From Acidobacteriota bacterium (GTDB taxonomy: Bacteria > Acidobacteriota > Terriglobia > Terriglobales > Acidobacteriaceae): DNA of 64,000 nt. A model generated the notes under the pieces. It was not told the origin of the DNA, searched no databases, and saw only the letters and a program-made list of their open reading frames with translations. Shown piece after piece: positions 1 to 64,000 of the stretch. Numbering within the stretch: the first letter of the stretch is position 1; the number at the start of each line of letters is the position of its first letter. A program made the translations under genes and the position numbers. The DNA lies in contig JAJYSV010000016.1 of assembly GCA_021793405.1 (NCBI GenBank), forward strand, positions 5,184 through 69,183, given 5' to 3'.

Positions 1-105
1 GACCACTACAAACCGACTCCTTCGTCAATGACTCTGAACGAAGCTATCCAAATGTTGAATAACGGCGATATCGCCAAAGATTTGGGTATTACGCCGGAGA
101 AGTGA
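1..105 (+). CDS. 3' end of an unidentified CDS cut by the window edge
   Basis: Frame 1 is open from base 1 to TGA 103-105 (...MTLNEAIQMLNNGDIAKDLGITPEK*). No family recognised; does not look like a DnaA C-terminus. Confidence 0.2.
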   Translation, partial: DHYKPTPSSMTLNEAIQMLNNGDIAKDLGITPEK

Positions 106-260
106 TTCCCTGTGAATCTCTCGCCCTCCAGTGTGCCCTATCACTAAAGAGCGGGGATTAACTTTGCACATTGAGCGCGAGAAAATAACATGCGCGAAAA
201 CCATACCTGTGCAAACTTTGGAGATCTTGGCATTAGTTTTCGCCACGGACACGGTTTGGG

Positions 261-470
261 TGCCACTTTTACCGGATTTGCTTTTTTCCACTGCCCGGTT
301 TTAGAAAACTGGGCGCGTCGTGCCACTGCTTGTTTGCTGGTTTTTGTCCGATTATGCAAATTTCCACTGGCATCTGCTTCTACTACTGTTTCTATGTATT
401 CATATTTTAAGGTTGTTTAGAAGTAGTGCTAACCGCATTTTCAAAGCTCTCGAAAGTCTTCAGTCGCCCA
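261..470. repeat. oriC-like candidate: four same-orientation (T/G)(T/G)CCACT(G) boxes followed by an AT-rich tract, upstream of dnaN
   Basis: TGCCACT 261-267, TTCCACTG 286-293, TGCCACTG 321-328, TTCCACTG 362-369 share the CCAC core of the DnaA box TTATCCACA. An AT-rich stretch follows at about 385-480 (tctatgtattcatattttaaggttgtttag...). Confidence 0.3.
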
Positions 471-665
471 TTTTTTTCATTGGATTGCCCCCTTTTCCGC
501 AGCTAATTTTCGTTCCGCCCCCTAGATTTGTTCACTACAATGAAGGCACAGCAAGAGTGGACTTCGCAGCGCAACACTCCTGTGGTATATAACGTTGAAA
601 AGAGACGATTCTGAATGCCAAGCCTGGAAGTCCAGCCGGAGAAACCAGTGGTTGAGAGTACTGCG

Positions 666-1784
666 ATGGAAATCAGCGTAAATCGGCAACAATTGCTGCG
701 CGAGTTGACTGCCACTCAGGGAGTCGTCGAACGCAAGACGACGATCCCAATTCTGTCGAATTTTCTACTGGAAGCCGATCAGGATCGACTGACAATCACC
801 GCCACCGATCTCGATCAGAGCATTCGCACCTCCTGCGCGGCCAAGGTCAAGAAGCCCGGCGCATGTACTATTCCGGCACGGAAATTGTATGACTATATCA
901 AACTGCTGCCCGATGGAGAAATTGGCATCAAGCTGATGGAGAACCATTGGGTTCAGATTCGGCTGGGCCGCTCGAACACGAAAATGGTGGGCATGGCCCG
1001 CGCCAACTTCCCTCAGGTCTTGCCTTTTCCTACCGCGGGAGCCATACGCCTACCCGCTTCCGTCTTACGCAATATGATTGGCAAGACCATCTTTGCTGTC
1101 GCCAACGAAGAGTCCCGCTATACGTTGAATGGCGCGTTGCTACTGGTCAAATCAGGCAGCCTGACCATGGTTGCGACTGACGGCCATCGCTTAGCGCACA
1201 TCGAGAAGACAGGCGAAAATCTGGCCGTCAGCGGAGAGAAAAGATTGCTGATTCCCCGCAAAGCCCTGGCGGAATTGCAATCTCTGCTGGCGAATACTGA
1301 GGAAGAATTCATCGACTTCTCCGACGATGAGCAGACCCTCTACTTCCAGGTGGGCAATCGTGTTCTGACATCGCGCAAGCTCACCGGCCAATTTCCCAAC
1401 TATGAGGCTGTTCTCCCGCGCGACAACAACCGCTTTGTCATCGTGCGCACCGTCGATCTTCTTGCCTCCATCCAGCGCGTTGCGCAGTTTGCCGACGAAC
1501 GATCGGGTGCAGTAAAGGTACGGCTGGAACAAAACGAAATCAAAATTTCATCGTCTTCGACCGAGGCAGGCGAATCGGAAGACACAATCGAAACGCCCTA
1601 CAACATGGACCCGCTGGTAATTGGCTTCAACTCCGCCTATATGGTCGATTTTCTCAAGGCTGTCGGAGATGTGAGTGAGGTTCGCCTGGAATTCAAAGAT
1701 GCCCAGACCGCCGGCCAGGTTCGTCCCGAAGATACCAAAGACGATTTCCGCTATCGCTATATCATCATGCCGATGCGGATCTGA
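666..1784 (+). CDS. dnaN: DNA polymerase III beta sliding clamp
   Basis: ORF 615-1784 is beta-clamp-like throughout (N-terminus MEISVNRQQLLRELTATQGVVERKTTIPILSNFLLEA, C-terminus YRYIIMPMRI). ATG 666 preceded by GAGAG gives the canonical N-terminus; ATG 615 is the alternative. Confidence 0.9.
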   Translation: MEISVNRQQLLRELTATQGVVERKTTIPILSNFLLEADQDRLTITATDLDQSIRTSCAAKVKKPGACTIPARKLYDYIKLLPDGEIGIKLMENHWVQIRLGRSNTKMVGMARANFPQVLPFPTAGAIRLPASVLRNMIGKTIFAVANEESRYTLNGALLLVKSGSLTMVATDGHRLAHIEKTGENLAVSGEKRLLIPRKALAELQSLLANTEEEFIDFSDDEQTLYFQVGNRVLTSRKLTGQFPNYEAVLPRDNNRFVIVRTVDLLASIQRVAQFADERSGAVKVRLEQNEIKISSSSTEAGESEDTIETPYNMDPLVIGFNSAYMVDFLKAVGDVSEVRLEFKDAQTAGQVRPEDTKDDFRYRYIIMPMRI

Positions 1785-1813
1785 TTTGCGACATTTTTAA
1801 AGCTCTCTGGCTG

Positions 1814-2047
1814 CTATTTTTTAGATCGATTAGTCATGAATTTTGGCGTTGTCACTGAAATTTTCCATTCCGCACCGAGCTTCTGCATGATCCTGAAGTC
1901 ATAGCTGTAGAGATAGAGGTGGTCAGCCACTGTGTCCCTCATAACGGTGTAGGCAAAGTGGTTTTTCCGGATTCTGGGCTCAAATTCTTCAAATTTTTTC
2001 TCAGGCGCCCGATCAAAATGGTCCAGCGTTATTACCGCATCTATCAT
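1814..2047 (-). CDS. hypothetical small protein (77 aa)
   Basis: Only sizeable ORF in the dnaN-cusA gap. No family recognised. Looks lower in GC than its neighbours. Confidence 0.3.
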   Translation of the reverse strand: MIDAVITLDHFDRAPEKKFEEFEPRIRKNHFAYTVMRDTVADHLYLYSYDFRIMQKLGAEWKISVTTPKFMTNRSKK

Positions 2048-2250
2048 CTGCGTGGAGAGAGACTTCCGTCGGCCCGTAGGAGCTTTTGATACGTGGTTGT
2101 CAGGTCACTATGACCCGCGGCATACGACACCCTCTTTACGGCACCGAATCCAATGGCAGTACCGAGTCATATGATGGCATCTCTGTAGCTGGTACAGGAG
2201 AAAAACATGACTTCCCACAAGCCGAGTGATCAGGACTGATCCATAGATTG

Positions 2251-5200
2251 TTATTCGGTAGCGGCTCGCTGCGGGACTTTCTGGTCCGGGCTTCCCGAAG
2301 GTAGACTTCGACGCAACGCTCGCCGATGAATCAGCAGAAAAAACACCGGAACCAGAATCAGCACGTGAATTGTGGATGTAATCATTCCGCCTACAATCGG
2401 GGCGGCAATAGGTTTCATCACGTCCGAACCGATGCCGGTTTCCCACAGGATTGGCGCAAGGCTCAGGATCACAGCCGTCACAGTCATCAGTTTAGGTCGC
2501 AGCCGCTGCACCGCGCCTTCGATGACGGCCAACTCCAATCCCGCTTCCGTCATTGGCGAATCTTTGGCGAGGTGGCGCTCGAAAGCTTCCTCCAGATACA
2601 CCACCATCACCACGCCGGTTTCGACCGCAATGCCGAACAGTGCGATATAGCCGACCCATACGGCAACGCTGAAGTTGTAGCCCAGCGCCCACTGCAGCAG
2701 CAAACCGCCGGACATGGCATAGAGGGTGGGAAAGATCAGCACCGCGGCCTCCGTAACAGATTTGAAGACGAGGTAGAGCAGCAGGAAGATGACGAAGAAG
2801 ACGATGGGAAGGATGATTCTGAGACGCTGTTTCGCGCGCACCTCGAACTCATACTCCCCCGCCCAGCGCCATGTATAGCCGGCTGGAAGCGCCAGTTGCT
2901 GGCGAAGAAGTTGGTCCGCCTGATGCACAAATCCGCCGTAGTCGTTGGTTTTCAGATCGAGATAAACATAGCCGGTGAGTGCGCCGTCTTCGTCTCGGAT
3001 CATGGTGGGACCGCGGGAGAAAAAGACACGCGCCACTTGGCCGATTGGAATCTGCTCTCCCGAAGGAGTCGGGATCAAAGCCTGCGACAAGGCTTCCGGG
3101 TGGTCACGAAAACTGCGCTGGTAGCGCACGGCGATCGGGAAACGCTCGCGGCCCTCGATATTTTGTGCAATGTCTGCTCCGCCAATCTCCGACGTGATGA
3201 CTCGCTGCACGTCGGCCACCGTCAAACCGTAGCGCGCAGCCTCGGGTCGGTTTACTTCCACATTTAGATAGAAGCCCTGGGAAACTCGTTCCGCAAAGAC
3301 GGAGCTGGTCTGCGGCATGCCGGAAAGAATCTGCTGCATGCGTGCTCCAATCTCCTGAATGCGGGTCAGATCGGGTCCTTGAATTTTGATTCCAACCGCT
3401 GTCTTGATGCCGGTCAGCTCCATGTCGAGGCGGTTCTGGACGGGCATGGTCCAGGTATTGGTGAGGCCGGGAAACTGCAGCTTCTCGTCCATATCGTGGA
3501 TCAGCTTTTCGTAATTCATGCCGTGGCGCCACTGATTGCGGGGCTTCAGCATGATGGTGGTGTCGTACATATCAAGAGGCGCATTATCGGTGGCGCTGTC
3601 GGAGCGGCCCACCGTGCCGAACACCGTTGCGACCTCCGGAAAAGAGCGGATGATTCGGTCCTGTTCCTGCATGAGCGAAACCGCTTGCGTTATCGAGATG
3701 CCCGGCAGCGCGCTCGGCATGTAGAGAGCGGAACCTTCATACAACGCAGGCATGAATTGACTGCCGAGGCGGAAGTAGAGAGGAATGGTGGCCGCCAGAA
3801 ACGCAAGATTCAGCGCGATCACCAGCTTCCAGTGGCGCAGGCACCAGCGCAGCACAGGAAGATACATCGCCTGGGTGATGCGAGCAGCAGGATTCTTCGA
3901 TTCCGGCCGCAGCTTTCCGCGCAGGCATAGGGGCATCAACGCCGGAACAAATGTGATGGAGAGCAGAGAGGAGAAGGCGATGGCCAGCGTCTTGGTCCAC
4001 GCCAAAGGCCGAAACATGCGGCCCTCCTGCGCCTCCAGCAGAAACACCGGCAGAAACGAAACAACGATGATGATGAGCGAGTAGAAAAGCGCTGGCCCCA
4101 CCTGCTGTGCAGCGCCGATCAGGATGCGTCGCCGCTCCGATTCCGTCGGCTCTTCTGCACGCTCCGCCAGATGGCGGTATCCATTCTCCACCATCACAAT
4201 CGCGGCATCGATCAGCACACCGACCGCGAGGGCTAGCCCTCCCAGAGACATGATGTTGGAGCTGATATGCAAGTAGTACATGGGGATGAATGCAGCCAGT
4301 ACGGCAATCGGCAGTGTCAGGATGGGGACCAGCGCGGAGCGGAAATGGAACAGGAAGGCCATGCTGACAAAGCTGACGATGATGGCCTCGAGGATCAGGT
4401 CCCGCTTCAATGTATGGATCGACTGATCGATCAGCCAGGAGCGGTCATAGGCTGTGACGATGTCAACCCCGGCAGGCAGCGAGGACGCGATCTCGCGGAA
4501 TTTGGCTTTCACTCCGTCGATCACTTTCAGCGCATTCATGCCGTACCGCATCACGATGATGCCGCCCACGGTTTCGCCCTCTCCCTGCCAGTCGGCTGCG
4601 CCGCGCCGTACGTCAGGACCGAACGATACGGTGCCGAGATCCTTCACCAGCACGGGCGTGCCGTTCTTCGTGGCCAATGGAACATTTTCAAGATCGGAGA
4701 GCGAGCGCAGATAGCCGAGGCCGCGCACCATGTACTCAGCTCCGCTCATCTCCAGAACGCTTCCGCCAACTTCGTTGGTGCTTTGGCGGACTTTATCGAT
4801 GACCGTGGACGCAGAAATGCCATAGGAGAAAAGCTTGTTGGGATCGAGGTTCACCTGGTACTGGCGCACAAAACCGCCAATGCTCGCCACCTCCGCTACG
4901 CCGGGCACGGTTTCGAGCTGGTATCGCAGATACCAGTCCTGCAGCGCGCGCAGGTCGGCCAGGCTGTGGGTGTGGCTCCGGTCCACGATGGCGTACTCAT
5001 ACACCCATCCTGCACCGGTGGCGTCCGGGCCGATCGCGGGATGCACATCCGGCGGCAGCCGCCCCGCAATCTGTTCCAGATACTCCGTGACGCGGGACCG
5101 AGCCCAGTAAAGATCGGTGCCATCCTGAAAAACGACAAAGATATAGGAATCGCCGAACATGGTTTGCGCACGCACGCTTTTCACTTTGGGAGCAGAGAGC

Positions 5201-5418
5201 AACGTAGTCACAATCGGGTACGTCACCTGATCTTCAATCACGTTCGGCGGCTCGCCCGCCCACGGTGTGTGAATAATGACTTGCACATCGCTGATATCCG
5301 GCAGCGCGTCGAGCGGAACGTGCTGCATGCACCACACGCCGGCGACAACCAGAAGTATGGCTCCCGTGAACACCAGGAAAGGATTGCGCGCGCACCAGGC
5401 AATGATTCGCGAGATCAT
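2251..5418 (-). CDS. cusA: heavy-metal (Cu/Ag type) RND efflux pump, inner-membrane subunit
   Basis: 1055-aa RND/HME-type ORF. Segments matching the E. coli CusA Met triad contexts are present (LYMPSALPG, PLDMYDTT, NRLDMELTGIK). Its ATG overlaps the cusB stop (ATGA 5415-5418). Confidence 0.9.
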   Translation of the reverse strand: MISRIIAWCARNPFLVFTGAILLVVAGVWCMQHVPLDALPDISDVQVIIHTPWAGEPPNVIEDQVTYPIVTTLLSAPKVKSVRAQTMFGDSYIFVVFQDGTDLYWARSRVTEYLEQIAGRLPPDVHPAIGPDATGAGWVYEYAIVDRSHTHSLADLRALQDWYLRYQLETVPGVAEVASIGGFVRQYQVNLDPNKLFSYGISASTVIDKVRQSTNEVGGSVLEMSGAEYMVRGLGYLRSLSDLENVPLATKNGTPVLVKDLGTVSFGPDVRRGAADWQGEGETVGGIIVMRYGMNALKVIDGVKAKFREIASSLPAGVDIVTAYDRSWLIDQSIHTLKRDLILEAIIVSFVSMAFLFHFRSALVPILTLPIAVLAAFIPMYYLHISSNIMSLGGLALAVGVLIDAAIVMVENGYRHLAERAEEPTESERRRILIGAAQQVGPALFYSLIIIVVSFLPVFLLEAQEGRMFRPLAWTKTLAIAFSSLLSITFVPALMPLCLRGKLRPESKNPAARITQAMYLPVLRWCLRHWKLVIALNLAFLAATIPLYFRLGSQFMPALYEGSALYMPSALPGISITQAVSLMQEQDRIIRSFPEVATVFGTVGRSDSATDNAPLDMYDTTIMLKPRNQWRHGMNYEKLIHDMDEKLQFPGLTNTWTMPVQNRLDMELTGIKTAVGIKIQGPDLTRIQEIGARMQQILSGMPQTSSVFAERVSQGFYLNVEVNRPEAARYGLTVADVQRVITSEIGGADIAQNIEGRERFPIAVRYQRSFRDHPEALSQALIPTPSGEQIPIGQVARVFFSRGPTMIRDEDGALTGYVYLDLKTNDYGGFVHQADQLLRQQLALPAGYTWRWAGEYEFEVRAKQRLRIILPIVFFVIFLLLYLVFKSVTEAAVLIFPTLYAMSGGLLLQWALGYNFSVAVWVGYIALFGIAVETGVVMVVYLEEAFERHLAKDSPMTEAGLELAVIEGAVQRLRPKLMTVTAVILSLAPILWETGIGSDVMKPIAAPIVGGMITSTIHVLILVPVFFLLIHRRALRRSLPSGSPDQKVPQRAATE

Positions 5419-6995
5419 GCCATGCCTCCCGTGACGCTCACGCTGAGTTGCTTGTTGGCTATGACGTTGCCGCCGCGCTGCACAGTCACATTCACCTGCC
5501 AGGTCCCGCCCGATTCCAGTTGCAATGGGCCTTCATAGAAACCGTTTCCCTTATCGATCAGCGTGACGGTCGCGCGCTTGGCCGCCATCCCCATGGCGGG
5601 CATCGCCGGCATCAGAAATGTCGCGGTCACCTGCGCTCCCGCGACCGGCTTCCCATCCGGACCGGTCAGCTTCACACGCACAGTATTCGTGCCTTTGTGC
5701 GGTGGATCAGGCTGCGTGCTGAAGTCGATCTGCATCTGCGCAGCAGACGCGGCGTTTGCCGATCCGCCCGCCGTTTGCGGCAGAGGCGAAAAAGCCTGAA
5801 GCGCCTGCTGCAGCTGCGCTTCCGAGTCCACCAGAAAGTTGGCGGAACTGACTACCTGTTCGCCGGCCTTCAGACCCTGAAGGACGATCACGGAATCGTC
5901 AAGCTGCGGTCCAGTCTCAATCGTGCGCGGCTCCAGATTGCCATTGCCGTGGTTGATAAACGCGATGGCCCGCGAGCCGGTTTGCAGAACGGCGGAAGCT
6001 GGGATGACCAGCTGCCGCCCAAGCGGGACTGCAATCGCGACATTCACATACATCCCCGGCTTCAGCACAACCCCAGGGTTGCGGAAGACCAGGCGCACTC
6101 GCACGGTGCGCGTTGTCGGATCGACTTGCGGCAGAACCTGGTCGATGCGGCCGTTGAAATGTCGTCCGGGATAAGCATCGACCGTGACCTGTGCCGGATC
6201 GCCCGGCTTCAGACGGCCAACGTCGTTTTGAAATACATTGGCGTACACCCACACTGTCGAGAGATCGGCAATCGTGTACAACTTCGTATCCGGCTGCACA
6301 TAGGCGTTCGGCAATGCGTTGCGCTCAATGATGTAGCCGGAAACCGGCGAATCGATCGCAATGTTGCGTTCGACCGCGCCGCTTTGCTTCAGGTTTGTGA
6401 TTGCCTGCGCCGGAACGCCGAATTGCCGCAGGCGTTCCTCGGCGGCCTGCAGCAGCCAGCCGCTCTCGTGCGCGGCCATGCCGTGGGCATCCCCCGCAAA
6501 GGCACCTTCGTTTTGCTTGGCCAGCAAATATTCCTGCTCGCTGCTTACAAGGTCTGGGCTGTACACGGTAAACAGGCGCTGCCCCTTATGCACGTACTGG
6601 TAAGTCGCATTGGCGAAGACGTTCTGAATCCAACCAGGAAAGCGAGTCTGCACATACGAGAGCCTCTCCTCATCGATGTCCACATTGCCTGGAACACTCA
6701 GGTTGTCGTTCACGTCCTTCAATTCGACTGTCGCCATCGTCACGCCGATTTCCTGCAGGCGCTGCGGCGACAACTGCACCGTGGCCAACGCAGCACCGGT
6801 CGCTGCCGGCGCGGTGCTTGAAGAAGACGTCGGCTGGGACGATGGCTCGGGTCCATGAGCAATCACCGGATTCTGCGACGCGGCATTCGAAGCCGCATGA
6901 TTTCGCTGCGAGAGGACGTAGGCAAGAGCGACTGCGAGCGACAGGCAAATCACAACAGCCGCCGCAAGCGAGATCTGGTAGGAACGAGTCTTCAT
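5415..6995 (-). CDS. cusB: RND efflux periplasmic adaptor (CusB/CzcB-like) with extra C-terminal FixH/YtkA-like domain
   Basis: 526 aa with an N-terminal membrane anchor and a membrane-fusion-protein core. The last ~106 aa (5418-5735) form an added beta-rich domain carrying the motif FLMPAMPAMGM (5586-5615). ATGA overlap with cusC at 6992-6995. Confidence 0.85.
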   Translation of the reverse strand: MKTRSYQISLAAAVVICLSLAVALAYVLSQRNHAASNAASQNPVIAHGPEPSSQPTSSSSTAPAATGAALATVQLSPQRLQEIGVTMATVELKDVNDNLSVPGNVDIDEERLSYVQTRFPGWIQNVFANATYQYVHKGQRLFTVYSPDLVSSEQEYLLAKQNEGAFAGDAHGMAAHESGWLLQAAEERLRQFGVPAQAITNLKQSGAVERNIAIDSPVSGYIIERNALPNAYVQPDTKLYTIADLSTVWVYANVFQNDVGRLKPGDPAQVTVDAYPGRHFNGRIDQVLPQVDPTTRTVRVRLVFRNPGVVLKPGMYVNVAIAVPLGRQLVIPASAVLQTGSRAIAFINHGNGNLEPRTIETGPQLDDSVIVLQGLKAGEQVVSSANFLVDSEAQLQQALQAFSPLPQTAGGSANAASAAQMQIDFSTQPDPPHKGTNTVRVKLTGPDGKPVAGAQVTATFLMPAMPAMGMAAKRATVTLIDKGNGFYEGPLQLESGGTWQVNVTVQRGGNVIANKQLSVSVTGGMA

Positions 6996-8350
6996 GGTTT
7001 CACCTCCGGCATGACGGTCTGCAACTGATTGAGAGGAGCGCCCGTGGCGAGTTCGAGATCGGCGAGGCGCGTGTCGAAATCGGCAACCGCTTGGATCCAG
7101 GCAAGGTCGATGTCGATGACTGTCATCTGGCTGTCGAGTAGATCGAGAAAGTTCGTTTTGTCGTTTTCATAGGCGATGACGCTCGACTGCAGCGTGGCTT
7201 CGGCCTGGGGCTGGAGCGTGTCGTGATAGAGAAGCGCGAACCTCTGCGCCGCCCGCGCTTGGACAAGCGCCTCCTGGACCTGCCCGAATGCCGCATTGCG
7301 CAGCTCGGCCAGCTCCGCGTCCTGTTCGGTGGCCTTGGCTGTGGCTTCGGCAATTTCCGCATTGTGCTTGCGATGGTTCAGCCAGGGCAGGTTCATCGAA
7401 GCCTCCACCATGTAGTTGTTGCGCATCTTGACGGTGGGCGGCATCAGCATGTACCCGCCTGAAACTGTGAGGTCCGGGATGTATGCCTTCTTTGCCAGCG
7501 CCTGCTCTTTGCGGCTCCGCTCCGCGGCGACTCGAGCCGCAACCAAATCGGGCCGCGAGTGGAGAGCCAATTCTTCCAGCGCCTGTTCGTCGGGCAGCGG
7601 CGCCAGCACTGCGTACGCTCCATGCATATTGAGCGGCGCGGCAGGATCGCGCCCAAGTAGGGTATTCAGGCGGGCGCGCGCCAGATCCGCATCGCGATCG
7701 AAGCGAATCATGTGTTCCGCCAACTGCGTGAGCGCAACCTGCGCCTTCAATATGTCCTGTTGCGGAACCTTCCCCACTGCGTATTTGATTCGGGCCGCCT
7801 CAATGGCCTGCCGCGCAATGCCAACATGCTGCGCGTGAATCTGCAGTTCGTCATTCGCGAGCAACATGTCATCGAAGGCTTTTTGCACGCGCACCTGCAC
7901 TTCCAGCCGCACCTGCTCCAACTCGGCCTTCGATTCGGCCACGTCGGACTCAGCCACGCCGGTGCGCAATCCTCGCTTCCCCGGCCCTGGCAGCGTCTGG
8001 CTCACACTGAACATGTTTTGCGCGTCGTTGTAATTCCATGGTTGCTGCAACGGGACACCCCATCCGCGATACATCGCAGTTGGATCGTCGAGCGCGCCGG
8101 CGGCGGGAACATGGGCTTCAGCGATCGCAACTCGACGCGCCGCAACTTCGATCTCCGGGTTCCTCGCGAGAGCGATCCGCTCCACATCGTCCAGCGTGAG
8201 TGCCGGCCCCGAGGTGTCCGGCGGCTGGCGATCCTCAAGCAATCCGGCGAGACCGCCCAGGCCGCCGCCGTTGCCCGCTGCTTGAGCACGACAGACATGG
8301 GCAGGCGCAGTGAGCAGAAGAACGCAAAATACAGAGATAAAGGTTTTCAT
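6992..8350 (-). CDS. cusC: TolC-family outer-membrane efflux protein
   Basis: OMF-type sequence. ATG at 8350 yields the signal peptide MKTFISVFCVLLLTAPAHVCRAQA and is preceded by GGAGGGGAG. The longer track ORF to 8521 is unlikely. Confidence 0.85.
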   Translation of the reverse strand: MKTFISVFCVLLLTAPAHVCRAQAAGNGGGLGGLAGLLEDRQPPDTSGPALTLDDVERIALARNPEIEVAARRVAIAEAHVPAAGALDDPTAMYRGWGVPLQQPWNYNDAQNMFSVSQTLPGPGKRGLRTGVAESDVAESKAELEQVRLEVQVRVQKAFDDMLLANDELQIHAQHVGIARQAIEAARIKYAVGKVPQQDILKAQVALTQLAEHMIRFDRDADLARARLNTLLGRDPAAPLNMHGAYAVLAPLPDEQALEELALHSRPDLVAARVAAERSRKEQALAKKAYIPDLTVSGGYMLMPPTVKMRNNYMVEASMNLPWLNHRKHNAEIAEATAKATEQDAELAELRNAAFGQVQEALVQARAAQRFALLYHDTLQPQAEATLQSSVIAYENDKTNFLDLLDSQMTVIDIDLAWIQAVADFDTRLADLELATGAPLNQLQTVMPEVKP

Positions 8351-8459
8351 CGCTCCCCTCCAACAGAGATACAGTTCATAGCCTGGTCGCGTGTTTGCGC
8401 TATACATCGACGCAGCAAAACACACGAAAGCCCAGGATTGGCCTGGAAAAGAGTGAGTA

Positions 8460-8831
8460 CTAGATGCGGAGGATGGAGTTGCCGGCGGAGGGGAGGATCG
8501 ACGGAGGTGGTGCGAGAGCATTCCCGTCTTCGGCGCTCGTAACGTCGGTCACGGGTAAACTGGCGGGATGAGATACCACAGCAAGCGTCTGCAAATGATC
8601 CGCAGCGTCAGGAGAGACGGGAGCAACAGCCGCACTCTGCCGGTCGACCAGGCAGCACGAACCACTCGCATTCATTGCAGACGAATCGCATGCGTGTGCC
8701 ATGCCATGACAGCACGCATGCTGACCCATCGGCAGGGTCGCCCGCAGACACGCAAAGACCGGCAGCATGGTCCATAGGACCATCATCGCCAGCATCAGGA
8801 ACCCGCGTTGTCTGTTTCTGCCCACTTGCAT
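8460..8831 (-). CDS. small membrane-anchored Cys/His-rich protein, first ORF of the cus operon
   Basis: 123-aa ORF, co-oriented 110 nt upstream of cusC. It has a hydrophobic N-terminus (LMLAMMVLWTMLPVFACL) followed by HACCHGMAHAC ... SGSCC. Start uncertain (8831 or 8795). No family recognised. Confidence 0.5.
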   Translation of the reverse strand: MQVGRNRQRGFLMLAMMVLWTMLPVFACLRATLPMGQHACCHGMAHACDSSAMNASGSCCLVDRQSAAVAPVSPDAADHLQTLAVVSHPASLPVTDVTSAEDGNALAPPPSILPSAGNSILRI

Positions 8832-8885
8832 AGTGTAAACGCCGAGCCTCAGCTGTCAGCATGAAGCTTTTGGAGCAGACTTTGC

Positions 8886-8901
8886 AGTGATGAATATCAC
8901 A
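8886..8901. promoter_or_regulatory. Crp/Fnr-type palindrome GTGA-N6-TCAC upstream of the cus operon
   Basis: AGTGATGAATATCACA. Site centre is about 62 nt upstream of the ORF start at 8831. Confidence 0.5.
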
Positions 8902-9070
8902 TCATTCCGATTCGGAGATCGCGTGTTCGCCAAGATCGATTGCCGAATGCTCGAGCCCTGAGAGGATGAAGTTGGCAAAGGAGCCTCGTTCGGGATTTGT
9001 ACTGAGATACGCTAGCTGTGAAGTTTCACTATTGGTGTAGACCGAAGCGGCGATGATGGCGCAGCTTTTC

Positions 9071-9096
9071 CGTCAAAAAAAGCTGCTCTTCCTTGA
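9071..9096. other. 9-bp-stem hairpin in a low-GC non-coding stretch
   Basis: GCAGCTTTT (9071-9079), loop ccgtcaaa, AAAAGCTGC (9088-9096). Confidence 0.4.
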
Positions 9097-9442
9097 ACTT
9101 CGAGAGTTCACAATAGTAGTGAAAATGCTCTATATCCCTTTCGGGACTGGCCCGGTGCACTGAGGCTGCGCTGGCGGGCGCGTTTTCTTCACAGCCTATA
9201 CCGTGCCGATTATTGAGAATGCGAGACGTCTTTGCGGTTGAGCGAAGTTTGGCCAAGATATGCTTGATTTTCGATCTTGGCCAGAATTTGCGTGATTTGT
9301 TCGTGGCAAAAACTCCGCACTTAAGATTTTTTAGAGCCACCTTTGCGCTTGATCTCAGAATCCGGCAACCCATCTTCGCCGCCGCCGCAGCAGAGTAGAA
9401 TATTCTCGATTTCGACTAATCCCTTGGCCGGTTTTGAAGCGT

Positions 9443-9477
9443 CCACATGCGGTCGGCTGTGAGGCGACCGCATGTGG
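9443..9477. other. perfect 13-bp inverted repeat (hairpin or operator) upstream of the GH97 gene
   Basis: CCACATGCGGTCG (9443-9455), 9-nt loop, CGACCGCATGTGG (9465-9477). No T-run on either side, so it is not a classic intrinsic terminator. Confidence 0.5.
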
Positions 9478-9521
9478 CGCTCGCCTGGAGAAAATCAGTT
9501 TCAGATATTTGGAGGGTAAGG

Positions 9522-11525
9522 ATGTTGCATGTGAAAGCTCGCGCCTTGTTTGTCATGTCTATGTTGGTCGTACTCGGCTCTTTACCCGTACTGGCGCAAT
9601 CCGGCCCGGCTGAAGCCAACTCGCCGGATCACCGGATCACTCTGCGTTTTGCTATTGTACCCGGCAAGGGGCAAGCCTCCGGAGAAGGTCAGTTGGTATA
9701 TTCGGTCGCCTTCCGCGGCAAACCAGTCCTCGAGAACTCCGCATTGAGCTTGCAGTTGGCCGATCAGCCGCCGCTCGGCGCCGCGGTGCATATTGTCGGC
9801 AGTAACGCAGGCTCCGGCGTGGACGACTACGCGCTGCTGGCAGGCAAGACCTCCGCCGTGCGGGATGCATACAACGATGTGACGGTGCAGGTGGCCGAAG
9901 GCGCGAGTCCCGGCCGCAAGTTCGCGGTCGAAGCCCGTGTGTACAACAGCGCTGTGGCTTTCCGTTATCAAGTACCGCAGCAGGCAGCGCTCGCTCGCTA
10001 TCAACTCATGCAGGAGGACACGGAGTTTCATCTGAGTGACGACGCCACTGCTTGGGCAATCCGCCTGCCGAATTACCAGACCCCATATGAAGGCGAGTAT
10101 ATGCGGCAGACGGTAGGCGCGCTGAGCAACGAGGGCGGCGTGCGTAGCGATATCCTCACCGGAGCACCGATGCTGCTGCACCTGCCCGGAGTGGCTTGGG
10201 CAGCCATCTGCGAAGCAGATACCGAGGGCAACAGCGCCATGTATCTTGAAGCTGTCCCCGGCGACTGGAAGAATCATTCCCTGATGACCAAGGTCTCCCC
10301 GCCTGTCGATGGACGCGGCCCCGCAGTCGATGCGAGTCTGCCTCACCATAGCGCCTGGCGCGTATTGCTGCTTGGCGATAGGGCGGGGGACCTGATTGAA
10401 TCGAACGCGATCAGCGATCTGAATCCGCCGAACCGCGTCGCAGATACCAGCTGGATCCATCCTGGCAAAGCTTCCTGGGATTGGTGGAGCGGCGATCTTG
10501 ACCCTGATGGGAAGCCCGCATTTACCACCAAAAACATGGAGTATTATGTCGACTTTGCCGCCAAGTCCGGCTTTCCTTACATGATGCTCGACGCCGGCTG
10601 GTCGCCGCGCTATGACATCACCAAAATGGTTGGAAATGTAGACGTGCCGGAGTTGGTGCGCTACGCCGCGAAAAAAAACGTAAAGGTATGGATCTGGGCC
10701 CACTCGAAAGCAGTTGCCGCACAGATGCAAACCGCATTTCCCTTATATGAGAAGTGGGGTGTGGTCGGCGTCAAGGTCGACTTTGTGCAGCGCAACGACC
10801 AGAAGGGCATCCAGTTCTACTACGACGTAGGGAAGCTCGCCGCCGAGCATCATCTCATGCTCGATTTTCACGGTGCGACGCCACCCTGGGGAATTGAGCG
10901 TACGTATCCGAACATACTCAACTATGAAGCCGTGCTCGGTCTCGAATACAACAAAGTGACCCGGCGCGACGGCCCACTCAATCGGACCGTCTACCCTTTT
11001 ACCCGCATGTTGAGCGGTCCGCTCGATTACACGCCGGGCGGCTTTGACAATGTGACCGAGGACGATTTCGTCGCCCGTTCCGTGCACCCCATGGTGGTGG
11101 GAACGCGCGCTCAGCAGTTGGCGCTGTACGTCGTCTTTCGAGCGCCTTTCGAGATGATTTCCGATGCCCCTTCCGCGTATGCCAATCAGCCAAGCTTTCA
11201 GTTCCTGCGCGACGTACCCACGGTTTGGGATGCGACCCGCGTACTGGCTGGTGATCCTGGCGAATTCATCACGGTCGCAAGGCGGCATGGCCGCGACTGG
11301 TACCTGGGTAGCATCACCAACTGGAGCCCGCGCACGCTAACAGTCCCGCTTGATTTTCTCGGCGGCGGTGCTTACACCGCGGAGATTTACGAGGACGCCC
11401 CCGATGCCGCGCAAAATCCGAAACACGTGTCGATCCTTAAGCAAACCGTTCACAGCAGCGACACGCTAACGCTGACGCTTGCAAAGGGCGGTGGGTGCGC
11501 CATACGCTTTGTGCCGGTCCATTAG
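9522..11525 (+). CDS. glycoside hydrolase family 97 (alpha-glucosidase/alpha-galactosidase type), secreted
   Basis: GH97-like core (MMLDAGW, KWGVVGVKVDFVQRNDQ, MLDFHGATPPWGIERTYPN). ATG 9522 after GGAGGG gives the signal peptide MLHVKARALFVMSMLVVLGSLPVLAQ. Confidence 0.8.
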   Translation: MLHVKARALFVMSMLVVLGSLPVLAQSGPAEANSPDHRITLRFAIVPGKGQASGEGQLVYSVAFRGKPVLENSALSLQLADQPPLGAAVHIVGSNAGSGVDDYALLAGKTSAVRDAYNDVTVQVAEGASPGRKFAVEARVYNSAVAFRYQVPQQAALARYQLMQEDTEFHLSDDATAWAIRLPNYQTPYEGEYMRQTVGALSNEGGVRSDILTGAPMLLHLPGVAWAAICEADTEGNSAMYLEAVPGDWKNHSLMTKVSPPVDGRGPAVDASLPHHSAWRVLLLGDRAGDLIESNAISDLNPPNRVADTSWIHPGKASWDWWSGDLDPDGKPAFTTKNMEYYVDFAAKSGFPYMMLDAGWSPRYDITKMVGNVDVPELVRYAAKKNVKVWIWAHSKAVAAQMQTAFPLYEKWGVVGVKVDFVQRNDQKGIQFYYDVGKLAAEHHLMLDFHGATPPWGIERTYPNILNYEAVLGLEYNKVTRRDGPLNRTVYPFTRMLSGPLDYTPGGFDNVTEDDFVARSVHPMVVGTRAQQLALYVVFRAPFEMISDAPSAYANQPSFQFLRDVPTVWDATRVLAGDPGEFITVARRHGRDWYLGSITNWSPRTLTVPLDFLGGGAYTAEIYEDAPDAAQNPKHVSILKQTVHSSDTLTLTLAKGGGCAIRFVPVH

Positions 11526-11656
11526 AACTTGTTGCAGCCGCGAAATAGAGACGCGACAAAGGCTCTTCGAACTCGTCTGAACGTATAGCGTGTGCCTGAA
11601 ACACCTTCCCCCGGGCGGCACGATGATTCTGAATCTTCTATTTTCTTGATAGCGAC

Positions 11657-14320
11657 ATGAATTGTTTCCTCGGGCTCGACATCGGATCATCGGCCGCAAA
11701 GGTTGGACTCTTTAGCGAGACCGGGGAATTGCTGGCGACCGCCCAATATCCGTATGTTACGGCAGAGCCCCAACCGGGATATAAAGAACAGAACCCATCC
11801 GACTGGTGGGACGCCGCCATCCATGGCATTCGCGAAGTACTTGGCGTCGTGAAGAATGCCTCTGTTCTGGCCATAGGGATCACAGGCTATATCTCCAGCC
11901 TTACGTGTATCGATGCTGAAGGCAGATCGCTGCGGCCGTCGATCGGCTTTCAAGACCAGCGTGCAGTTGCGGAAGTGGATCGCCTCTATGAAATCTACAG
12001 CCGGCCGGCATTGACCCAACTGCTGGGAGTCGATCTGCCCCCTGCGCCAACCTGGCCGTTGCCCAGGCTTCTTTGGATGCGCAAACACGAACCCGCCTTG
12101 CTCGACCGTGCTCGCTATCTGCTGCAAGCCAAGGACTATATCAATCTGCAACTGACGGGTGAAGTTGCGAGCGATCCATCCAGCAATCGCGGCATGGTCG
12201 ATTTTTCTGTCAATCGTCCGGCGACCGATGTCTTCACAAAGCTCAATCTCCCAAACCTTCTCCCGCCGCTCTTCGCACCGGAGCAGATCATCGGAAAAGT
12301 TACACAAGATGCCGCGCTCGCCACAGGACTAAAAGCCGGCGTGCCTGTCATTGCTGGCTGGAATGATCTCAATGCCTCTGTGCTGGGAAGCGGAGTTGTG
12401 CGGAGCGAGCAAGCTTTCGATGTAACTGGAACGAGCGAACATATCGGTATTGTCACCACCCTGCATTCTTCTACGGAACAGCTGATTTGTGCACCCTACT
12501 TGCCTGGAAAAAAATTGTTGTACGGTGTGATCTCGTCGGGTGGGGGCTCACTTCAGTGGTTCACTCAGTTTTCAGGTAAATCGATCGACGAGTTGCTCGC
12601 CAACACAACGCCGACTGCCGATGGATTGCTGTTTTTGCCGTACCTGGAAGGAGAACGTTCTCCGATTTGGGACCCACATGCCTCGGGCGTGCTTCTCGGA
12701 CTGCGCACCGTCCACAATCAAGGCAATGTGGCGCGTGCAATCCTCGAAGGCGTTGCGTTCGCTCTGAGGCAGAATCTTGAACTCATAGAAACCCATGCGC
12801 TTATTAGACCGGAAAAGCTGATTGCTTCAGGAGGAGCTTCAAGAATTCAGCTATGGAATCAAATCAAAGCCGACATTTGGAACAAGGAAGTTGTTACCCT
12901 GCGCAATCCACACGCCGGAATCCAGGGCGCTGCCATATTGGCGGCAGTCGCGGTTGGCTTGTATCCAGATCCTGAAACTGCGGCCGGCAAAATGACTCGG
13001 ACGATAGAAAGTTTCTATCCGTCACCCGGCAATCGCCAGCATAGGAATCGCATGTATGCACTGTACAGCGAGATTTATCCGGCGTTGCAGGCCACGCTCT
13101 CCCGGCTGAGTGCCGAAACTCTATCCAAAGCAAGTGAGGCGAGTCATATGGCACGCCAGCAACGAGCCGTTGCCTTCGGCGCAGGAAAAATCGCTCGCGG
13201 CTTCATCGCACACCTATTGACACTTTCTGGATATCGGATAACCTTTGTCGAAAAAAATCCGGGACTTGTCCATGCTTTGCGTCAGCGAGGTAAGTATTCC
13301 GTGCATATCATGGGCGCACCCGAGAGGAATATTACGATTCGAGATTTCCGTGTCTGGCAGACCGACGAAGTCGATGCAATTGCCGAGGCAGTCGCGAATG
13401 CTTCCGTGGTATTCGTCTCGATCGGAGGACCGAACCTGCCGCAGATCGCACCCCTGTTGGCGGCAGGGCTGAACAGGCGTACTACCGGCCTGAACATCAT
13501 CCTTGGAGAAAACTATTTCCAACCCGCTCAATGGTTGCGCAAACTCATCTCCGAACTTCTGCCGTCGGCACGGCAAGAATGGTTTGCGCGCGAGGTTGGA
13601 ATTATCGAAACGATGATTCTTCGCTCTACCATTGAACCTACGGACGATATGAAGGCGAACGATCCGTTGAGTCTCCAGGCGCAGGATATGTGGGAAATGC
13701 CTGCGGACAAGGAAGCATTTGTCGGCAATATTCCTCCCATTCAAGGCCTTTCACCAAAGGAAAACTTTCAGGGCGGCCTTATCCGAAAATTGTTTACTTA
13801 TAATTGCATAAATGCCGTCATCGCCTATACGGGACATCTGAAAGGGTATTTGCTATTGAGCGACGCGGCCAATGACCCGGAAATCGTAGAACTGGCGCGC
13901 AGCGCATACCGGGAAGCGAACGGCGCCCTCTGCGAACGCTATGGATTCGACCGCGAGGAGCAAAGGCAATTCGCAGAATCCGCCATCGCTAAGTATCAAA
14001 AACGAGAAATTGTCGATCCAATTGAACGGAATGCGCGCGATCCGCTTCGCAAGTTATCCCGGAATGACCGGCTAATTGGCCCTGCATGCCTGGCTCTCGA
14101 ATACGGCGCCAAGCCGATCGCGCTCAGCCGTGGAATCGCCGCCGCCTTTCTCTACAACTACCCCCAAGATCCCTCCAGCGCGGCCCTTCAGCAAATCGTC
14201 CGTGAAAGGGGTATCCGCGCCGTACTCAGCGATGTGTGTAAAATCGAGAGCGCCGGTGAATTGGCGGACTTGATCGTCAGTAGCTATCAGGATTTATGCA
14301 CTACCATCACGGTTCAGTAG
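11657..14320 (+). CDS. fusion protein: FGGY-family carbohydrate kinase (N) + mannitol-1-phosphate-5-dehydrogenase-like polyol-phosphate dehydrogenase (C)
   Basis: Single 887-aa ORF with no stop at the junction (about 13100-13150). The N-terminal half is xylulokinase/FGGY-like (FLGLDIGSSAAKVGLF ... GGGSLQW ... YLEGERSP). The C-terminal half aligns to MtlD motifs (AFGAGKIARGF, RKLFTYNCINA, RDPLRKLSRNDRLIGP). Confidence 0.8.
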   Translation: MNCFLGLDIGSSAAKVGLFSETGELLATAQYPYVTAEPQPGYKEQNPSDWWDAAIHGIREVLGVVKNASVLAIGITGYISSLTCIDAEGRSLRPSIGFQDQRAVAEVDRLYEIYSRPALTQLLGVDLPPAPTWPLPRLLWMRKHEPALLDRARYLLQAKDYINLQLTGEVASDPSSNRGMVDFSVNRPATDVFTKLNLPNLLPPLFAPEQIIGKVTQDAALATGLKAGVPVIAGWNDLNASVLGSGVVRSEQAFDVTGTSEHIGIVTTLHSSTEQLICAPYLPGKKLLYGVISSGGGSLQWFTQFSGKSIDELLANTTPTADGLLFLPYLEGERSPIWDPHASGVLLGLRTVHNQGNVARAILEGVAFALRQNLELIETHALIRPEKLIASGGASRIQLWNQIKADIWNKEVVTLRNPHAGIQGAAILAAVAVGLYPDPETAAGKMTRTIESFYPSPGNRQHRNRMYALYSEIYPALQATLSRLSAETLSKASEASHMARQQRAVAFGAGKIARGFIAHLLTLSGYRITFVEKNPGLVHALRQRGKYSVHIMGAPERNITIRDFRVWQTDEVDAIAEAVANASVVFVSIGGPNLPQIAPLLAAGLNRRTTGLNIILGENYFQPAQWLRKLISELLPSARQEWFAREVGIIETMILRSTIEPTDDMKANDPLSLQAQDMWEMPADKEAFVGNIPPIQGLSPKENFQGGLIRKLFTYNCINAVIAYTGHLKGYLLLSDAANDPEIVELARSAYREANGALCERYGFDREEQRQFAESAIAKYQKREIVDPIERNARDPLRKLSRNDRLIGPACLALEYGAKPIALSRGIAAAFLYNYPQDPSSAALQQIVRERGIRAVLSDVCKIESAGELADLIVSSYQDLCTTITVQ

Positions 14321-14332
14321 GAGCATTGCAGG

Positions 14333-15217
14333 ATGCACGACCAAACTAACCTCGTTCAGGGAACCCCGCAGCTGATAGCAGATTATGCTTGCCATACTGG
14401 AGAGAATCCGCTATGGCACCCAATGGAACATCGCCTGTATTGGTGCGATATTCCGAACGGACGTATTTTCCGTTACGACCCTGCTGCCAACCTACATGAG
14501 ATGTGTTTCGAAGGTGAGCCGATCGGCGGTTTCACTATTCAGTGTGATGGTGCGCTGTTGCTATTTATGGCCCGCGGCGCAATTGCCCGTTGGCAAAATG
14601 GCATCCTGACCACAATCATTGAGTCCATCCCGGAAGAAGCCGATTCGCGCTTTAATGACGTAATCGCCGATCCTGTCGGTCGAGTGTTTTGCGGCACCAT
14701 GTCCTCACCGAGCCATAAGGGAAGGCTGTATCGCCTCGATCGTGACGGCACTCTGACGGTGATGCTGGAAGGAATTGGCTGCTCGAATGGAATGGCGTTC
14801 ACCCACGATCAGCGTCGAATGTACTACACAGACTCCTATGCACATGAGATCTATATTTTTGACTACGACAAAGAGACAGGGTCGTTAGCGAACAAAAAGC
14901 TCTTTGCGAAGGTTTCTGAAGAAGAAGGTTTTCCCGACGGGGCAACCATCGATGCGGAAGGTTTCCTTTGGTCGGCCATGTGGGATGGCAGCTGCTTGAT
15001 TCGCTATACTCCCGACGGCAAGGAAGACCGGCGAATTCCCATACCTGCCAAGAAGGTATCCAGTTTGACCTTCGGCGGAGATACGTATTCCGATATCTAT
15101 ATAACTACCGCCGCAGGAGATCGCAGAGCGACCGACGATCCGTACGCTGGAGCACTGTTCCGCTTGCGAACTGGAATTCGCGGTGTCAAGGAATACTTTT
15201 CAACGATCGGCTCTTGA
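14333..15217 (+). CDS. SMP-30/gluconolactonase/LRE-family protein
   Basis: 294 aa. Typical N-terminus GENPLWHP...RLYWCDIPNGRIFRYDP and a beta-propeller-like repeat pattern. Confidence 0.8.
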   Translation: MHDQTNLVQGTPQLIADYACHTGENPLWHPMEHRLYWCDIPNGRIFRYDPAANLHEMCFEGEPIGGFTIQCDGALLLFMARGAIARWQNGILTTIIESIPEEADSRFNDVIADPVGRVFCGTMSSPSHKGRLYRLDRDGTLTVMLEGIGCSNGMAFTHDQRRMYYTDSYAHEIYIFDYDKETGSLANKKLFAKVSEEEGFPDGATIDAEGFLWSAMWDGSCLIRYTPDGKEDRRIPIPAKKVSSLTFGGDTYSDIYITTAAGDRRATDDPYAGALFRLRTGIRGVKEYFSTIGS

Positions 15218-15275
15218 GCATCGCTGTCTTTCGTCAACTTCAGAGCGAAGATGGATCGCTTACAGTTGGAACGGA

Positions 15276-15770
15276 TTACTTGGTTCCACGGTCAGTCTCG
15301 AACATGGCCATTGCCTCGATTTCGATCAGCAGGTCGGGGCGGCACAAAATTGCCTGAATCCCCGTCGATGCTGGCAGCGGATCGAGCCCGCGTTCACGGA
15401 AGAACCGCGTGCGGACCTCATTGAATGCATCATAGTCGCGCTCAATGTCGCGCAGATAGCAGCTCGTCCGCACCACGTCCTTCCAGGTGGCACCTTCGGC
15501 GGCCAGCAGGCCGGTAATGTTGTGCAGCGTCCTCTGGGTCTGGGCGCGAAAATCCCCGACATGGACGGTTTTGCCATGTTCATCAATGCTGGCGGTGCCG
15601 GAGATCATCAGGATCGTGACCCCTTTGATGTCCAGCCGCAGACCGCGCGAGAAGGACGATGGCTTTGCGTATTCATAGGCCTCGTTCAGCACACGCGGTT
15701 CCATGATGGCCTTTTTGGACACCGGAGTATGGGTTTGTTCCGGCGCGACGATCGTTTCTGTTGAAGACAT
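15276..15770 (-). CDS. RidA/YjgF-family (Rid) protein
   Basis: 164 aa. YjgF-like core (ISGTASIDEHGK...DFRAQTQRTLHNITGLLAAEGATWKDVVRTSCYL...IEIEAMA). Confidence 0.75.
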   Translation of the reverse strand: MSSTETIVAPEQTHTPVSKKAIMEPRVLNEAYEYAKPSSFSRGLRLDIKGVTILMISGTASIDEHGKTVHVGDFRAQTQRTLHNITGLLAAEGATWKDVVRTSCYLRDIERDYDAFNEVRTRFFRERGLDPLPASTGIQAILCRPDLLIEIEAMAMFETDRGTK

Positions 15771-15881
15771 GCAGTACCACCTTCTCGATTCAGATTCTGA
15801 AGCTACTCATCGGCGAGCGAGCCGACGTGGAAATTTCTTGTATCGAACGCAGCAAGTGGACGATTCCCGCTGCTTTGCTGC

Positions 15882-16610
15882 TTATGCGGCCCGGACGCGA
15901 TAACCGTCCGGATCTTTCCCTCGCACCCGTCGCCACCATACTTGGAACGTGGGCACGTTGACAGTGACGATAAATAGTTTCCGCAAGCTGTCGGGCGGGC
16001 ACTGGAGCGGACGCACGCCATGCCACGAATGGTCCGTGCGCTGAAAAAACAGGCTTTCATTCCCCCGCGGCACCAGCGAAGCGGCGACTTTCAGATCGTC
16101 GAACGCCGGAGCGGAATGCGGCTTGAAGCGGCCTTCGTCGTCCATCATTAGGATCTGGCCTCCCCATTCCGTTTCCCAATCCTCTTCCGTGTTGAAGTAA
16201 AAAATATGTGTTGCCAGTTTGCGCCGGGCATCGCAATGCGGCGAGACCGAACACCCCTGCCAAGCGTAGTACCACTCCATGGTGAGGATGAATTCCTGCG
16301 GCCCCAGCATGCTGCGCAGCCAGGACTGGTAGGCATCGCCTTGCAGTTCCGCAACGAATTCCTGCCAGGGTTCCGGCAACTCCATGCCGGGTCTGTAGTG
16401 CAGGATGTAGCGGTCGTGCGGAGCTTGCCCATGGCCGCGCTTGACCCCGACCTTGCGATCGAACTTCTCCACGTCCGGCATGGCGTTGCGGAGACGCTCA
16501 AACCCCTCCTCGGTCAGCGTCGCGGGAATGCTGATCCAGGGATAGGGATGTTGCGTCCGGAATGTTTCCGGGGAAAGGGCCTCGATATGCCCTGCGTCGA
16601 GATAGGTCAT
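15882..16610 (-). CDS. 2OG-Fe(II) oxygenase-superfamily protein (uncharacterised)
   Basis: HxD...H iron facial-triad candidates (SPHCDAR ... HSWHGV). ATG 16610 (MTYLDAG...) is preceded by GGAGG. The track ORF extends to 16661. Confidence 0.6.
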   Translation of the reverse strand: MTYLDAGHIEALSPETFRTQHPYPWISIPATLTEEGFERLRNAMPDVEKFDRKVGVKRGHGQAPHDRYILHYRPGMELPEPWQEFVAELQGDAYQSWLRSMLGPQEFILTMEWYYAWQGCSVSPHCDARRKLATHIFYFNTEEDWETEWGGQILMMDDEGRFKPHSAPAFDDLKVAASLVPRGNESLFFQRTDHSWHGVRPLQCPPDSLRKLFIVTVNVPTFQVWWRRVRGKDPDGYRVRAA

Positions 16611-16668
16611 ACCCAACCTCCGAAGACAGACACTCAGGAATACGGTCTCATTCCTGCGCACTTTCCTC

Positions 16669-16684
16669 GGTGACGTGCATCACA
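16669..16684. promoter_or_regulatory. Crp/Fnr-type palindrome GTGA-N6-TCAC upstream of the 2OG-oxygenase-like gene
   Basis: GGTGACGTGCATCACA. Site centre is about 66 nt upstream of ATG 16610 and downstream of the regulator stop at 16757. Confidence 0.5.
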
Positions 16685-16756
16685 GGGCCATGGGAGGCCA
16701 ATTCTGGCCACCGGCGCGCGCTTTGCAAGGGCGGGCTTCGGTTGAGTGTTTGGAGG

Positions 16757-17521
16757 CTAGCGCCGAACGGCGTCGGTTGGCGCGGGCTTGGAATGCGGAT
16801 CGGTCTGTGCGTGGAGCGCCTGCAGGTCCAGAATGACGATGCGATGGCCATGAATGGCCACGATTCCCTGCTGCACCAGCTTCTGCAGGCTGCGCGTGAC
16901 CACCTCGCGCACGGAGCCGAGCCGCGACGCGAGTTGCGTGTGCGACAGCGGCATCGAAAAAGAGACGCCATCCAGCAGCGCCGGATTTTTCCGCCGGGCC
17001 TCCTCCAGCAGCAGCGTCGCCAGCCGCTGGGTCACATCTTTCAAAGCGAGTTGCTCGGCCAGGGAAGCGACCGTGCGCAGTTTCCTGGCCAGGATCGCCA
17101 GCGCGGTGAGGGCCGCCTCAGGATGTTGCAGCAGGAAACGGCGGACATCTTCTTTCGCCAGGAACAGCAACTCTGAATCTTCTTCCGCCATGGTGGTGGA
17201 AGGATACGGGCCGCCATCGAACACGGGCACCTCGGCCAGCGTGCCGCCGACGCCCTCCACATGGATCGTCTGCTCACGGCCATCGACGTTTTCACGGAAG
17301 GCGCGCACGGAGCCGGACAACACGACATACATTCCTTCCGCCGGCTGGTTGGCGGTAAACAGGATCTGGCCACGGGAAAGCTTGCGCTCCCGGCCGCGCG
17401 CCGCCAGTTCCGCCAGGGCAGGTAAGGGCAGGTTCTGGAACCAGGCGGACTTGGCCAGCACTTCCATGCGGCGCTCAAGCGACATAGCGCCATCTTGCCG
17501 CATGGGCGTTAAGATTGGCAA
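16757..17521 (-). CDS. Crp/Fnr-family transcriptional regulator (Cys-free, Dnr/NnrR-like by context)
   Basis: cNMP-binding-like N-domain plus C-terminal HTH (HTQLASRLGSVREVVTRSLQKL). No cysteine in the whole ORF. TTG start at 17521 lies 14 nt after AGGAGG. Divergent from ytfE. Confidence 0.85.
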   Translation of the reverse strand: MPILTPMRQDGAMSLERRMEVLAKSAWFQNLPLPALAELAARGRERKLSRGQILFTANQPAEGMYVVLSGSVRAFRENVDGREQTIHVEGVGGTLAEVPVFDGGPYPSTTMAEEDSELLFLAKEDVRRFLLQHPEAALTALAILARKLRTVASLAEQLALKDVTQRLATLLLEEARRKNPALLDGVSFSMPLSHTQLASRLGSVREVVTRSLQKLVQQGIVAIHGHRIVILDLQALHAQTDPHSKPAPTDAVRR

Positions 17522-17552
17522 TTGCAGAGTTATTTCCTCCTAATGCGGGTAG

Positions 17553-17568
17553 TGTGATGAAAGTCACT
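17553..17568. promoter_or_regulatory. Crp/Fnr-type palindrome in the divergent regulator/ytfE intergenic region
   Basis: TGTGATGAAAGTCACT. Site centre is 55 nt upstream of the ytfE ATG (17616) and 39 nt upstream of the regulator start. Confidence 0.6.
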
Positions 17569-17615
17569 GAGTCCCGTGCGCTGAATCACTACTGTCGGGG
17601 CAGGAGATTTAGATC

Positions 17616-18329
17616 ATGGTCATCACCTCAGAAACACAAGTTCGCGACATTGCAGTCGAATATCCAACTACGATCCCGGTTCTGGAGCGTTTCGGTATCG
17701 ATTTTTGCTGCGGAGGGAAACATACGCTGGCGGAAGCCTGCACCAAGCGCGATGTCAACCTTGCGCCCGTGCTGGAGGAACTGGAACGCCAGCAGGAGAA
17801 CACAAATGCACCCGAGACCGACTGGCAGAACGCCCCATTGAAGGACCTAGCCGGCTACATTGTCAGCAAGCATCATGCGTTTACGCGGAACCAGATTCAG
17901 CTGATCGGCGGTTTGATGACGAAGGTGGAGGCGCGCCACGGGGAACATCATCCCGAGGTCTTTCAGATCGGTAAGGTCTTCGCCGTTGTCAGTGCCGAGC
18001 TTGCGCATCACTTCGTTTGCGAAGAAACCATCCTGTTTCCTTATATAGGCAAACTGGAAGGCGGCCAGCAAGCCGCACTGCCTCCTATGTTCGGCAGCGT
18101 GGAGCAGCCCATCACGCGCATGATGGCCGACCACGACCAGGCGGGCGAGGAGCTGCGCGAACTGCGCGGCCTCACCAATAATTACACGCCGCCGACCGCA
18201 GCCTGCCCCACGTGGCGCGCTCTCTATCGCGCTCTGGAAGACCTGGAGCAGGATCTGCACCAGCACATTCATCTGGAGAACAACATCCTTTTTCCGCGAG
18301 CATTGGCGCAAGCGAAGGGGACAGCGTGA
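17616..18329 (+). CDS. ytfE: iron-sulfur cluster repair di-iron protein (RIC/YtfE/ScdA)
   Basis: ScdA-type N-terminus (PVLERFGIDFCCGGKHTL) plus a hemerythrin-like His/Glu-rich C-domain. AGGAG lies 9 nt upstream of the ATG. Confidence 0.85.
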   Translation: MVITSETQVRDIAVEYPTTIPVLERFGIDFCCGGKHTLAEACTKRDVNLAPVLEELERQQENTNAPETDWQNAPLKDLAGYIVSKHHAFTRNQIQLIGGLMTKVEARHGEHHPEVFQIGKVFAVVSAELAHHFVCEETILFPYIGKLEGGQQAALPPMFGSVEQPITRMMADHDQAGEELRELRGLTNNYTPPTAACPTWRALYRALEDLEQDLHQHIHLENNILFPRALAQAKGTA

Positions 18330-19663
18330 ATGCGCCGCTTGCATCGCTGGAGCAATCGGCGAATGCGACGCGGGTTGCGATGGAGCGGCACAGCCAGCGG
18401 TTGGTGACCGCCTTCATCGCAAGCGGCATGCTGTTCATGCTGCTGCCCGGAACATTTCTGGGCGTGTGGAACCTGATTGGCATTTCTCAGCAACACACGC
18501 TCAGCAGTTTGTCCGCGGCATGGTTGCAGGCGCACGGTCAGGCACAAATCTACGGTTGGGTTGGTTCATTCATTCTAGGCATTGGCTTTTACTCCCTGAC
18601 CAAGATGCAGAGTACGCTGAGCTTTCCGGTCCGCGCGGGATGGACTTCGTGGGGTCTGTGGACGCTGGGGATCGCGCTGCGCTGGACCGGCGGTGTAACT
18701 GGCTGGCATTGGAGAATTCTGTTGCCGCTTTCCGGCGCGCTGCTGCTGATCGCCTGCCTGCTGTTCTACCGTGCTGTCCGGCGCCATCGACCTGCGGACC
18801 CGGCGCGTCGCATGGAAGCCTGGATGGCAATTGTGATTGCGGCAACCGTAGCGTTTCTGGTCGCGGTGGCAGCGAATTGCGCTGCTTTGATGTACCTCGC
18901 TTTCTATGGAAATTCGCCAGCGCTGCCGCATGGCTTCGATCTGCAGCTGGTCGTGCTCGCAGTCTGGGGTGTGCTGGTGCCAACCATTTGGGGCTTTAAT
19001 GCGCGCTGGCTGCCCGTGTTTGCCGGATTTCAGAAGCCCGATGGCATTCGTCTGCTGGTGGCCTACGGCCTCAGCGTTGCCGGCGTGGTTGCGGTCTTCC
19101 TGCAGTGGCTGCCTATAGCTGCCGTCCTATTTTTGTTGGCAGCTTTATTGGCGATCGATGCGCTACATGTGTGGCGGCCAGCCGTCCAGCCAGCCAAGCT
19201 CTTGCATGTCCACAAAACATTTCCACTTTTCATCCGCGTTGCGTATGTCTGGCTGGTGGTGTCGTGCGTGCTGGATGCCATCGCCATCCGCTACGACCAT
19301 GCCGGAGGCATCTGGGGAGCCAGCCGTCACGCGCTGACAGTCGGCTTTGTTGCTGGCATGGTCTTCGTCATCGGACAACGAGTTTTACCCGCCTTCTGCG
19401 GCATGCGCGTGCTGTGGAGTACTCGGCTCATGTTCTGGTCGCTGCTGCTGTTGCATATCGGATGTTTCCTGCGCGTGACATTGGAGCCGTTGGCGTATGA
19501 GAACTATTGGAATTTTGCCTGGAAATTGCTGCCGTACTCTGCATTCGTGGAGTTGACCGCGGTTGTCCTGTTCGCAGTCAACATGGCGGCAACGTTGTTG
19601 CATCCACCCGCCCATCTTCGCCCCGAAATTCATTCTCCACTGCCTACACGAGGTGCCGCTTGA
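18326..19663 (+). CDS. nnrS: NnrS-family membrane protein
   Basis: Polytopic membrane protein in NO-response context. GTG 18326 overlaps the ytfE stop (GTGA 18326-18329). The track ORF starts inside ytfE. Confidence 0.75.
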   Translation: MNAPLASLEQSANATRVAMERHSQRLVTAFIASGMLFMLLPGTFLGVWNLIGISQQHTLSSLSAAWLQAHGQAQIYGWVGSFILGIGFYSLTKMQSTLSFPVRAGWTSWGLWTLGIALRWTGGVTGWHWRILLPLSGALLLIACLLFYRAVRRHRPADPARRMEAWMAIVIAATVAFLVAVAANCAALMYLAFYGNSPALPHGFDLQLVVLAVWGVLVPTIWGFNARWLPVFAGFQKPDGIRLLVAYGLSVAGVVAVFLQWLPIAAVLFLLAALLAIDALHVWRPAVQPAKLLHVHKTFPLFIRVAYVWLVVSCVLDAIAIRYDHAGGIWGASRHALTVGFVAGMVFVIGQRVLPAFCGMRVLWSTRLMFWSLLLLHIGCFLRVTLEPLAYENYWNFAWKLLPYSAFVELTAVVLFAVNMAATLLHPPAHLRPEIHSPLPTRGAA

Positions 19664-21951
19664 AATCCTATAAACGTCTCTGGATTGCGCTGTCCATTGT
19701 TGTCATCGGTTCTTTCATCATCCTTGGCGCCGTGGGGCACCACATTATCAGCCATGCGCCGCCGATTCCCAACCAGGTGGTCACCACCGACGGAAAGGTG
19801 TTGTTTACCGGGACCGAGATCACCGATGGCCAGGGAGTCTGGCAGTCGATCGGCGGCCAGGAGATTGGCACCGTCTGGGGTCATGGCGCGTATGTCGCGC
19901 CAGACTGGACTGCCGACTGGCTGCATCGCGAATCCATGTTCACGCTGGACACTTGGGCGCGCCAGCAGGGGGCGGCCTCCTATGCGGCGCTTCCCGATGA
20001 GCAAAAGGCCGCACTTGATGCCCGGCTGCGCGATTCGCTACGACGCAATACGTACGATCCAGCGACCGGCAACATCGTTATGCTGCCGGTCCGGGCGGCC
20101 GCTTTCGATTCGCTGGAAAAGTATTACGCGAATATCTTTGGAAACGGTCGCGACAATTACGCCATTCCACGCGGGACGCTGAGCGATCCAGTGAAACAGC
20201 GGCAAATGGCGGCTTTCTTCTGGTGGACTTCCTGGGCCGCGACTACGGACCGCCCAGGCGAGGACGTGACCTACACCAACAACTGGCCGCATGAGCCATT
20301 GGTGGGCAATCAGCCGACGCCGGGAGCCATTGTGTGGAGCATTTTGAGCTTCGTTTTTCTGCTGGCCGCTGTGGGTGCGATGGTCTGGTATTTTGCAGCT
20401 CGTGAGGTGGATCCGATCCGTGAGCTGCCACCGTCGCACGATCCGCTTCTCGGTCTGCATCCAACCCCGTCGCAACGCGCCACCATGAAGTATTTTTTTG
20501 TGGCGGCGGCCATGGCATTGGTGCAGATTGCGTGCGGCATCATCACGGCGCATTACGGCGTCGAAGGATCGAAATTCTACGGTATCCCGCTGGCGCGATG
20601 GTTCCCCTACGCAGTCTCGCGCACCTGGCATCTGCAACTGGGAATTTTCTGGATTGCGACTTCCTGGCTGGCAACGGGGCTGTATGTTGCTCCCGCAGTC
20701 AGCGGACATGAACCCAAAGGGCAGCGACTGGGCGTCAATCTGCTGTTTGGCGCGCTGGTGCTGGTCGTCGCCGGTTCGCTGGTGGGGGAATGGATGGGGA
20801 TCGAGCAGAAGCTGGGCAACCTGTGGTTCTGGTTCGGCAGCCAGGGGTATGAGTATGTCGATCTCGGCAGGTTTTGGCAGATTTTGCTCTTTGTTGGTCT
20901 TGTCTTCTGGCTGTGGCTTATGTGGCGAGCATTGCGGCCAGCGTTGGCTGTGCCGTCCGAAGGCCGACATCTGCTGGTGCTGTTTCTCATCAGTAGTATC
21001 GCCATTCCGCTTTTCTATGGCGCTGGGCTGATGTACGGACAACGCAGCAACCTGGTTACTGCGGAGTATTGGCGCTGGTGGGTGGTGCATCTGTGGGTGG
21101 AAGGGTTCTTTGAGGTCTTCGCCACAGTGGTGATTGCGTTCCTGTTCACCCGGCTGAATTTGTTGAGAGTGCAAACGGCGACGCGAGCGGTACTGTTCTC
21201 GACGATCATATTTTTGTCCGGTGGGATCGTTGGCACCTTCCATCATTTGTACTTCAGCGGGACAGGAGCAGCGGTCATCGCGCTAGGCTCGGTCTTCAGC
21301 GCGCTTGAAGTAGTGCCTCTGGTGCTGATTGGCTTTGAGGCATGGGACAACATTCGCCTCGGGCAGCAACGCTCGACGGCTGTGTGGATCGCTGCCTACA
21401 AATGGCCCATCTGGTTCTTTGTTGCGGTTGCCTTCTGGAACTTCGTTGGAGCGGGACTGTTTGGGTTCCTCATCAATCCGCCGGTCGCGCTCTATTACAT
21501 GCAAGGGTTGAACACGACCGCAGTGCACGGTCACACCGCATTGTTTGGCGTCTACGGCATGCTGGGGCTCGGGTTGATGTTGTTTTGCCTGCGTGCTCTG
21601 CGCCCGGGCAGAGCATGGAAGGACCGACCGCTGGCGATCTCTTTCTGGTCAATCAACATTGGCCTTTCCTTGATGGTGCTGCTGAGCCTGCTGCCCATTG
21701 GCATTCTGCAGGCGTGGGCCTCGGTGCAATACGGAACATGGTATGCACGCTCGTCGGAATTTCTGCAGACGGGAATGATGAACGATCTGCGCTGGATGCG
21801 GATTCCCGGCGATACGCTGTTCGCCTTCGGGATGGTCGTATTCTGCTGGTTTCTTCTCGGGCTGGTGACGGGCCATTCCTTTGCGGACAAAGGATTTGTG
21901 GAGGAAGGGAGTTGGGAGGTCACATCCGAGAAGGCTACCGCGGGCAAATAG
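19660..21951 (+). CDS. norZ: quinol-dependent nitric oxide reductase (qNor, single-subunit)
   Basis: About 763 aa, a heme-copper-oxidase-like NorB core with the N-terminal extension typical of qNor. No in-frame ATG lies near the conserved N-terminus (KSYKRLWIALSIVVIGSF). TTG 19660 overlaps the nnrS stop (TTGA 19660-19663). Confidence 0.9.
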   Translation: MKSYKRLWIALSIVVIGSFIILGAVGHHIISHAPPIPNQVVTTDGKVLFTGTEITDGQGVWQSIGGQEIGTVWGHGAYVAPDWTADWLHRESMFTLDTWARQQGAASYAALPDEQKAALDARLRDSLRRNTYDPATGNIVMLPVRAAAFDSLEKYYANIFGNGRDNYAIPRGTLSDPVKQRQMAAFFWWTSWAATTDRPGEDVTYTNNWPHEPLVGNQPTPGAIVWSILSFVFLLAAVGAMVWYFAAREVDPIRELPPSHDPLLGLHPTPSQRATMKYFFVAAAMALVQIACGIITAHYGVEGSKFYGIPLARWFPYAVSRTWHLQLGIFWIATSWLATGLYVAPAVSGHEPKGQRLGVNLLFGALVLVVAGSLVGEWMGIEQKLGNLWFWFGSQGYEYVDLGRFWQILLFVGLVFWLWLMWRALRPALAVPSEGRHLLVLFLISSIAIPLFYGAGLMYGQRSNLVTAEYWRWWVVHLWVEGFFEVFATVVIAFLFTRLNLLRVQTATRAVLFSTIIFLSGGIVGTFHHLYFSGTGAAVIALGSVFSALEVVPLVLIGFEAWDNIRLGQQRSTAVWIAAYKWPIWFFVAVAFWNFVGAGLFGFLINPPVALYYMQGLNTTAVHGHTALFGVYGMLGLGLMLFCLRALRPGRAWKDRPLAISFWSINIGLSLMVLLSLLPIGILQAWASVQYGTWYARSSEFLQTGMMNDLRWMRIPGDTLFAFGMVVFCWFLLGLVTGHSFADKGFVEEGSWEVTSEKATAGK

Positions 21952-22019
21952 AAGAGGACCGTTCTTAAAGAAGGCAAAAACGGGTATGCTTTCCGTATCA
22001 AGGATTCGGGAGGGATACC

Positions 22020-22991
22020 ATGAACATCGCCGCAAACGTGACGGAACTGATTGGACGTACACCGCTGGTGCAGTTGAATCGCGTAACGGAAGGGTGTCAG
22101 GCCAGGGTGGTTGCCAAGCTCGAAAGCTCCAACCCGTTGAGCAGCGTCAAAGATCGTATCGGGCTGGCGATGATTGAAGCGGCGGAACGTGAAGGCAAGA
22201 TCGCGCCGGGCAAGACGGTGCTGATTGAGCCAACCAGCGGCAACACCGGCATTGCGCTCGCATTCGTAGCTGCGGTAAAGGGTTACAGCATCATTCTCAC
22301 AATGCCGGAAACGATGAGCCTCGAACGTAGAATTCTTCTGCTGGCGCTGGGAGCGCAGATTGTGCTGACGCCTGGGCCCAACGGCGTGAAGGGATCGATC
22401 GCCAAGGCGGAAGAATTGCTGCGCGAGACGCCCAACAGCTATATGCTGCAGCAGTTCAACAATCCCGCCAATCCGAAGGTCCACTTCGACACTACTGGGC
22501 CGGAGATCTGGAACGATACCGACGGCAAAGCGGACATTCTTGTCTCGGGCATTGGCACCGGCGGCACGCTGACCGGAGTGAGCGAGTATATCAAGGCCAG
22601 AAAGCCCGGCTTTTGGTCGGTTGCGGTGGAACCCGCGGACAGTGCCGTGCTCTCCGGCGGCAAACCAGGGCCGCACAAAATCCAGGGGCTCGGTGCCGGC
22701 TTTGTACCTAAGATACTGAAGACGGAGTTGATTGACGAGATCATTACAGTGACGAACGACGACGCCATCGCCATGGCGCGACGGCTGCCGAAAGAGGAAG
22801 GCCTGCTGGTTGGCATCTCATCCGGAGCGGCCGTCCATGCTGCGCTGCAACTGGCGCGCAATCCGAAACACGCCGGCAAGCTGATCGTCGTCATCATTCC
22901 CAGTGCGGGTGAGAGGTATCTCTCCACAGTCTTGTTCGACGAATTCCGAAAAGAGGCCCTGGAGACGAAAACGTCCGCCGTGACAGTATGA
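22020..22991 (+). CDS. cysK: cysteine synthase A (O-acetylserine sulfhydrylase)
   Basis: 323 aa, PLP-enzyme motifs ([30 protein letters not shown]). Confidence 0.9.
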
Positions 22992-23749
22992 ATCTGGTTC
23001 GACTGATTCGCGAAGACATACGATGCGTGTTCGAACGGGACCCCGCGGCTACATCGAAGGCAATGGTGCTGCTCTGCTATCCAGGCCTGCACGCGGTGTG
23101 GGTCCATCGCATTCACCATTGGCTTTGGTGCAAAAAGTTCAAGCTGCTGGCACGCGTGCTGTCGCAGATCACGCGCTTTTGGACCGGTATTGAAATCCAT
23201 CCAGCGGCGCGCATCGGACGGCGGTTGTTCATCGACCACGGAATGGGAGTCGTCATCGGGCAGACCGCAATCATTGGGGACGACGTGACACTCTATCAGG
23301 GCGTGACCCTCGGAGGTACGGGAAAAGGCGAAGGCAAACGCCACCCCACCCTGTGCGACGGCGTCTTTGTCGGCAACAATGCCAACATCCTGGGCAATAT
23401 CACCATCGGAGAACATTCGCGTGTTGGCGCTGGGTCCGTGGTTCTGCGCGATGTGCCTCCGGACTCGACCGTCGTCGGTGTTCCGGCGCACATCGTGTAT
23501 CAGGGCGGCAAGCGCGTGCTCATTACCGATCCGCGTGACGTGAGCGACCCGCTCTCCGATGTGATTATCGCTCTGTGCGACGAAGTGAAGCGGCTGAAGG
23601 CCCGCGTCGAACGGCTGGATGGCGAATTGCAACAGGCCATGCCGGAGGAGCCGCAGAGCGCGCTTGCGGTGGAGGAAGAAGAACGCGCCACCTATCGAAG
23701 CCAGCTCTACTCAAGATCCGATTACGTAAACATGGGCGAAGGAATCTGA
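22988..23749 (+). CDS. cysE: serine O-acetyltransferase
   Basis: Hexapeptide-repeat region ([41 protein letters not shown]). ATGA overlap with cysK. Confidence 0.9.
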
Positions 23750-23795
23750 TCTGCGCCCGCGCTCGTCCTGGTTTGCGGGGCCATCGAACCCTACC

Positions 23796-24920
23796 TTACA
23801 TTCCCGGATGTGAGACCTCATTTGCATGTGGCACCAGTTCCAGATAGACCGAGCGCGGCAGGTTCGTGTTCCAATGCCCGGTAGTCTTGGCATAGCCAAC
23901 GAATCCGAAGAACAGGCAAGCCAGAATGATGGCTACTGTTACGGGGGTCAGAACAAGATTGCGCCACCGTTCTTTTGCCTCAACCGCACCGCGCGGCGGC
24001 AAAGAAAACTGCAAGGCATTCTGCGCCGGGCACGCGGCAACACATTCCATGCAGGCCGCGCATTCGACCGAGCGGACCTGCACCAGCCGATCCACCGGCA
24101 GGTTTGCGGAGCAGACGCGAGCGCATTTTCCGCAATCGATACACACAGTCGCATCGCGGCGAATCTTTGCCGGGCTCAGCAGCGAAACCAGTCCCATCAA
24201 CGCGCCGTACGGGCAAAGATAACGGCACCAGAAATTCCGCACCAGGATCGAAAGTAAAATCAACACGGCGACTACCATGGCCCCGGTTGCCCCCAGACCA
24301 CCAAAGAAGTCCAGCATTTTGACGTCCGCGATCAAACCATAGGGCGAATGCAGAAAGTCCGTCAGTGCCGCGGCCGACATAGTCCCGATGACCGCGACGA
24401 AGAACGCCAGCAAAACATACTTCAGGCTACGCAACGGAATGTCCAGCCAGACCGGCAATTGCAGATTTCTGCCAAGAATCTTCCGGCCCGCTTTCCATAA
24501 CATCTCCGATAGAGTGCCGATGGGACATAGCCAGGAGCAGAACGCCTTCTTCAGCAGAAGACTGGACAGCAGGAATACGGCGAATAAAAACATGGCAGCA
24601 GGATGGATCTGCGGCAGCCTTCGCGCAACCAGCAGGTATTTGAAGTTCATCATCCCTGCAATCGGCAACCAGCCCTCGACTCCGGCGGGACGGTTTACGT
24701 AGAGGGACTGGCCGCCGGTCTGGTAGTAGCGTACCCAGAGAAAGAATTGGATCCCGATCCATAGGTTGAGCAACATAAACGCAGCCTGCACGCCATGACG
24801 AAACCCCTGCGAGCGATCTTGAAAAGGACGCCGAATCAACTTCTTCACGGTTCGGGGGCCAGGAGTGTCACAAGCTCTCCGATCTTCGGCGCGAGTTTGT
24901 GGTTCTGTGCGCATTTTCAT
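23796..24920 (-). CDS. membrane-bound polyferredoxin, NapH/MauN-like (two CxxxCP motifs plus two 4Fe-4S motifs)
   Basis: Several TM segments. Motifs FCSWLCPIG and WCRYLCPYG, then CIDCGKCARVC and CAACMECVAACP. Confidence 0.75.
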   Translation of the reverse strand: MKMRTEPQTRAEDRRACDTPGPRTVKKLIRRPFQDRSQGFRHGVQAAFMLLNLWIGIQFFLWVRYYQTGGQSLYVNRPAGVEGWLPIAGMMNFKYLLVARRLPQIHPAAMFLFAVFLLSSLLLKKAFCSWLCPIGTLSEMLWKAGRKILGRNLQLPVWLDIPLRSLKYVLLAFFVAVIGTMSAAALTDFLHSPYGLIADVKMLDFFGGLGATGAMVVAVLILLSILVRNFWCRYLCPYGALMGLVSLLSPAKIRRDATVCIDCGKCARVCSANLPVDRLVQVRSVECAACMECVAACPAQNALQFSLPPRGAVEAKERWRNLVLTPVTVAIILACLFFGFVGYAKTTGHWNTNLPRSVYLELVPHANEVSHPGM

Positions 24921-24956
24921 CCAGACCTACTGTACGAGGGAAGGCATGCACACAGC

Positions 24957-24972
24957 AGTGACTTATATCACG
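24957..24972. promoter_or_regulatory. Crp/Fnr-type palindrome GTGA-N6-TCAC upstream of the polyferredoxin gene
   Basis: AGTGACTTATATCACG. Site centre is 44 nt upstream of ATG 24920. Confidence 0.5.
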
Positions 24973-25039
24973 AGTTTTTTCGAACGATGCACGCTAGCGT
25001 AATCAATCGGCAAGATCCATCCGGAGCGGTATAGATTTC

Positions 25040-25996
25040 CTATCGCCCACCATCGAGCATCCGGGAGACTTCAGCAAACGTCGGCATCGAAGGCTGCGCG
25101 CCCGCTCGGGTGACGGAAACGGACGCGGCAGCCACAGCGAACCTGGCACTTTCCAGCGCAGATTTTCCCAGCATCAGCCCGACCGCAAACGCGCCATTCA
25201 GCGCATCGCCGGCCGCGGTGGTATCCACGGCTTCGACTGGCATTGCGTGCAAGAGCTGCTCGACCCCGTCGGCGGCCAGATACGCTCCGCGGGGACCCAG
25301 CTTCAGAATGATGCCTCCAGGACCCTGCGCCAACAAGGAGCGCGCAGTTTCACGCAGAACTCGTGCATCAACACTGCCTTGGCCAAGGTCGTCCGCGACG
25401 CGTCCGACATAAAAATCCGCTTCTGTTTCATTGGGAGTGAGCCAGCGAATGCGCCGCAGCAGGCTCGGGGGAAGCGCCTGCGCTGGAGCGGGATCCAGCA
25501 TCAACGGAACCCTCTCCTGAAAGCACAATTCGGCTAGCCGCTCCACGGACTCGATGGGAATTTCCAGTTGCGCCAGCACCAGGCCGGCGCTCCGAATCAG
25601 AGATCGATGCTGCTCAACATACAGTGGTGACACCGCGGCATTGGCTCCCTGCGTTACCACGATCGAGTTTTCTCCCGTCGCGGCAACGGTGATGGCGGCA
25701 ATACCAGAGGATCCTTCCACCGTCTCGACCCCGGCCATCCCAACCCCGGCACTTTGCAGCTGCGCGCGCAGGCGTTCGCCGAACAGGTCCGATCCCAGTT
25801 TTCCGATCATTTCGACGGGGTAGCTCAGACGAGCGACAGCGACAGCTTGATTGGCGCCCTTTCCTCCCGAATACATCTGGAAGCCGGATCCGAGCAGTGT
25901 TTCTCCCCCCGCCGGTATCCGGGACACTGTGGAGACGAGGTCCATATTCATGCTTCCCACCACAACAATGGGCCGCATTGTCTTCGATCGATTCAT
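25040..25996 (-). CDS. rbsK: ribokinase (PfkB family)
   Basis: PfkB motifs (VVVGSMNMDLV, GGKGANQAVA, DTTAAGDALNGAF). ATG 25996 (MNRSKTMRPIVV) follows AAGGA and lies 21 nt after the upstream stop. The track ORF to 26149 overlaps the permease gene. Confidence 0.85.
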   Translation of the reverse strand: MNRSKTMRPIVVVGSMNMDLVSTVSRIPAGGETLLGSGFQMYSGGKGANQAVAVARLSYPVEMIGKLGSDLFGERLRAQLQSAGVGMAGVETVEGSSGIAAITVAATGENSIVVTQGANAAVSPLYVEQHRSLIRSAGLVLAQLEIPIESVERLAELCFQERVPLMLDPAPAQALPPSLLRRIRWLTPNETEADFYVGRVADDLGQGSVDARVLRETARSLLAQGPGGIILKLGPRGAYLAADGVEQLLHAMPVEAVDTTAAGDALNGAFAVGLMLGKSALESARFAVAAASVSVTRAGAQPSMPTFAEVSRMLDGGR

Positions 25997-26016
25997 TGCT
26001 ACGTTGTCCTTTGCCG

Positions 26017-27015
26017 TCAATGAGCGCGAAAAATGGGAGCAAACGCAACCGCAGACAGCCCCAGAAGAAAAAGAACGAACATCAGGCCCAGCAATTTGCG
26101 CGAACGCGGTGGCGCGCCGGCGAACTCGTGCCATACAAACACACCCCATGCCGCGGAGATCATCGTCGCGCCCTGGCCAATGGAATAAGAAACTGCGGGA
26201 CCAACGATGTGCGCGCGCGAGGCGACAAAGTTAAAGACTGTGCCTGTGCACCAAACGGCTCCGCCCAGCACCCCCCATGCGTGCCAGCGGAACGGGGCGC
26301 TGAAATACTCTGACATCGCGACCGGCGGCTTTCCATCGAGCGGTTTGTGCATCAACAAAGAATTGAAAACAAGCGCACACAGGCCGGTGCCGACCACGAA
26401 ATAAAACGAGGTAGCATACGGTCCAGGCGCATGCGATATATCCATTGCGTGCGCGACCAGAGGATAGAAGCTGCCCATCAAAACGCCTGCCACCAGGCTG
26501 AGGATCAATCCGCGACGGCTCATGGCGCGGTGTCCCCTTTCTCGCATCCCATAGGCCAAGGCGTCGCACACGATGGCGGCAACCACCAGCGCAACCCCGC
26601 CAAACAACAGGACCGGATTCCCATTCGGTGACAATATATAGCTGCTGACTGCGCCCACAACCAGCGCCACGCCGATGCCGACGGGAAATGCCACAGCCAG
26701 CCCGGCGATCTCAATGGCTGCGACCAACAGGAGATTCGCGATATTGAAAATGACTCCAGCCAGGACCGCGCAGACGACACTGACTTCTCCCGCGCCGGTC
26801 ACATCCGCTAGAAATGGTTGTCCCGCTTGTCCAACGGAGCCGAGCGTGAATCCCCACAGCAGCGCCCCGGCGAACAAGCCGATCCCATAGTCCCAATAAA
26901 ATAACTGGAACCTGTAAGTCGGGCATAGTTTTACTGTGTTGGCCCATGATCCCCAGCCGAGCATGCTGATGACCATGAATAGAAGAGCAATCGTGTAGGT
27001 CTCTGGCTGATACAA
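26017..27015 (-). CDS. putative sugar uptake permease, DMT superfamily (RbsU/GlcU/RhaT-like)
   Basis: 332 aa, about 10 TM segments, directly upstream of rbsK in the same operon. Exact family not verified. Confidence 0.55.
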   Translation of the reverse strand: MYQPETYTIALLFMVISMLGWGSWANTVKLCPTYRFQLFYWDYGIGLFAGALLWGFTLGSVGQAGQPFLADVTGAGEVSVVCAVLAGVIFNIANLLLVAAIEIAGLAVAFPVGIGVALVVGAVSSYILSPNGNPVLLFGGVALVVAAIVCDALAYGMRERGHRAMSRRGLILSLVAGVLMGSFYPLVAHAMDISHAPGPYATSFYFVVGTGLCALVFNSLLMHKPLDGKPPVAMSEYFSAPFRWHAWGVLGGAVWCTGTVFNFVASRAHIVGPAVSYSIGQGATMISAAWGVFVWHEFAGAPPRSRKLLGLMFVLFLLGLSAVAFAPIFRAH

Positions 27016-27315
27016 GAGGATTCCTCAAATCTCTTCGGCCGGAATCGTGCCCGGGTTCCGCTTCTTGCGTGGAGCAATTCACGGCACCCGGGTACCTATC
27101 ATCGGTCGTGCGGTGCAGTTCTTCCTGACGGAAGACGCACCGCGGTACTCCATCCTACTGGCTGCATCCACAGTGGAATCGATCTACCACTGCGGCCTGA
27201 GATTCACATAACCTGATAACTGTACGTTCCTGCCGTCCCATCGGCAAGTGACGCATGAACCGCACACTACTCGGTGTATCCTCAACATTGCTTTATTCGA
27301 GATATAAGGATCGAG

Positions 27316-27341
27316 GCTAGCCTATGCTAGGCTATGCTAGG
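27316..27341. repeat. helically phased GCTAG triplet including tandem CTATGCTAGG x2
   Basis: GCTAG at 27316, 27326 and 27336 (10-bp spacing). CTATGCTAGG at 27322-27331 and 27332-27341. Immediately upstream of the FNR-like gene. Confidence 0.4.
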
Positions 27342-27358
27342 TTAGGCAGGTGCAGCCG

Positions 27359-28066
27359 ATGGCGGATGACTGTTCCAACAGGATGGAGAACGAAGGCTGT
27401 CTTACGTGTAAAGACAGGCATGTCGACTGGTTCTGCAACCTGTCTCCGCAGGCCCTGGTGGAATTCGAAGCCCTCGGGATGCATATGATTGTGCCATCGG
27501 GCAGCACGCTCTTTTTTGAGTCGCAAACTGCCCGCAGCGTATACGTGCTATGTTCCGGCCATGTAAAGCTGACCACCTCATCCAAAGATGGAAAGACACT
27601 CCTGGTAAGGATCGCCAAGCCCGGGGATGTGCTGGGCTTGAGCGCTGCCCTCTCGGGCACAGCGTATGAGATTGCCGCGCAAGCCATCGATCCTGTGCAG
27701 GTGAAGTCCTTTCAGCGCCAGGACTTTCTTCACTTCATCGAACATCACATTGAAGGCAGCATGCATGCCACCAAGATGCTCAACAGAGAGTATCGCGATG
27801 CACTGGGCGATGCTACCCGGCTCGCACTTTCCATGTCGATTGCCGGGCGCGTTGCCAGGCTCCTGCTCGAAATGACATCGGATCAACGCGACGCGAAGCC
27901 CCGCATTACCATGGCGCTTACGCATGAAGAGCTCGCCACCATGCTGGGCACCACGCGCGAATCCATCACTCGCGTTCTGAGTGAGTTGAAACGCAAAGAA
28001 ATTATTTCCGTCAAAGGCACCTCTCTGACCATCCTTCGCAAGGCCGCACTGGAATTGCTCGTCTAG
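27359..28066 (+). CDS. Crp/Fnr-family regulator with N-terminal four-Cys cluster (FNR-like O2 sensor candidate)
   Basis: MADDCSNRMENEGCLTCKDRHVDWFC gives C5-x8-C14-x2-C17-x8-C26. HTH is HEELATMLGTTRESITRVLSEL. GTG 27350 is an alternative start. Confidence 0.8.
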   Translation: MADDCSNRMENEGCLTCKDRHVDWFCNLSPQALVEFEALGMHMIVPSGSTLFFESQTARSVYVLCSGHVKLTTSSKDGKTLLVRIAKPGDVLGLSAALSGTAYEIAAQAIDPVQVKSFQRQDFLHFIEHHIEGSMHATKMLNREYRDALGDATRLALSMSIAGRVARLLLEMTSDQRDAKPRITMALTHEELATMLGTTRESITRVLSELKRKEIISVKGTSLTILRKAALELLV

Positions 28067-28095
28067 CCTGGTTCCTACTCCAATCGAGGAACACA

Positions 28096-28111
28096 TGTGA
28101 CAGATGTCACC
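28096..28111. promoter_or_regulatory. Crp/Fnr-type palindrome GTGA-N6-TCAC upstream of cydA
   Basis: TGTGACAGATGTCACC. Site centre is 51 nt upstream of ATG 28155. Confidence 0.6.
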
Positions 28112-28154
28112 GCTGTTCGGCCTGGGCGTTACTATTGTGGTGAAGAGGGGCCGC

Positions 28155-29519
28155 ATGTCCGACGCGCTATTGCTCCATCGCCTGCATTTCGCCTTTACGA
28201 TCACATATCATTACCTGTTTCCGCAGCTCACCATGGGCCTAGCGTTGCTGATCGTGATCCTCAAGACGATCGCTATCCGCAAGAATGATCCCGTGTACGA
28301 CGATGCAGCCCGCTTTTGGGCGCGCATCTTCGGCATCAATTTCATCATGGGCGTGGTCACTGGGATTCCAATGGAATTTCAGTTCGGCACCAACTGGGCC
28401 CAGTTTTCACGCATGACCGGAGGCGTGATCGGCCAGCCGCTGGCCATGGAAGGTGTCTTTTCCTTCTTTCTGGAGTCGGCATTTCTCGGACTGTTTCTCT
28501 ACGGAGAAAAGCGCCTGTCCCGGTGGCAGCATTGGACAGCGGCCTTTCTGGTATTTCTCGGCTCCTGGATCTCAGGATTTTTCATCATCGTCACCGATGC
28601 CTGGATGCAGCATCCGGTCGCCTATCGCGTGCTGGCCAACGGCACTTATGAAGTGACCAGCTTCTGGAAGCTGCTGCTGAATCACTGGGCGCTGCTGCAA
28701 TATGCCCACAATATGAGCGGGGCGGTCATTACGGGGGCTTTCGTCATGTGTTCCGTCGGCGCGTTTTACCTGCTGGAAAACAAATTCTCGGACTATGGCC
28801 GCGCTTTTCTACGCGTGGGCATCGTCGCAGGCGTGATTGCCTGCATCTTCCAGATCTTTCCCAGCGGAGATTTGCACGGAAAATACATGGCGCACCATCA
28901 GCCGGCAACCACCGCCGCGATGGAAGGGCTTTTCAATTCAGCGAAGGGCGCGCCCATGGTCTTGATGGGCCAGCCGAATGTCTCGCAGCAACAGATCGAC
29001 AATCCGCTTGTCGTCAACAAGGTGCTCAGCTTTTTGATCTATGGCACCACCACGGCGGAGGTGAAGGGTCTGAACAATTATCCCAGAGACGAGTGGCCGA
29101 CGAACATTCCCCTGCTGTTCTTCGCCTATCACATCATGGCCGGTCTGGGCACCTATTTCGTCGCCCTGATGGTGCTGGCCGTAGTATGGCTGTGGCGCGG
29201 GAAGTTGTTCCAGGCGAAGTGGCTGCTGTGGCCGCTGATGTTGAGCTTTCCACTGCCATACGTGGCCAATATTGCCGGCTGGATGACGGCCGAGGTGGGC
29301 AGGCAACCCTGGCTGGTGTACGGGCTGATGCGTACTACCCAGGGATATTCCCAGTATGTATCGGCAGGGAATGCTCTGTTTACTTTGCTCGGGTTCATGG
29401 GACTATACGCAATCCTGTCGATCCTGTTTGTCTTCCTGATTTATGCCGAACTCGCGCGTGGGCCGCAGCGCACCCCCGCGGCCGGCATCCATACTGGCGC
29501 ACCGGTCAGCGTTGCATAG
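28155..29519 (+). CDS. cydA: cytochrome bd ubiquinol oxidase subunit I
   Basis: Canonical N-terminus MSDALLLHRLHFAFTITYHYLFPQLTMGL. The track ORF starts 51 nt earlier, inside the palindrome. Confidence 0.9.
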   Translation: MSDALLLHRLHFAFTITYHYLFPQLTMGLALLIVILKTIAIRKNDPVYDDAARFWARIFGINFIMGVVTGIPMEFQFGTNWAQFSRMTGGVIGQPLAMEGVFSFFLESAFLGLFLYGEKRLSRWQHWTAAFLVFLGSWISGFFIIVTDAWMQHPVAYRVLANGTYEVTSFWKLLLNHWALLQYAHNMSGAVITGAFVMCSVGAFYLLENKFSDYGRAFLRVGIVAGVIACIFQIFPSGDLHGKYMAHHQPATTAAMEGLFNSAKGAPMVLMGQPNVSQQQIDNPLVVNKVLSFLIYGTTTAEVKGLNNYPRDEWPTNIPLLFFAYHIMAGLGTYFVALMVLAVVWLWRGKLFQAKWLLWPLMLSFPLPYVANIAGWMTAEVGRQPWLVYGLMRTTQGYSQYVSAGNALFTLLGFMGLYAILSILFVFLIYAELARGPQRTPAAGIHTGAPVSVA

Positions 29520-29541
29520 GCAATGTACAGGAGATACCGCG

Positions 29542-30588
29542 ATGGGCTTCATCTGGTTCTGGATTGTCGCATTGATGCTGGTGGCATATGTGGTTCTCGA
29601 TGGTTTCGATATTGGAGTGGGCATCGCGCATTTCCTGGTCGGTCGATCGCACCAGGATCGCGACACCATCCTGCGTACCATTGGTCCAGTTTGGGATGGC
29701 AATGAAGTCTGGCTCCTGGCGGGGGGCGGAACGCTGTATTTTGCCTTTCCTCTGCTCTACGCTTCTTCGTTCAGCGGATTTTATCTGCCCCTGATGATTG
29801 TGTTGTGGCTGCTGATCCTGCGCGGTATCGGCGTCGAGCTGCGGTCGCATTTCGGCACTGTGGTGTGGCGCGGGTTCTTCGATGGATCGTTTGCCATTTC
29901 CAGCATCCTGCTCGCGATTTTTCTTGGCGCCGCGTTGGCCAATGTCATCCGCGGAGTTCCTCTGAACGCTGATGGCTATTTCTTCGCTCCGTTGTGGACC
30001 AACTGGCGAGTGGGTCCGAATCCCGGTATCTTGGATTGGTACACAGTCATCGGCGGCCTGGTCGCGTTGGTCGCGCTCGGCATCCATGGCAGCCTGTATC
30101 TGGCGGTAAAAACCAGCACAGACTTGCAGGCGCGAGCGCGACAACTGGCGCAGCGCTCGTGGATCGTTCTGCTGTTGCTCACGATCATCAGCCTGACGGC
30201 CACCATGGTAGTTCGGCCCGCAGTCTTGCTGAGTTACTTTCATTATCCGGTTGCATTTCTCATTCCTGTGGGCGTGGTTGCCAGCCTATTCGGCATCTTG
30301 CTGTACTCGCGCAGTGCCAGAGATTTTCCGGCATTTCTGTGCTCCTGTTTCTATCTCGCGCTGATGCTGGCCGGGGCGGCTGTGGGTCTGTGTCCGGTCC
30401 TGCTGCCATCCAGCCGCAACGCGGCGCAAGACATCACCATCGCAAACTCGCTCGCCGGCCATCATGGGCTGGAGGTTGGGCTGGTCTGGTGGTCTTTCGG
30501 CATTCTACTGGCCATTGGATATTTTGTGTTTGTCTATCGCATGTTTCGAGGAAAAATTGTCTCGGCCACGGAAGTACATGGCGAATGA
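29542..30588 (+). CDS. cydB: cytochrome bd ubiquinol oxidase subunit II
   Basis: ATG 29542 after CAGGAG gives MGFIWFWIVALMLVAYVVLDGFDIGVG, typical of CydB. Confidence 0.9.
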   Translation: MGFIWFWIVALMLVAYVVLDGFDIGVGIAHFLVGRSHQDRDTILRTIGPVWDGNEVWLLAGGGTLYFAFPLLYASSFSGFYLPLMIVLWLLILRGIGVELRSHFGTVVWRGFFDGSFAISSILLAIFLGAALANVIRGVPLNADGYFFAPLWTNWRVGPNPGILDWYTVIGGLVALVALGIHGSLYLAVKTSTDLQARARQLAQRSWIVLLLLTIISLTATMVVRPAVLLSYFHYPVAFLIPVGVVASLFGILLYSRSARDFPAFLCSCFYLALMLAGAAVGLCPVLLPSSRNAAQDITIANSLAGHHGLEVGLVWWSFGILLAIGYFVFVYRMFRGKIVSATEVHGE

Positions 30589-30648
30589 AAAACGATGGAA
30601 TTGTTTCTATCGAATCAAGTTGTGGTGTATAGAAATCTTCCACAGCCT

Positions 30649-30701
30649 AACCTCCCATTTAGGCCGTCTAGTCTAGAGGAGTACCGCAACCATGGGAGGT
30701 T
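30649..30701 (+). promoter_or_regulatory. RBS-sequestering hairpin in front of xfp
   Basis: AACCTCCCAT (30649-30658) is the perfect complement of ATGGGAGGTT (30692-30701). The second arm contains the GGGAGG Shine-Dalgarno 4-9 nt before ATG 30705. Confidence 0.5.
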
Positions 30702-30704
30702 CTC

Positions 30705-33137
30705 ATGAACACTGACACCCGCATCGCTTCCCCGCGTCGCTCCGCCGCTGGTTCCAAAAGAGTTCCAGGTACCCATCCGCTTGCGGCGGATGAACTACGA
30801 AAGATGGATGCCTACTGGCATGCTTGCAATTACCTCTGCGCCGGTATGCTCTATCTGCGGCAGAATCCGCTGCTGAAAGAGCCGCTGAAGCCCGAGCATA
30901 TCAAGCAGCGGCTGCTCGGACATTGGGGATCGGACCCCGGCCAGACATTCACCTGGGTTCATCTGAACCGGCTCATCAAAAAATATGACTTGAACATGAT
31001 TTATATTTCCGGTCCAGGCCACGGCGCTCCCGCTACGCTGTCGAATGCCTATTTGGAGGGGACCTATTCTGAGGTCTATCCCGACAAGAGTCAGGATGAA
31101 GCGGGGCTGCGGAAATTTCTCAAGGAATTTTCCTTTCCCGGAGGAATCGGCAGCCATTGCACCCCGGAAACGCCAGGCTCGATTCATGAAGGCGGCGAAC
31201 TGGGCTATAGCATATCGCACGCATTTGGAGCCGTATTCGACAATCCCGATCTCATCGCCACCGTTGTGGTTGGAGATGGCGAAGCGGAAACCGGTCCTCT
31301 CGCCACATCGTGGCACTCCAACAAATTTCTCAATCCCATTCGTGACGGCGCGGTCCTGCCGATCCTTCACCTAAATGGATATAAAATCGCCAACCCTACG
31401 ATATTCGCCCGTATTTCCTCCGAGGAACTTGAAAAATTGTTCCAGGGCTATGGATGGACGCCGTATGTCGTCGAGGGTGACGATCCGCCAGTCATGCACC
31501 AGAAAATGGCTGCCACTTTGGAGCACTGCATTCGCGAGATCCGTTCCATCCAGCAACACGCTCGAAGCACGAATACGGTCGACCGCCCCCGATGGCCCAT
31601 GGTGATTCTAAAAAGCCCGAAGGGCTGGACTTGCCCGAAGGAACTGGACGGGCACAAACTGGAAGGATTCTGGCGGGCGCACCAGGTACCCATCCTTGAC
31701 GTCACCACCAATCCTGCCCATCTGCATGTGCTGGAAGACTGGCTGCGCAGTTACAAGCCCGAGGAATTGTTCGATGCGAGCGGTGCGCTGATCCCCGAAT
31801 TGAAGGAGTTGGCGCCCAAAGGCAATCGACGTTTGAGCGCCAACCCACATGCCAATGGTGGCGTGCTGCGAAAGGCGTTGAGATTGCCAGATTTTCGAGA
31901 CTTTGCGTTCCCGGTGACGCATCCGGGGACAACCGAAACGGGACCGACCGAGGTGCTCGCGCATTTTCTGGCGGAAACCATGCGCAGGAATATGAGCAGT
32001 TTTCGTGTCTTCGGCCCGGACGAAACCGCCTCCAACCGTCTCCAGGCAATCTATGAAGCTAGCAAGAAAACCTGGTTGGCAGAATTCAAGCCCGAGGACC
32101 AGGATGGCGGCGAGCTCTCTACCGATGGCCGTGTCATGGAGATGCTTAGCGAGCACACCTTGGAGGGATGGTTCGAAGGATATGTTCTGACCGGGCGGCA
32201 TGGTTTGTTCGCCTCGTATGAGGCCTTTGTCCACGTCATCGATTCCATGTTCAATCAGCATGCCAAATGGCTGGAGAAGTGCAAAACCGAAGTGAAATGG
32301 CGCGCCTCCATTTCTTCGCTGAACATCTTGATCACCTCGCTGGTCTGGCGGCAGGACCACAACGGTTTCACTCATCAGGATCCTGGATTTCTGGATATCG
32401 TCACCAATAAGAGCGCGGGGGTGACACGGATCTATCTGCCGCCCGACGCCAATTGTCTGTTGAGCGTTGGCGACCATTGCTTGCGCAGTACAAATTACGT
32501 CAATGTCATCGTGGCGGACAAACAACCTCACTTGCAGTACCTGAGCATTGAGGAAGCGGTGCGACATTGCACCAAGGGCATTGGCATCTGGAATTGGGCC
32601 AGTAACGACCAGGATGCTGAGCCCGATCTGGTCATGGCGACGGCCGGCGATATTGCCACCATGGAATCGCTCGCTGCCGTCGCAATTCTGCGCGAGCGTT
32701 TTCCTGAGCTAAAGATTCGTTTCGTGAATGTAGTCGATTTGTTTAAGCTCGAACCGGACACGGAACATCCTCACGGATTGTCGGACCGCGATTTCGACTC
32801 CCTGTTTACTCAGAACAAGCCGATTATCTTCAATTTTCACGGCTATCCATGGCTGATCCATAAGTTGACCTACCGACGGACCAACCATGAGAACCTGCAC
32901 GTGCGCGGCTACAAAGAAAAAGGAAACATCAACACGCCTCTCGAACTTGCCATTTTGAATCAGGTTGACCGGTTCAACCTCGCGATCGACGCGATTGACC
33001 GCGTGCCAAAACTGCACACCACCGGGGCCCACACCAAAGAGTGGCTGAAAGACCAGATCACCGACGCCGTTGCGTATGCCCATGAAAATGGGATCGACAG
33101 AAAGGAAATTCGAGAGTGGAAGTGGCCCTTGGGATGA
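30705..33137 (+). CDS. xfp: xylulose-5-phosphate/fructose-6-phosphate phosphoketolase
   Basis: 810 aa, phosphoketolase signatures ([24 protein letters not shown]). Confidence 0.9.
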
Positions 33138-34387
33138 GAATGGACCTGCAGCACTTGCCAATCCTTGTTTTTAACGGCGGCTCATCGTCGATCAAATTTT
33201 CTATTTATATCGCAGACGGCACGGCGCTCAGCCTGCTGAACTATGGCGAGGCTGGCGGCATCGGCACGCCCAAGGCGCAGCTCCATTTTTATGCTTTTCA
33301 GGATGGAGAACGAGAAATTCTTCTATCTGAATCTGCGCCGTCGGAACTTCGCTCGACTCGCGATGCGGTGCGAAGGATTGCGGCTCTCCTGCAGCAACCG
33401 GGACTGACGCGTCCAGCCGCCATCGGCCATCGCATCGTCCACACTGGCCCGAAGTTGAACGCACATCAGCGGATTACAAAAGATGTATTGACCGAAATAG
33501 AGAACGCGACCTGCTTTGCCCCTCTGCATCAGCCCATCGGGCTCGAAATCATTCGGGAAGCGAAGGAGAGCTTTCCTGGCATCGACAATTACGCATGCTT
33601 CGACACGATCTTCGATCAAGACCTACCGGAGGTTGCATCGATTTATCCGCTGCCCAAGGAGATTCGCGACCGCGGCGTGCACCGCTATGGCTTTCACGGC
33701 CTGGCGTGCGAGTCGATCGTGCAACAATTTCAGGATGGAAGTGTCCCCGACCTGTTCCCATCGGCTCAGGTTCCAGACCGTCTGATTGATGCGCATCTGG
33801 GCAGTGGGGCCAGCGTTACGGCCATTTATCGTGGAAAAGCCATCGATGTCTCGATGGGGCTGACTCCTTGTGGCGGCATTCTCATGGGCACGCGCCCGGG
33901 AGATCTTGACCCAGGTCTGATCTTCTACCTGCTGCGCCTCCAGACGGGCAGCGCGGACAATGCAACCGACGCCGTAGAGCAAATGCTGAACAGGCATTCC
34001 GGCATGCTGGCCCTCTCTGGCCTCTCCAATGACATGCGCATCTTGCGCGAGGCCGCGAATCGCGGCAATTCCCAGGCCATGCTCGCCATTGACGCATTCG
34101 TTTTGTCTGCCAAGAAAATGATCGGCGGTTACATCGCTCTGCTGGGCGGTTTGGACGCCCTTGTCTTTTCCGGGGGCATCGGTGAACACGATCCAATCAC
34201 TCGTGCCCAGATTTGCGCTGGACTGGATGCGTTCGGCCTCGCTCTCAGTCTAGAGACCAACGCTGTCACGCAGTCAGGCCCGCAAAACATTAGCCGGCAA
34301 GGATCGAAGATTGCGGTCTATGTTCTACCGGCGGATGAAGATCGCGTAATCGCTGGCCACGTCGCGCGCCTGGCGCGCGAACGATAG
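33134..34387 (+). CDS. ackA: acetate kinase
   Basis: [17 protein letters not shown]-terminal motif. ATG 33134 overlaps the xfp stop (ATGA); ATG 33140 is the alternative. Confidence 0.9.
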
Positions 34388-34388
34388 A

Positions 34389-36152
34389 TTAGACCGTTCC
34401 CGAGGCATCCGAACTGCTCGATTGTCGCGCCCACAGGCTGGGATCGAGATGTGCAAACACACTGTCCTGAGTTTCTATTTTGCTCAGTTTTGCTTCGTCG
34501 TCGCTACTCAACATGCCCCCGCCGCAATGCAGTTGCCACATCATCTCGATCGTGCGGAAGGCAGCTAGATGCCCCTTGAAACGACCTTCGGCGTAGTCGC
34601 GCGCCGCTTCTGTCGTGATCAGGAACTGCCAGTCGGAAGATTCCAGCAGCAGCAATTCCCGGCACAACTGCTTCAGGATGCGTTCTCCCTGCGGACTCTC
34701 CTTCCATCGGTCCGAGCCGGCCGCATCGCGGACCGCGACTTCAGCTGGATATAGGTATCCCCATGTCCAGCGTGTATCGGGGTTCAGCCACGCTTCGCTG
34801 GTGCCATTTTTCCCCCACGAGCCTTCCGGCAACGCGAGAAAGGTGTCCGGCGGATATCGATCGAGATAGCTGGCGCCACTGGTCAACGCCACGGGAATGT
34901 CGGCCTTGGCCATGATGCGAGCCACGTGTTCCAGCCACATCGGCCCCTCGAACCACCAGTGGCCGAGCAGTTCCGCGTCGAATGGAGAGGTCAAAATCGA
35001 CGGGACCGGATCTTTGAATCCGGGTTTGAGTGAATCGACGACGAGATTGACAAAGTGTTCGGCGTGCGATTTAGTCCTCGCTGCTGCCTTCTCCGGGAAG
35101 TACGGCGTTTTATAGGCCATGTCGATCTTTGAACCCGTCACTTGCCAGTACCGATGGCCGCCCGGGAAGCGCTTCTTATGGAAATCAAGATAATTACCAT
35201 CGCCCGGATATCCCGCGTCTCCGCTCCACACTTGCAATCCGGTGCGGGGATCGCGTGGGAAAATCGTCACCGGCCTGCGGTGTGCGCGAGGTCCATCCAC
35301 ATAGTATGGCTTGTACAGAGAGTGATGGGGCTCGCAGGTCTCGACCGCCAGCGATGCGGCGACGCCAACCGCTCCACCCGCGCGCAGCTCATAAGGTGTG
35401 AATAACACGGACTCTTCCACCAGGTGAGTATCCACAAAGCAGTAATCGATCTTGGCATCTTCCAGCGGCTCTTCCACACCTTTGCGGTCAAATGAAGGCC
35501 AGGGCTCGCTGCTGCCGTGGGGAATAACCGGATAGCTCCACATTCCCGCCGGACGATAGGCGCATTCCGGCAGCCACATGCCGCGCGGATGTTTGCCGAT
35601 ATGCCGCTCATGTGTCGCCACGCCGGTCTGTACCTGGGCGCGGATCGACTCGTCGGTGCCCAGCAGAGGAAAATATCCATGTGTCGCGCCGCAGGTAAGA
35701 ATGTCCAGGAGTCCGCGGTCCGCCGCCTCGCGAAATCCGCGGACGATGTCTCCGCCCATCGATTGAAAGTCGTTCAGCGCCTCCTCGAAATAGCCGCGCC
35801 AGTAGCGGGCCGTTCCAGCCAGATGCGGTTCACCATTTTGATTGAAATAGGCCTCATCTTCATTCGCGGCCGTGATCTTGCGTTTCAGATATTTTGGAAA
35901 TTCCGTGCGAAAGACAGGGTGCGCCAGCTGCTCTAACAGAATCGGTGAGAGGTTCAGATTGGCCCGTAGCGCAATTCCATCCCTTTCCAGATTGCGTACG
36001 ACACGCAGCAATGGCAAATATGTCTCTGCGGCTGCCTCCAGCAACCACTCCAGGCCGTGCGGCCATGTGCCGTGATTCACCACATATGGCAAATGTGCGT
36101 GCAGAGTGATAGTCAGATAACCACCAGGACGTTGCTGCGGAGTATCGATCAT
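34389..36152 (-). CDS. glycoside hydrolase family 57 alpha-glucan branching enzyme-like protein
   Basis: 587 aa. The N-terminus LTITLHAHLPYVVNHGTWPHGLEWLLEAAAETYLPLL is typical of GH57 branching enzymes. Confidence 0.8.
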   Translation of the reverse strand: MIDTPQQRPGGYLTITLHAHLPYVVNHGTWPHGLEWLLEAAAETYLPLLRVVRNLERDGIALRANLNLSPILLEQLAHPVFRTEFPKYLKRKITAANEDEAYFNQNGEPHLAGTARYWRGYFEEALNDFQSMGGDIVRGFREAADRGLLDILTCGATHGYFPLLGTDESIRAQVQTGVATHERHIGKHPRGMWLPECAYRPAGMWSYPVIPHGSSEPWPSFDRKGVEEPLEDAKIDYCFVDTHLVEESVLFTPYELRAGGAVGVAASLAVETCEPHHSLYKPYYVDGPRAHRRPVTIFPRDPRTGLQVWSGDAGYPGDGNYLDFHKKRFPGGHRYWQVTGSKIDMAYKTPYFPEKAAARTKSHAEHFVNLVVDSLKPGFKDPVPSILTSPFDAELLGHWWFEGPMWLEHVARIMAKADIPVALTSGASYLDRYPPDTFLALPEGSWGKNGTSEAWLNPDTRWTWGYLYPAEVAVRDAAGSDRWKESPQGERILKQLCRELLLLESSDWQFLITTEAARDYAEGRFKGHLAAFRTIEMMWQLHCGGGMLSSDDEAKLSKIETQDSVFAHLDPSLWARQSSSSDASGTV

Positions 36153-36614
36153 GAATTCCCCTTGACGCTACATTTGGATGCAGATGTAGCGGCCTATCGA
36201 GAAAATTGCAATTTGATCGGCAGATCGTACCTCGGACTGCTGCCATCCGCACTGCATCCTGCGGGAGTCCCGCTCTTACTATATCCATCTCATCACAGGA
36301 ATTTCTGCTGAAGATCCAATCCCCATCAGAATTCAGTGAAAGACTTCCAACGGGAAGCGCCCCACGGAAATCTTCTGCAATAAGGGGGTCTTCGCCACTC
36401 CACATTACTGCCATAGGCAACTTCGACGGCAATTGCCTCGTCCACGTAGGGAGTGGCGTAATGCGCGATCATATCGATTCGGGATCCAACGGCCGTGCGA
36501 CGCGACCGTTGCCGTCTCGGTGACGTCCTTGTGGGAATCGCATTGCCGGGCCACTGGCCTTTTGCTACTATCCAGATGACCGCGTATATTCAAGCGCGCG
36601 AAGGAGATAACCAA

Positions 36615-36989
36615 ATGGCAGAGCAGGAAACGACAGGGATTGGCTGGTTTATCGCGGGCCTTGGTCTCGGCGCGTTACTTGGTGTACTATTTGCCCCCAA
36701 AGCAGGGCGTGAGCTGCGAGAAGGTCTGATTAGCGGCGCTAAAGACAGCAAGGAATACGTTACAGCCCGCAGTCGAGAGGCACGTGACCAGATCAATTCC
36801 GTGGTGGACCGCGGCCGCGAGCAAATGAATGACTTTGCCGAGCGTGGCAGGGACGTGGCTGAAAAGGGCCGCGAGCGCTGGAGCGGAATCGTGGACCGCG
36901 TTGCAGGCAACAAAATGGATGCCGAGCGCAATTCGGTCTCACAAGATGATGAAGAGTTTCGCGGCGGTGCAGCCGAAAATCGCTTTTAG
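36615..36989 (+). CDS. YtxH-domain protein (general-stress type)
   Basis: ATG 36615 after AAGGAG. Motif GWFIAGLGLGALLGVLFAPKAGRELRE is the YtxH signature. Confidence 0.7.
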   Translation: MAEQETTGIGWFIAGLGLGALLGVLFAPKAGRELREGLISGAKDSKEYVTARSREARDQINSVVDRGREQMNDFAERGRDVAEKGRERWSGIVDRVAGNKMDAERNSVSQDDEEFRGGAAENRF

Positions 36990-37162
36990 CGCATCTCAAC
37001 GGCAGGCTGCGGAGACGTCCTTGCCGGTTCATCCCAGCAGTCTGCTAGGACTGTATCCGCCTTCTCTTGCGTCAGGAATTTGGCTGTTCGCCAGCCTCAT
37101 TCGCTCGGCGGATCGAGGCGTACATGGTCTGCAAATGCAAAATTCGTAATTAGGGGGCCTTC

Positions 37163-37684
37163 ATGCCGACCGGATCCATGGTTTTTCTTGTGTTTACTGG
37201 AATGGTGACGTTTGCGGTGCTGTTGCAGACGATTATTTTGCTCGCGTTTGCAGTCACAGCCAAGGCCGCTCAACGCAAAATCATGGAGCAGGCCGATCGG
37301 CTGCAGGAGGAAGTGCATACCATAGTTGAGGCTTCCGCCAATCTGATGGAGACGGTCGAGGATATAGCGCCGCGTGTTCGCGCCATCACGGAAAATGTAC
37401 AAAAGGCAACTGAGACGCTGCGTCAGCAGGTGGACTACATCGATGGCGTGGTCAAAGACGTGACCGGCAAAACGCGTCACCAGGTTACTCGCATCGACGG
37501 TATGGTGACGGATACGCTCGACGGTGTTGCACGGGGTGCTCGTACCATTCAGGACAATGTGATGGCGCCGTTGCGGCAGATCGGTGGATGGATGAACACC
37601 ATCCGTACCACCTTGGACCTGTTGCGGGGAGGCGGAGAGCGTCGCACCGAACGCCGTAATACCCGCAGCTACGACGACATGTGA
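37163..37684 (+). CDS. membrane-anchored coiled-coil protein (DUF948-like)
   Basis: N-terminal TM helix followed by a long helical region. Sits next to the ytxH-like gene, as in ytxG/ytxH-type pairs. Family call tentative. Confidence 0.45.
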   Translation: MPTGSMVFLVFTGMVTFAVLLQTIILLAFAVTAKAAQRKIMEQADRLQEEVHTIVEASANLMETVEDIAPRVRAITENVQKATETLRQQVDYIDGVVKDVTGKTRHQVTRIDGMVTDTLDGVARGARTIQDNVMAPLRQIGGWMNTIRTTLDLLRGGGERRTERRNTRSYDDM

Positions 37685-37753
37685 GCCGAGCACTCGATCC
37701 GACGCGCATGTCAATGTATTTGGCGTGTTCGTGACATTCCCATCCTGTCCAGC

Positions 37754-38683
37754 TCATTTCAACAGGTTCTTGGCTAGGAACAGAACGTTCGCGGGGCGTT
37801 CCGCCAGACGACGCATAAAGTATGGATACCATTCCGTGCCGAACGGAACGTAGACGCGCATGCCATAGCCTTCCTTCACCAGCGAACTTTGCAGATCCCG
37901 CCTTACACCGTAGAGCATCTGAAATTCAAAGCTGCGCTTGTCGATGCCTTCTTCTTCGACAAATCTTTTCGTCGCGCGAATGATGGCTTCATCGTGCGTG
38001 GCCAGGCCATGATAGACGCCGCTGGTCAACAGAATCTTCATGAGTTTCACGTAGTTGGCATCCATATCCTTCTTGTCCGGGAACGCCAGGTTCGGCGGTT
38101 CCTTGTATGCCCCTTTGCAGAGCCGGATGCGAATGCCGTCCGCCAACAGCGTGTGAACATCATTCTCGCAGCGGTATAAATACGACTGCAACACGGTGCC
38201 GACGCGTCCGCGATGGTTTGGCATCGCATGCAGGTTGCGGGTCATCTCGATGGTTGTCTGCGTCCAGTCGCTGCCCTCCATATCCACGCGGAGAAAGCTA
38301 TCGGCGGCGGCCGCGTGGTCGACTAGGTCGCTGGTAATCTGGCGCGCAATCGACGGGCTGATGTTCATGCCCATCTGCGTCAACTTCACGCTCACGTTGG
38401 CCTGAAGGCCGCGCCGTTGGATCGCATCCAGCAATTGATGATAGATTTGGGCGGCGCGCTGCGCCTCCTCCGGGGTTGAAACATTCTCTCCGAGGCTGTC
38501 GAGTGAAACGGGAATCCCTTCCCGATTGAGTGTCTCGGCAACACGCAAAGCATCGGAGACCTGCAGGCCGGCAATGAAGCGCCCGGACATTTTTTGTCCC
38601 ATGCTGGAATGTTCCGCAAAGGCCCGCAACTGTTTGTTCTGCGACAGCGCAATGAACGCCGAGCGCAGGACGTTTGTCGTCAT
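37754..38683 (-). CDS. proline dehydrogenase (monofunctional PRODH)
   Basis: 309 aa, PRODH TIM-barrel-like sequence ending ...RRLAERPANVLFLAKNLL. Confidence 0.8.
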   Translation of the reverse strand: MTTNVLRSAFIALSQNKQLRAFAEHSSMGQKMSGRFIAGLQVSDALRVAETLNREGIPVSLDSLGENVSTPEEAQRAAQIYHQLLDAIQRRGLQANVSVKLTQMGMNISPSIARQITSDLVDHAAAADSFLRVDMEGSDWTQTTIEMTRNLHAMPNHRGRVGTVLQSYLYRCENDVHTLLADGIRIRLCKGAYKEPPNLAFPDKKDMDANYVKLMKILLTSGVYHGLATHDEAIIRATKRFVEEEGIDKRSFEFQMLYGVRRDLQSSLVKEGYGMRVYVPFGTEWYPYFMRRLAERPANVLFLAKNLLK

Positions 38684-38791
38684 CTCAAAAGCGCCTCAAG
38701 CAAACCTTTTATTGTGCCATACCGTCCGCATGAGACGAAGTACCGTGATTTCGGTTTGAGGGTTTAAAATTTCAAAATCGAGGAAACATTT

Positions 38792-39329
38792 ATGAAATGC
38801 GCCTGCGTGCTTTTCGTCTGTCTTCTGCTTCCCTGGATCGCTACAGCGCAGAACGCGCCGACCGTTCGACAAGCGGAATCCGCCTGCGGGTCATTACACG
38901 TAAACTTTCATGTGGACAGGTCGGGCAGCCAGCATCCGCTAGCGACTCCCATAGCGGGAAAAGCGCAGGTCTACATTATTGAAGATTGGATTCCGCCTGG
39001 AATTTCAAATCTTTTCAATATTAGTCCAACCATTCGTGTAGGTTTGGATGGCAAATGGATGGGTGCAGATCAAGAAAACTCCTATCTTTTTTTTCACCGT
39101 TGAGTCGGGCGAACATCATTTGTGCGTCAGCACGCAATCGAAGGTCCATCAGCCTCACGACGTCGCCTTATACGGGTTCAACGCGAAGCCTGATCAACGA
39201 TATTTTTTTCGCGTGCGGATGCCTCGTATCGGAAATACCACGGCGCTGCTTCTTGATCCGCTCAATATCGATGAAGCGCAACTCTTGCTGGCCAGATATC
39301 CGCATGCTAGTTCGACTGTCAAAAAGTAG
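38792..39329 (+). pseudogene. DUF2846-like secreted protein interrupted by a frameshift in a T8 run (or sequencing error)
   Basis: ORF 38792-39103 (signal peptide MKCACVLFVCLLLPWIATAQ ... ENSYLFFHR*) and ORF 39048-39329 (...FFFTVESGEHHLCV...) overlap at T8 39087-39094. Removing one T joins them as ...ENSYLFFTVESGEHHLCV... Confidence 0.6.
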
Positions 39330-39344
39330 CGCAGCTGGCAACTG

Positions 39345-40478
39345 TTACCGATTCTCGATCGCAATATACTTGTTCGGGTAGGCCGGACCGGTGTATTCGG
39401 CGCGTGGGCGAATTAGCCGATTGTCCTCAAATTGCTCGATCGCATGCGCCGACCAGCCGGCAATGCGGCTGACAGCGAAGATCGGCGTGAACAAATCGAC
39501 GTCGATACCCAGCGTGGTGTAGGTTGAAGCCGAATAAAAATCCACGTTGGCGTTGAGCTTCTTTTCCTCTTTCACAAACAGCTCGATCTTGCGGGACATG
39601 TCGAACCATTTTGGATTGCCGTCCGCGCGCCCCAGGTCCTGCGACATGCGGCGAAGATGCGTCGCGCGCGGATCTTCTGTGTGATACACGCGATGTCCGA
39701 AGCCAGGAATTTTCTTCTTGTCGGCCAGCATCTGCCGCACATACTCCACCGGGTCCGCGCCTGCCTTGTCGATTGCGAACAGGATGCGCATCACGGCCTC
39801 GTTCGCGCCGCCGTGCAGCGATCCCTTCAACGCGCCAATCGCGCCGGTGATGGCCGAATGCATGTCCGACAGCGTAGCAGCGATGACCCGCGCAGCGAAG
39901 GTCGAGGCGTTGAATTCATGGTCTGCGTGCAGAATCAGGGCTACATCCAGCGCACGCTCCGCCGTCGCGGAAGGCTTCTCACCATTCAGCATCCATAGAA
40001 AGTTGCCTGCATGACTCAGCGAAGGATCGGGCGGAACGATCGATTTTCCTTTGCGAACGCGGTCAAAAATCGCAATAATCATTGGGATTTGCGAGGTCAG
40101 GCGGAAGGCTTTGCGCACATTCGCCTCGTGCGTAATGGATTCCTGGTCCGGGTCGTACATGCTGAGCGCGGAGACTGCGGTGCGCAGGACTGCCATCGGC
40201 AAGGCATCCTTCGGCAACGCTTCGATCAGCCGCACTACCTCTGGCGGCAGAACCCGGCCCGCGGCCAGATGTCGATTGAATTCCGCGAGTTCCGTGCTGG
40301 AAGGCAGACGTCCAAACCACAACAGATAGGCCGTTTCCGGGAACGTCGATTTCTCCGCCAGTTCATGAATATCGATGCCGCGGTATGCCAGGACACCCGC
40401 TTCTCCATCAATCAGACAAATTCCTGAGTCGGAAGCAACGATATCTTCCAGCCCGCGTGCCGCGGCAGTCATAGCCAT
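39345..40478 (-). CDS. gltA: citrate synthase (about 377-aa type)
   Basis: GFGHRVYHTEDPRA motif and overall citrate-synthase-like sequence. Confidence 0.9.
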   Translation of the reverse strand: MAMTAAARGLEDIVASDSGICLIDGEAGVLAYRGIDIHELAEKSTFPETAYLLWFGRLPSSTELAEFNRHLAAGRVLPPEVVRLIEALPKDALPMAVLRTAVSALSMYDPDQESITHEANVRKAFRLTSQIPMIIAIFDRVRKGKSIVPPDPSLSHAGNFLWMLNGEKPSATAERALDVALILHADHEFNASTFAARVIAATLSDMHSAITGAIGALKGSLHGGANEAVMRILFAIDKAGADPVEYVRQMLADKKKIPGFGHRVYHTEDPRATHLRRMSQDLGRADGNPKWFDMSRKIELFVKEEKKLNANVDFYSASTYTTLGIDVDLFTPIFAVSRIAGWSAHAIEQFEDNRLIRPRAEYTGPAYPNKYIAIENR

Positions 40479-40926
40479 ATTATTGTTCTCCAGACTACTT
40501 TTCTCTCATGTGCAGCGTCCGATCGCGATTCGCGCGAGACCGGCTTCCACGATGATATTACAGTGCGACAAGGACCCTCGTCATTCTCGCGTCTTCAGCA
40601 TTCGCCGGCTTTGACCAGTGAAACCGCGCCTCTCAGTCCCACGTTTTCATCCCTCGCATCCATGCTGCAGGACATGGTCTCCGCCATAACCCCAACTTTC
40701 CGTTATAACCCAGCCATCCGGCGCTGTCAGCAAGCCGTGCGGCGAAAGATACGGCGATCACCCATCTGTGGCGGTGGTCGATCCATTGCTCCGCATCCGC
40801 TTATGTGTGATTTGTGTGTGTGATCGTTTTGTGAAAATCTAGGGTGTGCCAGCCGGTCGTACACAACTGGCTGCGAATCGCCAGTTTTTCTTCTAATCCG
40901 TCTTGCGATGCACCGGAGCTTTTGGA

Positions 40927-41757
40927 ATGCCCGAAGATGACTTGTACGGGGACGAGAGATCTCATTCCGCCTTGTTGATCCTGATTGCAGGCCTTTCACT
41001 GCTCCTTGCGCTCAGCGCGCTGGTGTGGAATTATTTTCTGCAAAACCGTCTGGATACAACAGCAACCAAATTGACTCAGTCGCAGGAATATGTCGACCAC
41101 CTTGCCGCGCAACAGGCCGAGATGTGGCGGCAGCTCCATGCAACCAATGAAGAATTTGGCGCAAAACTTGGAATTACGCAACGCCAGATTGAATTGCGCG
41201 CTCAAGGCATCTTGCACCAACAGCAGGTGGCGGACACTCGGATAGCCCAGCAGGAGGCCGCAACCCGTAAAAAAGTGAGTGACGTTTCCCAATCCGTGTC
41301 CAACGTGCAAACCGCTGTGGGAGGCGTCAAGCAGGAGGTCGTCAACACCCGCCAAGAGCTTGCCAGTACGGAGCAGCAGTTGCATGCCGTCGTCGGGGAC
41401 ATGGGAGTGCAGAGCGGCTTGATCGCGACCAATTCCGAGCAACTGAACTACCTGAAGCACCTGGGAGATCGCAATTACATTGAATTTACCCTGCGCAAAG
41501 GGCAACCCGCGACGTCTGTTTCAATCGTCAAATTGCAGCTGCGCAAGGCCGATACCAAGCATTCGCGCTATACGTTGTATGTGTTTTCCGACGACAAGCG
41601 TGTGGAGAAGAAGAACCGCGATCTCGACGAGCCATTGCAGTTCTATGCGGGCAACCCGCCCATGCTGTTTGAAGTCGTCATCAATCAAATCGGCAAAGAT
41701 CAAGTTTCCGGCTATTTGTCGACACCCAAAAACACGCCCAAATCCTTCGTCCCGTAA
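40927..41757 (+). CDS. hypothetical membrane-anchored coiled-coil protein
   Basis: ATG 40927 about 10 nt after GGAG. TM helix (ALLILIAGLSLLLALSALVW), a Q-rich coiled coil, then a C-terminal beta-rich domain. No family recognised. Confidence 0.5.
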   Translation: MPEDDLYGDERSHSALLILIAGLSLLLALSALVWNYFLQNRLDTTATKLTQSQEYVDHLAAQQAEMWRQLHATNEEFGAKLGITQRQIELRAQGILHQQQVADTRIAQQEAATRKKVSDVSQSVSNVQTAVGGVKQEVVNTRQELASTEQQLHAVVGDMGVQSGLIATNSEQLNYLKHLGDRNYIEFTLRKGQPATSVSIVKLQLRKADTKHSRYTLYVFSDDKRVEKKNRDLDEPLQFYAGNPPMLFEVVINQIGKDQVSGYLSTPKNTPKSFVP

Positions 41758-41868
41758 TTCCGGTTCAAAGATTGAGGACCGCGTTCAAGATTGTGCGCCG
41801 TGCACCTTCCACGGATGACAGCGCGAGCGACGCATCTGCAGGCATCCTAAACGTAGACTCGATACGCG

Positions 41869-42489
41869 CTATTCCAGCGGCAAAGTCAAGGTGCGCGCGT
41901 GTTGAAAACTGACGATGAGCTGCGCGCCTTTGTGCTGGCTCCACTGTTCTTTCGTCCAGGGATACGCGAATATCATCAGGCCTTCCGCCGACTGTCCCGG
42001 CGCAATCACTTGGTGGCGCGCCAAGGGGGACATGCTCAACGACTTTAGTTCAGGAAATCGCTGCATGAACCGATCGATATCCCCTGGCAAGGCTGCCAAG
42101 CTCTGATTGGCTTCACCCTTCAGCTTCACATCCGACATCAGATCGAAGATCGTTATCGGCTGTTCGCTAATATTTGTGACCCTGGCCTGCACCAGTAGGA
42201 CCATCTCATCCTGCTCAGGAACCAAGCCGGGCAACCCCGGCCCGGTCTGTGAGTTCCCGGCATCCACCTGGACTGGGTACGCAACTACCCGCAGCACAGT
42301 GCCGGATGCATCCGGCTTCGATCGCCCAAAATGAGCAAACAATGCCCAGGCGATCGCCAGTCCAATGACCACGACAATCGCGGGAACCACAAGAGGACGC
42401 CAGGGTTCTGTTGGCTCTATTTCCTCCATCTCTAGCGCACCGACATTGGGGGGCCGCGAATCTGGGAGTGGCGAATCGGGTGTATTCAT
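41869..42489 (-). CDS. hypothetical membrane-anchored protein
   Basis: 206 aa, one TM helix (VVPAIVVVIGLAIAWALFAHF) then a beta-rich ectodomain. No family recognised. Confidence 0.5.
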   Translation of the reverse strand: MNTPDSPLPDSRPPNVGALEMEEIEPTEPWRPLVVPAIVVVIGLAIAWALFAHFGRSKPDASGTVLRVVAYPVQVDAGNSQTGPGLPGLVPEQDEMVLLVQARVTNISEQPITIFDLMSDVKLKGEANQSLAALPGDIDRFMQRFPELKSLSMSPLARHQVIAPGQSAEGLMIFAYPWTKEQWSQHKGAQLIVSFQHARTLTLPLE

Positions 42490-42537
42490 GGTTGCAAGCA
42501 GTTTACTCGGAATCGGGCGAGATCAAGAGACAAAGTT

Positions 42538-44283
42538 TCAGAGAATCCGGTGACGAAACCCCCGCAGTAGGTCGTCCGCTGACCGCGTGTTCAAGACGTC
42601 ATTAGCCTGCAACCCAGCTCGACGCAACTGGCGGATGCCATAGCGCATTTTCTCCAGATGCGAGGTGTGATGGGCGTCAGTATTCACGACAATTTTGCAG
42701 CCCAACTCTTTTGCGCGCCGTAGATTGCGATCATTCAGGTCGAGGCGGTCAGGATATGCATTGTGCTCGACGGCAACGCCCAGCTCCGCTGAGCGGCGAA
42801 GGACTGCGTCAAGGTCGAACTCGTACGGTTCCCGGCGCAGCAACAGCCGCCCGGTCGGATGCCCAAGAATGCGCACGAAGGGGTTTTCAATGGCCCGCAG
42901 AATGCGCTTCGTCATCTGCTCCGTGGGCTGGTTGAAATAGGAATGCACGCTGGCCACTACCACATCCATCTGCGCCAGCACATCATCGGAAAGATCGAGC
43001 GCTCCGTCCACAAGAATGTCGACTTCAATTCCTGGAAAAATTCGGATCGAGCCCGCCATCTCACGATCCACTGCGCGAATCCGCGCGATATGCTCCAGCG
43101 CGCGCGCATCGTCCAATCCATTCGTCATGGCAAGATTTTTTGAGTGGTCCGTGATGGCGATGTAGCTGTATCCGCGTTCCAGCGCCGCCTCCGCCATCTC
43201 GCGTATCGTATTTTTTCCGTCCGTCGCGCTCGTGTGCATATGCAAATCGCCGCGAATGTCAGACTGCTCGATCAGCACCGGCAACCGGTGTTGCGCCGCT
43301 GCTTCGATCTCCCCCAGATCTTCGCGCAGTTCCGGTGGAATCCAGTCCATCCCCAGTGCCGCATAAATCTCCTCCTCTGTGCTGCTGGGAAGCGCACTGC
43401 CGTCGTCCAACCTCGCTAACGCATATTCGTTCAGGGTGTAGCCCATTTTCAAAGCGCGCTGGCGCAGCTTCACATTGTGCAGCTTGGAGCCGGTAAAGTA
43501 TTGCAGCGCGGCGCCATAGCTTTTTTCCGGCAACATTCGCACGTCCACCTGCAAGCCCTGGCGCAGACGAAAGCTCACCTTGTTCTGACCCTTGCCAATC
43601 ACGTCGGCGATGGGAGGGTAGCCCGCCACATGTTCCACCACGGCCGCCACCCTATCTTCCGCGCAGGCCGGCCCGGTCACCAGAAAATCCAGGTCTCCCA
43701 CCGTATCGCGCCCTCGCCGCAGTGAGCCAGCCGGCGTCACTCGCTCGATTCCAGGAAAACTACCGAGGTACTCCGTCAGTCTCTCCGCCGCTAGCTCGGC
43801 ATCGTCTAGATGAAATCTTCCGGCATGTTTGCGGTAGTCGGAGATGCCTTGGAGCAGTTTTGCCACTTGCTTGGGTCCACATCGCGGCAGGTTATCCAGC
43901 CGCCCCTCCCGGCACGCGGTTTCCAGTTCATCGATGCTCGATATCTGGGCCGCATCCCAGAACAGCGCCACCGTCTTTGGCCCCATGCCCGGCAACCGCA
44001 ACAGCTCCAGCATCGATGGTTTGTAGCGGGCCAGCATTTCCTGGTGCAACCCCAGCGCACCCGTCCGCTCCAGCTCGACGATGTTCGCCGCCATTCCCTT
44101 GCCGATCCCTGGCAACTCCAGCAGTTTCTTTGGCTCTGCCGCCAACTGTCCCACTGCTACTGTGCTGGATTCCACCACTTCCGCGGCGCGCCGGTAAGAA
44201 CGAATCCGGAACGAGTCTGCCGCGCTCACTTCCAGCAGATCGGCCGTCTCGGAGAGTATTTGTGCAATCTGGCGATTTTCCAT
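42538..44283 (-). CDS. polX: DNA polymerase X family protein with C-terminal PHP domain
   Basis: ATG 44283 gives MENRQIAQILSETADLLEV (typical PolX HhH N-terminus). PHP motif DLHMHTSATDG. Confidence 0.85.
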   Translation of the reverse strand: MENRQIAQILSETADLLEVSAADSFRIRSYRRAAEVVESSTVAVGQLAAEPKKLLELPGIGKGMAANIVELERTGALGLHQEMLARYKPSMLELLRLPGMGPKTVALFWDAAQISSIDELETACREGRLDNLPRCGPKQVAKLLQGISDYRKHAGRFHLDDAELAAERLTEYLGSFPGIERVTPAGSLRRGRDTVGDLDFLVTGPACAEDRVAAVVEHVAGYPPIADVIGKGQNKVSFRLRQGLQVDVRMLPEKSYGAALQYFTGSKLHNVKLRQRALKMGYTLNEYALARLDDGSALPSSTEEEIYAALGMDWIPPELREDLGEIEAAAQHRLPVLIEQSDIRGDLHMHTSATDGKNTIREMAEAALERGYSYIAITDHSKNLAMTNGLDDARALEHIARIRAVDREMAGSIRIFPGIEVDILVDGALDLSDDVLAQMDVVVASVHSYFNQPTEQMTKRILRAIENPFVRILGHPTGRLLLRREPYEFDLDAVLRRSAELGVAVEHNAYPDRLDLNDRNLRRAKELGCKIVVNTDAHHTSHLEKMRYGIRQLRRAGLQANDVLNTRSADDLLRGFRHRIL

Positions 44284-44418
44284 GGCGATACGAGATCCGG
44301 GAATTCCGCTCCTCGATGGCATCATCGCACTGTACAGGTAAAAAATAAAACCCGGCACAAGGCCGGGGATTCTCCAAAACATATCGATTTCAGTAGCAAG
44401 AAAACTTATTGCCCCATT

Positions 44419-44455
44419 GCGCGTCGACGCAACTGTAGACAGACGCGTCGACGCA
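44419..44455 (-). terminator. pair of identical palindromes (GCGTCGACGC x2) downstream of csp; possible terminator or operator
   Basis: GCGTCGACGC at 44421-44430 and 44445-44454. The copies can pair with each other (10-bp stem) or self-fold. The downstream minus-strand sequence is only weakly T-rich. Confidence 0.3.
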
Positions 44456-44515
44456 CACGGACTCGAGCATTCGCAAAGATTTGGCTATTCGCGCCCCCCG
44501 TCTCGACAATCTCTT

Positions 44516-44740
44516 TCAGTCTTGCAGAGCGTCTTGCAACCGCAATACCTGGTCCGCCTGCGGTCCTTTCTCTCCCTGAACGATGTCAAACTCGACCGGG
44601 TCGCCTTCCTTCAGACTCTTGTAGCCCTCAGTCTGAATCGCCGTGTAGTGCACGAACACATCGGGGCCGTCTTCCCGCCCGATGAATCCGAATCCTTTTG
44701 CATTGTTGAACCACTTTACTTTGCCTTTATGCTGAGACAC
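44516..44740 (-). CDS. cold-shock domain protein
   Basis: GTG 44740 preceded by GGAGAGG gives (M)[35 protein letters not shown], with RNP1/RNP2 motifs. Confidence 0.85.
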
Positions 44741-44961
44741 GGAACACGCACCTCTCCAATACAGATCGGAAACCGCGAGGGGATCCTGCGAATATAGACG
44801 CGGGAAGCGGGAAATCGTTATGAGGAGAGTATGGAAAATAATCCGACGTTGCCGGCACGCGCGGCGGTTTTGCAAAAATAGCGGAAGACGAGAACCACGA
44901 CGGATTGTGTGGGAAGCGCGGCCCATGTCGTGTCGAGCCGCGCTGCGGGTAAATGGCTGTT

Positions 44962-45717
44962 CTACAAAATGGCCGCTGAACGCCGGCGCGCATAGAGCAG
45001 AATCGCGACAATCGATTTTGCGTCGATAATCTTTCCGCTCTCCACCCACTCCATTGCTTGCGAAAACGGAATCTGCCGGTGTTCGATATATTCATCTTCA
45101 TCCGGCGCGGACTGCCCGCAGCTTAACCCCTCTGCGATGTACACCTGCATCCACTCGCCCAGAAATCCCGGACTTACGAAGAACCGCGCCAGCTTGGTCC
45201 AGCGTTTGGCAATATATCCGGTCTCTTCCAGTAACTCCCGTTTCGCGCCGGGCAGCGTAGCCTCTTCCGGCTCTTTGCGTCCGGCAGGAATTTCCCACAT
45301 ATATTGCCCGGCGGCATGGCGATACTGGCGCTCGACAACAATCATCGGGTCGGCCGGATTGCTCGTATCGTCCACCGCGAGAATCACGACGGAACCGGAG
45401 TGGCGAATGACATCGCGTCGAGCAGTTTCTCCTTCCGGCTCACGCACATAATCGGTGTACACATCGAACAACGGCCCTTGATACGCCAGCTGCGATGAAA
45501 TCAATGCAACCTTCGCGCCGCGCTGGTTCTTTACTGAGGAAGCGGCGGGACCACGAATCGCGGACGTGGCAGCGGTCTGTTTGTTCGCGGATGGCAACAT
45601 TCTCTTGCCTTTCGCAACCGGCTGCACCGGACCTTGGTTCTTTTGGATTTTGTTCTTGGCTTTTCCGGCTTGTTGTTTCCCTGCCGGCTTCAGTGGTGTT
45701 TTATGGCCAGATCGCAT
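44962..45717 (-). CDS. NUDIX hydrolase (ADP-ribose pyrophosphatase-like) with basic N-terminal extension
   Basis: Nudix box context ([24 protein letters not shown]). The first ~80 aa are K/Q/A/G-rich. True start uncertain. Confidence 0.7.
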
Positions 45718-45924
45718 CCAGTTCCTTTCATTCCTTGGTATCGGTCGGACTCTCTCTACACTCTATCGGCAGAACAGTTCGTTTCACATGAGACCATAAA
45801 CCAAACCTGCTTGCATGCAAAGAACAGCCTGAGGAAAACTCGACCGCCTGCAACCGATCTGAGGCGCACGTAGCTATTTTGGACCTCTACCATCTTGGGA
45901 AAAGACCCTGTGCAGGCACCGCTT

Positions 45925-46536
45925 TTAACGCTTGATTGGGCTCGTTTCCTGGGTGTCGATCTCGGCAAACGTCATGTTGGTCGCGGCGTGCCGCGTCGCG
46001 CGTTTCCAGTCTTGAAACAGTTGCCCGTAACTCGCTTTCAGATATTTTTCTGGAAGAATTCCCAGTTTCGCGGCCACTCGGTCAATCCATTCGGATTCCC
46101 CTTCCAACTCCGCGAAGTCTCCGATCGGGGTCACATCCACCACGATGTGTCCTTCATTATCTGCCCATTCGGTCCGCAGTTTTTCATATACGAAAACGGG
46201 ACTATATCCCAGCCGCTCTAAAATGGCAGCCAGGGGACGGCCGTCCTCGATCTCCGTTTCCGTTTCTGCGCGTACTTTGTGCGCGTTGGCCGCGGAATTT
46301 TCGGCGGGCGTCTTGTGCGTAAGAATCCACCGGTCTCCATATTGCCGGATGCGCAGCAATTCGCCCCGCCGTTGTAGCTGACCCTCTGGCGTGTCGAACA
46401 ACACATTGCGCTCCATCGTTTCTGCGGTCAGCAAATGAAACCCCAGAGCCGGCAATTGGCCGGTAAAGGCGCTGCGGTCCGTCAGTCGTACTTTGATTTC
46501 TGTTTCCATCTTGCCTGCTGCCGTTTCCTGAGCCAT
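45925..46536 (-). CDS. CYTH-domain protein (class IV adenylate cyclase/triphosphate tunnel metalloenzyme family)
   Basis: METEIKVRL... N-terminal ExExK-type motif. Start at 46536 or 46509. The track ORF to 46722 overlaps the divergent gene. Confidence 0.7.
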   Translation of the reverse strand: MAQETAAGKMETEIKVRLTDRSAFTGQLPALGFHLLTAETMERNVLFDTPEGQLQRRGELLRIRQYGDRWILTHKTPAENSAANAHKVRAETETEIEDGRPLAAILERLGYSPVFVYEKLRTEWADNEGHIVVDVTPIGDFAELEGESEWIDRVAAKLGILPEKYLKASYGQLFQDWKRATRHAATNMTFAEIDTQETSPIKR

Positions 46537-46617
46537 GCAACCAGTTTCGCAGATCAAGCCAGCCATCAGGAAGCCGGAAAAGTCCGAATTTGACGAACAG
46601 ATTAGGATGAAGGACGG

Positions 46618-47751
46618 ATGTGTTGCTTTGCGCGAATGGCGATGCGCATGAACAAGATGACAGAAAAAAATACAGTTCGCCTCACCGTTTCCGCCGATTC
46701 GATCGCGTCGTCCGCAGCCCAACGCGCCATTGCCCGGGCTGCCGAAGTTCTTCGTTCAGGCGGCACGGTTGCCTTTCCCACCGAGACTGTCTATGGCTTG
46801 GGAGCGGACGCGCTGAACCCTATAGCCGTGCAAGGTATTTTCCTGGCGAAACAAAGGCCTGCCTGGGATCCGGTGATCGTGCACGTTGCCGACCGAGACA
46901 TGTTCGAGCAGGTTGCCGTCCGGGTTCCGGGAGCTGCACAGCAACGGATCGATACTCTGATCGACAAATTCTGGCCTGGTCCTCTGACCCTGCTGTTGCC
47001 CCGCCAGGTGGTTGTGCCGTCCGCAGTGACCGCAGGCCGCGACCGGGTAGGCGTACGTATGCCCGCCCACCCGGTCGCGATGGCCCTGATTGCTGCCGCG
47101 AAACTCCCCGTCGCCGCACCCAGCGCGAATCGCTTCGGCCACACTAGTCCCACCACCGCGCAGCATGTGCTCGACGATCTGGCTGGCCGCATCGATCTGG
47201 TGCTCGACGGTGGACCGGCCTGGTGCGGCGTCGAATCCACCGTGATTGAAGTTGGCGAGCAGGAGACGATTCTCTATCGTCCCGGTGCGATTCCGATTGC
47301 GGAGATTGAGTCCATTGCCGGCCCCGTCGTTCTCTATCAGCCACCGACTCCACCACGGGCGTCGGTTGCACAGCTTGAATCTTTACCATCGCCAGGAGTG
47401 GACATGCGCCATTACGCTCCGAGCGCGCGCCTCATTCCCCTTGAAATGGACAGAAATGAGCAAGCCGGCGTCCAGAGGCAATGGCTGCAGGCGGTGCTGG
47501 AACAATCCCGCAGCGCGCAGAAAATCGGCGTCATGCTGCCCACCGGCTGGCGATTGCCGAAGGATTTTTCCGGCGTTCGCTACGCCTGGGGGAACTGGAA
47601 AAATGATCGAGAACTGGCGCAGCGGCTATTCGCCGGACTGCGTGCGCTCGATGCGATGGGCGCGGATGTAATTGTGTGCCCGTTGCCACCCGCCTTCGGC
47701 ATGGGAGCGGCGATGCGCGACCGGCTATTGAAGGCTGCTCGCAGCCAGTAG
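46618..47751 (+). CDS. tsaC: L-threonylcarbamoyladenylate synthase (Sua5/YwlC type, with C-terminal Sua5 domain)
   Basis: GGTVAFPTETVYGLGADA and SANRFGHTSPT motifs. Several possible ATG starts between 46618 and 46657. Confidence 0.85.
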   Translation: MCCFARMAMRMNKMTEKNTVRLTVSADSIASSAAQRAIARAAEVLRSGGTVAFPTETVYGLGADALNPIAVQGIFLAKQRPAWDPVIVHVADRDMFEQVAVRVPGAAQQRIDTLIDKFWPGPLTLLLPRQVVVPSAVTAGRDRVGVRMPAHPVAMALIAAAKLPVAAPSANRFGHTSPTTAQHVLDDLAGRIDLVLDGGPAWCGVESTVIEVGEQETILYRPGAIPIAEIESIAGPVVLYQPPTPPRASVAQLESLPSPGVDMRHYAPSARLIPLEMDRNEQAGVQRQWLQAVLEQSRSAQKIGVMLPTGWRLPKDFSGVRYAWGNWKNDRELAQRLFAGLRALDAMGADVIVCPLPPAFGMGAAMRDRLLKAARSQ

Positions 47752-47772
47752 GTTGGCTTCTTGATCGATCGG

Positions 47773-48237
47773 CTATGACATCCTCTGCGTCGGATTTTCT
47801 TCCACTTTGTAGATGTAGCGGATGCTGTCTTTGTAAATTAGCACGCGGGTGCGGGTGCCATTCCGTGCTCCGCGTCCAACGTTCCGCAACTTGATCGCAT
47901 AGCGGTCGTACCATTCGATGACCCCTTCCAGTTCCGCCCCATTCTCCAGCACCACGACCATCCGGGTTTGTGCCTGAATCTGCTTCTGGAAGTAGAAGAC
48001 CTCGGCATGGGAACTCTCCTCGCCTGCGCCGTCTGGCACAGACCGAGCCGTTAGCGGGGAACCGTGGCCATAGAGCGCCGTCTGCCGTTCTGCCGTCGAC
48101 CGCAAGGAGAGGCTCGGGCGGATGAGACGTCGTTGCCCAGAAAAATCGCTCTCCGGAAGTGCCTTCACGGGGGCCGGGGCCGGAACCGCAACGACGACTG
48201 CGGCGCGTACAGTCGATTTGGACTTAGGCAGAGGCAT
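47773..48237 (-). CDS. Hfq/Sm-like protein with about 75-aa N-terminal low-complexity extension
   Basis: The C-terminal 70 aa align to Hfq: MVVVLENGAELEGVIEWYDRYAIKL (Sm1-like) and VLIYKDSIRYIYK (compare YKHAISTVVP). ATG 48237 chosen. Confidence 0.55.
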   Translation of the reverse strand: MPLPKSKSTVRAAVVVAVPAPAPVKALPESDFSGQRRLIRPSLSLRSTAERQTALYGHGSPLTARSVPDGAGEESSHAEVFYFQKQIQAQTRMVVVLENGAELEGVIEWYDRYAIKLRNVGRGARNGTRTRVLIYKDSIRYIYKVEENPTQRMS

Positions 48238-48409
48238 GGAACTCCGTCGAAATAGATCGCAAGTCAAGGCCTCTTCGCACCCGACATCCAGGATGAAGGA
48301 CAGATCTTGAAGCAACCTGATTCTGCTGAATGAATACGATGCTAGACGAAGACCGTACGTTTTCCAACTGAAGTTTTCTTTTGTCGGGCGAACCGGCAGG
48401 ACTGAGACC

Positions 48410-49507
48410 TTACCGCTGTTGCAAGCCTGCTGTCAGTGCGTCGAGTGAAAGCGAGCGCAGCAGGTTGCGTCGCATGCCAGATTCCACCTCTACCATCCGC
48501 CGCACCGCGCGCTCAATCCAGTCGAACGAAACACTTTCAGCCAGGCGGCGAAGTTCCGGCAGCACGTCGATGTTGCGCACCATCTCAGGCCGCCCAGCTT
48601 GCAGCACCATCACGTCTTCCAACAACAGCGAAAGCGTGCGCAGCAAATCCTGAGTCTTTTGCTGACCCTCGGCCCCGGCGCGATACGTTTCGGTCACATG
48701 GAATAGCGCCGAATGGTCCGGCTCGACTATGGCCGTGTGCAACAAAAGCAGCGCATCCTTGCGGCTGGCAAGATAGGTATCCGGATGGAACGATATAGCG
48801 CGTCCAATCGCGCCTTCCGCCAATCGCGCCACCAGCGTGCGGCGAGCAGGCGGCCATTCCCGGTGATGCTGAGCGAGGATCTCTTCCAATCTGTCCATGG
48901 GGACAGCATGAAGGCGCATCTGGCTGCATCGGGAGCGGATGGTCGGCAACAGGTCCGACGGATTTTCCGCTAGTAGCAGCAGGTGCGTGTACTCCGGCGG
49001 CTCCTCCAGCACTTTCAGCAGCGAGTTCGCGGCCTCGCTCATAAACTTGGCGGTAGGGAAGATGTAGAGTTTCCGTTTGCCCTCCGACGGCGCCCGTTGC
49101 ACGTTGTGGATTAGCGAGCGAACCTGGCCTACCTTGACCAGCATCTGCGGCGGGTCCGGCGGTACCACCAGAACATCGGGATGCGTCTGGATCAGGATGC
49201 GCGTATCCTTGCGGTCGGCATCGCGCAGGTCTTCCCGCGCCTCCACTGCTTCCGCGACGCGCACATCGAGATCGAGCGCGGAGGCAATCCGGGTGCAGTT
49301 GTGGCAGACATCGCAGGCATCCGGCAATCCGTTGTAGGTTTGTGGATCGAGGCAATTCAGCGTCTGCGCCAGCGCTATCGCCAGCGAATATTTGCCCGCC
49401 CCACGCGGTCCGGAAAGCAAAATGGCATGAGGCAGCCGACCCGATGCGGCGCCTTCCTGCAGTTGCCGCGCCGTCGTTTCATTTCCGAGAAAGCTGCGGA
49501 AGTTCAC
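48410..49507 (-). CDS. holB: DNA polymerase III delta-prime subunit
   Basis: P-loop-like GPRGAGK, a Cys module (CDVCHNC), and AAA+ clamp-loader-like sequence. GTG start overlaps the P450 stop (GTGA 49504-49507). Confidence 0.85.
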
Positions 49508-50970
49508 ATTTCGAGCCTAGCAGAATCGGCTGTGCGTTCCTCGGCAACCATCTGCATAGGATATTTCGGACGCAGCGTGATTTTTGGCTGCACGTCGACC
49601 GCTTGTCCCGGCACCATGCGAAAGCGCCATCGCTGCGCCAGCGTTGCCAGAATCAGCACGCCTTCTATCCATGCGAAAGCCTCGCCGATGCACTGGCGTG
49701 AGCCGCCGCCAAATGGAAAGTAGGCGAATCGCGGTCGTGCCGCTTTCTGCTCCAGTGTGAAGCGCTCCGGATCGAACCGTAATGGGTCGGGATAGAATTC
49801 TTCGCTGCGCTGCAGAATGTATTGGCTGAAGAAAAAATAGGTGCCCGCCGGGAGCCGGTAGGGGCCAAGTTCAACTATCTGCGTGGACTGCCGTCCCATG
49901 GCCCACGCCGGTGGATAGAGCCGCATCGATTCCGCAAAGACCATCTCCGTATAGCGCAGGCGGGGCAAATCTTCCAGCGTGGGCAGTTTGCCCTGAAGCA
50001 CATCGTCAATTTCCCGCTTCATTCGCTCCTCGGCCGCCGGATTTTCTGACAGCAGATACCATGTCCAGGTCAGCGCGTTTGCTACCGTCTCATATCCGGC
50101 CAGAAAGATGGTGATGACTTCATCGCGCAGCTGCCGGTCGCTCATGCCAGTCGCCGGCGCACCGCGCGCGGACGACCCGGTGTCTTCTGTTTCATCCCGC
50201 CCAGCCAGCAGCATGGAGAGCAAATCGCCGCGGTCTTCATTCGCGGCTCGCCGCTCCGCAATCATGCGATACACCTGGGCATCCAGCCTCGCCCGCGCCT
50301 TGCGAAAACGTATCAGCCCTGGGATGGGCCAGCGGAGATAGTTCTCCGCCTTGGGCAACGCGATCAGGTAGTTGTAGAGGCGCATGATCACATTGACTTC
50401 ATCATTGATCTCTCGGATCGCCGCGGTCACGTCGGTCGCAAACAGGGTACGCGCGACAATCTCCAGCGTCAGTTCCATCATCGCAGCCGACATATCGAAG
50501 GTCTGTTCTGGTTTCCAGTTTGCACGCACGGCCGCGGCGCGTTCTACCATCATCTCCGCGTACTTCTGGATGCGCTGCCGGTGAAATGCGGGCGCCGCGA
50601 TGCGCCGCTGCCGCATGTGAAATTCCCCTTCGCTGGTGATCAATCCTTCGCCCAGCAGAATCTTCATGCGGTTCTGCGTGCGTTCTTTGATGAAGGCCGA
50701 GGCTTTTATGACGAAAATCTCGCGGATCAGTTCCGGATCGTTGATGAAAACGATGTTGCTGCCGCCCAGTTTGTAATGCGACACCGGACCGAAGCTTTTC
50801 ACCAGGTGTTCGAACAGAAGAATTGGATTTCCAGGTCGAAAAAAACGGCGGAACAAATAGAGCGGCAGGTTGCGCTTCAATCCCGGCGGAAAACGAAACT
50901 CGCCTTCCAGTCGAACTCGCCGCTCCCCCGGGGATTCGACGGAATTCGTAATTGGAGCTTGCGTGGTCAT
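49504..50970 (-). CDS. cytochrome P450
   Basis: I-helix [14 protein letters not shown], ExxR (ESMRLYPP), heme-Cys loop [16 protein letters not shown]. Confidence 0.9.
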
Positions 50971-51010
50971 GAAAGGAAGCAGGGGACTGGTAGCGTTGAA
51001 GTTCGACCCA

Positions 51011-51673
51011 TTACGATGCGGCTTGACGCGTCAGTCGCCCCTCGACAATTTCCACAATACGCTTTTCAATCGTCTCGACCGAGGCGTCTTCCGAGATGGT
51101 GACCACACGCAGACTTTCCCGGGCCCCAATTTCCTGATACTTCAAAAACACCCGCTCGTAGAAGGCGCGTCCTTCGCCCTCGAAGCGATTTTCATCCGTT
51201 CCCTGTGCCAGTTGGCGGCCATTGCGCCTGCGAGCGCGGGCCAGCGACGCATCCAAACTCGGCAACAACAAAATTGTGAGATCGGGCCAAAGATCGTCGC
51301 AGACCGTGCAATGCAAGGCGAGCACGCGTTCACTCCCCAGCTCGCGCCCACCCCCCTGGTATGCCTCCGTCGAGTCGGTAAAGCGATCGCAGAGAACTAT
51401 CTTTCCCTCCGCCAGCGCCGGTTTAATGATCGCTTGAATGGACTGCGCGCGATCGGCAAACATCAAGGCCATCTCCGCCAGAGGCGCTACATTCAGCGTT
51501 GAGGAGTTCAGCAGAATGGCCCGAATCTGATCGCCCAGTTCTGTCCCACCCGGCTGTCGCGTCGTCGTCACATCTCGTCCGCTGGCTTGTAAGGTGCGGG
51601 CCAGCAGCCTCATCTGGGTGGATTTTCCCGAGCCATCCAACCCTTCGAACGTGATAAAAAATCCGCGCGGCAT
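51011..51673 (-). CDS. tmk: thymidylate kinase
   Basis: FITFEGLDGSGKSTQ P-loop and dTMP-kinase-like sequence. Confidence 0.9.
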   Translation of the reverse strand: MPRGFFITFEGLDGSGKSTQMRLLARTLQASGRDVTTTRQPGGTELGDQIRAILLNSSTLNVAPLAEMALMFADRAQSIQAIIKPALAEGKIVLCDRFTDSTEAYQGGGRELGSERVLALHCTVCDDLWPDLTILLLPSLDASLARARRRNGRQLAQGTDENRFEGEGRAFYERVFLKYQEIGARESLRVVTISEDASVETIEKRIVEIVEGRLTRQAAS

Positions 51674-51749
51674 GGCGGGAGTGTATCACTGCGGCTGGGC
51701 ACGCGTGGAAACACTCCCTGGGTTGGAACAGATTTGAGAAAATCGTTGC

Positions 51750-52298
51750 ATGGCTTTGCAATTCACAACTTCATACCTTGAAGATTCGCATCGCCTGCTT
51801 CGCTACTACAAGGAATTGGCCGAAGGCGCTCTCAATCAAGTCACAGATGAACAGATGTACGCGTTGCTGGATGAGGACGCAAATTCCATCGCGGTTGTGA
51901 TGAAACACATGGCAGGCAACATGAAATCGCGCTGGACTCACTTTCTTTCCGAAGACGGGGAAAAGCCGTGGCGCAATCGCGACACCGAATTCGAACACCC
52001 TCCTGCAACACGACAAGCGCTTTTACAGCTGTGGGAAGAAGGCTGGGCGTGTGTGTTCGTGGCGCTAAAATCCTTAACCGACGCGGATTTGGGCCAGACC
52101 GTCACAATCCGCGGAGAGTCGCATTCCATCATGCAGGCCATCAACCGGCAGATCGCGCATTATTCCTATCATTGTGGCCAGATCGTCCTGCTGGCCAAGC
52201 ATTTTCAGCACGCTCAGTGGAAATCTCTCACCGTACCACGGGGCAAGTCGGAGGAATTCAACGCGAAAGTAAAGGCAGGCCAAGCCAGTCAACCGTAG
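51750..52298 (+). CDS. DinB-superfamily protein (DUF1572-like)
   Basis: 182 aa, four-helix-bundle-type sequence with conserved His (MKHMAGNM..., IAHYSYHCGQIVLL). Confidence 0.6.
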   Translation: MALQFTTSYLEDSHRLLRYYKELAEGALNQVTDEQMYALLDEDANSIAVVMKHMAGNMKSRWTHFLSEDGEKPWRNRDTEFEHPPATRQALLQLWEEGWACVFVALKSLTDADLGQTVTIRGESHSIMQAINRQIAHYSYHCGQIVLLAKHFQHAQWKSLTVPRGKSEEFNAKVKAGQASQP

Positions 52299-52376
52299 AG
52301 ATGTTCTTCGCGGCTGCTGAACAGCGCTGCTTTACACTGATCTTTCATCTTCATCCTCGCAAACTTCAGGAGTTCT

Positions 52377-54278
52377 ATGCGCCCATCAACTAATCTAGCC
52401 TTGGTCGGGCTTACCCTGGCAGCCGCGTTCCCGCTCATCTGTTCCGCCCAATCCAGCCAGCCCAACTCCACGGCTCCCATCACGATTACGGTCGATGCCA
52501 CCGATGCGCCCCGCAAGATGCTGCACGCTGACCTCGTCATCCCGGTGAAACCCGGCGACCTCACCCTGATCTACGCGAAATGGATTCCCGGCGAGCACGA
52601 AGCATCCGGTCCAGTCGACAACCTTGCCGGTATTATCATCCAGGCCAACGGCAAGACGCTCCCTTGGCAGCGCGACAGCGTTGATATGTTTAAGTTTCAC
52701 GTGCATGTGCCGCAAGGCGTAACGGAACTGAAAGTCCATGACGACTTTCTCGCGACGGCGTATCCCACCGGATTTTCCTCCGGCGCCTCGACCAGCGAAA
52801 ACCTCGCAATGATCAGCTGGAATGAGGTGATGCTGTGGCCCGAAGTCCCTTCGGCGAAGGACGTTCTGGTTACGCCCACCGTCACACTGCCGCAAGGCTG
52901 GAAGTTCGCCACCGCGCTGACCACATCCGGCCACGACGGGAATACAACCCATTTCGCGACCGTTCCCTTGAATGAATTGGTGGATTCGCCCGTGCTCTCC
53001 GGCCGCTACTTCCGAGAGATTTCCTTGGCGCCGGAGATTTCCCCGAAGCATTATCTCGACCTGGCCGCCGACGGCCCGGAAGATCTGGAAGTCCCGCAGC
53101 AAATGCTGGCAGGATTCAACGATCTGGTGCGTCAAGCCAGCGCGCTCTACCAGTCCCATCACTATGGCAGCTATCACTTTCTGATGACGCTCAGCGATCA
53201 GGTTGCGCACTTCGGCCTGGAGCATCATCAATCGAATGATGACCGAGTGCCCGAGAAGACGTTCCTCGATCCGAATATGGACGCGTTGGAAGCTGGTCTG
53301 TTGCCGCACGAATTTACCCACTCCTGGAATGGAAAATATCGCCGTCCTGAAGGGCTGCTTTCGCCAGATTTCCAGACGCCGATGAAGGGCAATCTGCTGT
53401 GGGTGTATGAAGGGCTAACGACCTACCTCGGCGATGTGCTCACCGCACGCAGCGGCCTTTGGACTGATGACCAGTATCGCGAGGCGCTGGCGAACTCTGC
53501 CGCGATCATGGACAATCGACCCGGCCGCACCTGGCGCGATCTGCAGGATACCGCCACCGCCGCGCAAATCTTATATAGCACCGGAGATCGATGGGACAAT
53601 TGGCGGCGAAATGTGGACTACTATCCCGAAGGGGAACTGATCTGGCTCGAAGCCGATACCATCATCCGCCAGAAAAGCCATGGCAAGAAGTCGCTCAATG
53701 ACTTCTGTGCCGGCTTTCTTGGCCTCGGCGGCAATACAGGTCCAATCACTGTGCCATACACATTCCAGGACATTGTTGACAACCTGAATGCAGTCCAGCC
53801 CTACGACTGGGCCAGTTTCCTGACTGACCGCCTCACCACCAAGGTCGATCATGCACCGCTTGGCGGTATCGAGAACGGCGGCTATCGACTGGTTTACACC
53901 GATACGCCGAACTCCATGGAGCAGGCGCGCGAAGCGGAGACGGGTGTGGACGCGTGGTACTCCCTTGGCCTGCATATCTCTCATAACGGCGTACTGAGAG
54001 ATGTGCTGTTCTATTCGCTGGCATACAAGGCGGATTTAGGTCCGGATATGACGATCGTCGCAGTGAATGGACGCCAATATACCGACGCCTTGATGCACGA
54101 TGTCATCCGCAATTCCAAAACCGCCCAGACACCCATCGAGCTGATCGTTGAGAACACCGGCTATTATCGCGTCGTCCAGATCGACTACCACGGAGGCGAA
54201 CGATATCCGCATTTGGAGCGCGTCGAGTCGAAGCCCGATCTGCTGGACCAGATTCTGCAACCTTTGCCCGTGCATTGA
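52377..54278 (+). CDS. M61-family (glycyl aminopeptidase-like) metallopeptidase, secreted
   Basis: Signal peptide, HEFTHSWNGKYRRP zinc motif, C-terminal PDZ-like region. Confidence 0.75.
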   Translation: MRPSTNLALVGLTLAAAFPLICSAQSSQPNSTAPITITVDATDAPRKMLHADLVIPVKPGDLTLIYAKWIPGEHEASGPVDNLAGIIIQANGKTLPWQRDSVDMFKFHVHVPQGVTELKVHDDFLATAYPTGFSSGASTSENLAMISWNEVMLWPEVPSAKDVLVTPTVTLPQGWKFATALTTSGHDGNTTHFATVPLNELVDSPVLSGRYFREISLAPEISPKHYLDLAADGPEDLEVPQQMLAGFNDLVRQASALYQSHHYGSYHFLMTLSDQVAHFGLEHHQSNDDRVPEKTFLDPNMDALEAGLLPHEFTHSWNGKYRRPEGLLSPDFQTPMKGNLLWVYEGLTTYLGDVLTARSGLWTDDQYREALANSAAIMDNRPGRTWRDLQDTATAAQILYSTGDRWDNWRRNVDYYPEGELIWLEADTIIRQKSHGKKSLNDFCAGFLGLGGNTGPITVPYTFQDIVDNLNAVQPYDWASFLTDRLTTKVDHAPLGGIENGGYRLVYTDTPNSMEQAREAETGVDAWYSLGLHISHNGVLRDVLFYSLAYKADLGPDMTIVAVNGRQYTDALMHDVIRNSKTAQTPIELIVENTGYYRVVQIDYHGGERYPHLERVESKPDLLDQILQPLPVH

Positions 54279-54373
54279 AACGGTAACGATGTTCATTGCC
54301 TATGCCGCCGTTCTCAGTCTATGGGAGCGGCGTTTTCCTGTATGCTGCAATGGAATTGATGAGGACACGAAAA

Positions 54374-56197
54374 ATGTCGCTCCCAACACGCCTCTACTGT
54401 GGTGCAGTGCTTGCAGCAATGTTTCTTGCCGGTCTTGAACTCTATGCTCAGCCCGCGCAATTGCTGGTCGATGCCGACCACCGGACCGCGATCAGCCTGG
54501 ATGGAACCTGGCACGCCATTGTGGATCCGTACGGCAAGGGACTGTATGCTTCCGACGGCAGCGTTTTACAGCACGGCTACGGCGAAAACCGCCAGCCAAA
54601 ATCGAAAGCCGATCTGGTCGAATACAGCTTTGCGAAGAGCCCCACGCTCCAGGTTCCCGGCGATTGGAACACGCAACGCAAAGACCTGTTCTTCTACGAA
54701 GGCGTGGTTTGGTATCAGAAAGATTTCGCTTACACGCCGAAACCGCGCACGCGTGCGTTTCTCCACATTGGAGCGGCCAATTATCGCGCCTATGTCTTCG
54801 TCAACGGAACCAAGATCTGCCAGCATGAGGGAGGTTTCACTCCCTTCGATTGCGAAGCGACGAGTGTGCTGCACGGTGGCCACAATTTTGTCGTGATCGC
54901 TGTCGACAACACGCGCCTGCGGGATGGCGTTCCCGCGTTGAGGACAGATTGGTGGAACTATGGAGGGCTGACGCGCGATGTTTCGCTGATCGACGTGCCG
55001 GAGCAGTATATCGACGACTACGACTTGCACTTGCAGCGCGATACTACGACGGGAATCGCGGGCTACGTCCACGTGCAGGGCGCGTCCGCGGGAGAGCCGG
55101 TGGTGGTGCGCATTCCGCAGGCAGGCATTGTGCGGAAAGCCATGACAGATGCATCCGGTCGCGCAGAGATTTCACTCCATGCGCCGAAATTGGAATTGTG
55201 GGCACCCGAGCATCCAAAACTGTATCGTGTCGAAATTCAGGCAGGGAGCGACCATCTCAGCGACGAGATTGGCTTCCGCACCATTGAGGTTCGTGGCACG
55301 GAGATTCTTCTGAATGGCACGCCGATCTTTCTGCGCGGCGTTTCCATCCATGGAGAAGCGCCCATCCGTGGCGGCCGTCCCACCAGCGAAAAAGATGATG
55401 AGACGCTTTTGCGATGGGCGAAAGAAATGGGCGTAAATTTTGTGCGCCTGCCCCATTACCCGCAGAGCGCCCGCATGTTGCGGCTTGCGGACCGCATGGG
55501 CATTATGGTGTGGGAAGAAGTGCCTGTCTACTGGGCCATCGAGTTCGACAATCCACTGGTGCTGACCAAAGCCCAGCAGCAACTGCACGAGATCATTCGG
55601 CGCGATCGGGACAAGGCGTCAGTCATTTTCTGGTCCGTCGCCAACGAAACGCCGGTCAATCCGGCGAGGAATGCATTCCTGGAATCGTTGATCTCGTCCG
55701 CGCGGGCGCAGGACGGCACGCGTCTGGTCACCGCCGCCATGCTGTCCTCCATGCATGGGAACGAGATTCAAGTCAACGACCCGCTTGGCGTGTACCTCGA
55801 CGTCGTCAGCTTCAATGAATATGCGGGATGGTATCAAGGCTCGGCGGACGACGTCGGCAAAATCAAGATCACCTCCATCTATCAAAAGCCGTTATTGTTG
55901 AGCGAGTTTGGCGCAGGCGCCAAGGCCGGTTTCCACGCCGACGTTCAAACTCGATGGAGCGAAGAATTTCAGGCCAATGTATATCGTCAACAATTGACGA
56001 TGCTACGCGGCGTGAAGAACTTGCGCGGCATCTGCCCGTGGCTGCTGGTAGATTTTCATTCACCCATGCGCGAGCTTCCCGGCATACAGGATTTCTACAA
56101 CCGCAAGGGACTCATCTCCGATCAAGGTCAGAAAAAACAGGCCTATTTCGTGATGCAAAAGGCGTATTTGCAGCGGACCGTTGGCAACGCGCAATAA
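54374..56197 (+). CDS. glycoside hydrolase family 2 (beta-glucuronidase/beta-galactosidase-like), secreted
   Basis: WSVANE (acid/base region), NEYAGWY, LSEFGAG (nucleophile region). ATG 54374 after GAGGA gives a signal peptide. Confidence 0.8.
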   Translation: MSLPTRLYCGAVLAAMFLAGLELYAQPAQLLVDADHRTAISLDGTWHAIVDPYGKGLYASDGSVLQHGYGENRQPKSKADLVEYSFAKSPTLQVPGDWNTQRKDLFFYEGVVWYQKDFAYTPKPRTRAFLHIGAANYRAYVFVNGTKICQHEGGFTPFDCEATSVLHGGHNFVVIAVDNTRLRDGVPALRTDWWNYGGLTRDVSLIDVPEQYIDDYDLHLQRDTTTGIAGYVHVQGASAGEPVVVRIPQAGIVRKAMTDASGRAEISLHAPKLELWAPEHPKLYRVEIQAGSDHLSDEIGFRTIEVRGTEILLNGTPIFLRGVSIHGEAPIRGGRPTSEKDDETLLRWAKEMGVNFVRLPHYPQSARMLRLADRMGIMVWEEVPVYWAIEFDNPLVLTKAQQQLHEIIRRDRDKASVIFWSVANETPVNPARNAFLESLISSARAQDGTRLVTAAMLSSMHGNEIQVNDPLGVYLDVVSFNEYAGWYQGSADDVGKIKITSIYQKPLLLSEFGAGAKAGFHADVQTRWSEEFQANVYRQQLTMLRGVKNLRGICPWLLVDFHSPMRELPGIQDFYNRKGLISDQGQKKQAYFVMQKAYLQRTVGNAQ

Positions 56198-56305
56198 CCC
56201 ATCGAACGCGGTTTACGGCAAGCGCGCTCCCTCCCGCTCCAGCCTTCGCCGATACAACATCGGGATAACGCTCTGACCTGTGATCTGGTGTCAGGTGTCA
56301 CATCA

Positions 56306-56321
56306 CGTGACCTAGGTCACT
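56306..56321. promoter_or_regulatory. Crp/Fnr-type palindrome GTGA-N6-TCAC inside a TGACCT repeat cluster upstream of the DUF4382-like gene
   Basis: CGTGACCTAGGTCACT, containing the perfect 12-bp palindrome TGACCTAGGTCA (56308-56319). TGACCT also occurs at 56274 and 56321. Site centre is 120 nt upstream of ATG 56434. Confidence 0.45.
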
Positions 56322-56433
56322 GACCTAAGGTCTCGCGACGGCCACACTACTTGTGCAGGCGATGAAGAGAGTTGGCGAACGTCGATTTTTCATGGCCCTG
56401 CGTTCGGCAACAGTTGTGGTAGGGAGAAGGACC

Positions 56434-57871
56434 ATGAAACGATCTGCAACAGCAAGATGGGCCGGATGTACGTTGCTGACCCTCGCAATGGCAACCGCAG
56501 GCACAATCGGGTGCGGCAGTGGTTCAACCTCCAGCACCGGCACAACTCCGCCCATAACGCCCACGGCTGCATCGACGGCTGTGCTGGTGAACATGGGCGA
56601 CACTCCCTCGGACTCGGTTCTGGAGTGCGCGGTGACCATCAGCGCGATGAGTTTTACCAATACGTCCGGAACCAGCGCACCCGTGACCATCGCCACCCCT
56701 ATGACGATGGAACTGGCGCACCTGCGGGGGACGGTGGCTCCGCTCATGATGCAGTCCATTCCGCAGGGAACATACAATGCGATGTCGATCACACTGTCCT
56801 CGGCGACCATCACTTCCATGACATCGTCGCATAGCCCGGTCCAGCAGGTTTTTTCCACGCCAATGACTGTCAATATTCCGTTAAGCACTCCGCTCACGGT
56901 GGGCAGCAACGCCATGGTGATGAACCTGGATCTGAATCTCGCCACTTCCGTGGGGACCGGTTCTGGCGGAGCGATCACCTTTACTCCGGCGTTTGACGCA
57001 TCCGCCGAAACCGCCACTGGGAATGCCAGCGCGACGCCGGAACAAGGCGGCATGATGCAGGTAGTTGGCAACGTCGGGCATCTCGAGCAGCACCTTTACC
57101 ATGGGCACGCTGCAGGGAATGTCGATGTCCCTGGCGACCGGCAGCAATACGCAATACCAGGGAATGAATGGGCAGACGATATCCAACATGGGAATGATGA
57201 GCAACGGCCAGATCATGACGGTGAACGCAACACTGCAACCCGGTGGCACTTGGACGGCAAATTCAGTCACGGCCATGATGGGGTCCGGCGGAGCGATGTC
57301 GATCGGGATGATCACCGCGACGACCGGAAGTTCGGTGACGCAACTGACCATGTTTCCGGACAATGGCATCGGCGCAGGCATGATGGCGTCGCTGCTGGCC
57401 AATGGCATGACGGTCAACGTGGGCGGCACCGCCACCTACGGTATCGACGATGTGGGCGTGTCGATGTCCGGGTTGCCGATTACGCCGCAGTTCGACGCGT
57501 CTCATATGGCCGCCGGTCAGAACATTGCAGCGGTGGGCTCTGGAGCCATGTCCTCCGGCGGCGGCATGATGGGCGGTGGCGGCTTTATGAACATGGGCAG
57601 TATGACCGCGGCCGGCTTCGAACTGGAGCCGCAGGGCCTGAGCGGGACCGTCGCCAGTGCCTCCGGCAGCGGCTTTACGCTTAGCCTGCCGTCGGATTCG
57701 GCCTTTACCCTGTTGACGGGAGCCACCAGCGTACCCGTCTACCAGACCGCGCAAACGCAGATGAAGGGACTTACCGCCGTTGCGAATGGCCAGAATGTCG
57801 CGGTCTACGGCTACTTGTTCTATAACGCCGGAAGCTACAACTTTGTCGCCATGCAGATCACCGCAATGTGA
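56434..57871 (+). pseudogene. DUF4382-like lipoprotein with Met/Gly-rich C-terminal half, interrupted by a +1 frameshift at GGG 57076-57078 (or sequencing error)
   Basis: Lipobox MKRSATARWAGCTLLTLAMATAGTIGC after AGGGAGAAGG. Frame 1 turns into R/H/D-rich nonsense after ...MMQVVGNVG, while frame 2 (57065-57871) continues as ...ISSSTFTMGTLQGMSM... Deleting one G restores VVGNVGISSSTFTM. Confidence 0.6.
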
Positions 57872-57952
57872 AAATGCTTTCGCCCAACGTGTCCATGTAA
57901 GGCACCACCCCGTCCGATCGATCTTTATTGGAAATTTTAAGGAAGATTACAG

Positions 57953-59821
57953 TTATGCCCCAGCAACGATTGTCGCCTGCACATCCACCTGGCCGCGGAA
58001 TTCGTGGCGATTCAATCGATATGCAATTTGAATAGTGTCGCCCACCGCGGGCGCCCGCTCGAGCGCGGAGTCAATGGAAAACCATACCGCTTCCAAAGTC
58101 AGATCTCCGCGTTCCAGTTGCAACCGGCCATGCCGTCCGTTCGTCAGCGTGCGGTACGTGGCCACGCGAAAGGTTCCAGAGTAGAGCGGCGCTTCGAAGC
58201 CTCTTCCAAACGGGCCCAGCGCATCGAACGCCTGAATACTTTTCAAATCGTGCGAATCGGCGTCCAGTTCGCCATCGGTCCAGAGTGCTGGGCCGGTCGC
58301 GATCGCTCCCCCGGTTTGCTGCGCAATCGCGAAGGAGAAGGCTTCCCGAAACCGGTTCACATCGCTGACGTGAATGGTCGCGCCCGCAGCGGCTTGGTGA
58401 CCGCCATAGGCAACCAGCAGCTGTGGATGTGCGCTCGCCACATCTTTCAACGCCCGCTGCACATCGATCCCAGGCACCGAACGGAAAGATCCGCTGGCAA
58501 GTCCCTCTCCTTGTGAGAGATCTGGCGCCGTGGATCGCGCCCCCTGTCCTTGCGGCGCGAAGATGGCGCACGGCTTCCCAAATGCTTCGACAACTCGGCT
58601 GGCCGTGATGCCGTGTACACCCGAGTGTCCATCTTCCAGGAACAAAACGATGGCCGGCCCTGCAACTCTAGCTGCCTGCGGAAATGCTTGCGCGCGCAAC
58701 CTGCGTTCGATGCTCTGACGCTCCGCGTTCTCGCGCTTCAGCTCGCTCCAGCACTTCGCGGCCTCTGGGTCCGTCTTTGCGACAAGAAACCGAAATCCTA
58801 CCTCTGCCCAATCCAGCCGCCCAGAGGCTGCGATGGCAGGTACTAGGCGAAAGGCAATGGTCTCGGCGTCGATCTCGCCCTCCACGTCCGCCGCAAAAAT
58901 CTTCCAGCACGGTCGGCATCGAGAGCGAACCAACCCCAGACCGCGATGAAGAAAGGCGCGATTCATCAGACTCGCTCCCGGCGACACCGACACGCAGTCC
59001 GCGATGGTCGCAACCGCAACAAAATCCAGCAGACTCGCGAGCGAGGGTAATTGCGCACACACTCCACTATCCAGCAACGCGCTGCGCACCTTCGCCATTA
59101 CCAGAAACGCCACGCCCGCGCCGCACACATGTTTGTCGTACTCCGCATCCAGCCGCGATGGATTCACCACCGCATACGCGGACTGCGGTGGCCCTTCCGG
59201 TGGGATCACGTGGTGATCGGTCACCACCACATCGATTCCTTTTGCCGCCAGCATTGCGATCCGCGGCTCATCGCTGCTGCCTTTGTCCGCCGAGATGACC
59301 AGCTGCGCCCCGAAAGCTTCGATACGCGCAACCACGCCATCTCCAATGCCATAGCCTTCCGTCAGCCGATGACTGGTAACGACGCGGATGCGATCGGCTG
59401 TAACTCCGAAGCAGTCAACCATAGCGGTCCATAGGACGGCCGCCGAAGCGGTGCCATCCATATCGTGATCGCACGCCAGCACAATGCGTTCGCCTTCGCG
59501 GATGGCGCGGACGATGCGCTCCACTGCACGATCCATCGAAGGGATCGCACCGGGGTCGACGATGTCTGAAAGTTTTGCAGCGGTCAGCGATTCCCAGTCG
59601 AGAAACCGATCCAGACGTCGACCCAGGAAATTTGCAATCGCGGCAGGAATGCCGGCAGCCAGGTAGGCCTCACGCACAGCCGCGTTACACAGCCTCTCCA
59701 TAAGGATTTTTCGTGGCAATTTCCACGACGTGCCGTCGATCTCGGCCGGGGCAAAATCCACTGACGACAAACGTTCCGGCATGCAAGCCTCAGCTGTCAA
59801 GGCTGCAACATCATCGCTCAC
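57953..59821 (-). CDS. recJ: single-stranded-DNA-specific exonuclease RecJ
   Basis: DHH motifs (ACDHDMDGTASAA, VVVTDHH) and DHHA1 GGHQAAAG. GTG 59821 overlaps the upstream stop (GTGA); ATG 59782 is the alternative. Confidence 0.85.
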   Translation of the reverse strand: MSDDVAALTAEACMPERLSSVDFAPAEIDGTSWKLPRKILMERLCNAAVREAYLAAGIPAAIANFLGRRLDRFLDWESLTAAKLSDIVDPGAIPSMDRAVERIVRAIREGERIVLACDHDMDGTASAAVLWTAMVDCFGVTADRIRVVTSHRLTEGYGIGDGVVARIEAFGAQLVISADKGSSDEPRIAMLAAKGIDVVVTDHHVIPPEGPPQSAYAVVNPSRLDAEYDKHVCGAGVAFLVMAKVRSALLDSGVCAQLPSLASLLDFVAVATIADCVSVSPGASLMNRAFLHRGLGLVRSRCRPCWKIFAADVEGEIDAETIAFRLVPAIAASGRLDWAEVGFRFLVAKTDPEAAKCWSELKRENAERQSIERRLRAQAFPQAARVAGPAIVLFLEDGHSGVHGITASRVVEAFGKPCAIFAPQGQGARSTAPDLSQGEGLASGSFRSVPGIDVQRALKDVASAHPQLLVAYGGHQAAAGATIHVSDVNRFREAFSFAIAQQTGGAIATGPALWTDGELDADSHDLKSIQAFDALGPFGRGFEAPLYSGTFRVATYRTLTNGRHGRLQLERGDLTLEAVWFSIDSALERAPAVGDTIQIAYRLNRHEFRGQVDVQATIVAGA

Positions 59822-60333
59822 TCTTGTTCCTCGTCGATATCATCATCGAGCGCATTTTCGATGAACTCCTGAAGTCCATCGACCGTGTTCGCCATCGCCC
59901 GATATTCTCGGTACCATTCCGTCTGGGTCTCATGCACAAACAGAATTCCCTGGTGAGCAAACGCCAGTTCGATGTGACCCACCTTGCCGATTTGGAGAAA
60001 GAGCTGGTTGAGTTTGTCGCGCTCCAAAACGGATGTCTCGCTGTCCGACAGGTCCTCCAGTTCGCTCGACAGCAGATCGAGTGTCGTGCGGTCGACCGAA
60101 TCTTCGCCGATGCAGACCAGCGGCGCACCCGCCGTCTTCGCCATTTCGACAAAGTCCTTCCAGCTTTCCTTCGTGTTCTCCGCCGTCGTGTCGGCTGTAT
60201 CCGGCTCGTTCCACCACACCCGGGGAGTGTCCTCCGGTATCAAAGCGGGGAAATGGCGCATGCCATGGCCTTCGATGAAGGCGATCATGTCATCTTTCAG
60301 CGTAGCTAGATTGTTGGGATCCATCCTTTCCAT
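59818..60333 (-). CDS. hypothetical acidic protein, apparently co-transcribed with recJ
   Basis: 171-aa ORF ending ...ENALDDDIDEEQE. Its stop overlaps the recJ GTG. No family recognised. Confidence 0.5.
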   Translation of the reverse strand: MERMDPNNLATLKDDMIAFIEGHGMRHFPALIPEDTPRVWWNEPDTADTTAENTKESWKDFVEMAKTAGAPLVCIGEDSVDRTTLDLLSSELEDLSDSETSVLERDKLNQLFLQIGKVGHIELAFAHQGILFVHETQTEWYREYRAMANTVDGLQEFIENALDDDIDEEQE

Positions 60334-60507
60334 CCTAGAGCAGTTCCCCCCACCTGTAACCGCCTAACAATCACGAGGTGCAGCTTTTTTTCATCGAATC
60401 TTCGTCGCGGTCCTGGTCCAGATGGAACACTGGCCGTAGACCCGCTCCAGTCCGGCAACCCTTTATGATGATAGAGAACCACAGGACTTTCTTCAGGAGC
60501 GGCTTTC

Positions 60508-60867
60508 TTGGCAAAGTATAAGCGGCATGTCTTTGTGTGCATCAACCAGCGCGAGCCCGGAAGCGCGCGTCCCAGCTGCAATGCCGACGGAAAATCGCAA
60601 TTGCATGCGCTGCTCAAGCAGGCTGTCGACGACGCCGGCTTGAAAGGCTCGGTCCGCGTCAACAAGGCCGGTTGTCTGGACCAGTGCGAACATGGACCGA
60701 ACGTTGTGATCTATCCCGATGCCGTCTGGTATGGCGGTGTTTGCGCCGCGGATGTGTCCGAGATCGTTGCATCGCATCTGGTCGCGGGCTGCCCAGTGGA
60801 GCGATTGGTGCTGCCCGATGCCTGCATCCACACCGAAGTCTGCAAACATCGGCCTCGAAAGACCTGA
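60508..60867 (+). CDS. thioredoxin-like [2Fe-2S] ferredoxin
   Basis: TTG start 9 nt after AGGAG. Cys ligand pattern HVFVCINQR...SCNADG...AGCLDQCEHGPN. Confidence 0.8.
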   Translation: MAKYKRHVFVCINQREPGSARPSCNADGKSQLHALLKQAVDDAGLKGSVRVNKAGCLDQCEHGPNVVIYPDAVWYGGVCAADVSEIVASHLVAGCPVERLVLPDACIHTEVCKHRPRKT

Positions 60868-60924
60868 AAACCGTTGCGGCTGGAATCCGCAGCCGCTTGC
60901 CTGTGCTATATTCCGAGGGGAACA

Positions 60925-61203
60925 ATGAATTTCTCAAAAGATTATGTTGGATATTTAGGCTGGCGCACGATCAAGCATCTGATCGATGTCAAGATGATCC
61001 AGACTGACAAAGTCGAGGTCTTGAACGCCCGCGTACAGGCAGCCCTGATCGACGAGTTGATGCTGGAGGACCGCATCAATGACGAGGTTCGGCTGATCCT
61101 CGAAGCCTACCAGGAAGAGATGCGCCGGACCGGCGCCAGCTACCAGGAAATGTTCAAGAAGATCAAGCAGGAATTGGCCCGCAAATACAAGGCGGTGCTA
61201 TGA
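60925..61203 (+). CDS. DUF507-family protein (paralog 1)
   Basis: ATG 60925 after GAGGGG. About 92 aa and helical. Family call from memory of DUF507-like sequences. Confidence 0.55.
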   Translation: MNFSKDYVGYLGWRTIKHLIDVKMIQTDKVEVLNARVQAALIDELMLEDRINDEVRLILEAYQEEMRRTGASYQEMFKKIKQELARKYKAVL

Positions 61204-61475
61204 GAGTCTCTCACGATAAATTGAACAAATTGGCGCATGTCATCGCCGACACACTGGCGGAAACCGACGAGTGTGAATTTCGCGAAGATCGCAATACCAT
61301 CCGTCAGGAATCGCGCAAGATGCTGGAGAAATTGTTTGCCGACGAACTCAAGATCGATCAGGCGGCCCGCCTGAAGGTCTCGTCCCACAAGAAAAACATT
61401 CCTGAAGGCAGCCAGGAGTGGGAAATTCTCTACCGCAAGTACTATCAGGAAGAAGTCAAGAAGCTCGGGCTGTAG
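61200..61475 (+). CDS. DUF507-family protein (paralog 2)
   Basis: 91 aa. ATGA overlap with paralog 1. Same length and helical character. Confidence 0.55.
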   Translation: MRVSHDKLNKLAHVIADTLAETDECEFREDRNTIRQESRKMLEKLFADELKIDQAARLKVSSHKKNIPEGSQEWEILYRKYYQEEVKKLGL

Positions 61476-61513
61476 ATGCTTTCGTATCTCCAGCCGAAAG
61501 AGGTGCGGCGGTG

Positions 61514-62986
61514 ATGGACGGAGCGGCGGAGATTGCGATCGATCAGGTACGCCTAGAGGCGAACAGCCTCTTGAACCCCGCGCGAAAGATTGAGTTGGGG
61601 CAGTTCATGACGCCCTCTCGCGTTGCGCGGTTCATGGCTTCGCTATTCTCGGCTGGGCACGGGACAGTCAGGCTGCTGGATGCTGGGGCCGGCGTCGGAT
61701 CGTTAACGGCCGCTTTCATGGAAAGACGGGCCGATGCTCCAGTACATGTGACGGCATATGAGATTGACGAATCGCTTGCGCCATATTTGCGAGAGACGCT
61801 AGCCCGCTACGGAAACTGCTGTACTGGAAGTTCCGTTATCGATAGGGACTTCATTCAGGAAGCAGTGTACCGGATCAAGCTTGGCACAAACGAGCAGTGC
61901 TTCAGTCACGCAATCTTGAACCCGCCATATAAGAAGATCAAAAGCGACTCTCTGCATCGCGCATTGCTGCGCGCCGTCAGCCTGGAAACGGTGAATCTGT
62001 ATACGGCGTTCGTCGGTCTGGCTGTAGAACTGATGAGGCAGGACGGAGAAATCGTTGCTATCATCCCCAGAAGTTTCTGTAACGGCCTTTACTACAAGCC
62101 ATTCCGTGAATGGATATTAGGGCGCGCAGCACTCGAACACATCCACCTGTTTCATAGCCGTACGAGCGCCTTCAACGATGACGAAGTGCTTCAGGAGAAC
62201 GTCATCATTAAACTCGTGCGCGGCAAGAAGCAGGGTACGGTTACAATCACGACCTCAAGTGATAGCAGCTTCTCAGATCTCCAGTCGCACGTGTATCCGT
62301 TCGAGGAAATCGTTCACGAGGATGACGCTCAGAAGTTCATTCATGTACCTACAGCTCCCACGCATAGCGGCCTCGATAGCGTGCCGCTGGCGGAGCGTTT
62401 TCTAGATGAGATCGGACTTGCTGTTTCGACAGGGCCAGTGGTGGACTTCCGTCTGAAGGATTTTTTGCGGAAGCGCCCGGAGAAAGGCACGGTGCCGCTG
62501 TTATATCCAGCGCACTTTGCTGGCGACTCGATGGAATGGCCGCGAGAATCAAAAAAGCCAAATGCTTTACTGGACCATCAAGAGACCAAGAAGTGGTTGT
62601 ATCCGAATGGTTTTTATACGGTCGTGCGCCGGTTCTCGTCGAAAGAGGAACGGCGACGAATTGTAGCGCATGTTGTCGATCCAAGAGCGTTCAGTGGAAG
62701 CGCCATCGGTTTTGAGAACCATTTGAATGTGTTTCATTTCGAAAAAAAAGGTATCGATCGCGATATCGCGTATGGCCTTGCTATGTTTCTGAATTCAACA
62801 GCCGTCGATGAATACTTTCGGCGATTCAGCGGCCATACGCAGGTCAACGCGACGGACCTGCGGCTGCTCCGGTATCCGAGGTTGACGGAGTTGAAACAGC
62901 TCGGCCAGTGGATTCAAGCCGTAGGGCACCCTGCGCAAGAGATGATCGATCGGCGGATAGAGGGCATGTGTGGCAAGGAAAAATAA
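61514..62986 (+). CDS. N6-adenine DNA methyltransferase, gamma class (M.PstI/M.BsuBI-like)
   Basis: Motif I LLDAGAGVGSLT and motif IV ILNPPYKKI. ATG 61514 (GTG 61511) follows AAAGAGG. About 490 aa. Confidence 0.85.
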   Translation: MDGAAEIAIDQVRLEANSLLNPARKIELGQFMTPSRVARFMASLFSAGHGTVRLLDAGAGVGSLTAAFMERRADAPVHVTAYEIDESLAPYLRETLARYGNCCTGSSVIDRDFIQEAVYRIKLGTNEQCFSHAILNPPYKKIKSDSLHRALLRAVSLETVNLYTAFVGLAVELMRQDGEIVAIIPRSFCNGLYYKPFREWILGRAALEHIHLFHSRTSAFNDDEVLQENVIIKLVRGKKQGTVTITTSSDSSFSDLQSHVYPFEEIVHEDDAQKFIHVPTAPTHSGLDSVPLAERFLDEIGLAVSTGPVVDFRLKDFLRKRPEKGTVPLLYPAHFAGDSMEWPRESKKPNALLDHQETKKWLYPNGFYTVVRRFSSKEERRRIVAHVVDPRAFSGSAIGFENHLNVFHFEKKGIDRDIAYGLAMFLNSTAVDEYFRRFSGHTQVNATDLRLLRYPRLTELKQLGQWIQAVGHPAQEMIDRRIEGMCGKEK

Positions 62987-63911
62987 AATAACCGATGCCA
63001 TTCAGGTGCTGGAAGAACTCGGAATGCCGAGGGCACAACGTAACGAAAGGTCCGCGCTGTGCCTGCTGGCGTTGCTCAATCTAACGAAAGAGAAATCTTG
63101 GGCTGACGCCGCGAATCCGCTTATTGGCATTACACCAATAATGGAATTTGCACGGGATCATTACGGCAGGCAATATGCGCCCAACACACGCGAAACCTTC
63201 CGACGGCAGACAATGCACCAATTCGTTGCGGCTGGGATTGCTGTTTACAACCCTGACAACTTGGCGCGGCCGGTGAACAGCCCGAAAGCTGTGTATCAGA
63301 TTGAGCCGGACATACTTACGCTGTTGCAGAGTTTTGCTACGGCGGCGTGGAACAAGAACCTTGCAGCGTATTTAGAAGATCACCAGACGTTGGCTGCCCG
63401 TTACGCTAGAGAACGGGACATGCAGAAATTGCCGGTGAAACTGGCCACAGGCGAGATGATTCGCCTCAGCCCCGGTCATCATAGTGAGCTCATCAAGGCA
63501 ATCATCGAAGAATTTGCGGCGCGTTTTGCGCCTGGCGGTGTTCTGGTCTACGCCGGAGACACTGGCGAAAAGTGGGGGTACTTCGATAAGGAGCTGCTGA
63601 AAAAGCTCGGAGTCGTCGTCGATGGTCACGGAAAAATGCCGGATGTTGTGCTCTATGATCCAGAGCGGGAATGGTTGTTGCTGATAGAGTCCGTGACGAG
63701 TCACGGGCCAGTGAACGCCAAGCGACATGAAGAGCTTTCGCGCCTGTTTGCGGATTCGACAGCTGGCCTCGTCTATGTGACTGCGTTCCCCTCGCGATCG
63801 GTGATGACGCGCTACTTGTGCGATATCGCTTGGGAGACGGAGGTCTGGTGCGCAGATGCGTTTTCACATTTGATCCACTTCAACGGAGAGCGATTTCAAG
63901 GACCATATTGA
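62970..63911 (+). CDS. type II restriction endonuclease, BsuBI/PstI-like
   Basis: 313 aa immediately after, and overlapping by 17 nt, the methyltransferase. The N-terminal wHTH-like ITDAIQVLEELGMPRAQRNERSALCLLALL resembles the BsuBI/PstI family as I recall it. GTG start. Confidence 0.6.
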   Translation: MARKNKITDAIQVLEELGMPRAQRNERSALCLLALLNLTKEKSWADAANPLIGITPIMEFARDHYGRQYAPNTRETFRRQTMHQFVAAGIAVYNPDNLARPVNSPKAVYQIEPDILTLLQSFATAAWNKNLAAYLEDHQTLAARYARERDMQKLPVKLATGEMIRLSPGHHSELIKAIIEEFAARFAPGGVLVYAGDTGEKWGYFDKELLKKLGVVVDGHGKMPDVVLYDPEREWLLLIESVTSHGPVNAKRHEELSRLFADSTAGLVYVTAFPSRSVMTRYLCDIAWETEVWCADAFSHLIHFNGERFQGPY

Positions 63912-63929
63912 GCGTTGGTATGCAATGGT

Positions 63930-63948
63930 CAGCAACGCAGGGTTGCTG
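63930..63948 (+). terminator. stem-loop after the restriction gene
   Basis: CAGCAAC, loop gcagg, GTTGCTG. Only a weak T-tract follows. Confidence 0.3.
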
Positions 63949-64000
63949 GCTAGCTTTATCTACTGGCAACCTCCTACTGGACCGTGAAATCCTGTTGCAG

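Follow-up and report, generated by a model that had tools for sequence, protein, structure and literature searches.

The window analysed here, a stretch of 64,000 nucleotides from contig JAJYSV010000016.1 of an Acidobacteriota bacterium, carries genes for a CusA/B/C-type RND pump, a 2OG-Fe(II) oxygenase, two Crp/Fnr regulators (here Reg1 and Reg2), YtfE/RIC, NnrS, a quinol NO reductase, a NapH-like polyferredoxin, CydAB and a DUF4382 protein. These identities had been proposed in a preliminary description of the window and are confirmed by Pfam, NCBIfam and PDB searches. A pattern search for the palindrome GTGA-N6-TCAC returned exactly six matches, starting at positions 8887, 16670, 17554, 24958, 28097 and 56307. 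The features are the following (loci from related genomes carry L numbers):

2251-8350, minus strand: cusC (6992-8350), cusB (5415-6995) and cusA (2251-5418), assigned by Pfam, NCBIfam and PDB.
8460-8795, minus strand: 111-aa Cys/Met-rich putative lipoprotein (MLAMMVLW...VFAC; CC...M...C...CC) heading the cus operon, recognized by its conservation.
8832-8859, minus strand: predicted sigma-70-type cus promoter (-35 CTGACA at 8854-8859, 16-nt spacer, -10 TACACT at 8832-8837), from the orthologous upstream alignment.
8887-8900, minus strand: Site 1, GTGATATTCATCAC read toward cus, centred at about -68 from the predicted transcription start, upstream of the promoter.
15882-16610, minus strand: 2OG-Fe(II) oxygenase family gene, 242 aa (Pfam PF13640, PF13661; start in agreement with the public gene call in L001).
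16670-16683, minus strand: Site 2, GTGATGCACGTCAC read toward the 2OG oxygenase gene, G..C centre, 66.5 nt to the ATG at 16610.
16757-17485, minus strand: Reg1, Crp/Fnr-family regulator, 242 aa, start MSLERR, helix VREVVTR (Pfam cNMP_binding and HTH_Crp_2).
17554-17567, plus strand: Site 3, GTGATGAAAGTCAC, AT centre, in the divergent Reg1/ytfE intergenic region, 55.5 nt to the ytfE ATG.
17590-17595, plus strand: predicted ytfE -10 hexamer TACTGT, first base 23 nt past Site 3 (hexamer scan).
17616-21951, plus strand: ytfE/RIC (17616-18329), nnrS (18326-19663) and the quinol NO reductase gene norZ (19660-21951), by Pfam and NCBIfam.
23796-24920, minus strand: NapH/MauN-like membrane polyferredoxin gene (Pfam Fer4_5 twice; NCBIfam TIGR02163 below threshold).
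24929-24934, minus strand: predicted -10 hexamer TACAGT of the NapH-like gene, beginning 24 nt past Site 4 (hexamer scan).
24958-24971, minus strand: Site 4, GTGATATAAGTCAC read toward the NapH-like gene, kept in L002, L003, L005, L006, L083-86 and L090.
27359-28066, plus strand: Reg2, Crp/Fnr-family regulator, 235 aa from MADDC, helix TRESITR (Pfam).
28097-28110, plus strand: Site 5, GTGACAGATGTCAC, 51.5 nt to the cydA ATG at 28155, kept in L002, L005, L006 and L082-86 with variable centres.
28133-28138, plus strand: predicted cydA -10 hexamer TATTGT, beginning 23 nt past Site 5 (hexamer scan).
28155-30588, plus strand: cydA (28155-29519) and cydB (29542-30588), by Pfam, with the start from the conserved N-terminus.
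56307-56320, plus strand: Site 6, GTGACCTAGGTCAC, 120.5 nt to the ATG at 56434 of the DUF4382/DUF5666 gene.
56434-57871, plus strand: DUF4382/DUF5666 Met-rich lipoprotein gene, frameshifted in the window near 57074-57099.

Dinucleotide shuffles of the window gave an expectation of 0.85 matches with a maximum of three, and none of 100 shuffles reached six. All six sites are intergenic and each lies upstream of a gene, the non-coding share of the window being about 7.8 kb (12%) according to a codon-usage gene caller. The preliminary description had counted six palindromes, all intergenic, where about one is expected, and this count stands. If one mismatch is allowed, the window shows no excess over chance (25 observed, 23.4 expected). 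The earlier distances from site centre to start codon (62, 66, 44, 51 and 120 nt) were reproduced, but the Cys/His ORF heading cus most likely begins at the conserved MLAMM... (codon 8793-8795), which puts its start 98 nt from the centre of Site 1. The cydA start was placed correctly, as the conserved CydA N-terminus MSDALLLHRL... begins at 28155; the first ATG (28104) of the longest cydA ORF is overlapped by Site 5. In the ytfE, nnrS and norZ genes stop and start codons overlap.

All six sites have counterparts in orthologous promoters of other Acidobacteriaceae genomes, in which the half-sites persist and the central bases vary, as at the 2OG, cydA and NapH sites. One MAG, DX2.bin61 (L005 plus L106), retains five of the six. 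Site 2 is kept at 65.5–67.5 nt in L001-L006, L083 and L084. Site 6 corresponds to GTGACGCAAGTCAC in L091 and to GTGATTTAGATCAC in L092-94 and is absent in L095-L100, in which the orthologues are 63–65% identical; intact homologues of the DUF4382/DUF5666 protein have 478–479 aa (P0121, 98% identity). The motif refined from the orthologous promoters is GTGAY-N4-RTCAC, an FNR-type box with G replacing T. The 80 Reg1-anchored loci comprise 0.221 Mb of intergenic DNA, in which we counted 119 sites, and 1.025 Mb of coding DNA, with 22 sites. The intergenic density is approximately 25-fold higher, a figure that is not genome-wide because these loci are Reg1 neighbourhoods and not whole genomes. When 1.5 kb on either side of Reg1 were removed, 49 intergenic and 16 coding sites remained. 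The pyrimidine/purine rule at positions 5 and 10 (Y5/R10) was followed by 71 of 72 distinct intergenic sites, as against 11 of 23 coding ones (p = 3e-8). Density comparison and phylogenetic footprinting, both suggested earlier as checks, thus came out in favour of the motif: the six sites are non-random, lie close to promoters and have been retained in orthologous ones.

In Class II Crp/Fnr promoters the site is centred near -41.5 and the -10 hexamer starts about 23 nt after the 14-bp core. The ytfE, cydA and NapH-like promoters of the window carry a TAnnnT hexamer 23–24 nt past the site, which is Class II geometry with respect to the predicted starts. The same spacing recurs in related promoters: TAnnnT stands 23 nt past the site in 33 of 44 distinct ytfE/nnrS promoters (33+2 at +23/+24), and at 23–24 nt in 9/9 NapH, 8/8 cupin-DUF2249 and 7/8 cydA promoters. 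Judged by these predicted transcription starts, the sites of all four groups would be Class II sites. The TAnnnT offset check did not find this spacing at the 2OG, cus and DUF4382 promoters.

Reg1 and Reg2 both match PF00027 and PF13545 and thus belong to the Crp/Fnr superfamily. In CRP-type recognition Arg180, Glu181 and Arg185 of the helix are paired with a GTGA operator core. R-E-x-x-x-R, which the preliminary description had read in both recognition helices (SVREVVTR in Reg1, TTRESITR in Reg2), is indeed present and is kept in all homologues of the two proteins examined. The Reg1 helix is near-invariant: in 27 aligned homologues V-R-E-V and the final R do not vary, and T197 is replaced by S in a few. 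The two helices and the GTGA...TCAC sites adjoining both genes point to CRP-type DNA recognition, and the G for T in the box fits the Arg-Glu-x-x-x-Arg helix of both regulators; Arg180 in the recognition helix correlates with G in the box (PMC1274295). Neither protein is CRP proper, however, and no NCBIfam equivalog threshold was reached by either. CRP proper binds the cAMP phosphate through Arg82/Ser83-type residues; in alignments with GlxR and M. tuberculosis CRP the phosphate-binding Arg is Tyr in both regulators, and in NCBIfam their CRP scores of 62.5 and 53.5 fall below the cutoff of 266. FNR reads TTGAT-N4-ATCAA with a Glu209/Ser212/Arg213 helix, from which both the box and the R-E-x-x-x-R helix found here differ.

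In most loci, and as far as about 40% protein identity, an exact site separates a Reg1 homologue from ytfE or nnrS; the two genes are divergent, and norZ follows in many loci. Such sites occur in Acidobacteriaceae, Bryobacteraceae, Pyrinomonadaceae and FCPU426 MAGs. In Acidobacteriaceae loci (YtfE identity at least 53%) the site centre is mostly 53.5–62.5 nt from the start codon, with 85.5–104.5 nt in four; in more distant lineages the spacing is looser (48.5–96.5 nt). Site 3 is at the same time upstream of Reg1's own gene. G..C-type sites flank or adjoin Reg2 in 14 of 14 Reg2-orthologue loci. The proposed tie between the sites and the adjacent Crp/Fnr regulators is therefore strongly supported. 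Since dnrN(ytfE), nnrS and nor form the core of NO-responsive regulons (PMC1274295), usually adjacent to their regulator in the DNR/NnrR type, Reg1 would be of this type by its predicted targets; in sequence its match to DNR (3dkw, E = 7.5e-17) is weaker than those to actinobacterial CRPs (1e-23 to 1e-26).

The [4Fe-4S] cluster of FNR is held by Cys20, Cys23, Cys29 and Cys122. The Reg2 N-terminus has an FNR-like four-Cys motif (Cys5, Cys14, Cys17, Cys26); against an approximate E. coli FNR sequence, three Cys align with Cys16, Cys20 and Cys29 and none with Cys23 or Cys122. HMMER alignments of Reg2 to A. fischeri FNR begin at residues 2–5. Reg1 has no Cys motif or identifiable sensor residues in its sequence, and Reg2 has no equivalent of FNR Cys122, so that NO and O2, proposed here as effectors, are guesses drawn from the neighbouring genes.

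The sites differ in their centres, which are AT-rich (GTGAYTTAAGTCAC) beside Reg1 and ytfE/nnrS and of the G..C type beside Reg2. The mean AT count of the central four bases is 3.27 in the Reg1 class and 1.53 in the Reg2 class (Mann-Whitney p = 6e-8; the p-values given here overstate independence because the Reg2-class sites stem from few independent lineages). The classes overlap: the window's own NapH site has an AT centre, while its counterparts in L002, L003, L005, L006, L083-86 and L090, shared with the divergent Reg2 gene, have G..C centres, and the DUF4382 site differs in class among relatives. G..C-centred sites lie before the cydA, NapH-like and 2OG oxygenase genes and in relatives also before Usp, ADH, Pta and PEP synthase genes.

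At the cus operon, the predicted -35 and -10 hexamers are both conserved in the orthologous alignment (TTGACA in L104). The 111-aa head ORF keeps its length and Cys pattern in seven lineages, with changes at third codon positions outnumbering those at the first and second, and has no match in Pfam or NCBIfam. CusB carries a C-terminal YtkA/FixH-like Met-rich domain. The window CusA reaches 1072 bits with E. coli CusA as against 527 bits with ZneA, and has Met at all positions aligned to Met573, Met623 and Met672, the three methionines of the CusA metal site. Six of seven lineages keep the cus site: it is exact and has an unchanged relative position in L101/103, L104-106, L107, L108 and L110-116 (CusC 73–88% identical, upstream neighbours differing), and it is lost in L117, beside an IS element.

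Taken together, these sequence data make two overlapping stress regulons, for NO and for low oxygen, which also reach the copper efflux pump, the most likely reading. We consider it somewhat more probable than otherwise that GTGAY-N4-RTCAC is the operator of acidobacterial Crp/Fnr activators and that the two paralogues share the core and divide their targets by the central four bases. Reg1, as a functional analogue of DNR/NnrR/HcpR, would respond to NO or nitrosative stress by binding AT-centred sites at -41.5 and, as a Class II activator, turn on ytfE-nnrS-norZ. The FNR-like Reg2 would bind G..C-centred GTGAYGnnCRTCAC sites and activate a low-oxygen set, comprising cydAB, the NapH-like polyferredoxin and the 2OG oxygenase in the window and additionally Usp, alcohol dehydrogenase, Pta, PEP synthase and Reg2 itself in relatives. 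The conserved sites at cus and the DUF4382 gene have the same core with differing geometry (at cus about -68, upstream of a complete -35/-10 promoter), which suggests that copper efflux is wired into the Crp/Fnr network through one paralogue or the other.

That the palindromes are chance matches or non-regulatory repeats, such as REP-like elements or terminator stems, is scarcely credible: an eight-base core is short enough to arise randomly, and the coding matches in related loci are near the chance rate, but the excess over shuffled sequence, the placement of every window site upstream of a gene, half-sites kept while centres and flanks diverge and the fixed spacing to the -10 hexamers speak against it, and the conservation data effectively refute it. 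More weight has to be given to a single regulon, as the preliminary description assumed, in which Reg1 or Reg2 binds all six sites and the central bases only tune affinity. One core and one Y5/R10 rule hold at all sites, both regulators carry the same helix motif, and the NapH and DUF4382 sites switch class among relatives; L028 has about ten intergenic sites of both centre types around a Reg1 homologue (12 pattern matches in total, some inside called genes) with no Reg2 homologue in the 20 kb of this locus that were covered. However, centre composition splits strongly by function, AT-centred sites going with Reg1 and NO genes and G..C-centred sites with Reg2 and hypoxia-type genes, systematically so beside the respective orthologues, and the paralogues are only about 27–31% identical, each conserved beside its own sites. 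We therefore regard a single regulon as unlikely.

The claim that the regulators co-control copper efflux fared less clearly, being supported by the conserved cus site but not by the promoter geometry, which is not that of a site at -41.5. Here a third, separate factor sharing the GTGA/TCAC core, either a Crp/Fnr paralogue encoded elsewhere in the genome or a metal-responsive regulator, might read the cus and possibly the DUF4382 sites, and copper efflux would then lie outside the NO/O2 network. Besides the position of the site upstream of a complete promoter, it is consistent with such a factor that cus half-sites are nearly always GTGAT/ATCAC where the other classes mostly have C at position 5, that no Crp/Fnr gene adjoins cus in any cus locus, that L108 has a second GTGAT..ATCAC site before small unknown genes beside a CDF transporter gene, and that another conserved palindrome, GACC-N3-GGTC, lies beside the DUF4382 site. 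On the other hand, core, spacing and Y5/R10 rule at cus are those of the Crp/Fnr sites, some ytfE and 2OG sites have GTGAT half-sites too, and Crp/Fnr activators often act from upstream (Class I) positions. In addition, E. coli Cus is of greatest importance at low oxygen (PMC8910356). On balance we hold a third factor to be rather improbable, although less so than a single regulon.

The reading with two regulons can be extended to the phylum: NO-sensing and O2-sensing paralogues would share the GTGAY-N4-RTCAC box, divide it by the central four base pairs and directly switch on Cu(I) efflux (cus and the DUF4382 lipoprotein) when O2 falls or NO rises. In this full form we put it forward only tentatively, as a possibility we doubt more than we believe. 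If true, copper defence would be hard-wired to nitrosative and hypoxic stress, a tie which E. coli achieves only indirectly via CusRS, and a direct Crp/Fnr input to copper efflux would be a novel link in regulation. Such a link would also fit the physiology, since Cu(I) toxicity is higher when oxygen is absent and Fe-S clusters are attacked by Cu as well as by NO. Acidobacteriota belong to the most abundant bacteria of soils, and in the literature searched no transcription-factor regulon was described for them. Acidobacterium capsulatum responds to nanoxia with induction of usp, adhP and cydAB, the regulator being unnamed in these studies (PMC11636273, PMC8407424). The motif, Reg1 and Reg2 are concrete, testable candidates for this response and for NO tolerance in soil.

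The combination had been presumed undescribed, which is only partly correct. Paired NO- and O2-sensing Crp/Fnr paralogues with a common box and the HcpR box are known (PMC1274295), as is CRP-type control of cydAB in mycobacteria, where Crp1 of M. smegmatis directly activates cydAB under respiration-limiting conditions (PMC7739888). The proposed circuit is thus of a known kind, here in a soil acidobacterium from an unstudied phylum, with the copper link as its fresh element. As in ANR/DNR of Pseudomonas and FnrP/NNR(NnrR) of α-proteobacteria, a single box type serves two paralogues, of which one is tied to nor, nnrS and dnrN(ytfE) and the other to low-oxygen respiration, with Class II activation from -41.5 (here from predicted geometry). 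In contrast to those systems, with TTGAT-N4-ATCAA and an E-x-x-S-R helix, box and helix here are GTGAY-N4-RTCAC and the CRP-like R-E-x-x-x-R, the organism is a non-denitrifying-type acidobacterium with a quinol NO reductase only, and the targets, judged by sites, include cus. HcpR of Desulfovibrio likewise has a CRP-like box (wTGTGAnnnnnnTCACAw) and Arg at position 180 (PMC1274295), and it responds to nitrogen oxides, as Reg1 would; it is defined by control of hcp and frdX, whereas the core targets of Reg1 would be ytfE, nnrS and norZ, and an unsystematic look noticed no hcp beside sites in the examined loci. Both regulators are closer in sequence to actinobacterial CRP/GlxR structures, their best solved-structure matches, than to DNR or FNR. 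These proteins share the TGTGA-N6-TCACA motif and the cydAB link, but bind cAMP and are without the N-terminal Cys motif of Reg2, and the Tyr of Reg1 and Reg2 stands in place of their phosphate-binding Arg. With E. coli FNR, Reg2 has in common the Cys-rich N-terminus and a low-oxygen-type target set; recognition helix and box differ, and its NCBIfam Fnr score of 41.8 is below the cutoff of 228. The pump resembles E. coli cusCFBA in being CusA-type with the three-Met Cu(I)/Ag(I) site. E. coli cus is under CusRS control, its known regulators being the two-component regulators CusR, HprR and PhoB (PMC8910356), and the operon contains cusF; here no two-component genes flank the operon, a small Cys/Met lipoprotein heads it and a Crp/Fnr-type palindrome lies upstream of its promoter.

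A pattern search of the window returned exactly six matches to GTGA-N6-TCAC, at 8887, 16670, 17554, 24958, 28097 and 56307 (sites 1 to 6, upstream of the cus operon, a 2OG oxygenase gene, ytfE, a NapH-like gene, cydA and a DUF4382 gene, respectively). Dinucleotide-preserving shuffles gave a mean of 0.85 and a maximum of 3 matches; none of 100 shuffles reached six. When one mismatch was allowed, the window contained 25 matches against 23.4 expected. The excess is thus limited to the exact core, and exact cores alone were used. Genes were called by codon usage, which reproduced the public gene calls of the near-identical contig L001. All six sites fall into the non-coding fraction of about 7.8 kb (12%). 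The first ATG of the longest cydA ORF falls in site 5; the CydA N-terminus that is kept in relatives and matched by Pfam begins at 28155. Both the count and the intergenic placement given in the preliminary description were reproduced, and its gene labels hold: a CusC/CusB/CusA-type RND pump, a 2OG-Fe(II) oxygenase, two Crp/Fnr regulators, YtfE/RIC, NnrS, a quinol NO reductase, a NapH-like polyferredoxin, CydAB and a DUF4382 protein. By protein searches the DNA belongs to an uncultured member of the Acidobacteriaceae (Terriglobia). The left end of the window carries dnaN (615-1784), so the region may be near the chromosomal replication origin.

For comparison we used 80 genomic loci around homologues of Reg1 (the Crp/Fnr regulator at 16757-17485 on the minus strand, divergent from ytfE-nnrS-norZ), drawn from one-genome-per-species contigs. 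Extra loci were taken around orthologues of CusC, of the DUF4382 protein and of Reg2 (the second Crp/Fnr regulator, 27359-28066 on the plus strand, before cydAB). Equal densities in coding and intergenic DNA, named in the preliminary description as evidence against its proposal, were not found: the 80 Reg1 loci contain 119 matches in 0.221 Mb of intergenic and 22 in 1.025 Mb of coding sequence, where 3.2 and 13.5 are expected from composition. Leaving out 1.5 kb on each side of Reg1, 49 intergenic and 16 coding matches remain. Phylogenetic footprinting, also suggested there, showed conservation of the sites in orthologous promoters of related genomes, and five of the six also occur in one other MAG (DX2.bin61, L005 and L106). 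A pyrimidine at position 5 together with a purine at position 10 is present in 71 of 72 distinct intergenic sites vs 11 of 23 coding sites (p = 3e-8). Since this rule is obeyed by the intergenic and not by the chance coding sites, we describe the motif as GTGAY-N4-RTCAC. It differs from the FNR-type box TTGAY-N4-RTCAA by a G in place of T, a position that Rodionov et al. correlated with Arg180 of the recognition helix (PMC1274295). Near the regulators essentially no TTGA-N6-TCAA boxes were found. Judged from sequence, the palindromes are almost certainly functional operators.

An exact site is located in the divergent Reg1-ytfE (or Reg1-nnrS) region of most loci, over a range of protein identity from 96% to about 40% and including Bryobacteraceae, Pyrinomonadaceae and FCPU426 MAGs; the remainder of the spacer diverges throughout. 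The cultured Paracidobacterium acidisoli 4G-K13 (L019) is among the relatives with this site. Most Acidobacteriaceae loci (YtfE identity of at least 53%) place the site centre 53.5-62.5 nt from the ytfE/nnrS start codon, and four place it at 85.5-104.5 nt; in more distant lineages the distance is 48.5-96.5 nt. The 2OG oxygenase site is retained at 65.5-67.5 nt in L001-L006, L083 and L084. Seven further contigs keep the cydA site, at 50.5-55.5 nt from the start codon and with the centres AGAT, GATC, AGTC, GGTC, GGAC and GGTT. Ten contigs retain the NapH-like site, which in relatives is common to the divergently transcribed Reg2 gene (L002-L006, L083-86). In the window the NapH-like gene and Reg2 are separated by genes for a pfkB kinase and a sugar permease (24972-27358), the site upstream of Reg2 is lost, and the centre of the NapH site has turned from G..C to AT.

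Class II Crp/Fnr activators bind a site centred at -41.5, as in CRP and FNR promoters. Of 44 distinct ytfE/nnrS promoters, 33 have a TAnnnT hexamer that starts exactly 23 nt past the 14-bp core, and two more have it at 24 nt. At 23-24 nt it is found in 9/9 NapH, 8/8 cupin-DUF2249, 7/8 cydA and 5/9 Usp promoters. Setting the hexamer to -12 to -7 puts the site centre at -41.5, the Class II position, relative to the predicted transcription starts. The predicted -10 hexamers in the window are:

17590-17595, TACTGT, predicted -10 hexamer of ytfE
24929-24934, TACAGT, predicted -10 hexamer of the NapH-like gene
28133-28138, TATTGT, predicted -10 hexamer of cydA

At this offset no TAnnnT hexamer was found on the Reg1 side of site 3 or at the 2OG oxygenase gene. 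Two further elements lie in these promoters. A near-palindrome with one mismatch, GTGCGCTGAATCAC (17576-17589), lies 22 bp past site 3 and directly precedes the predicted ytfE -10 hexamer. In L001 it matches the pattern exactly (GTGAGCCCGATCAC); it is conserved in the closest relatives only and might be bound by a repressor or second regulator. Between site 2 and the start of the 2OG oxygenase gene, an inverted repeat AGGAAT-N8-ATTCCT (16636-16655, minus strand) is conserved in relatives and could be an RNA hairpin or a further operator.

Both regulators have the Crp/Fnr domain pair and an R-E-x-x-x-R recognition helix. The Reg1 helix VREVVTR is near-invariant in 27 homologues of 65-90% identity (T197 is S in a few); R-E-x-x-x-R was kept by every homologue examined, so that a comparison of helix changes with box changes has no variation to work on. 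The best solved-structure matches of both proteins are actinobacterial CRP/GlxR, with DNR and FNR weaker. Alignments to solved structures place a Tyr at the cAMP phosphate-binding Arg in both, and neither approaches any NCBIfam equivalog cutoff; they are therefore not CRP, FNR, FixK or NtcA proper. HcpR was also considered as family assignment and not adopted. Counted from MADDC (27359), Reg2 contains Cys5, Cys14, Cys17 and Cys26, which align with the N-terminal Cys region of FNR, not with Cys23 or Cys122; Reg2 is a plausible Fe-S sensor. No Cys motif was found in the Reg1 sequence, and its designation as putative NO sensor is based solely on the conserved linkage to ytfE, nnrS and norZ. In other phyla ytfE, nnrS and nor form the core of NO-responsive regulons (PMC1274295).

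The preliminary description had proposed one Crp/Fnr regulon joining copper efflux, NO detoxification, the bd oxidase and three redox or metal proteins. The central bases of the palindromes argue for a division. AT-rich centres (consensus GTGAYTTAAGTCAC) are found at sites flanking Reg1 and the NO-type neighbours ytfE, nnrS and cupin-DUF2249, in distant lineages also norZ. A second group, mostly with G at position 6 and C at position 9, is located upstream of cydA, NapH/Reg2 and the 2OG oxygenase gene, and in L014, L028 and L087-89 upstream of genes for tandem-Usp proteins, alcohol dehydrogenases, Pta, PEP synthase and a rubrerythrin-VIT1 protein. The mean AT count of the central four bases is 3.27 in the first vs 1.53 in the second group (Mann-Whitney p = 6e-8, distinct sequences), the second comprising only four or five independent lineages. 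G..C-type sites are located directly beside Reg2 in 14 of 14 loci with a Reg2 orthologue (61-100% identity), a phylogenetically narrow sample in which a metagenome scan with a single protein gave only 9 close loci. The classes overlap: the NapH site in the window is AT-centred, and the DUF4382 site switches class among relatives. By the split in centre composition and the G..C sites adjacent to Reg2, the single regulon probably merges too much, and two overlapping Crp/Fnr regulons are the likelier reading. The gene set of the second group matches that induced by nanoxia in Acidobacterium capsulatum, where usp, adhP and cydAB are induced and no regulator was named (PMC11636273, PMC8407424). The MAG contigs L014 and L028 carry 10 and 12 pattern matches within 12-20 kb, most of them intergenic, there also upstream of P-type ATPase genes, and a few overlapping called genes; together these loci form a dense island of hypoxia-type genes.

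The copper pump is CusA-like (1072 bits to E. coli CusA, 527 bits to ZneA), and Met occupies all three positions aligned to Met573, Met623 and Met672 of CusA. Six of seven lineages (CusC 73-100% identity) have the cus site, with differing upstream neighbours and at a fixed position relative to a conserved -35/-10 pair: it lies 27 nt upstream of CTGACA (in L104 TTGACA), and TACACT comes after a spacer of 16 nt. The seventh lineage (L117, complete-genome contig, about 9520-9540) has the left half replaced, next to an IS element, and only ATCAC-TGCCG is left; about 2.3 kb further upstream, beyond two small ORFs without known function, is an rve transposase gene (6770-7225). From the distance to the predicted pair the site centre is near -68, a position predicted to be of the upstream-activator type and not that of an operator overlapping the core promoter. 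A Class II reading was rejected, as there is no -10-like hexamer at +23 and the conserved pair lies further downstream. Site conservation supports the copper connection; the site may serve Reg1 or Reg2 in activation of the Class I type, or may be read by a third factor.

The first gene of the operon (8460-8795, minus strand) encodes a conserved Cys/Met-rich protein of 111 aa with CC...M...C...CC motifs and a lipobox-like VFAC (VSAC in most relatives); some public assemblies leave its ORF uncalled. At its C-terminus CusB (5415-6995, minus strand) carries an additional YtkA/FixH-like domain with the Met-rich motif MPAMPAMGM; in L108 this domain is a separate 70-aa ORF. Pfam and NCBIfam searches gave no family for the small head ORF or the small L108 proteins.

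The DUF4382 site reads GTGACCTAGGTCAC in the window, GTGACGCAAGTCAC in L091 and GTGATTTAGATCAC in L092-94, and is missing from orthologues of 63-65% identity, which occupy other genomic contexts. Directly after site 6 follows a conserved GACC-N3-GGTC palindrome (56322-56332; GACCTAAGGTC in the window, GACCCAGGGTC in L091, GACCGAGGGTC in L092), and a run of GTCAC/GTGAC-like repeats lies just upstream (56288-56306); this second palindrome and the repeats suggest extra regulatory input. The gene, encoding a Met-rich DUF4382/DUF5666 lipoprotein (56434-57871), is split by a +1 frameshift at 57074-57099, either an assembly error or a recent pseudogene; intact homologues have 478-479 aa (P0121, 98% identity). 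In a more distant genome cysK-cysE follow the DUF4382 orthologue (L095/L096, 5790-7522), and in the window they follow norZ (22020-23749), which hints at a functional tie between cysteine supply and these stress genes.

The combination had been put forward as undescribed. In the open-access literature we found no description of this circuit in Acidobacteriota, nor of a Crp/Fnr-type site on a cus operon, and to this extent the claim stands. E. coli cus has been assigned to CusR, HprR and PhoB, and a role of the pump at low oxygen is known (PMC8910356). The NO/low-O2 part is of a familiar kind. In Mycobacterium smegmatis, cydAB is known to be activated in CRP fashion (PMC7739888), and the Desulfovibrio HcpR box wTGTGAnnnnnnTCACAw resembles the box found here (PMC1274295). 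Near-identical boxes are shared by the O2-sensing and the NO-sensing member of one family in the ANR/DNR and FnrP/NNR pairs; the arrangement proposed here is alike, and its NO/low-O2 part is a further example of this well-known regulatory arrangement.
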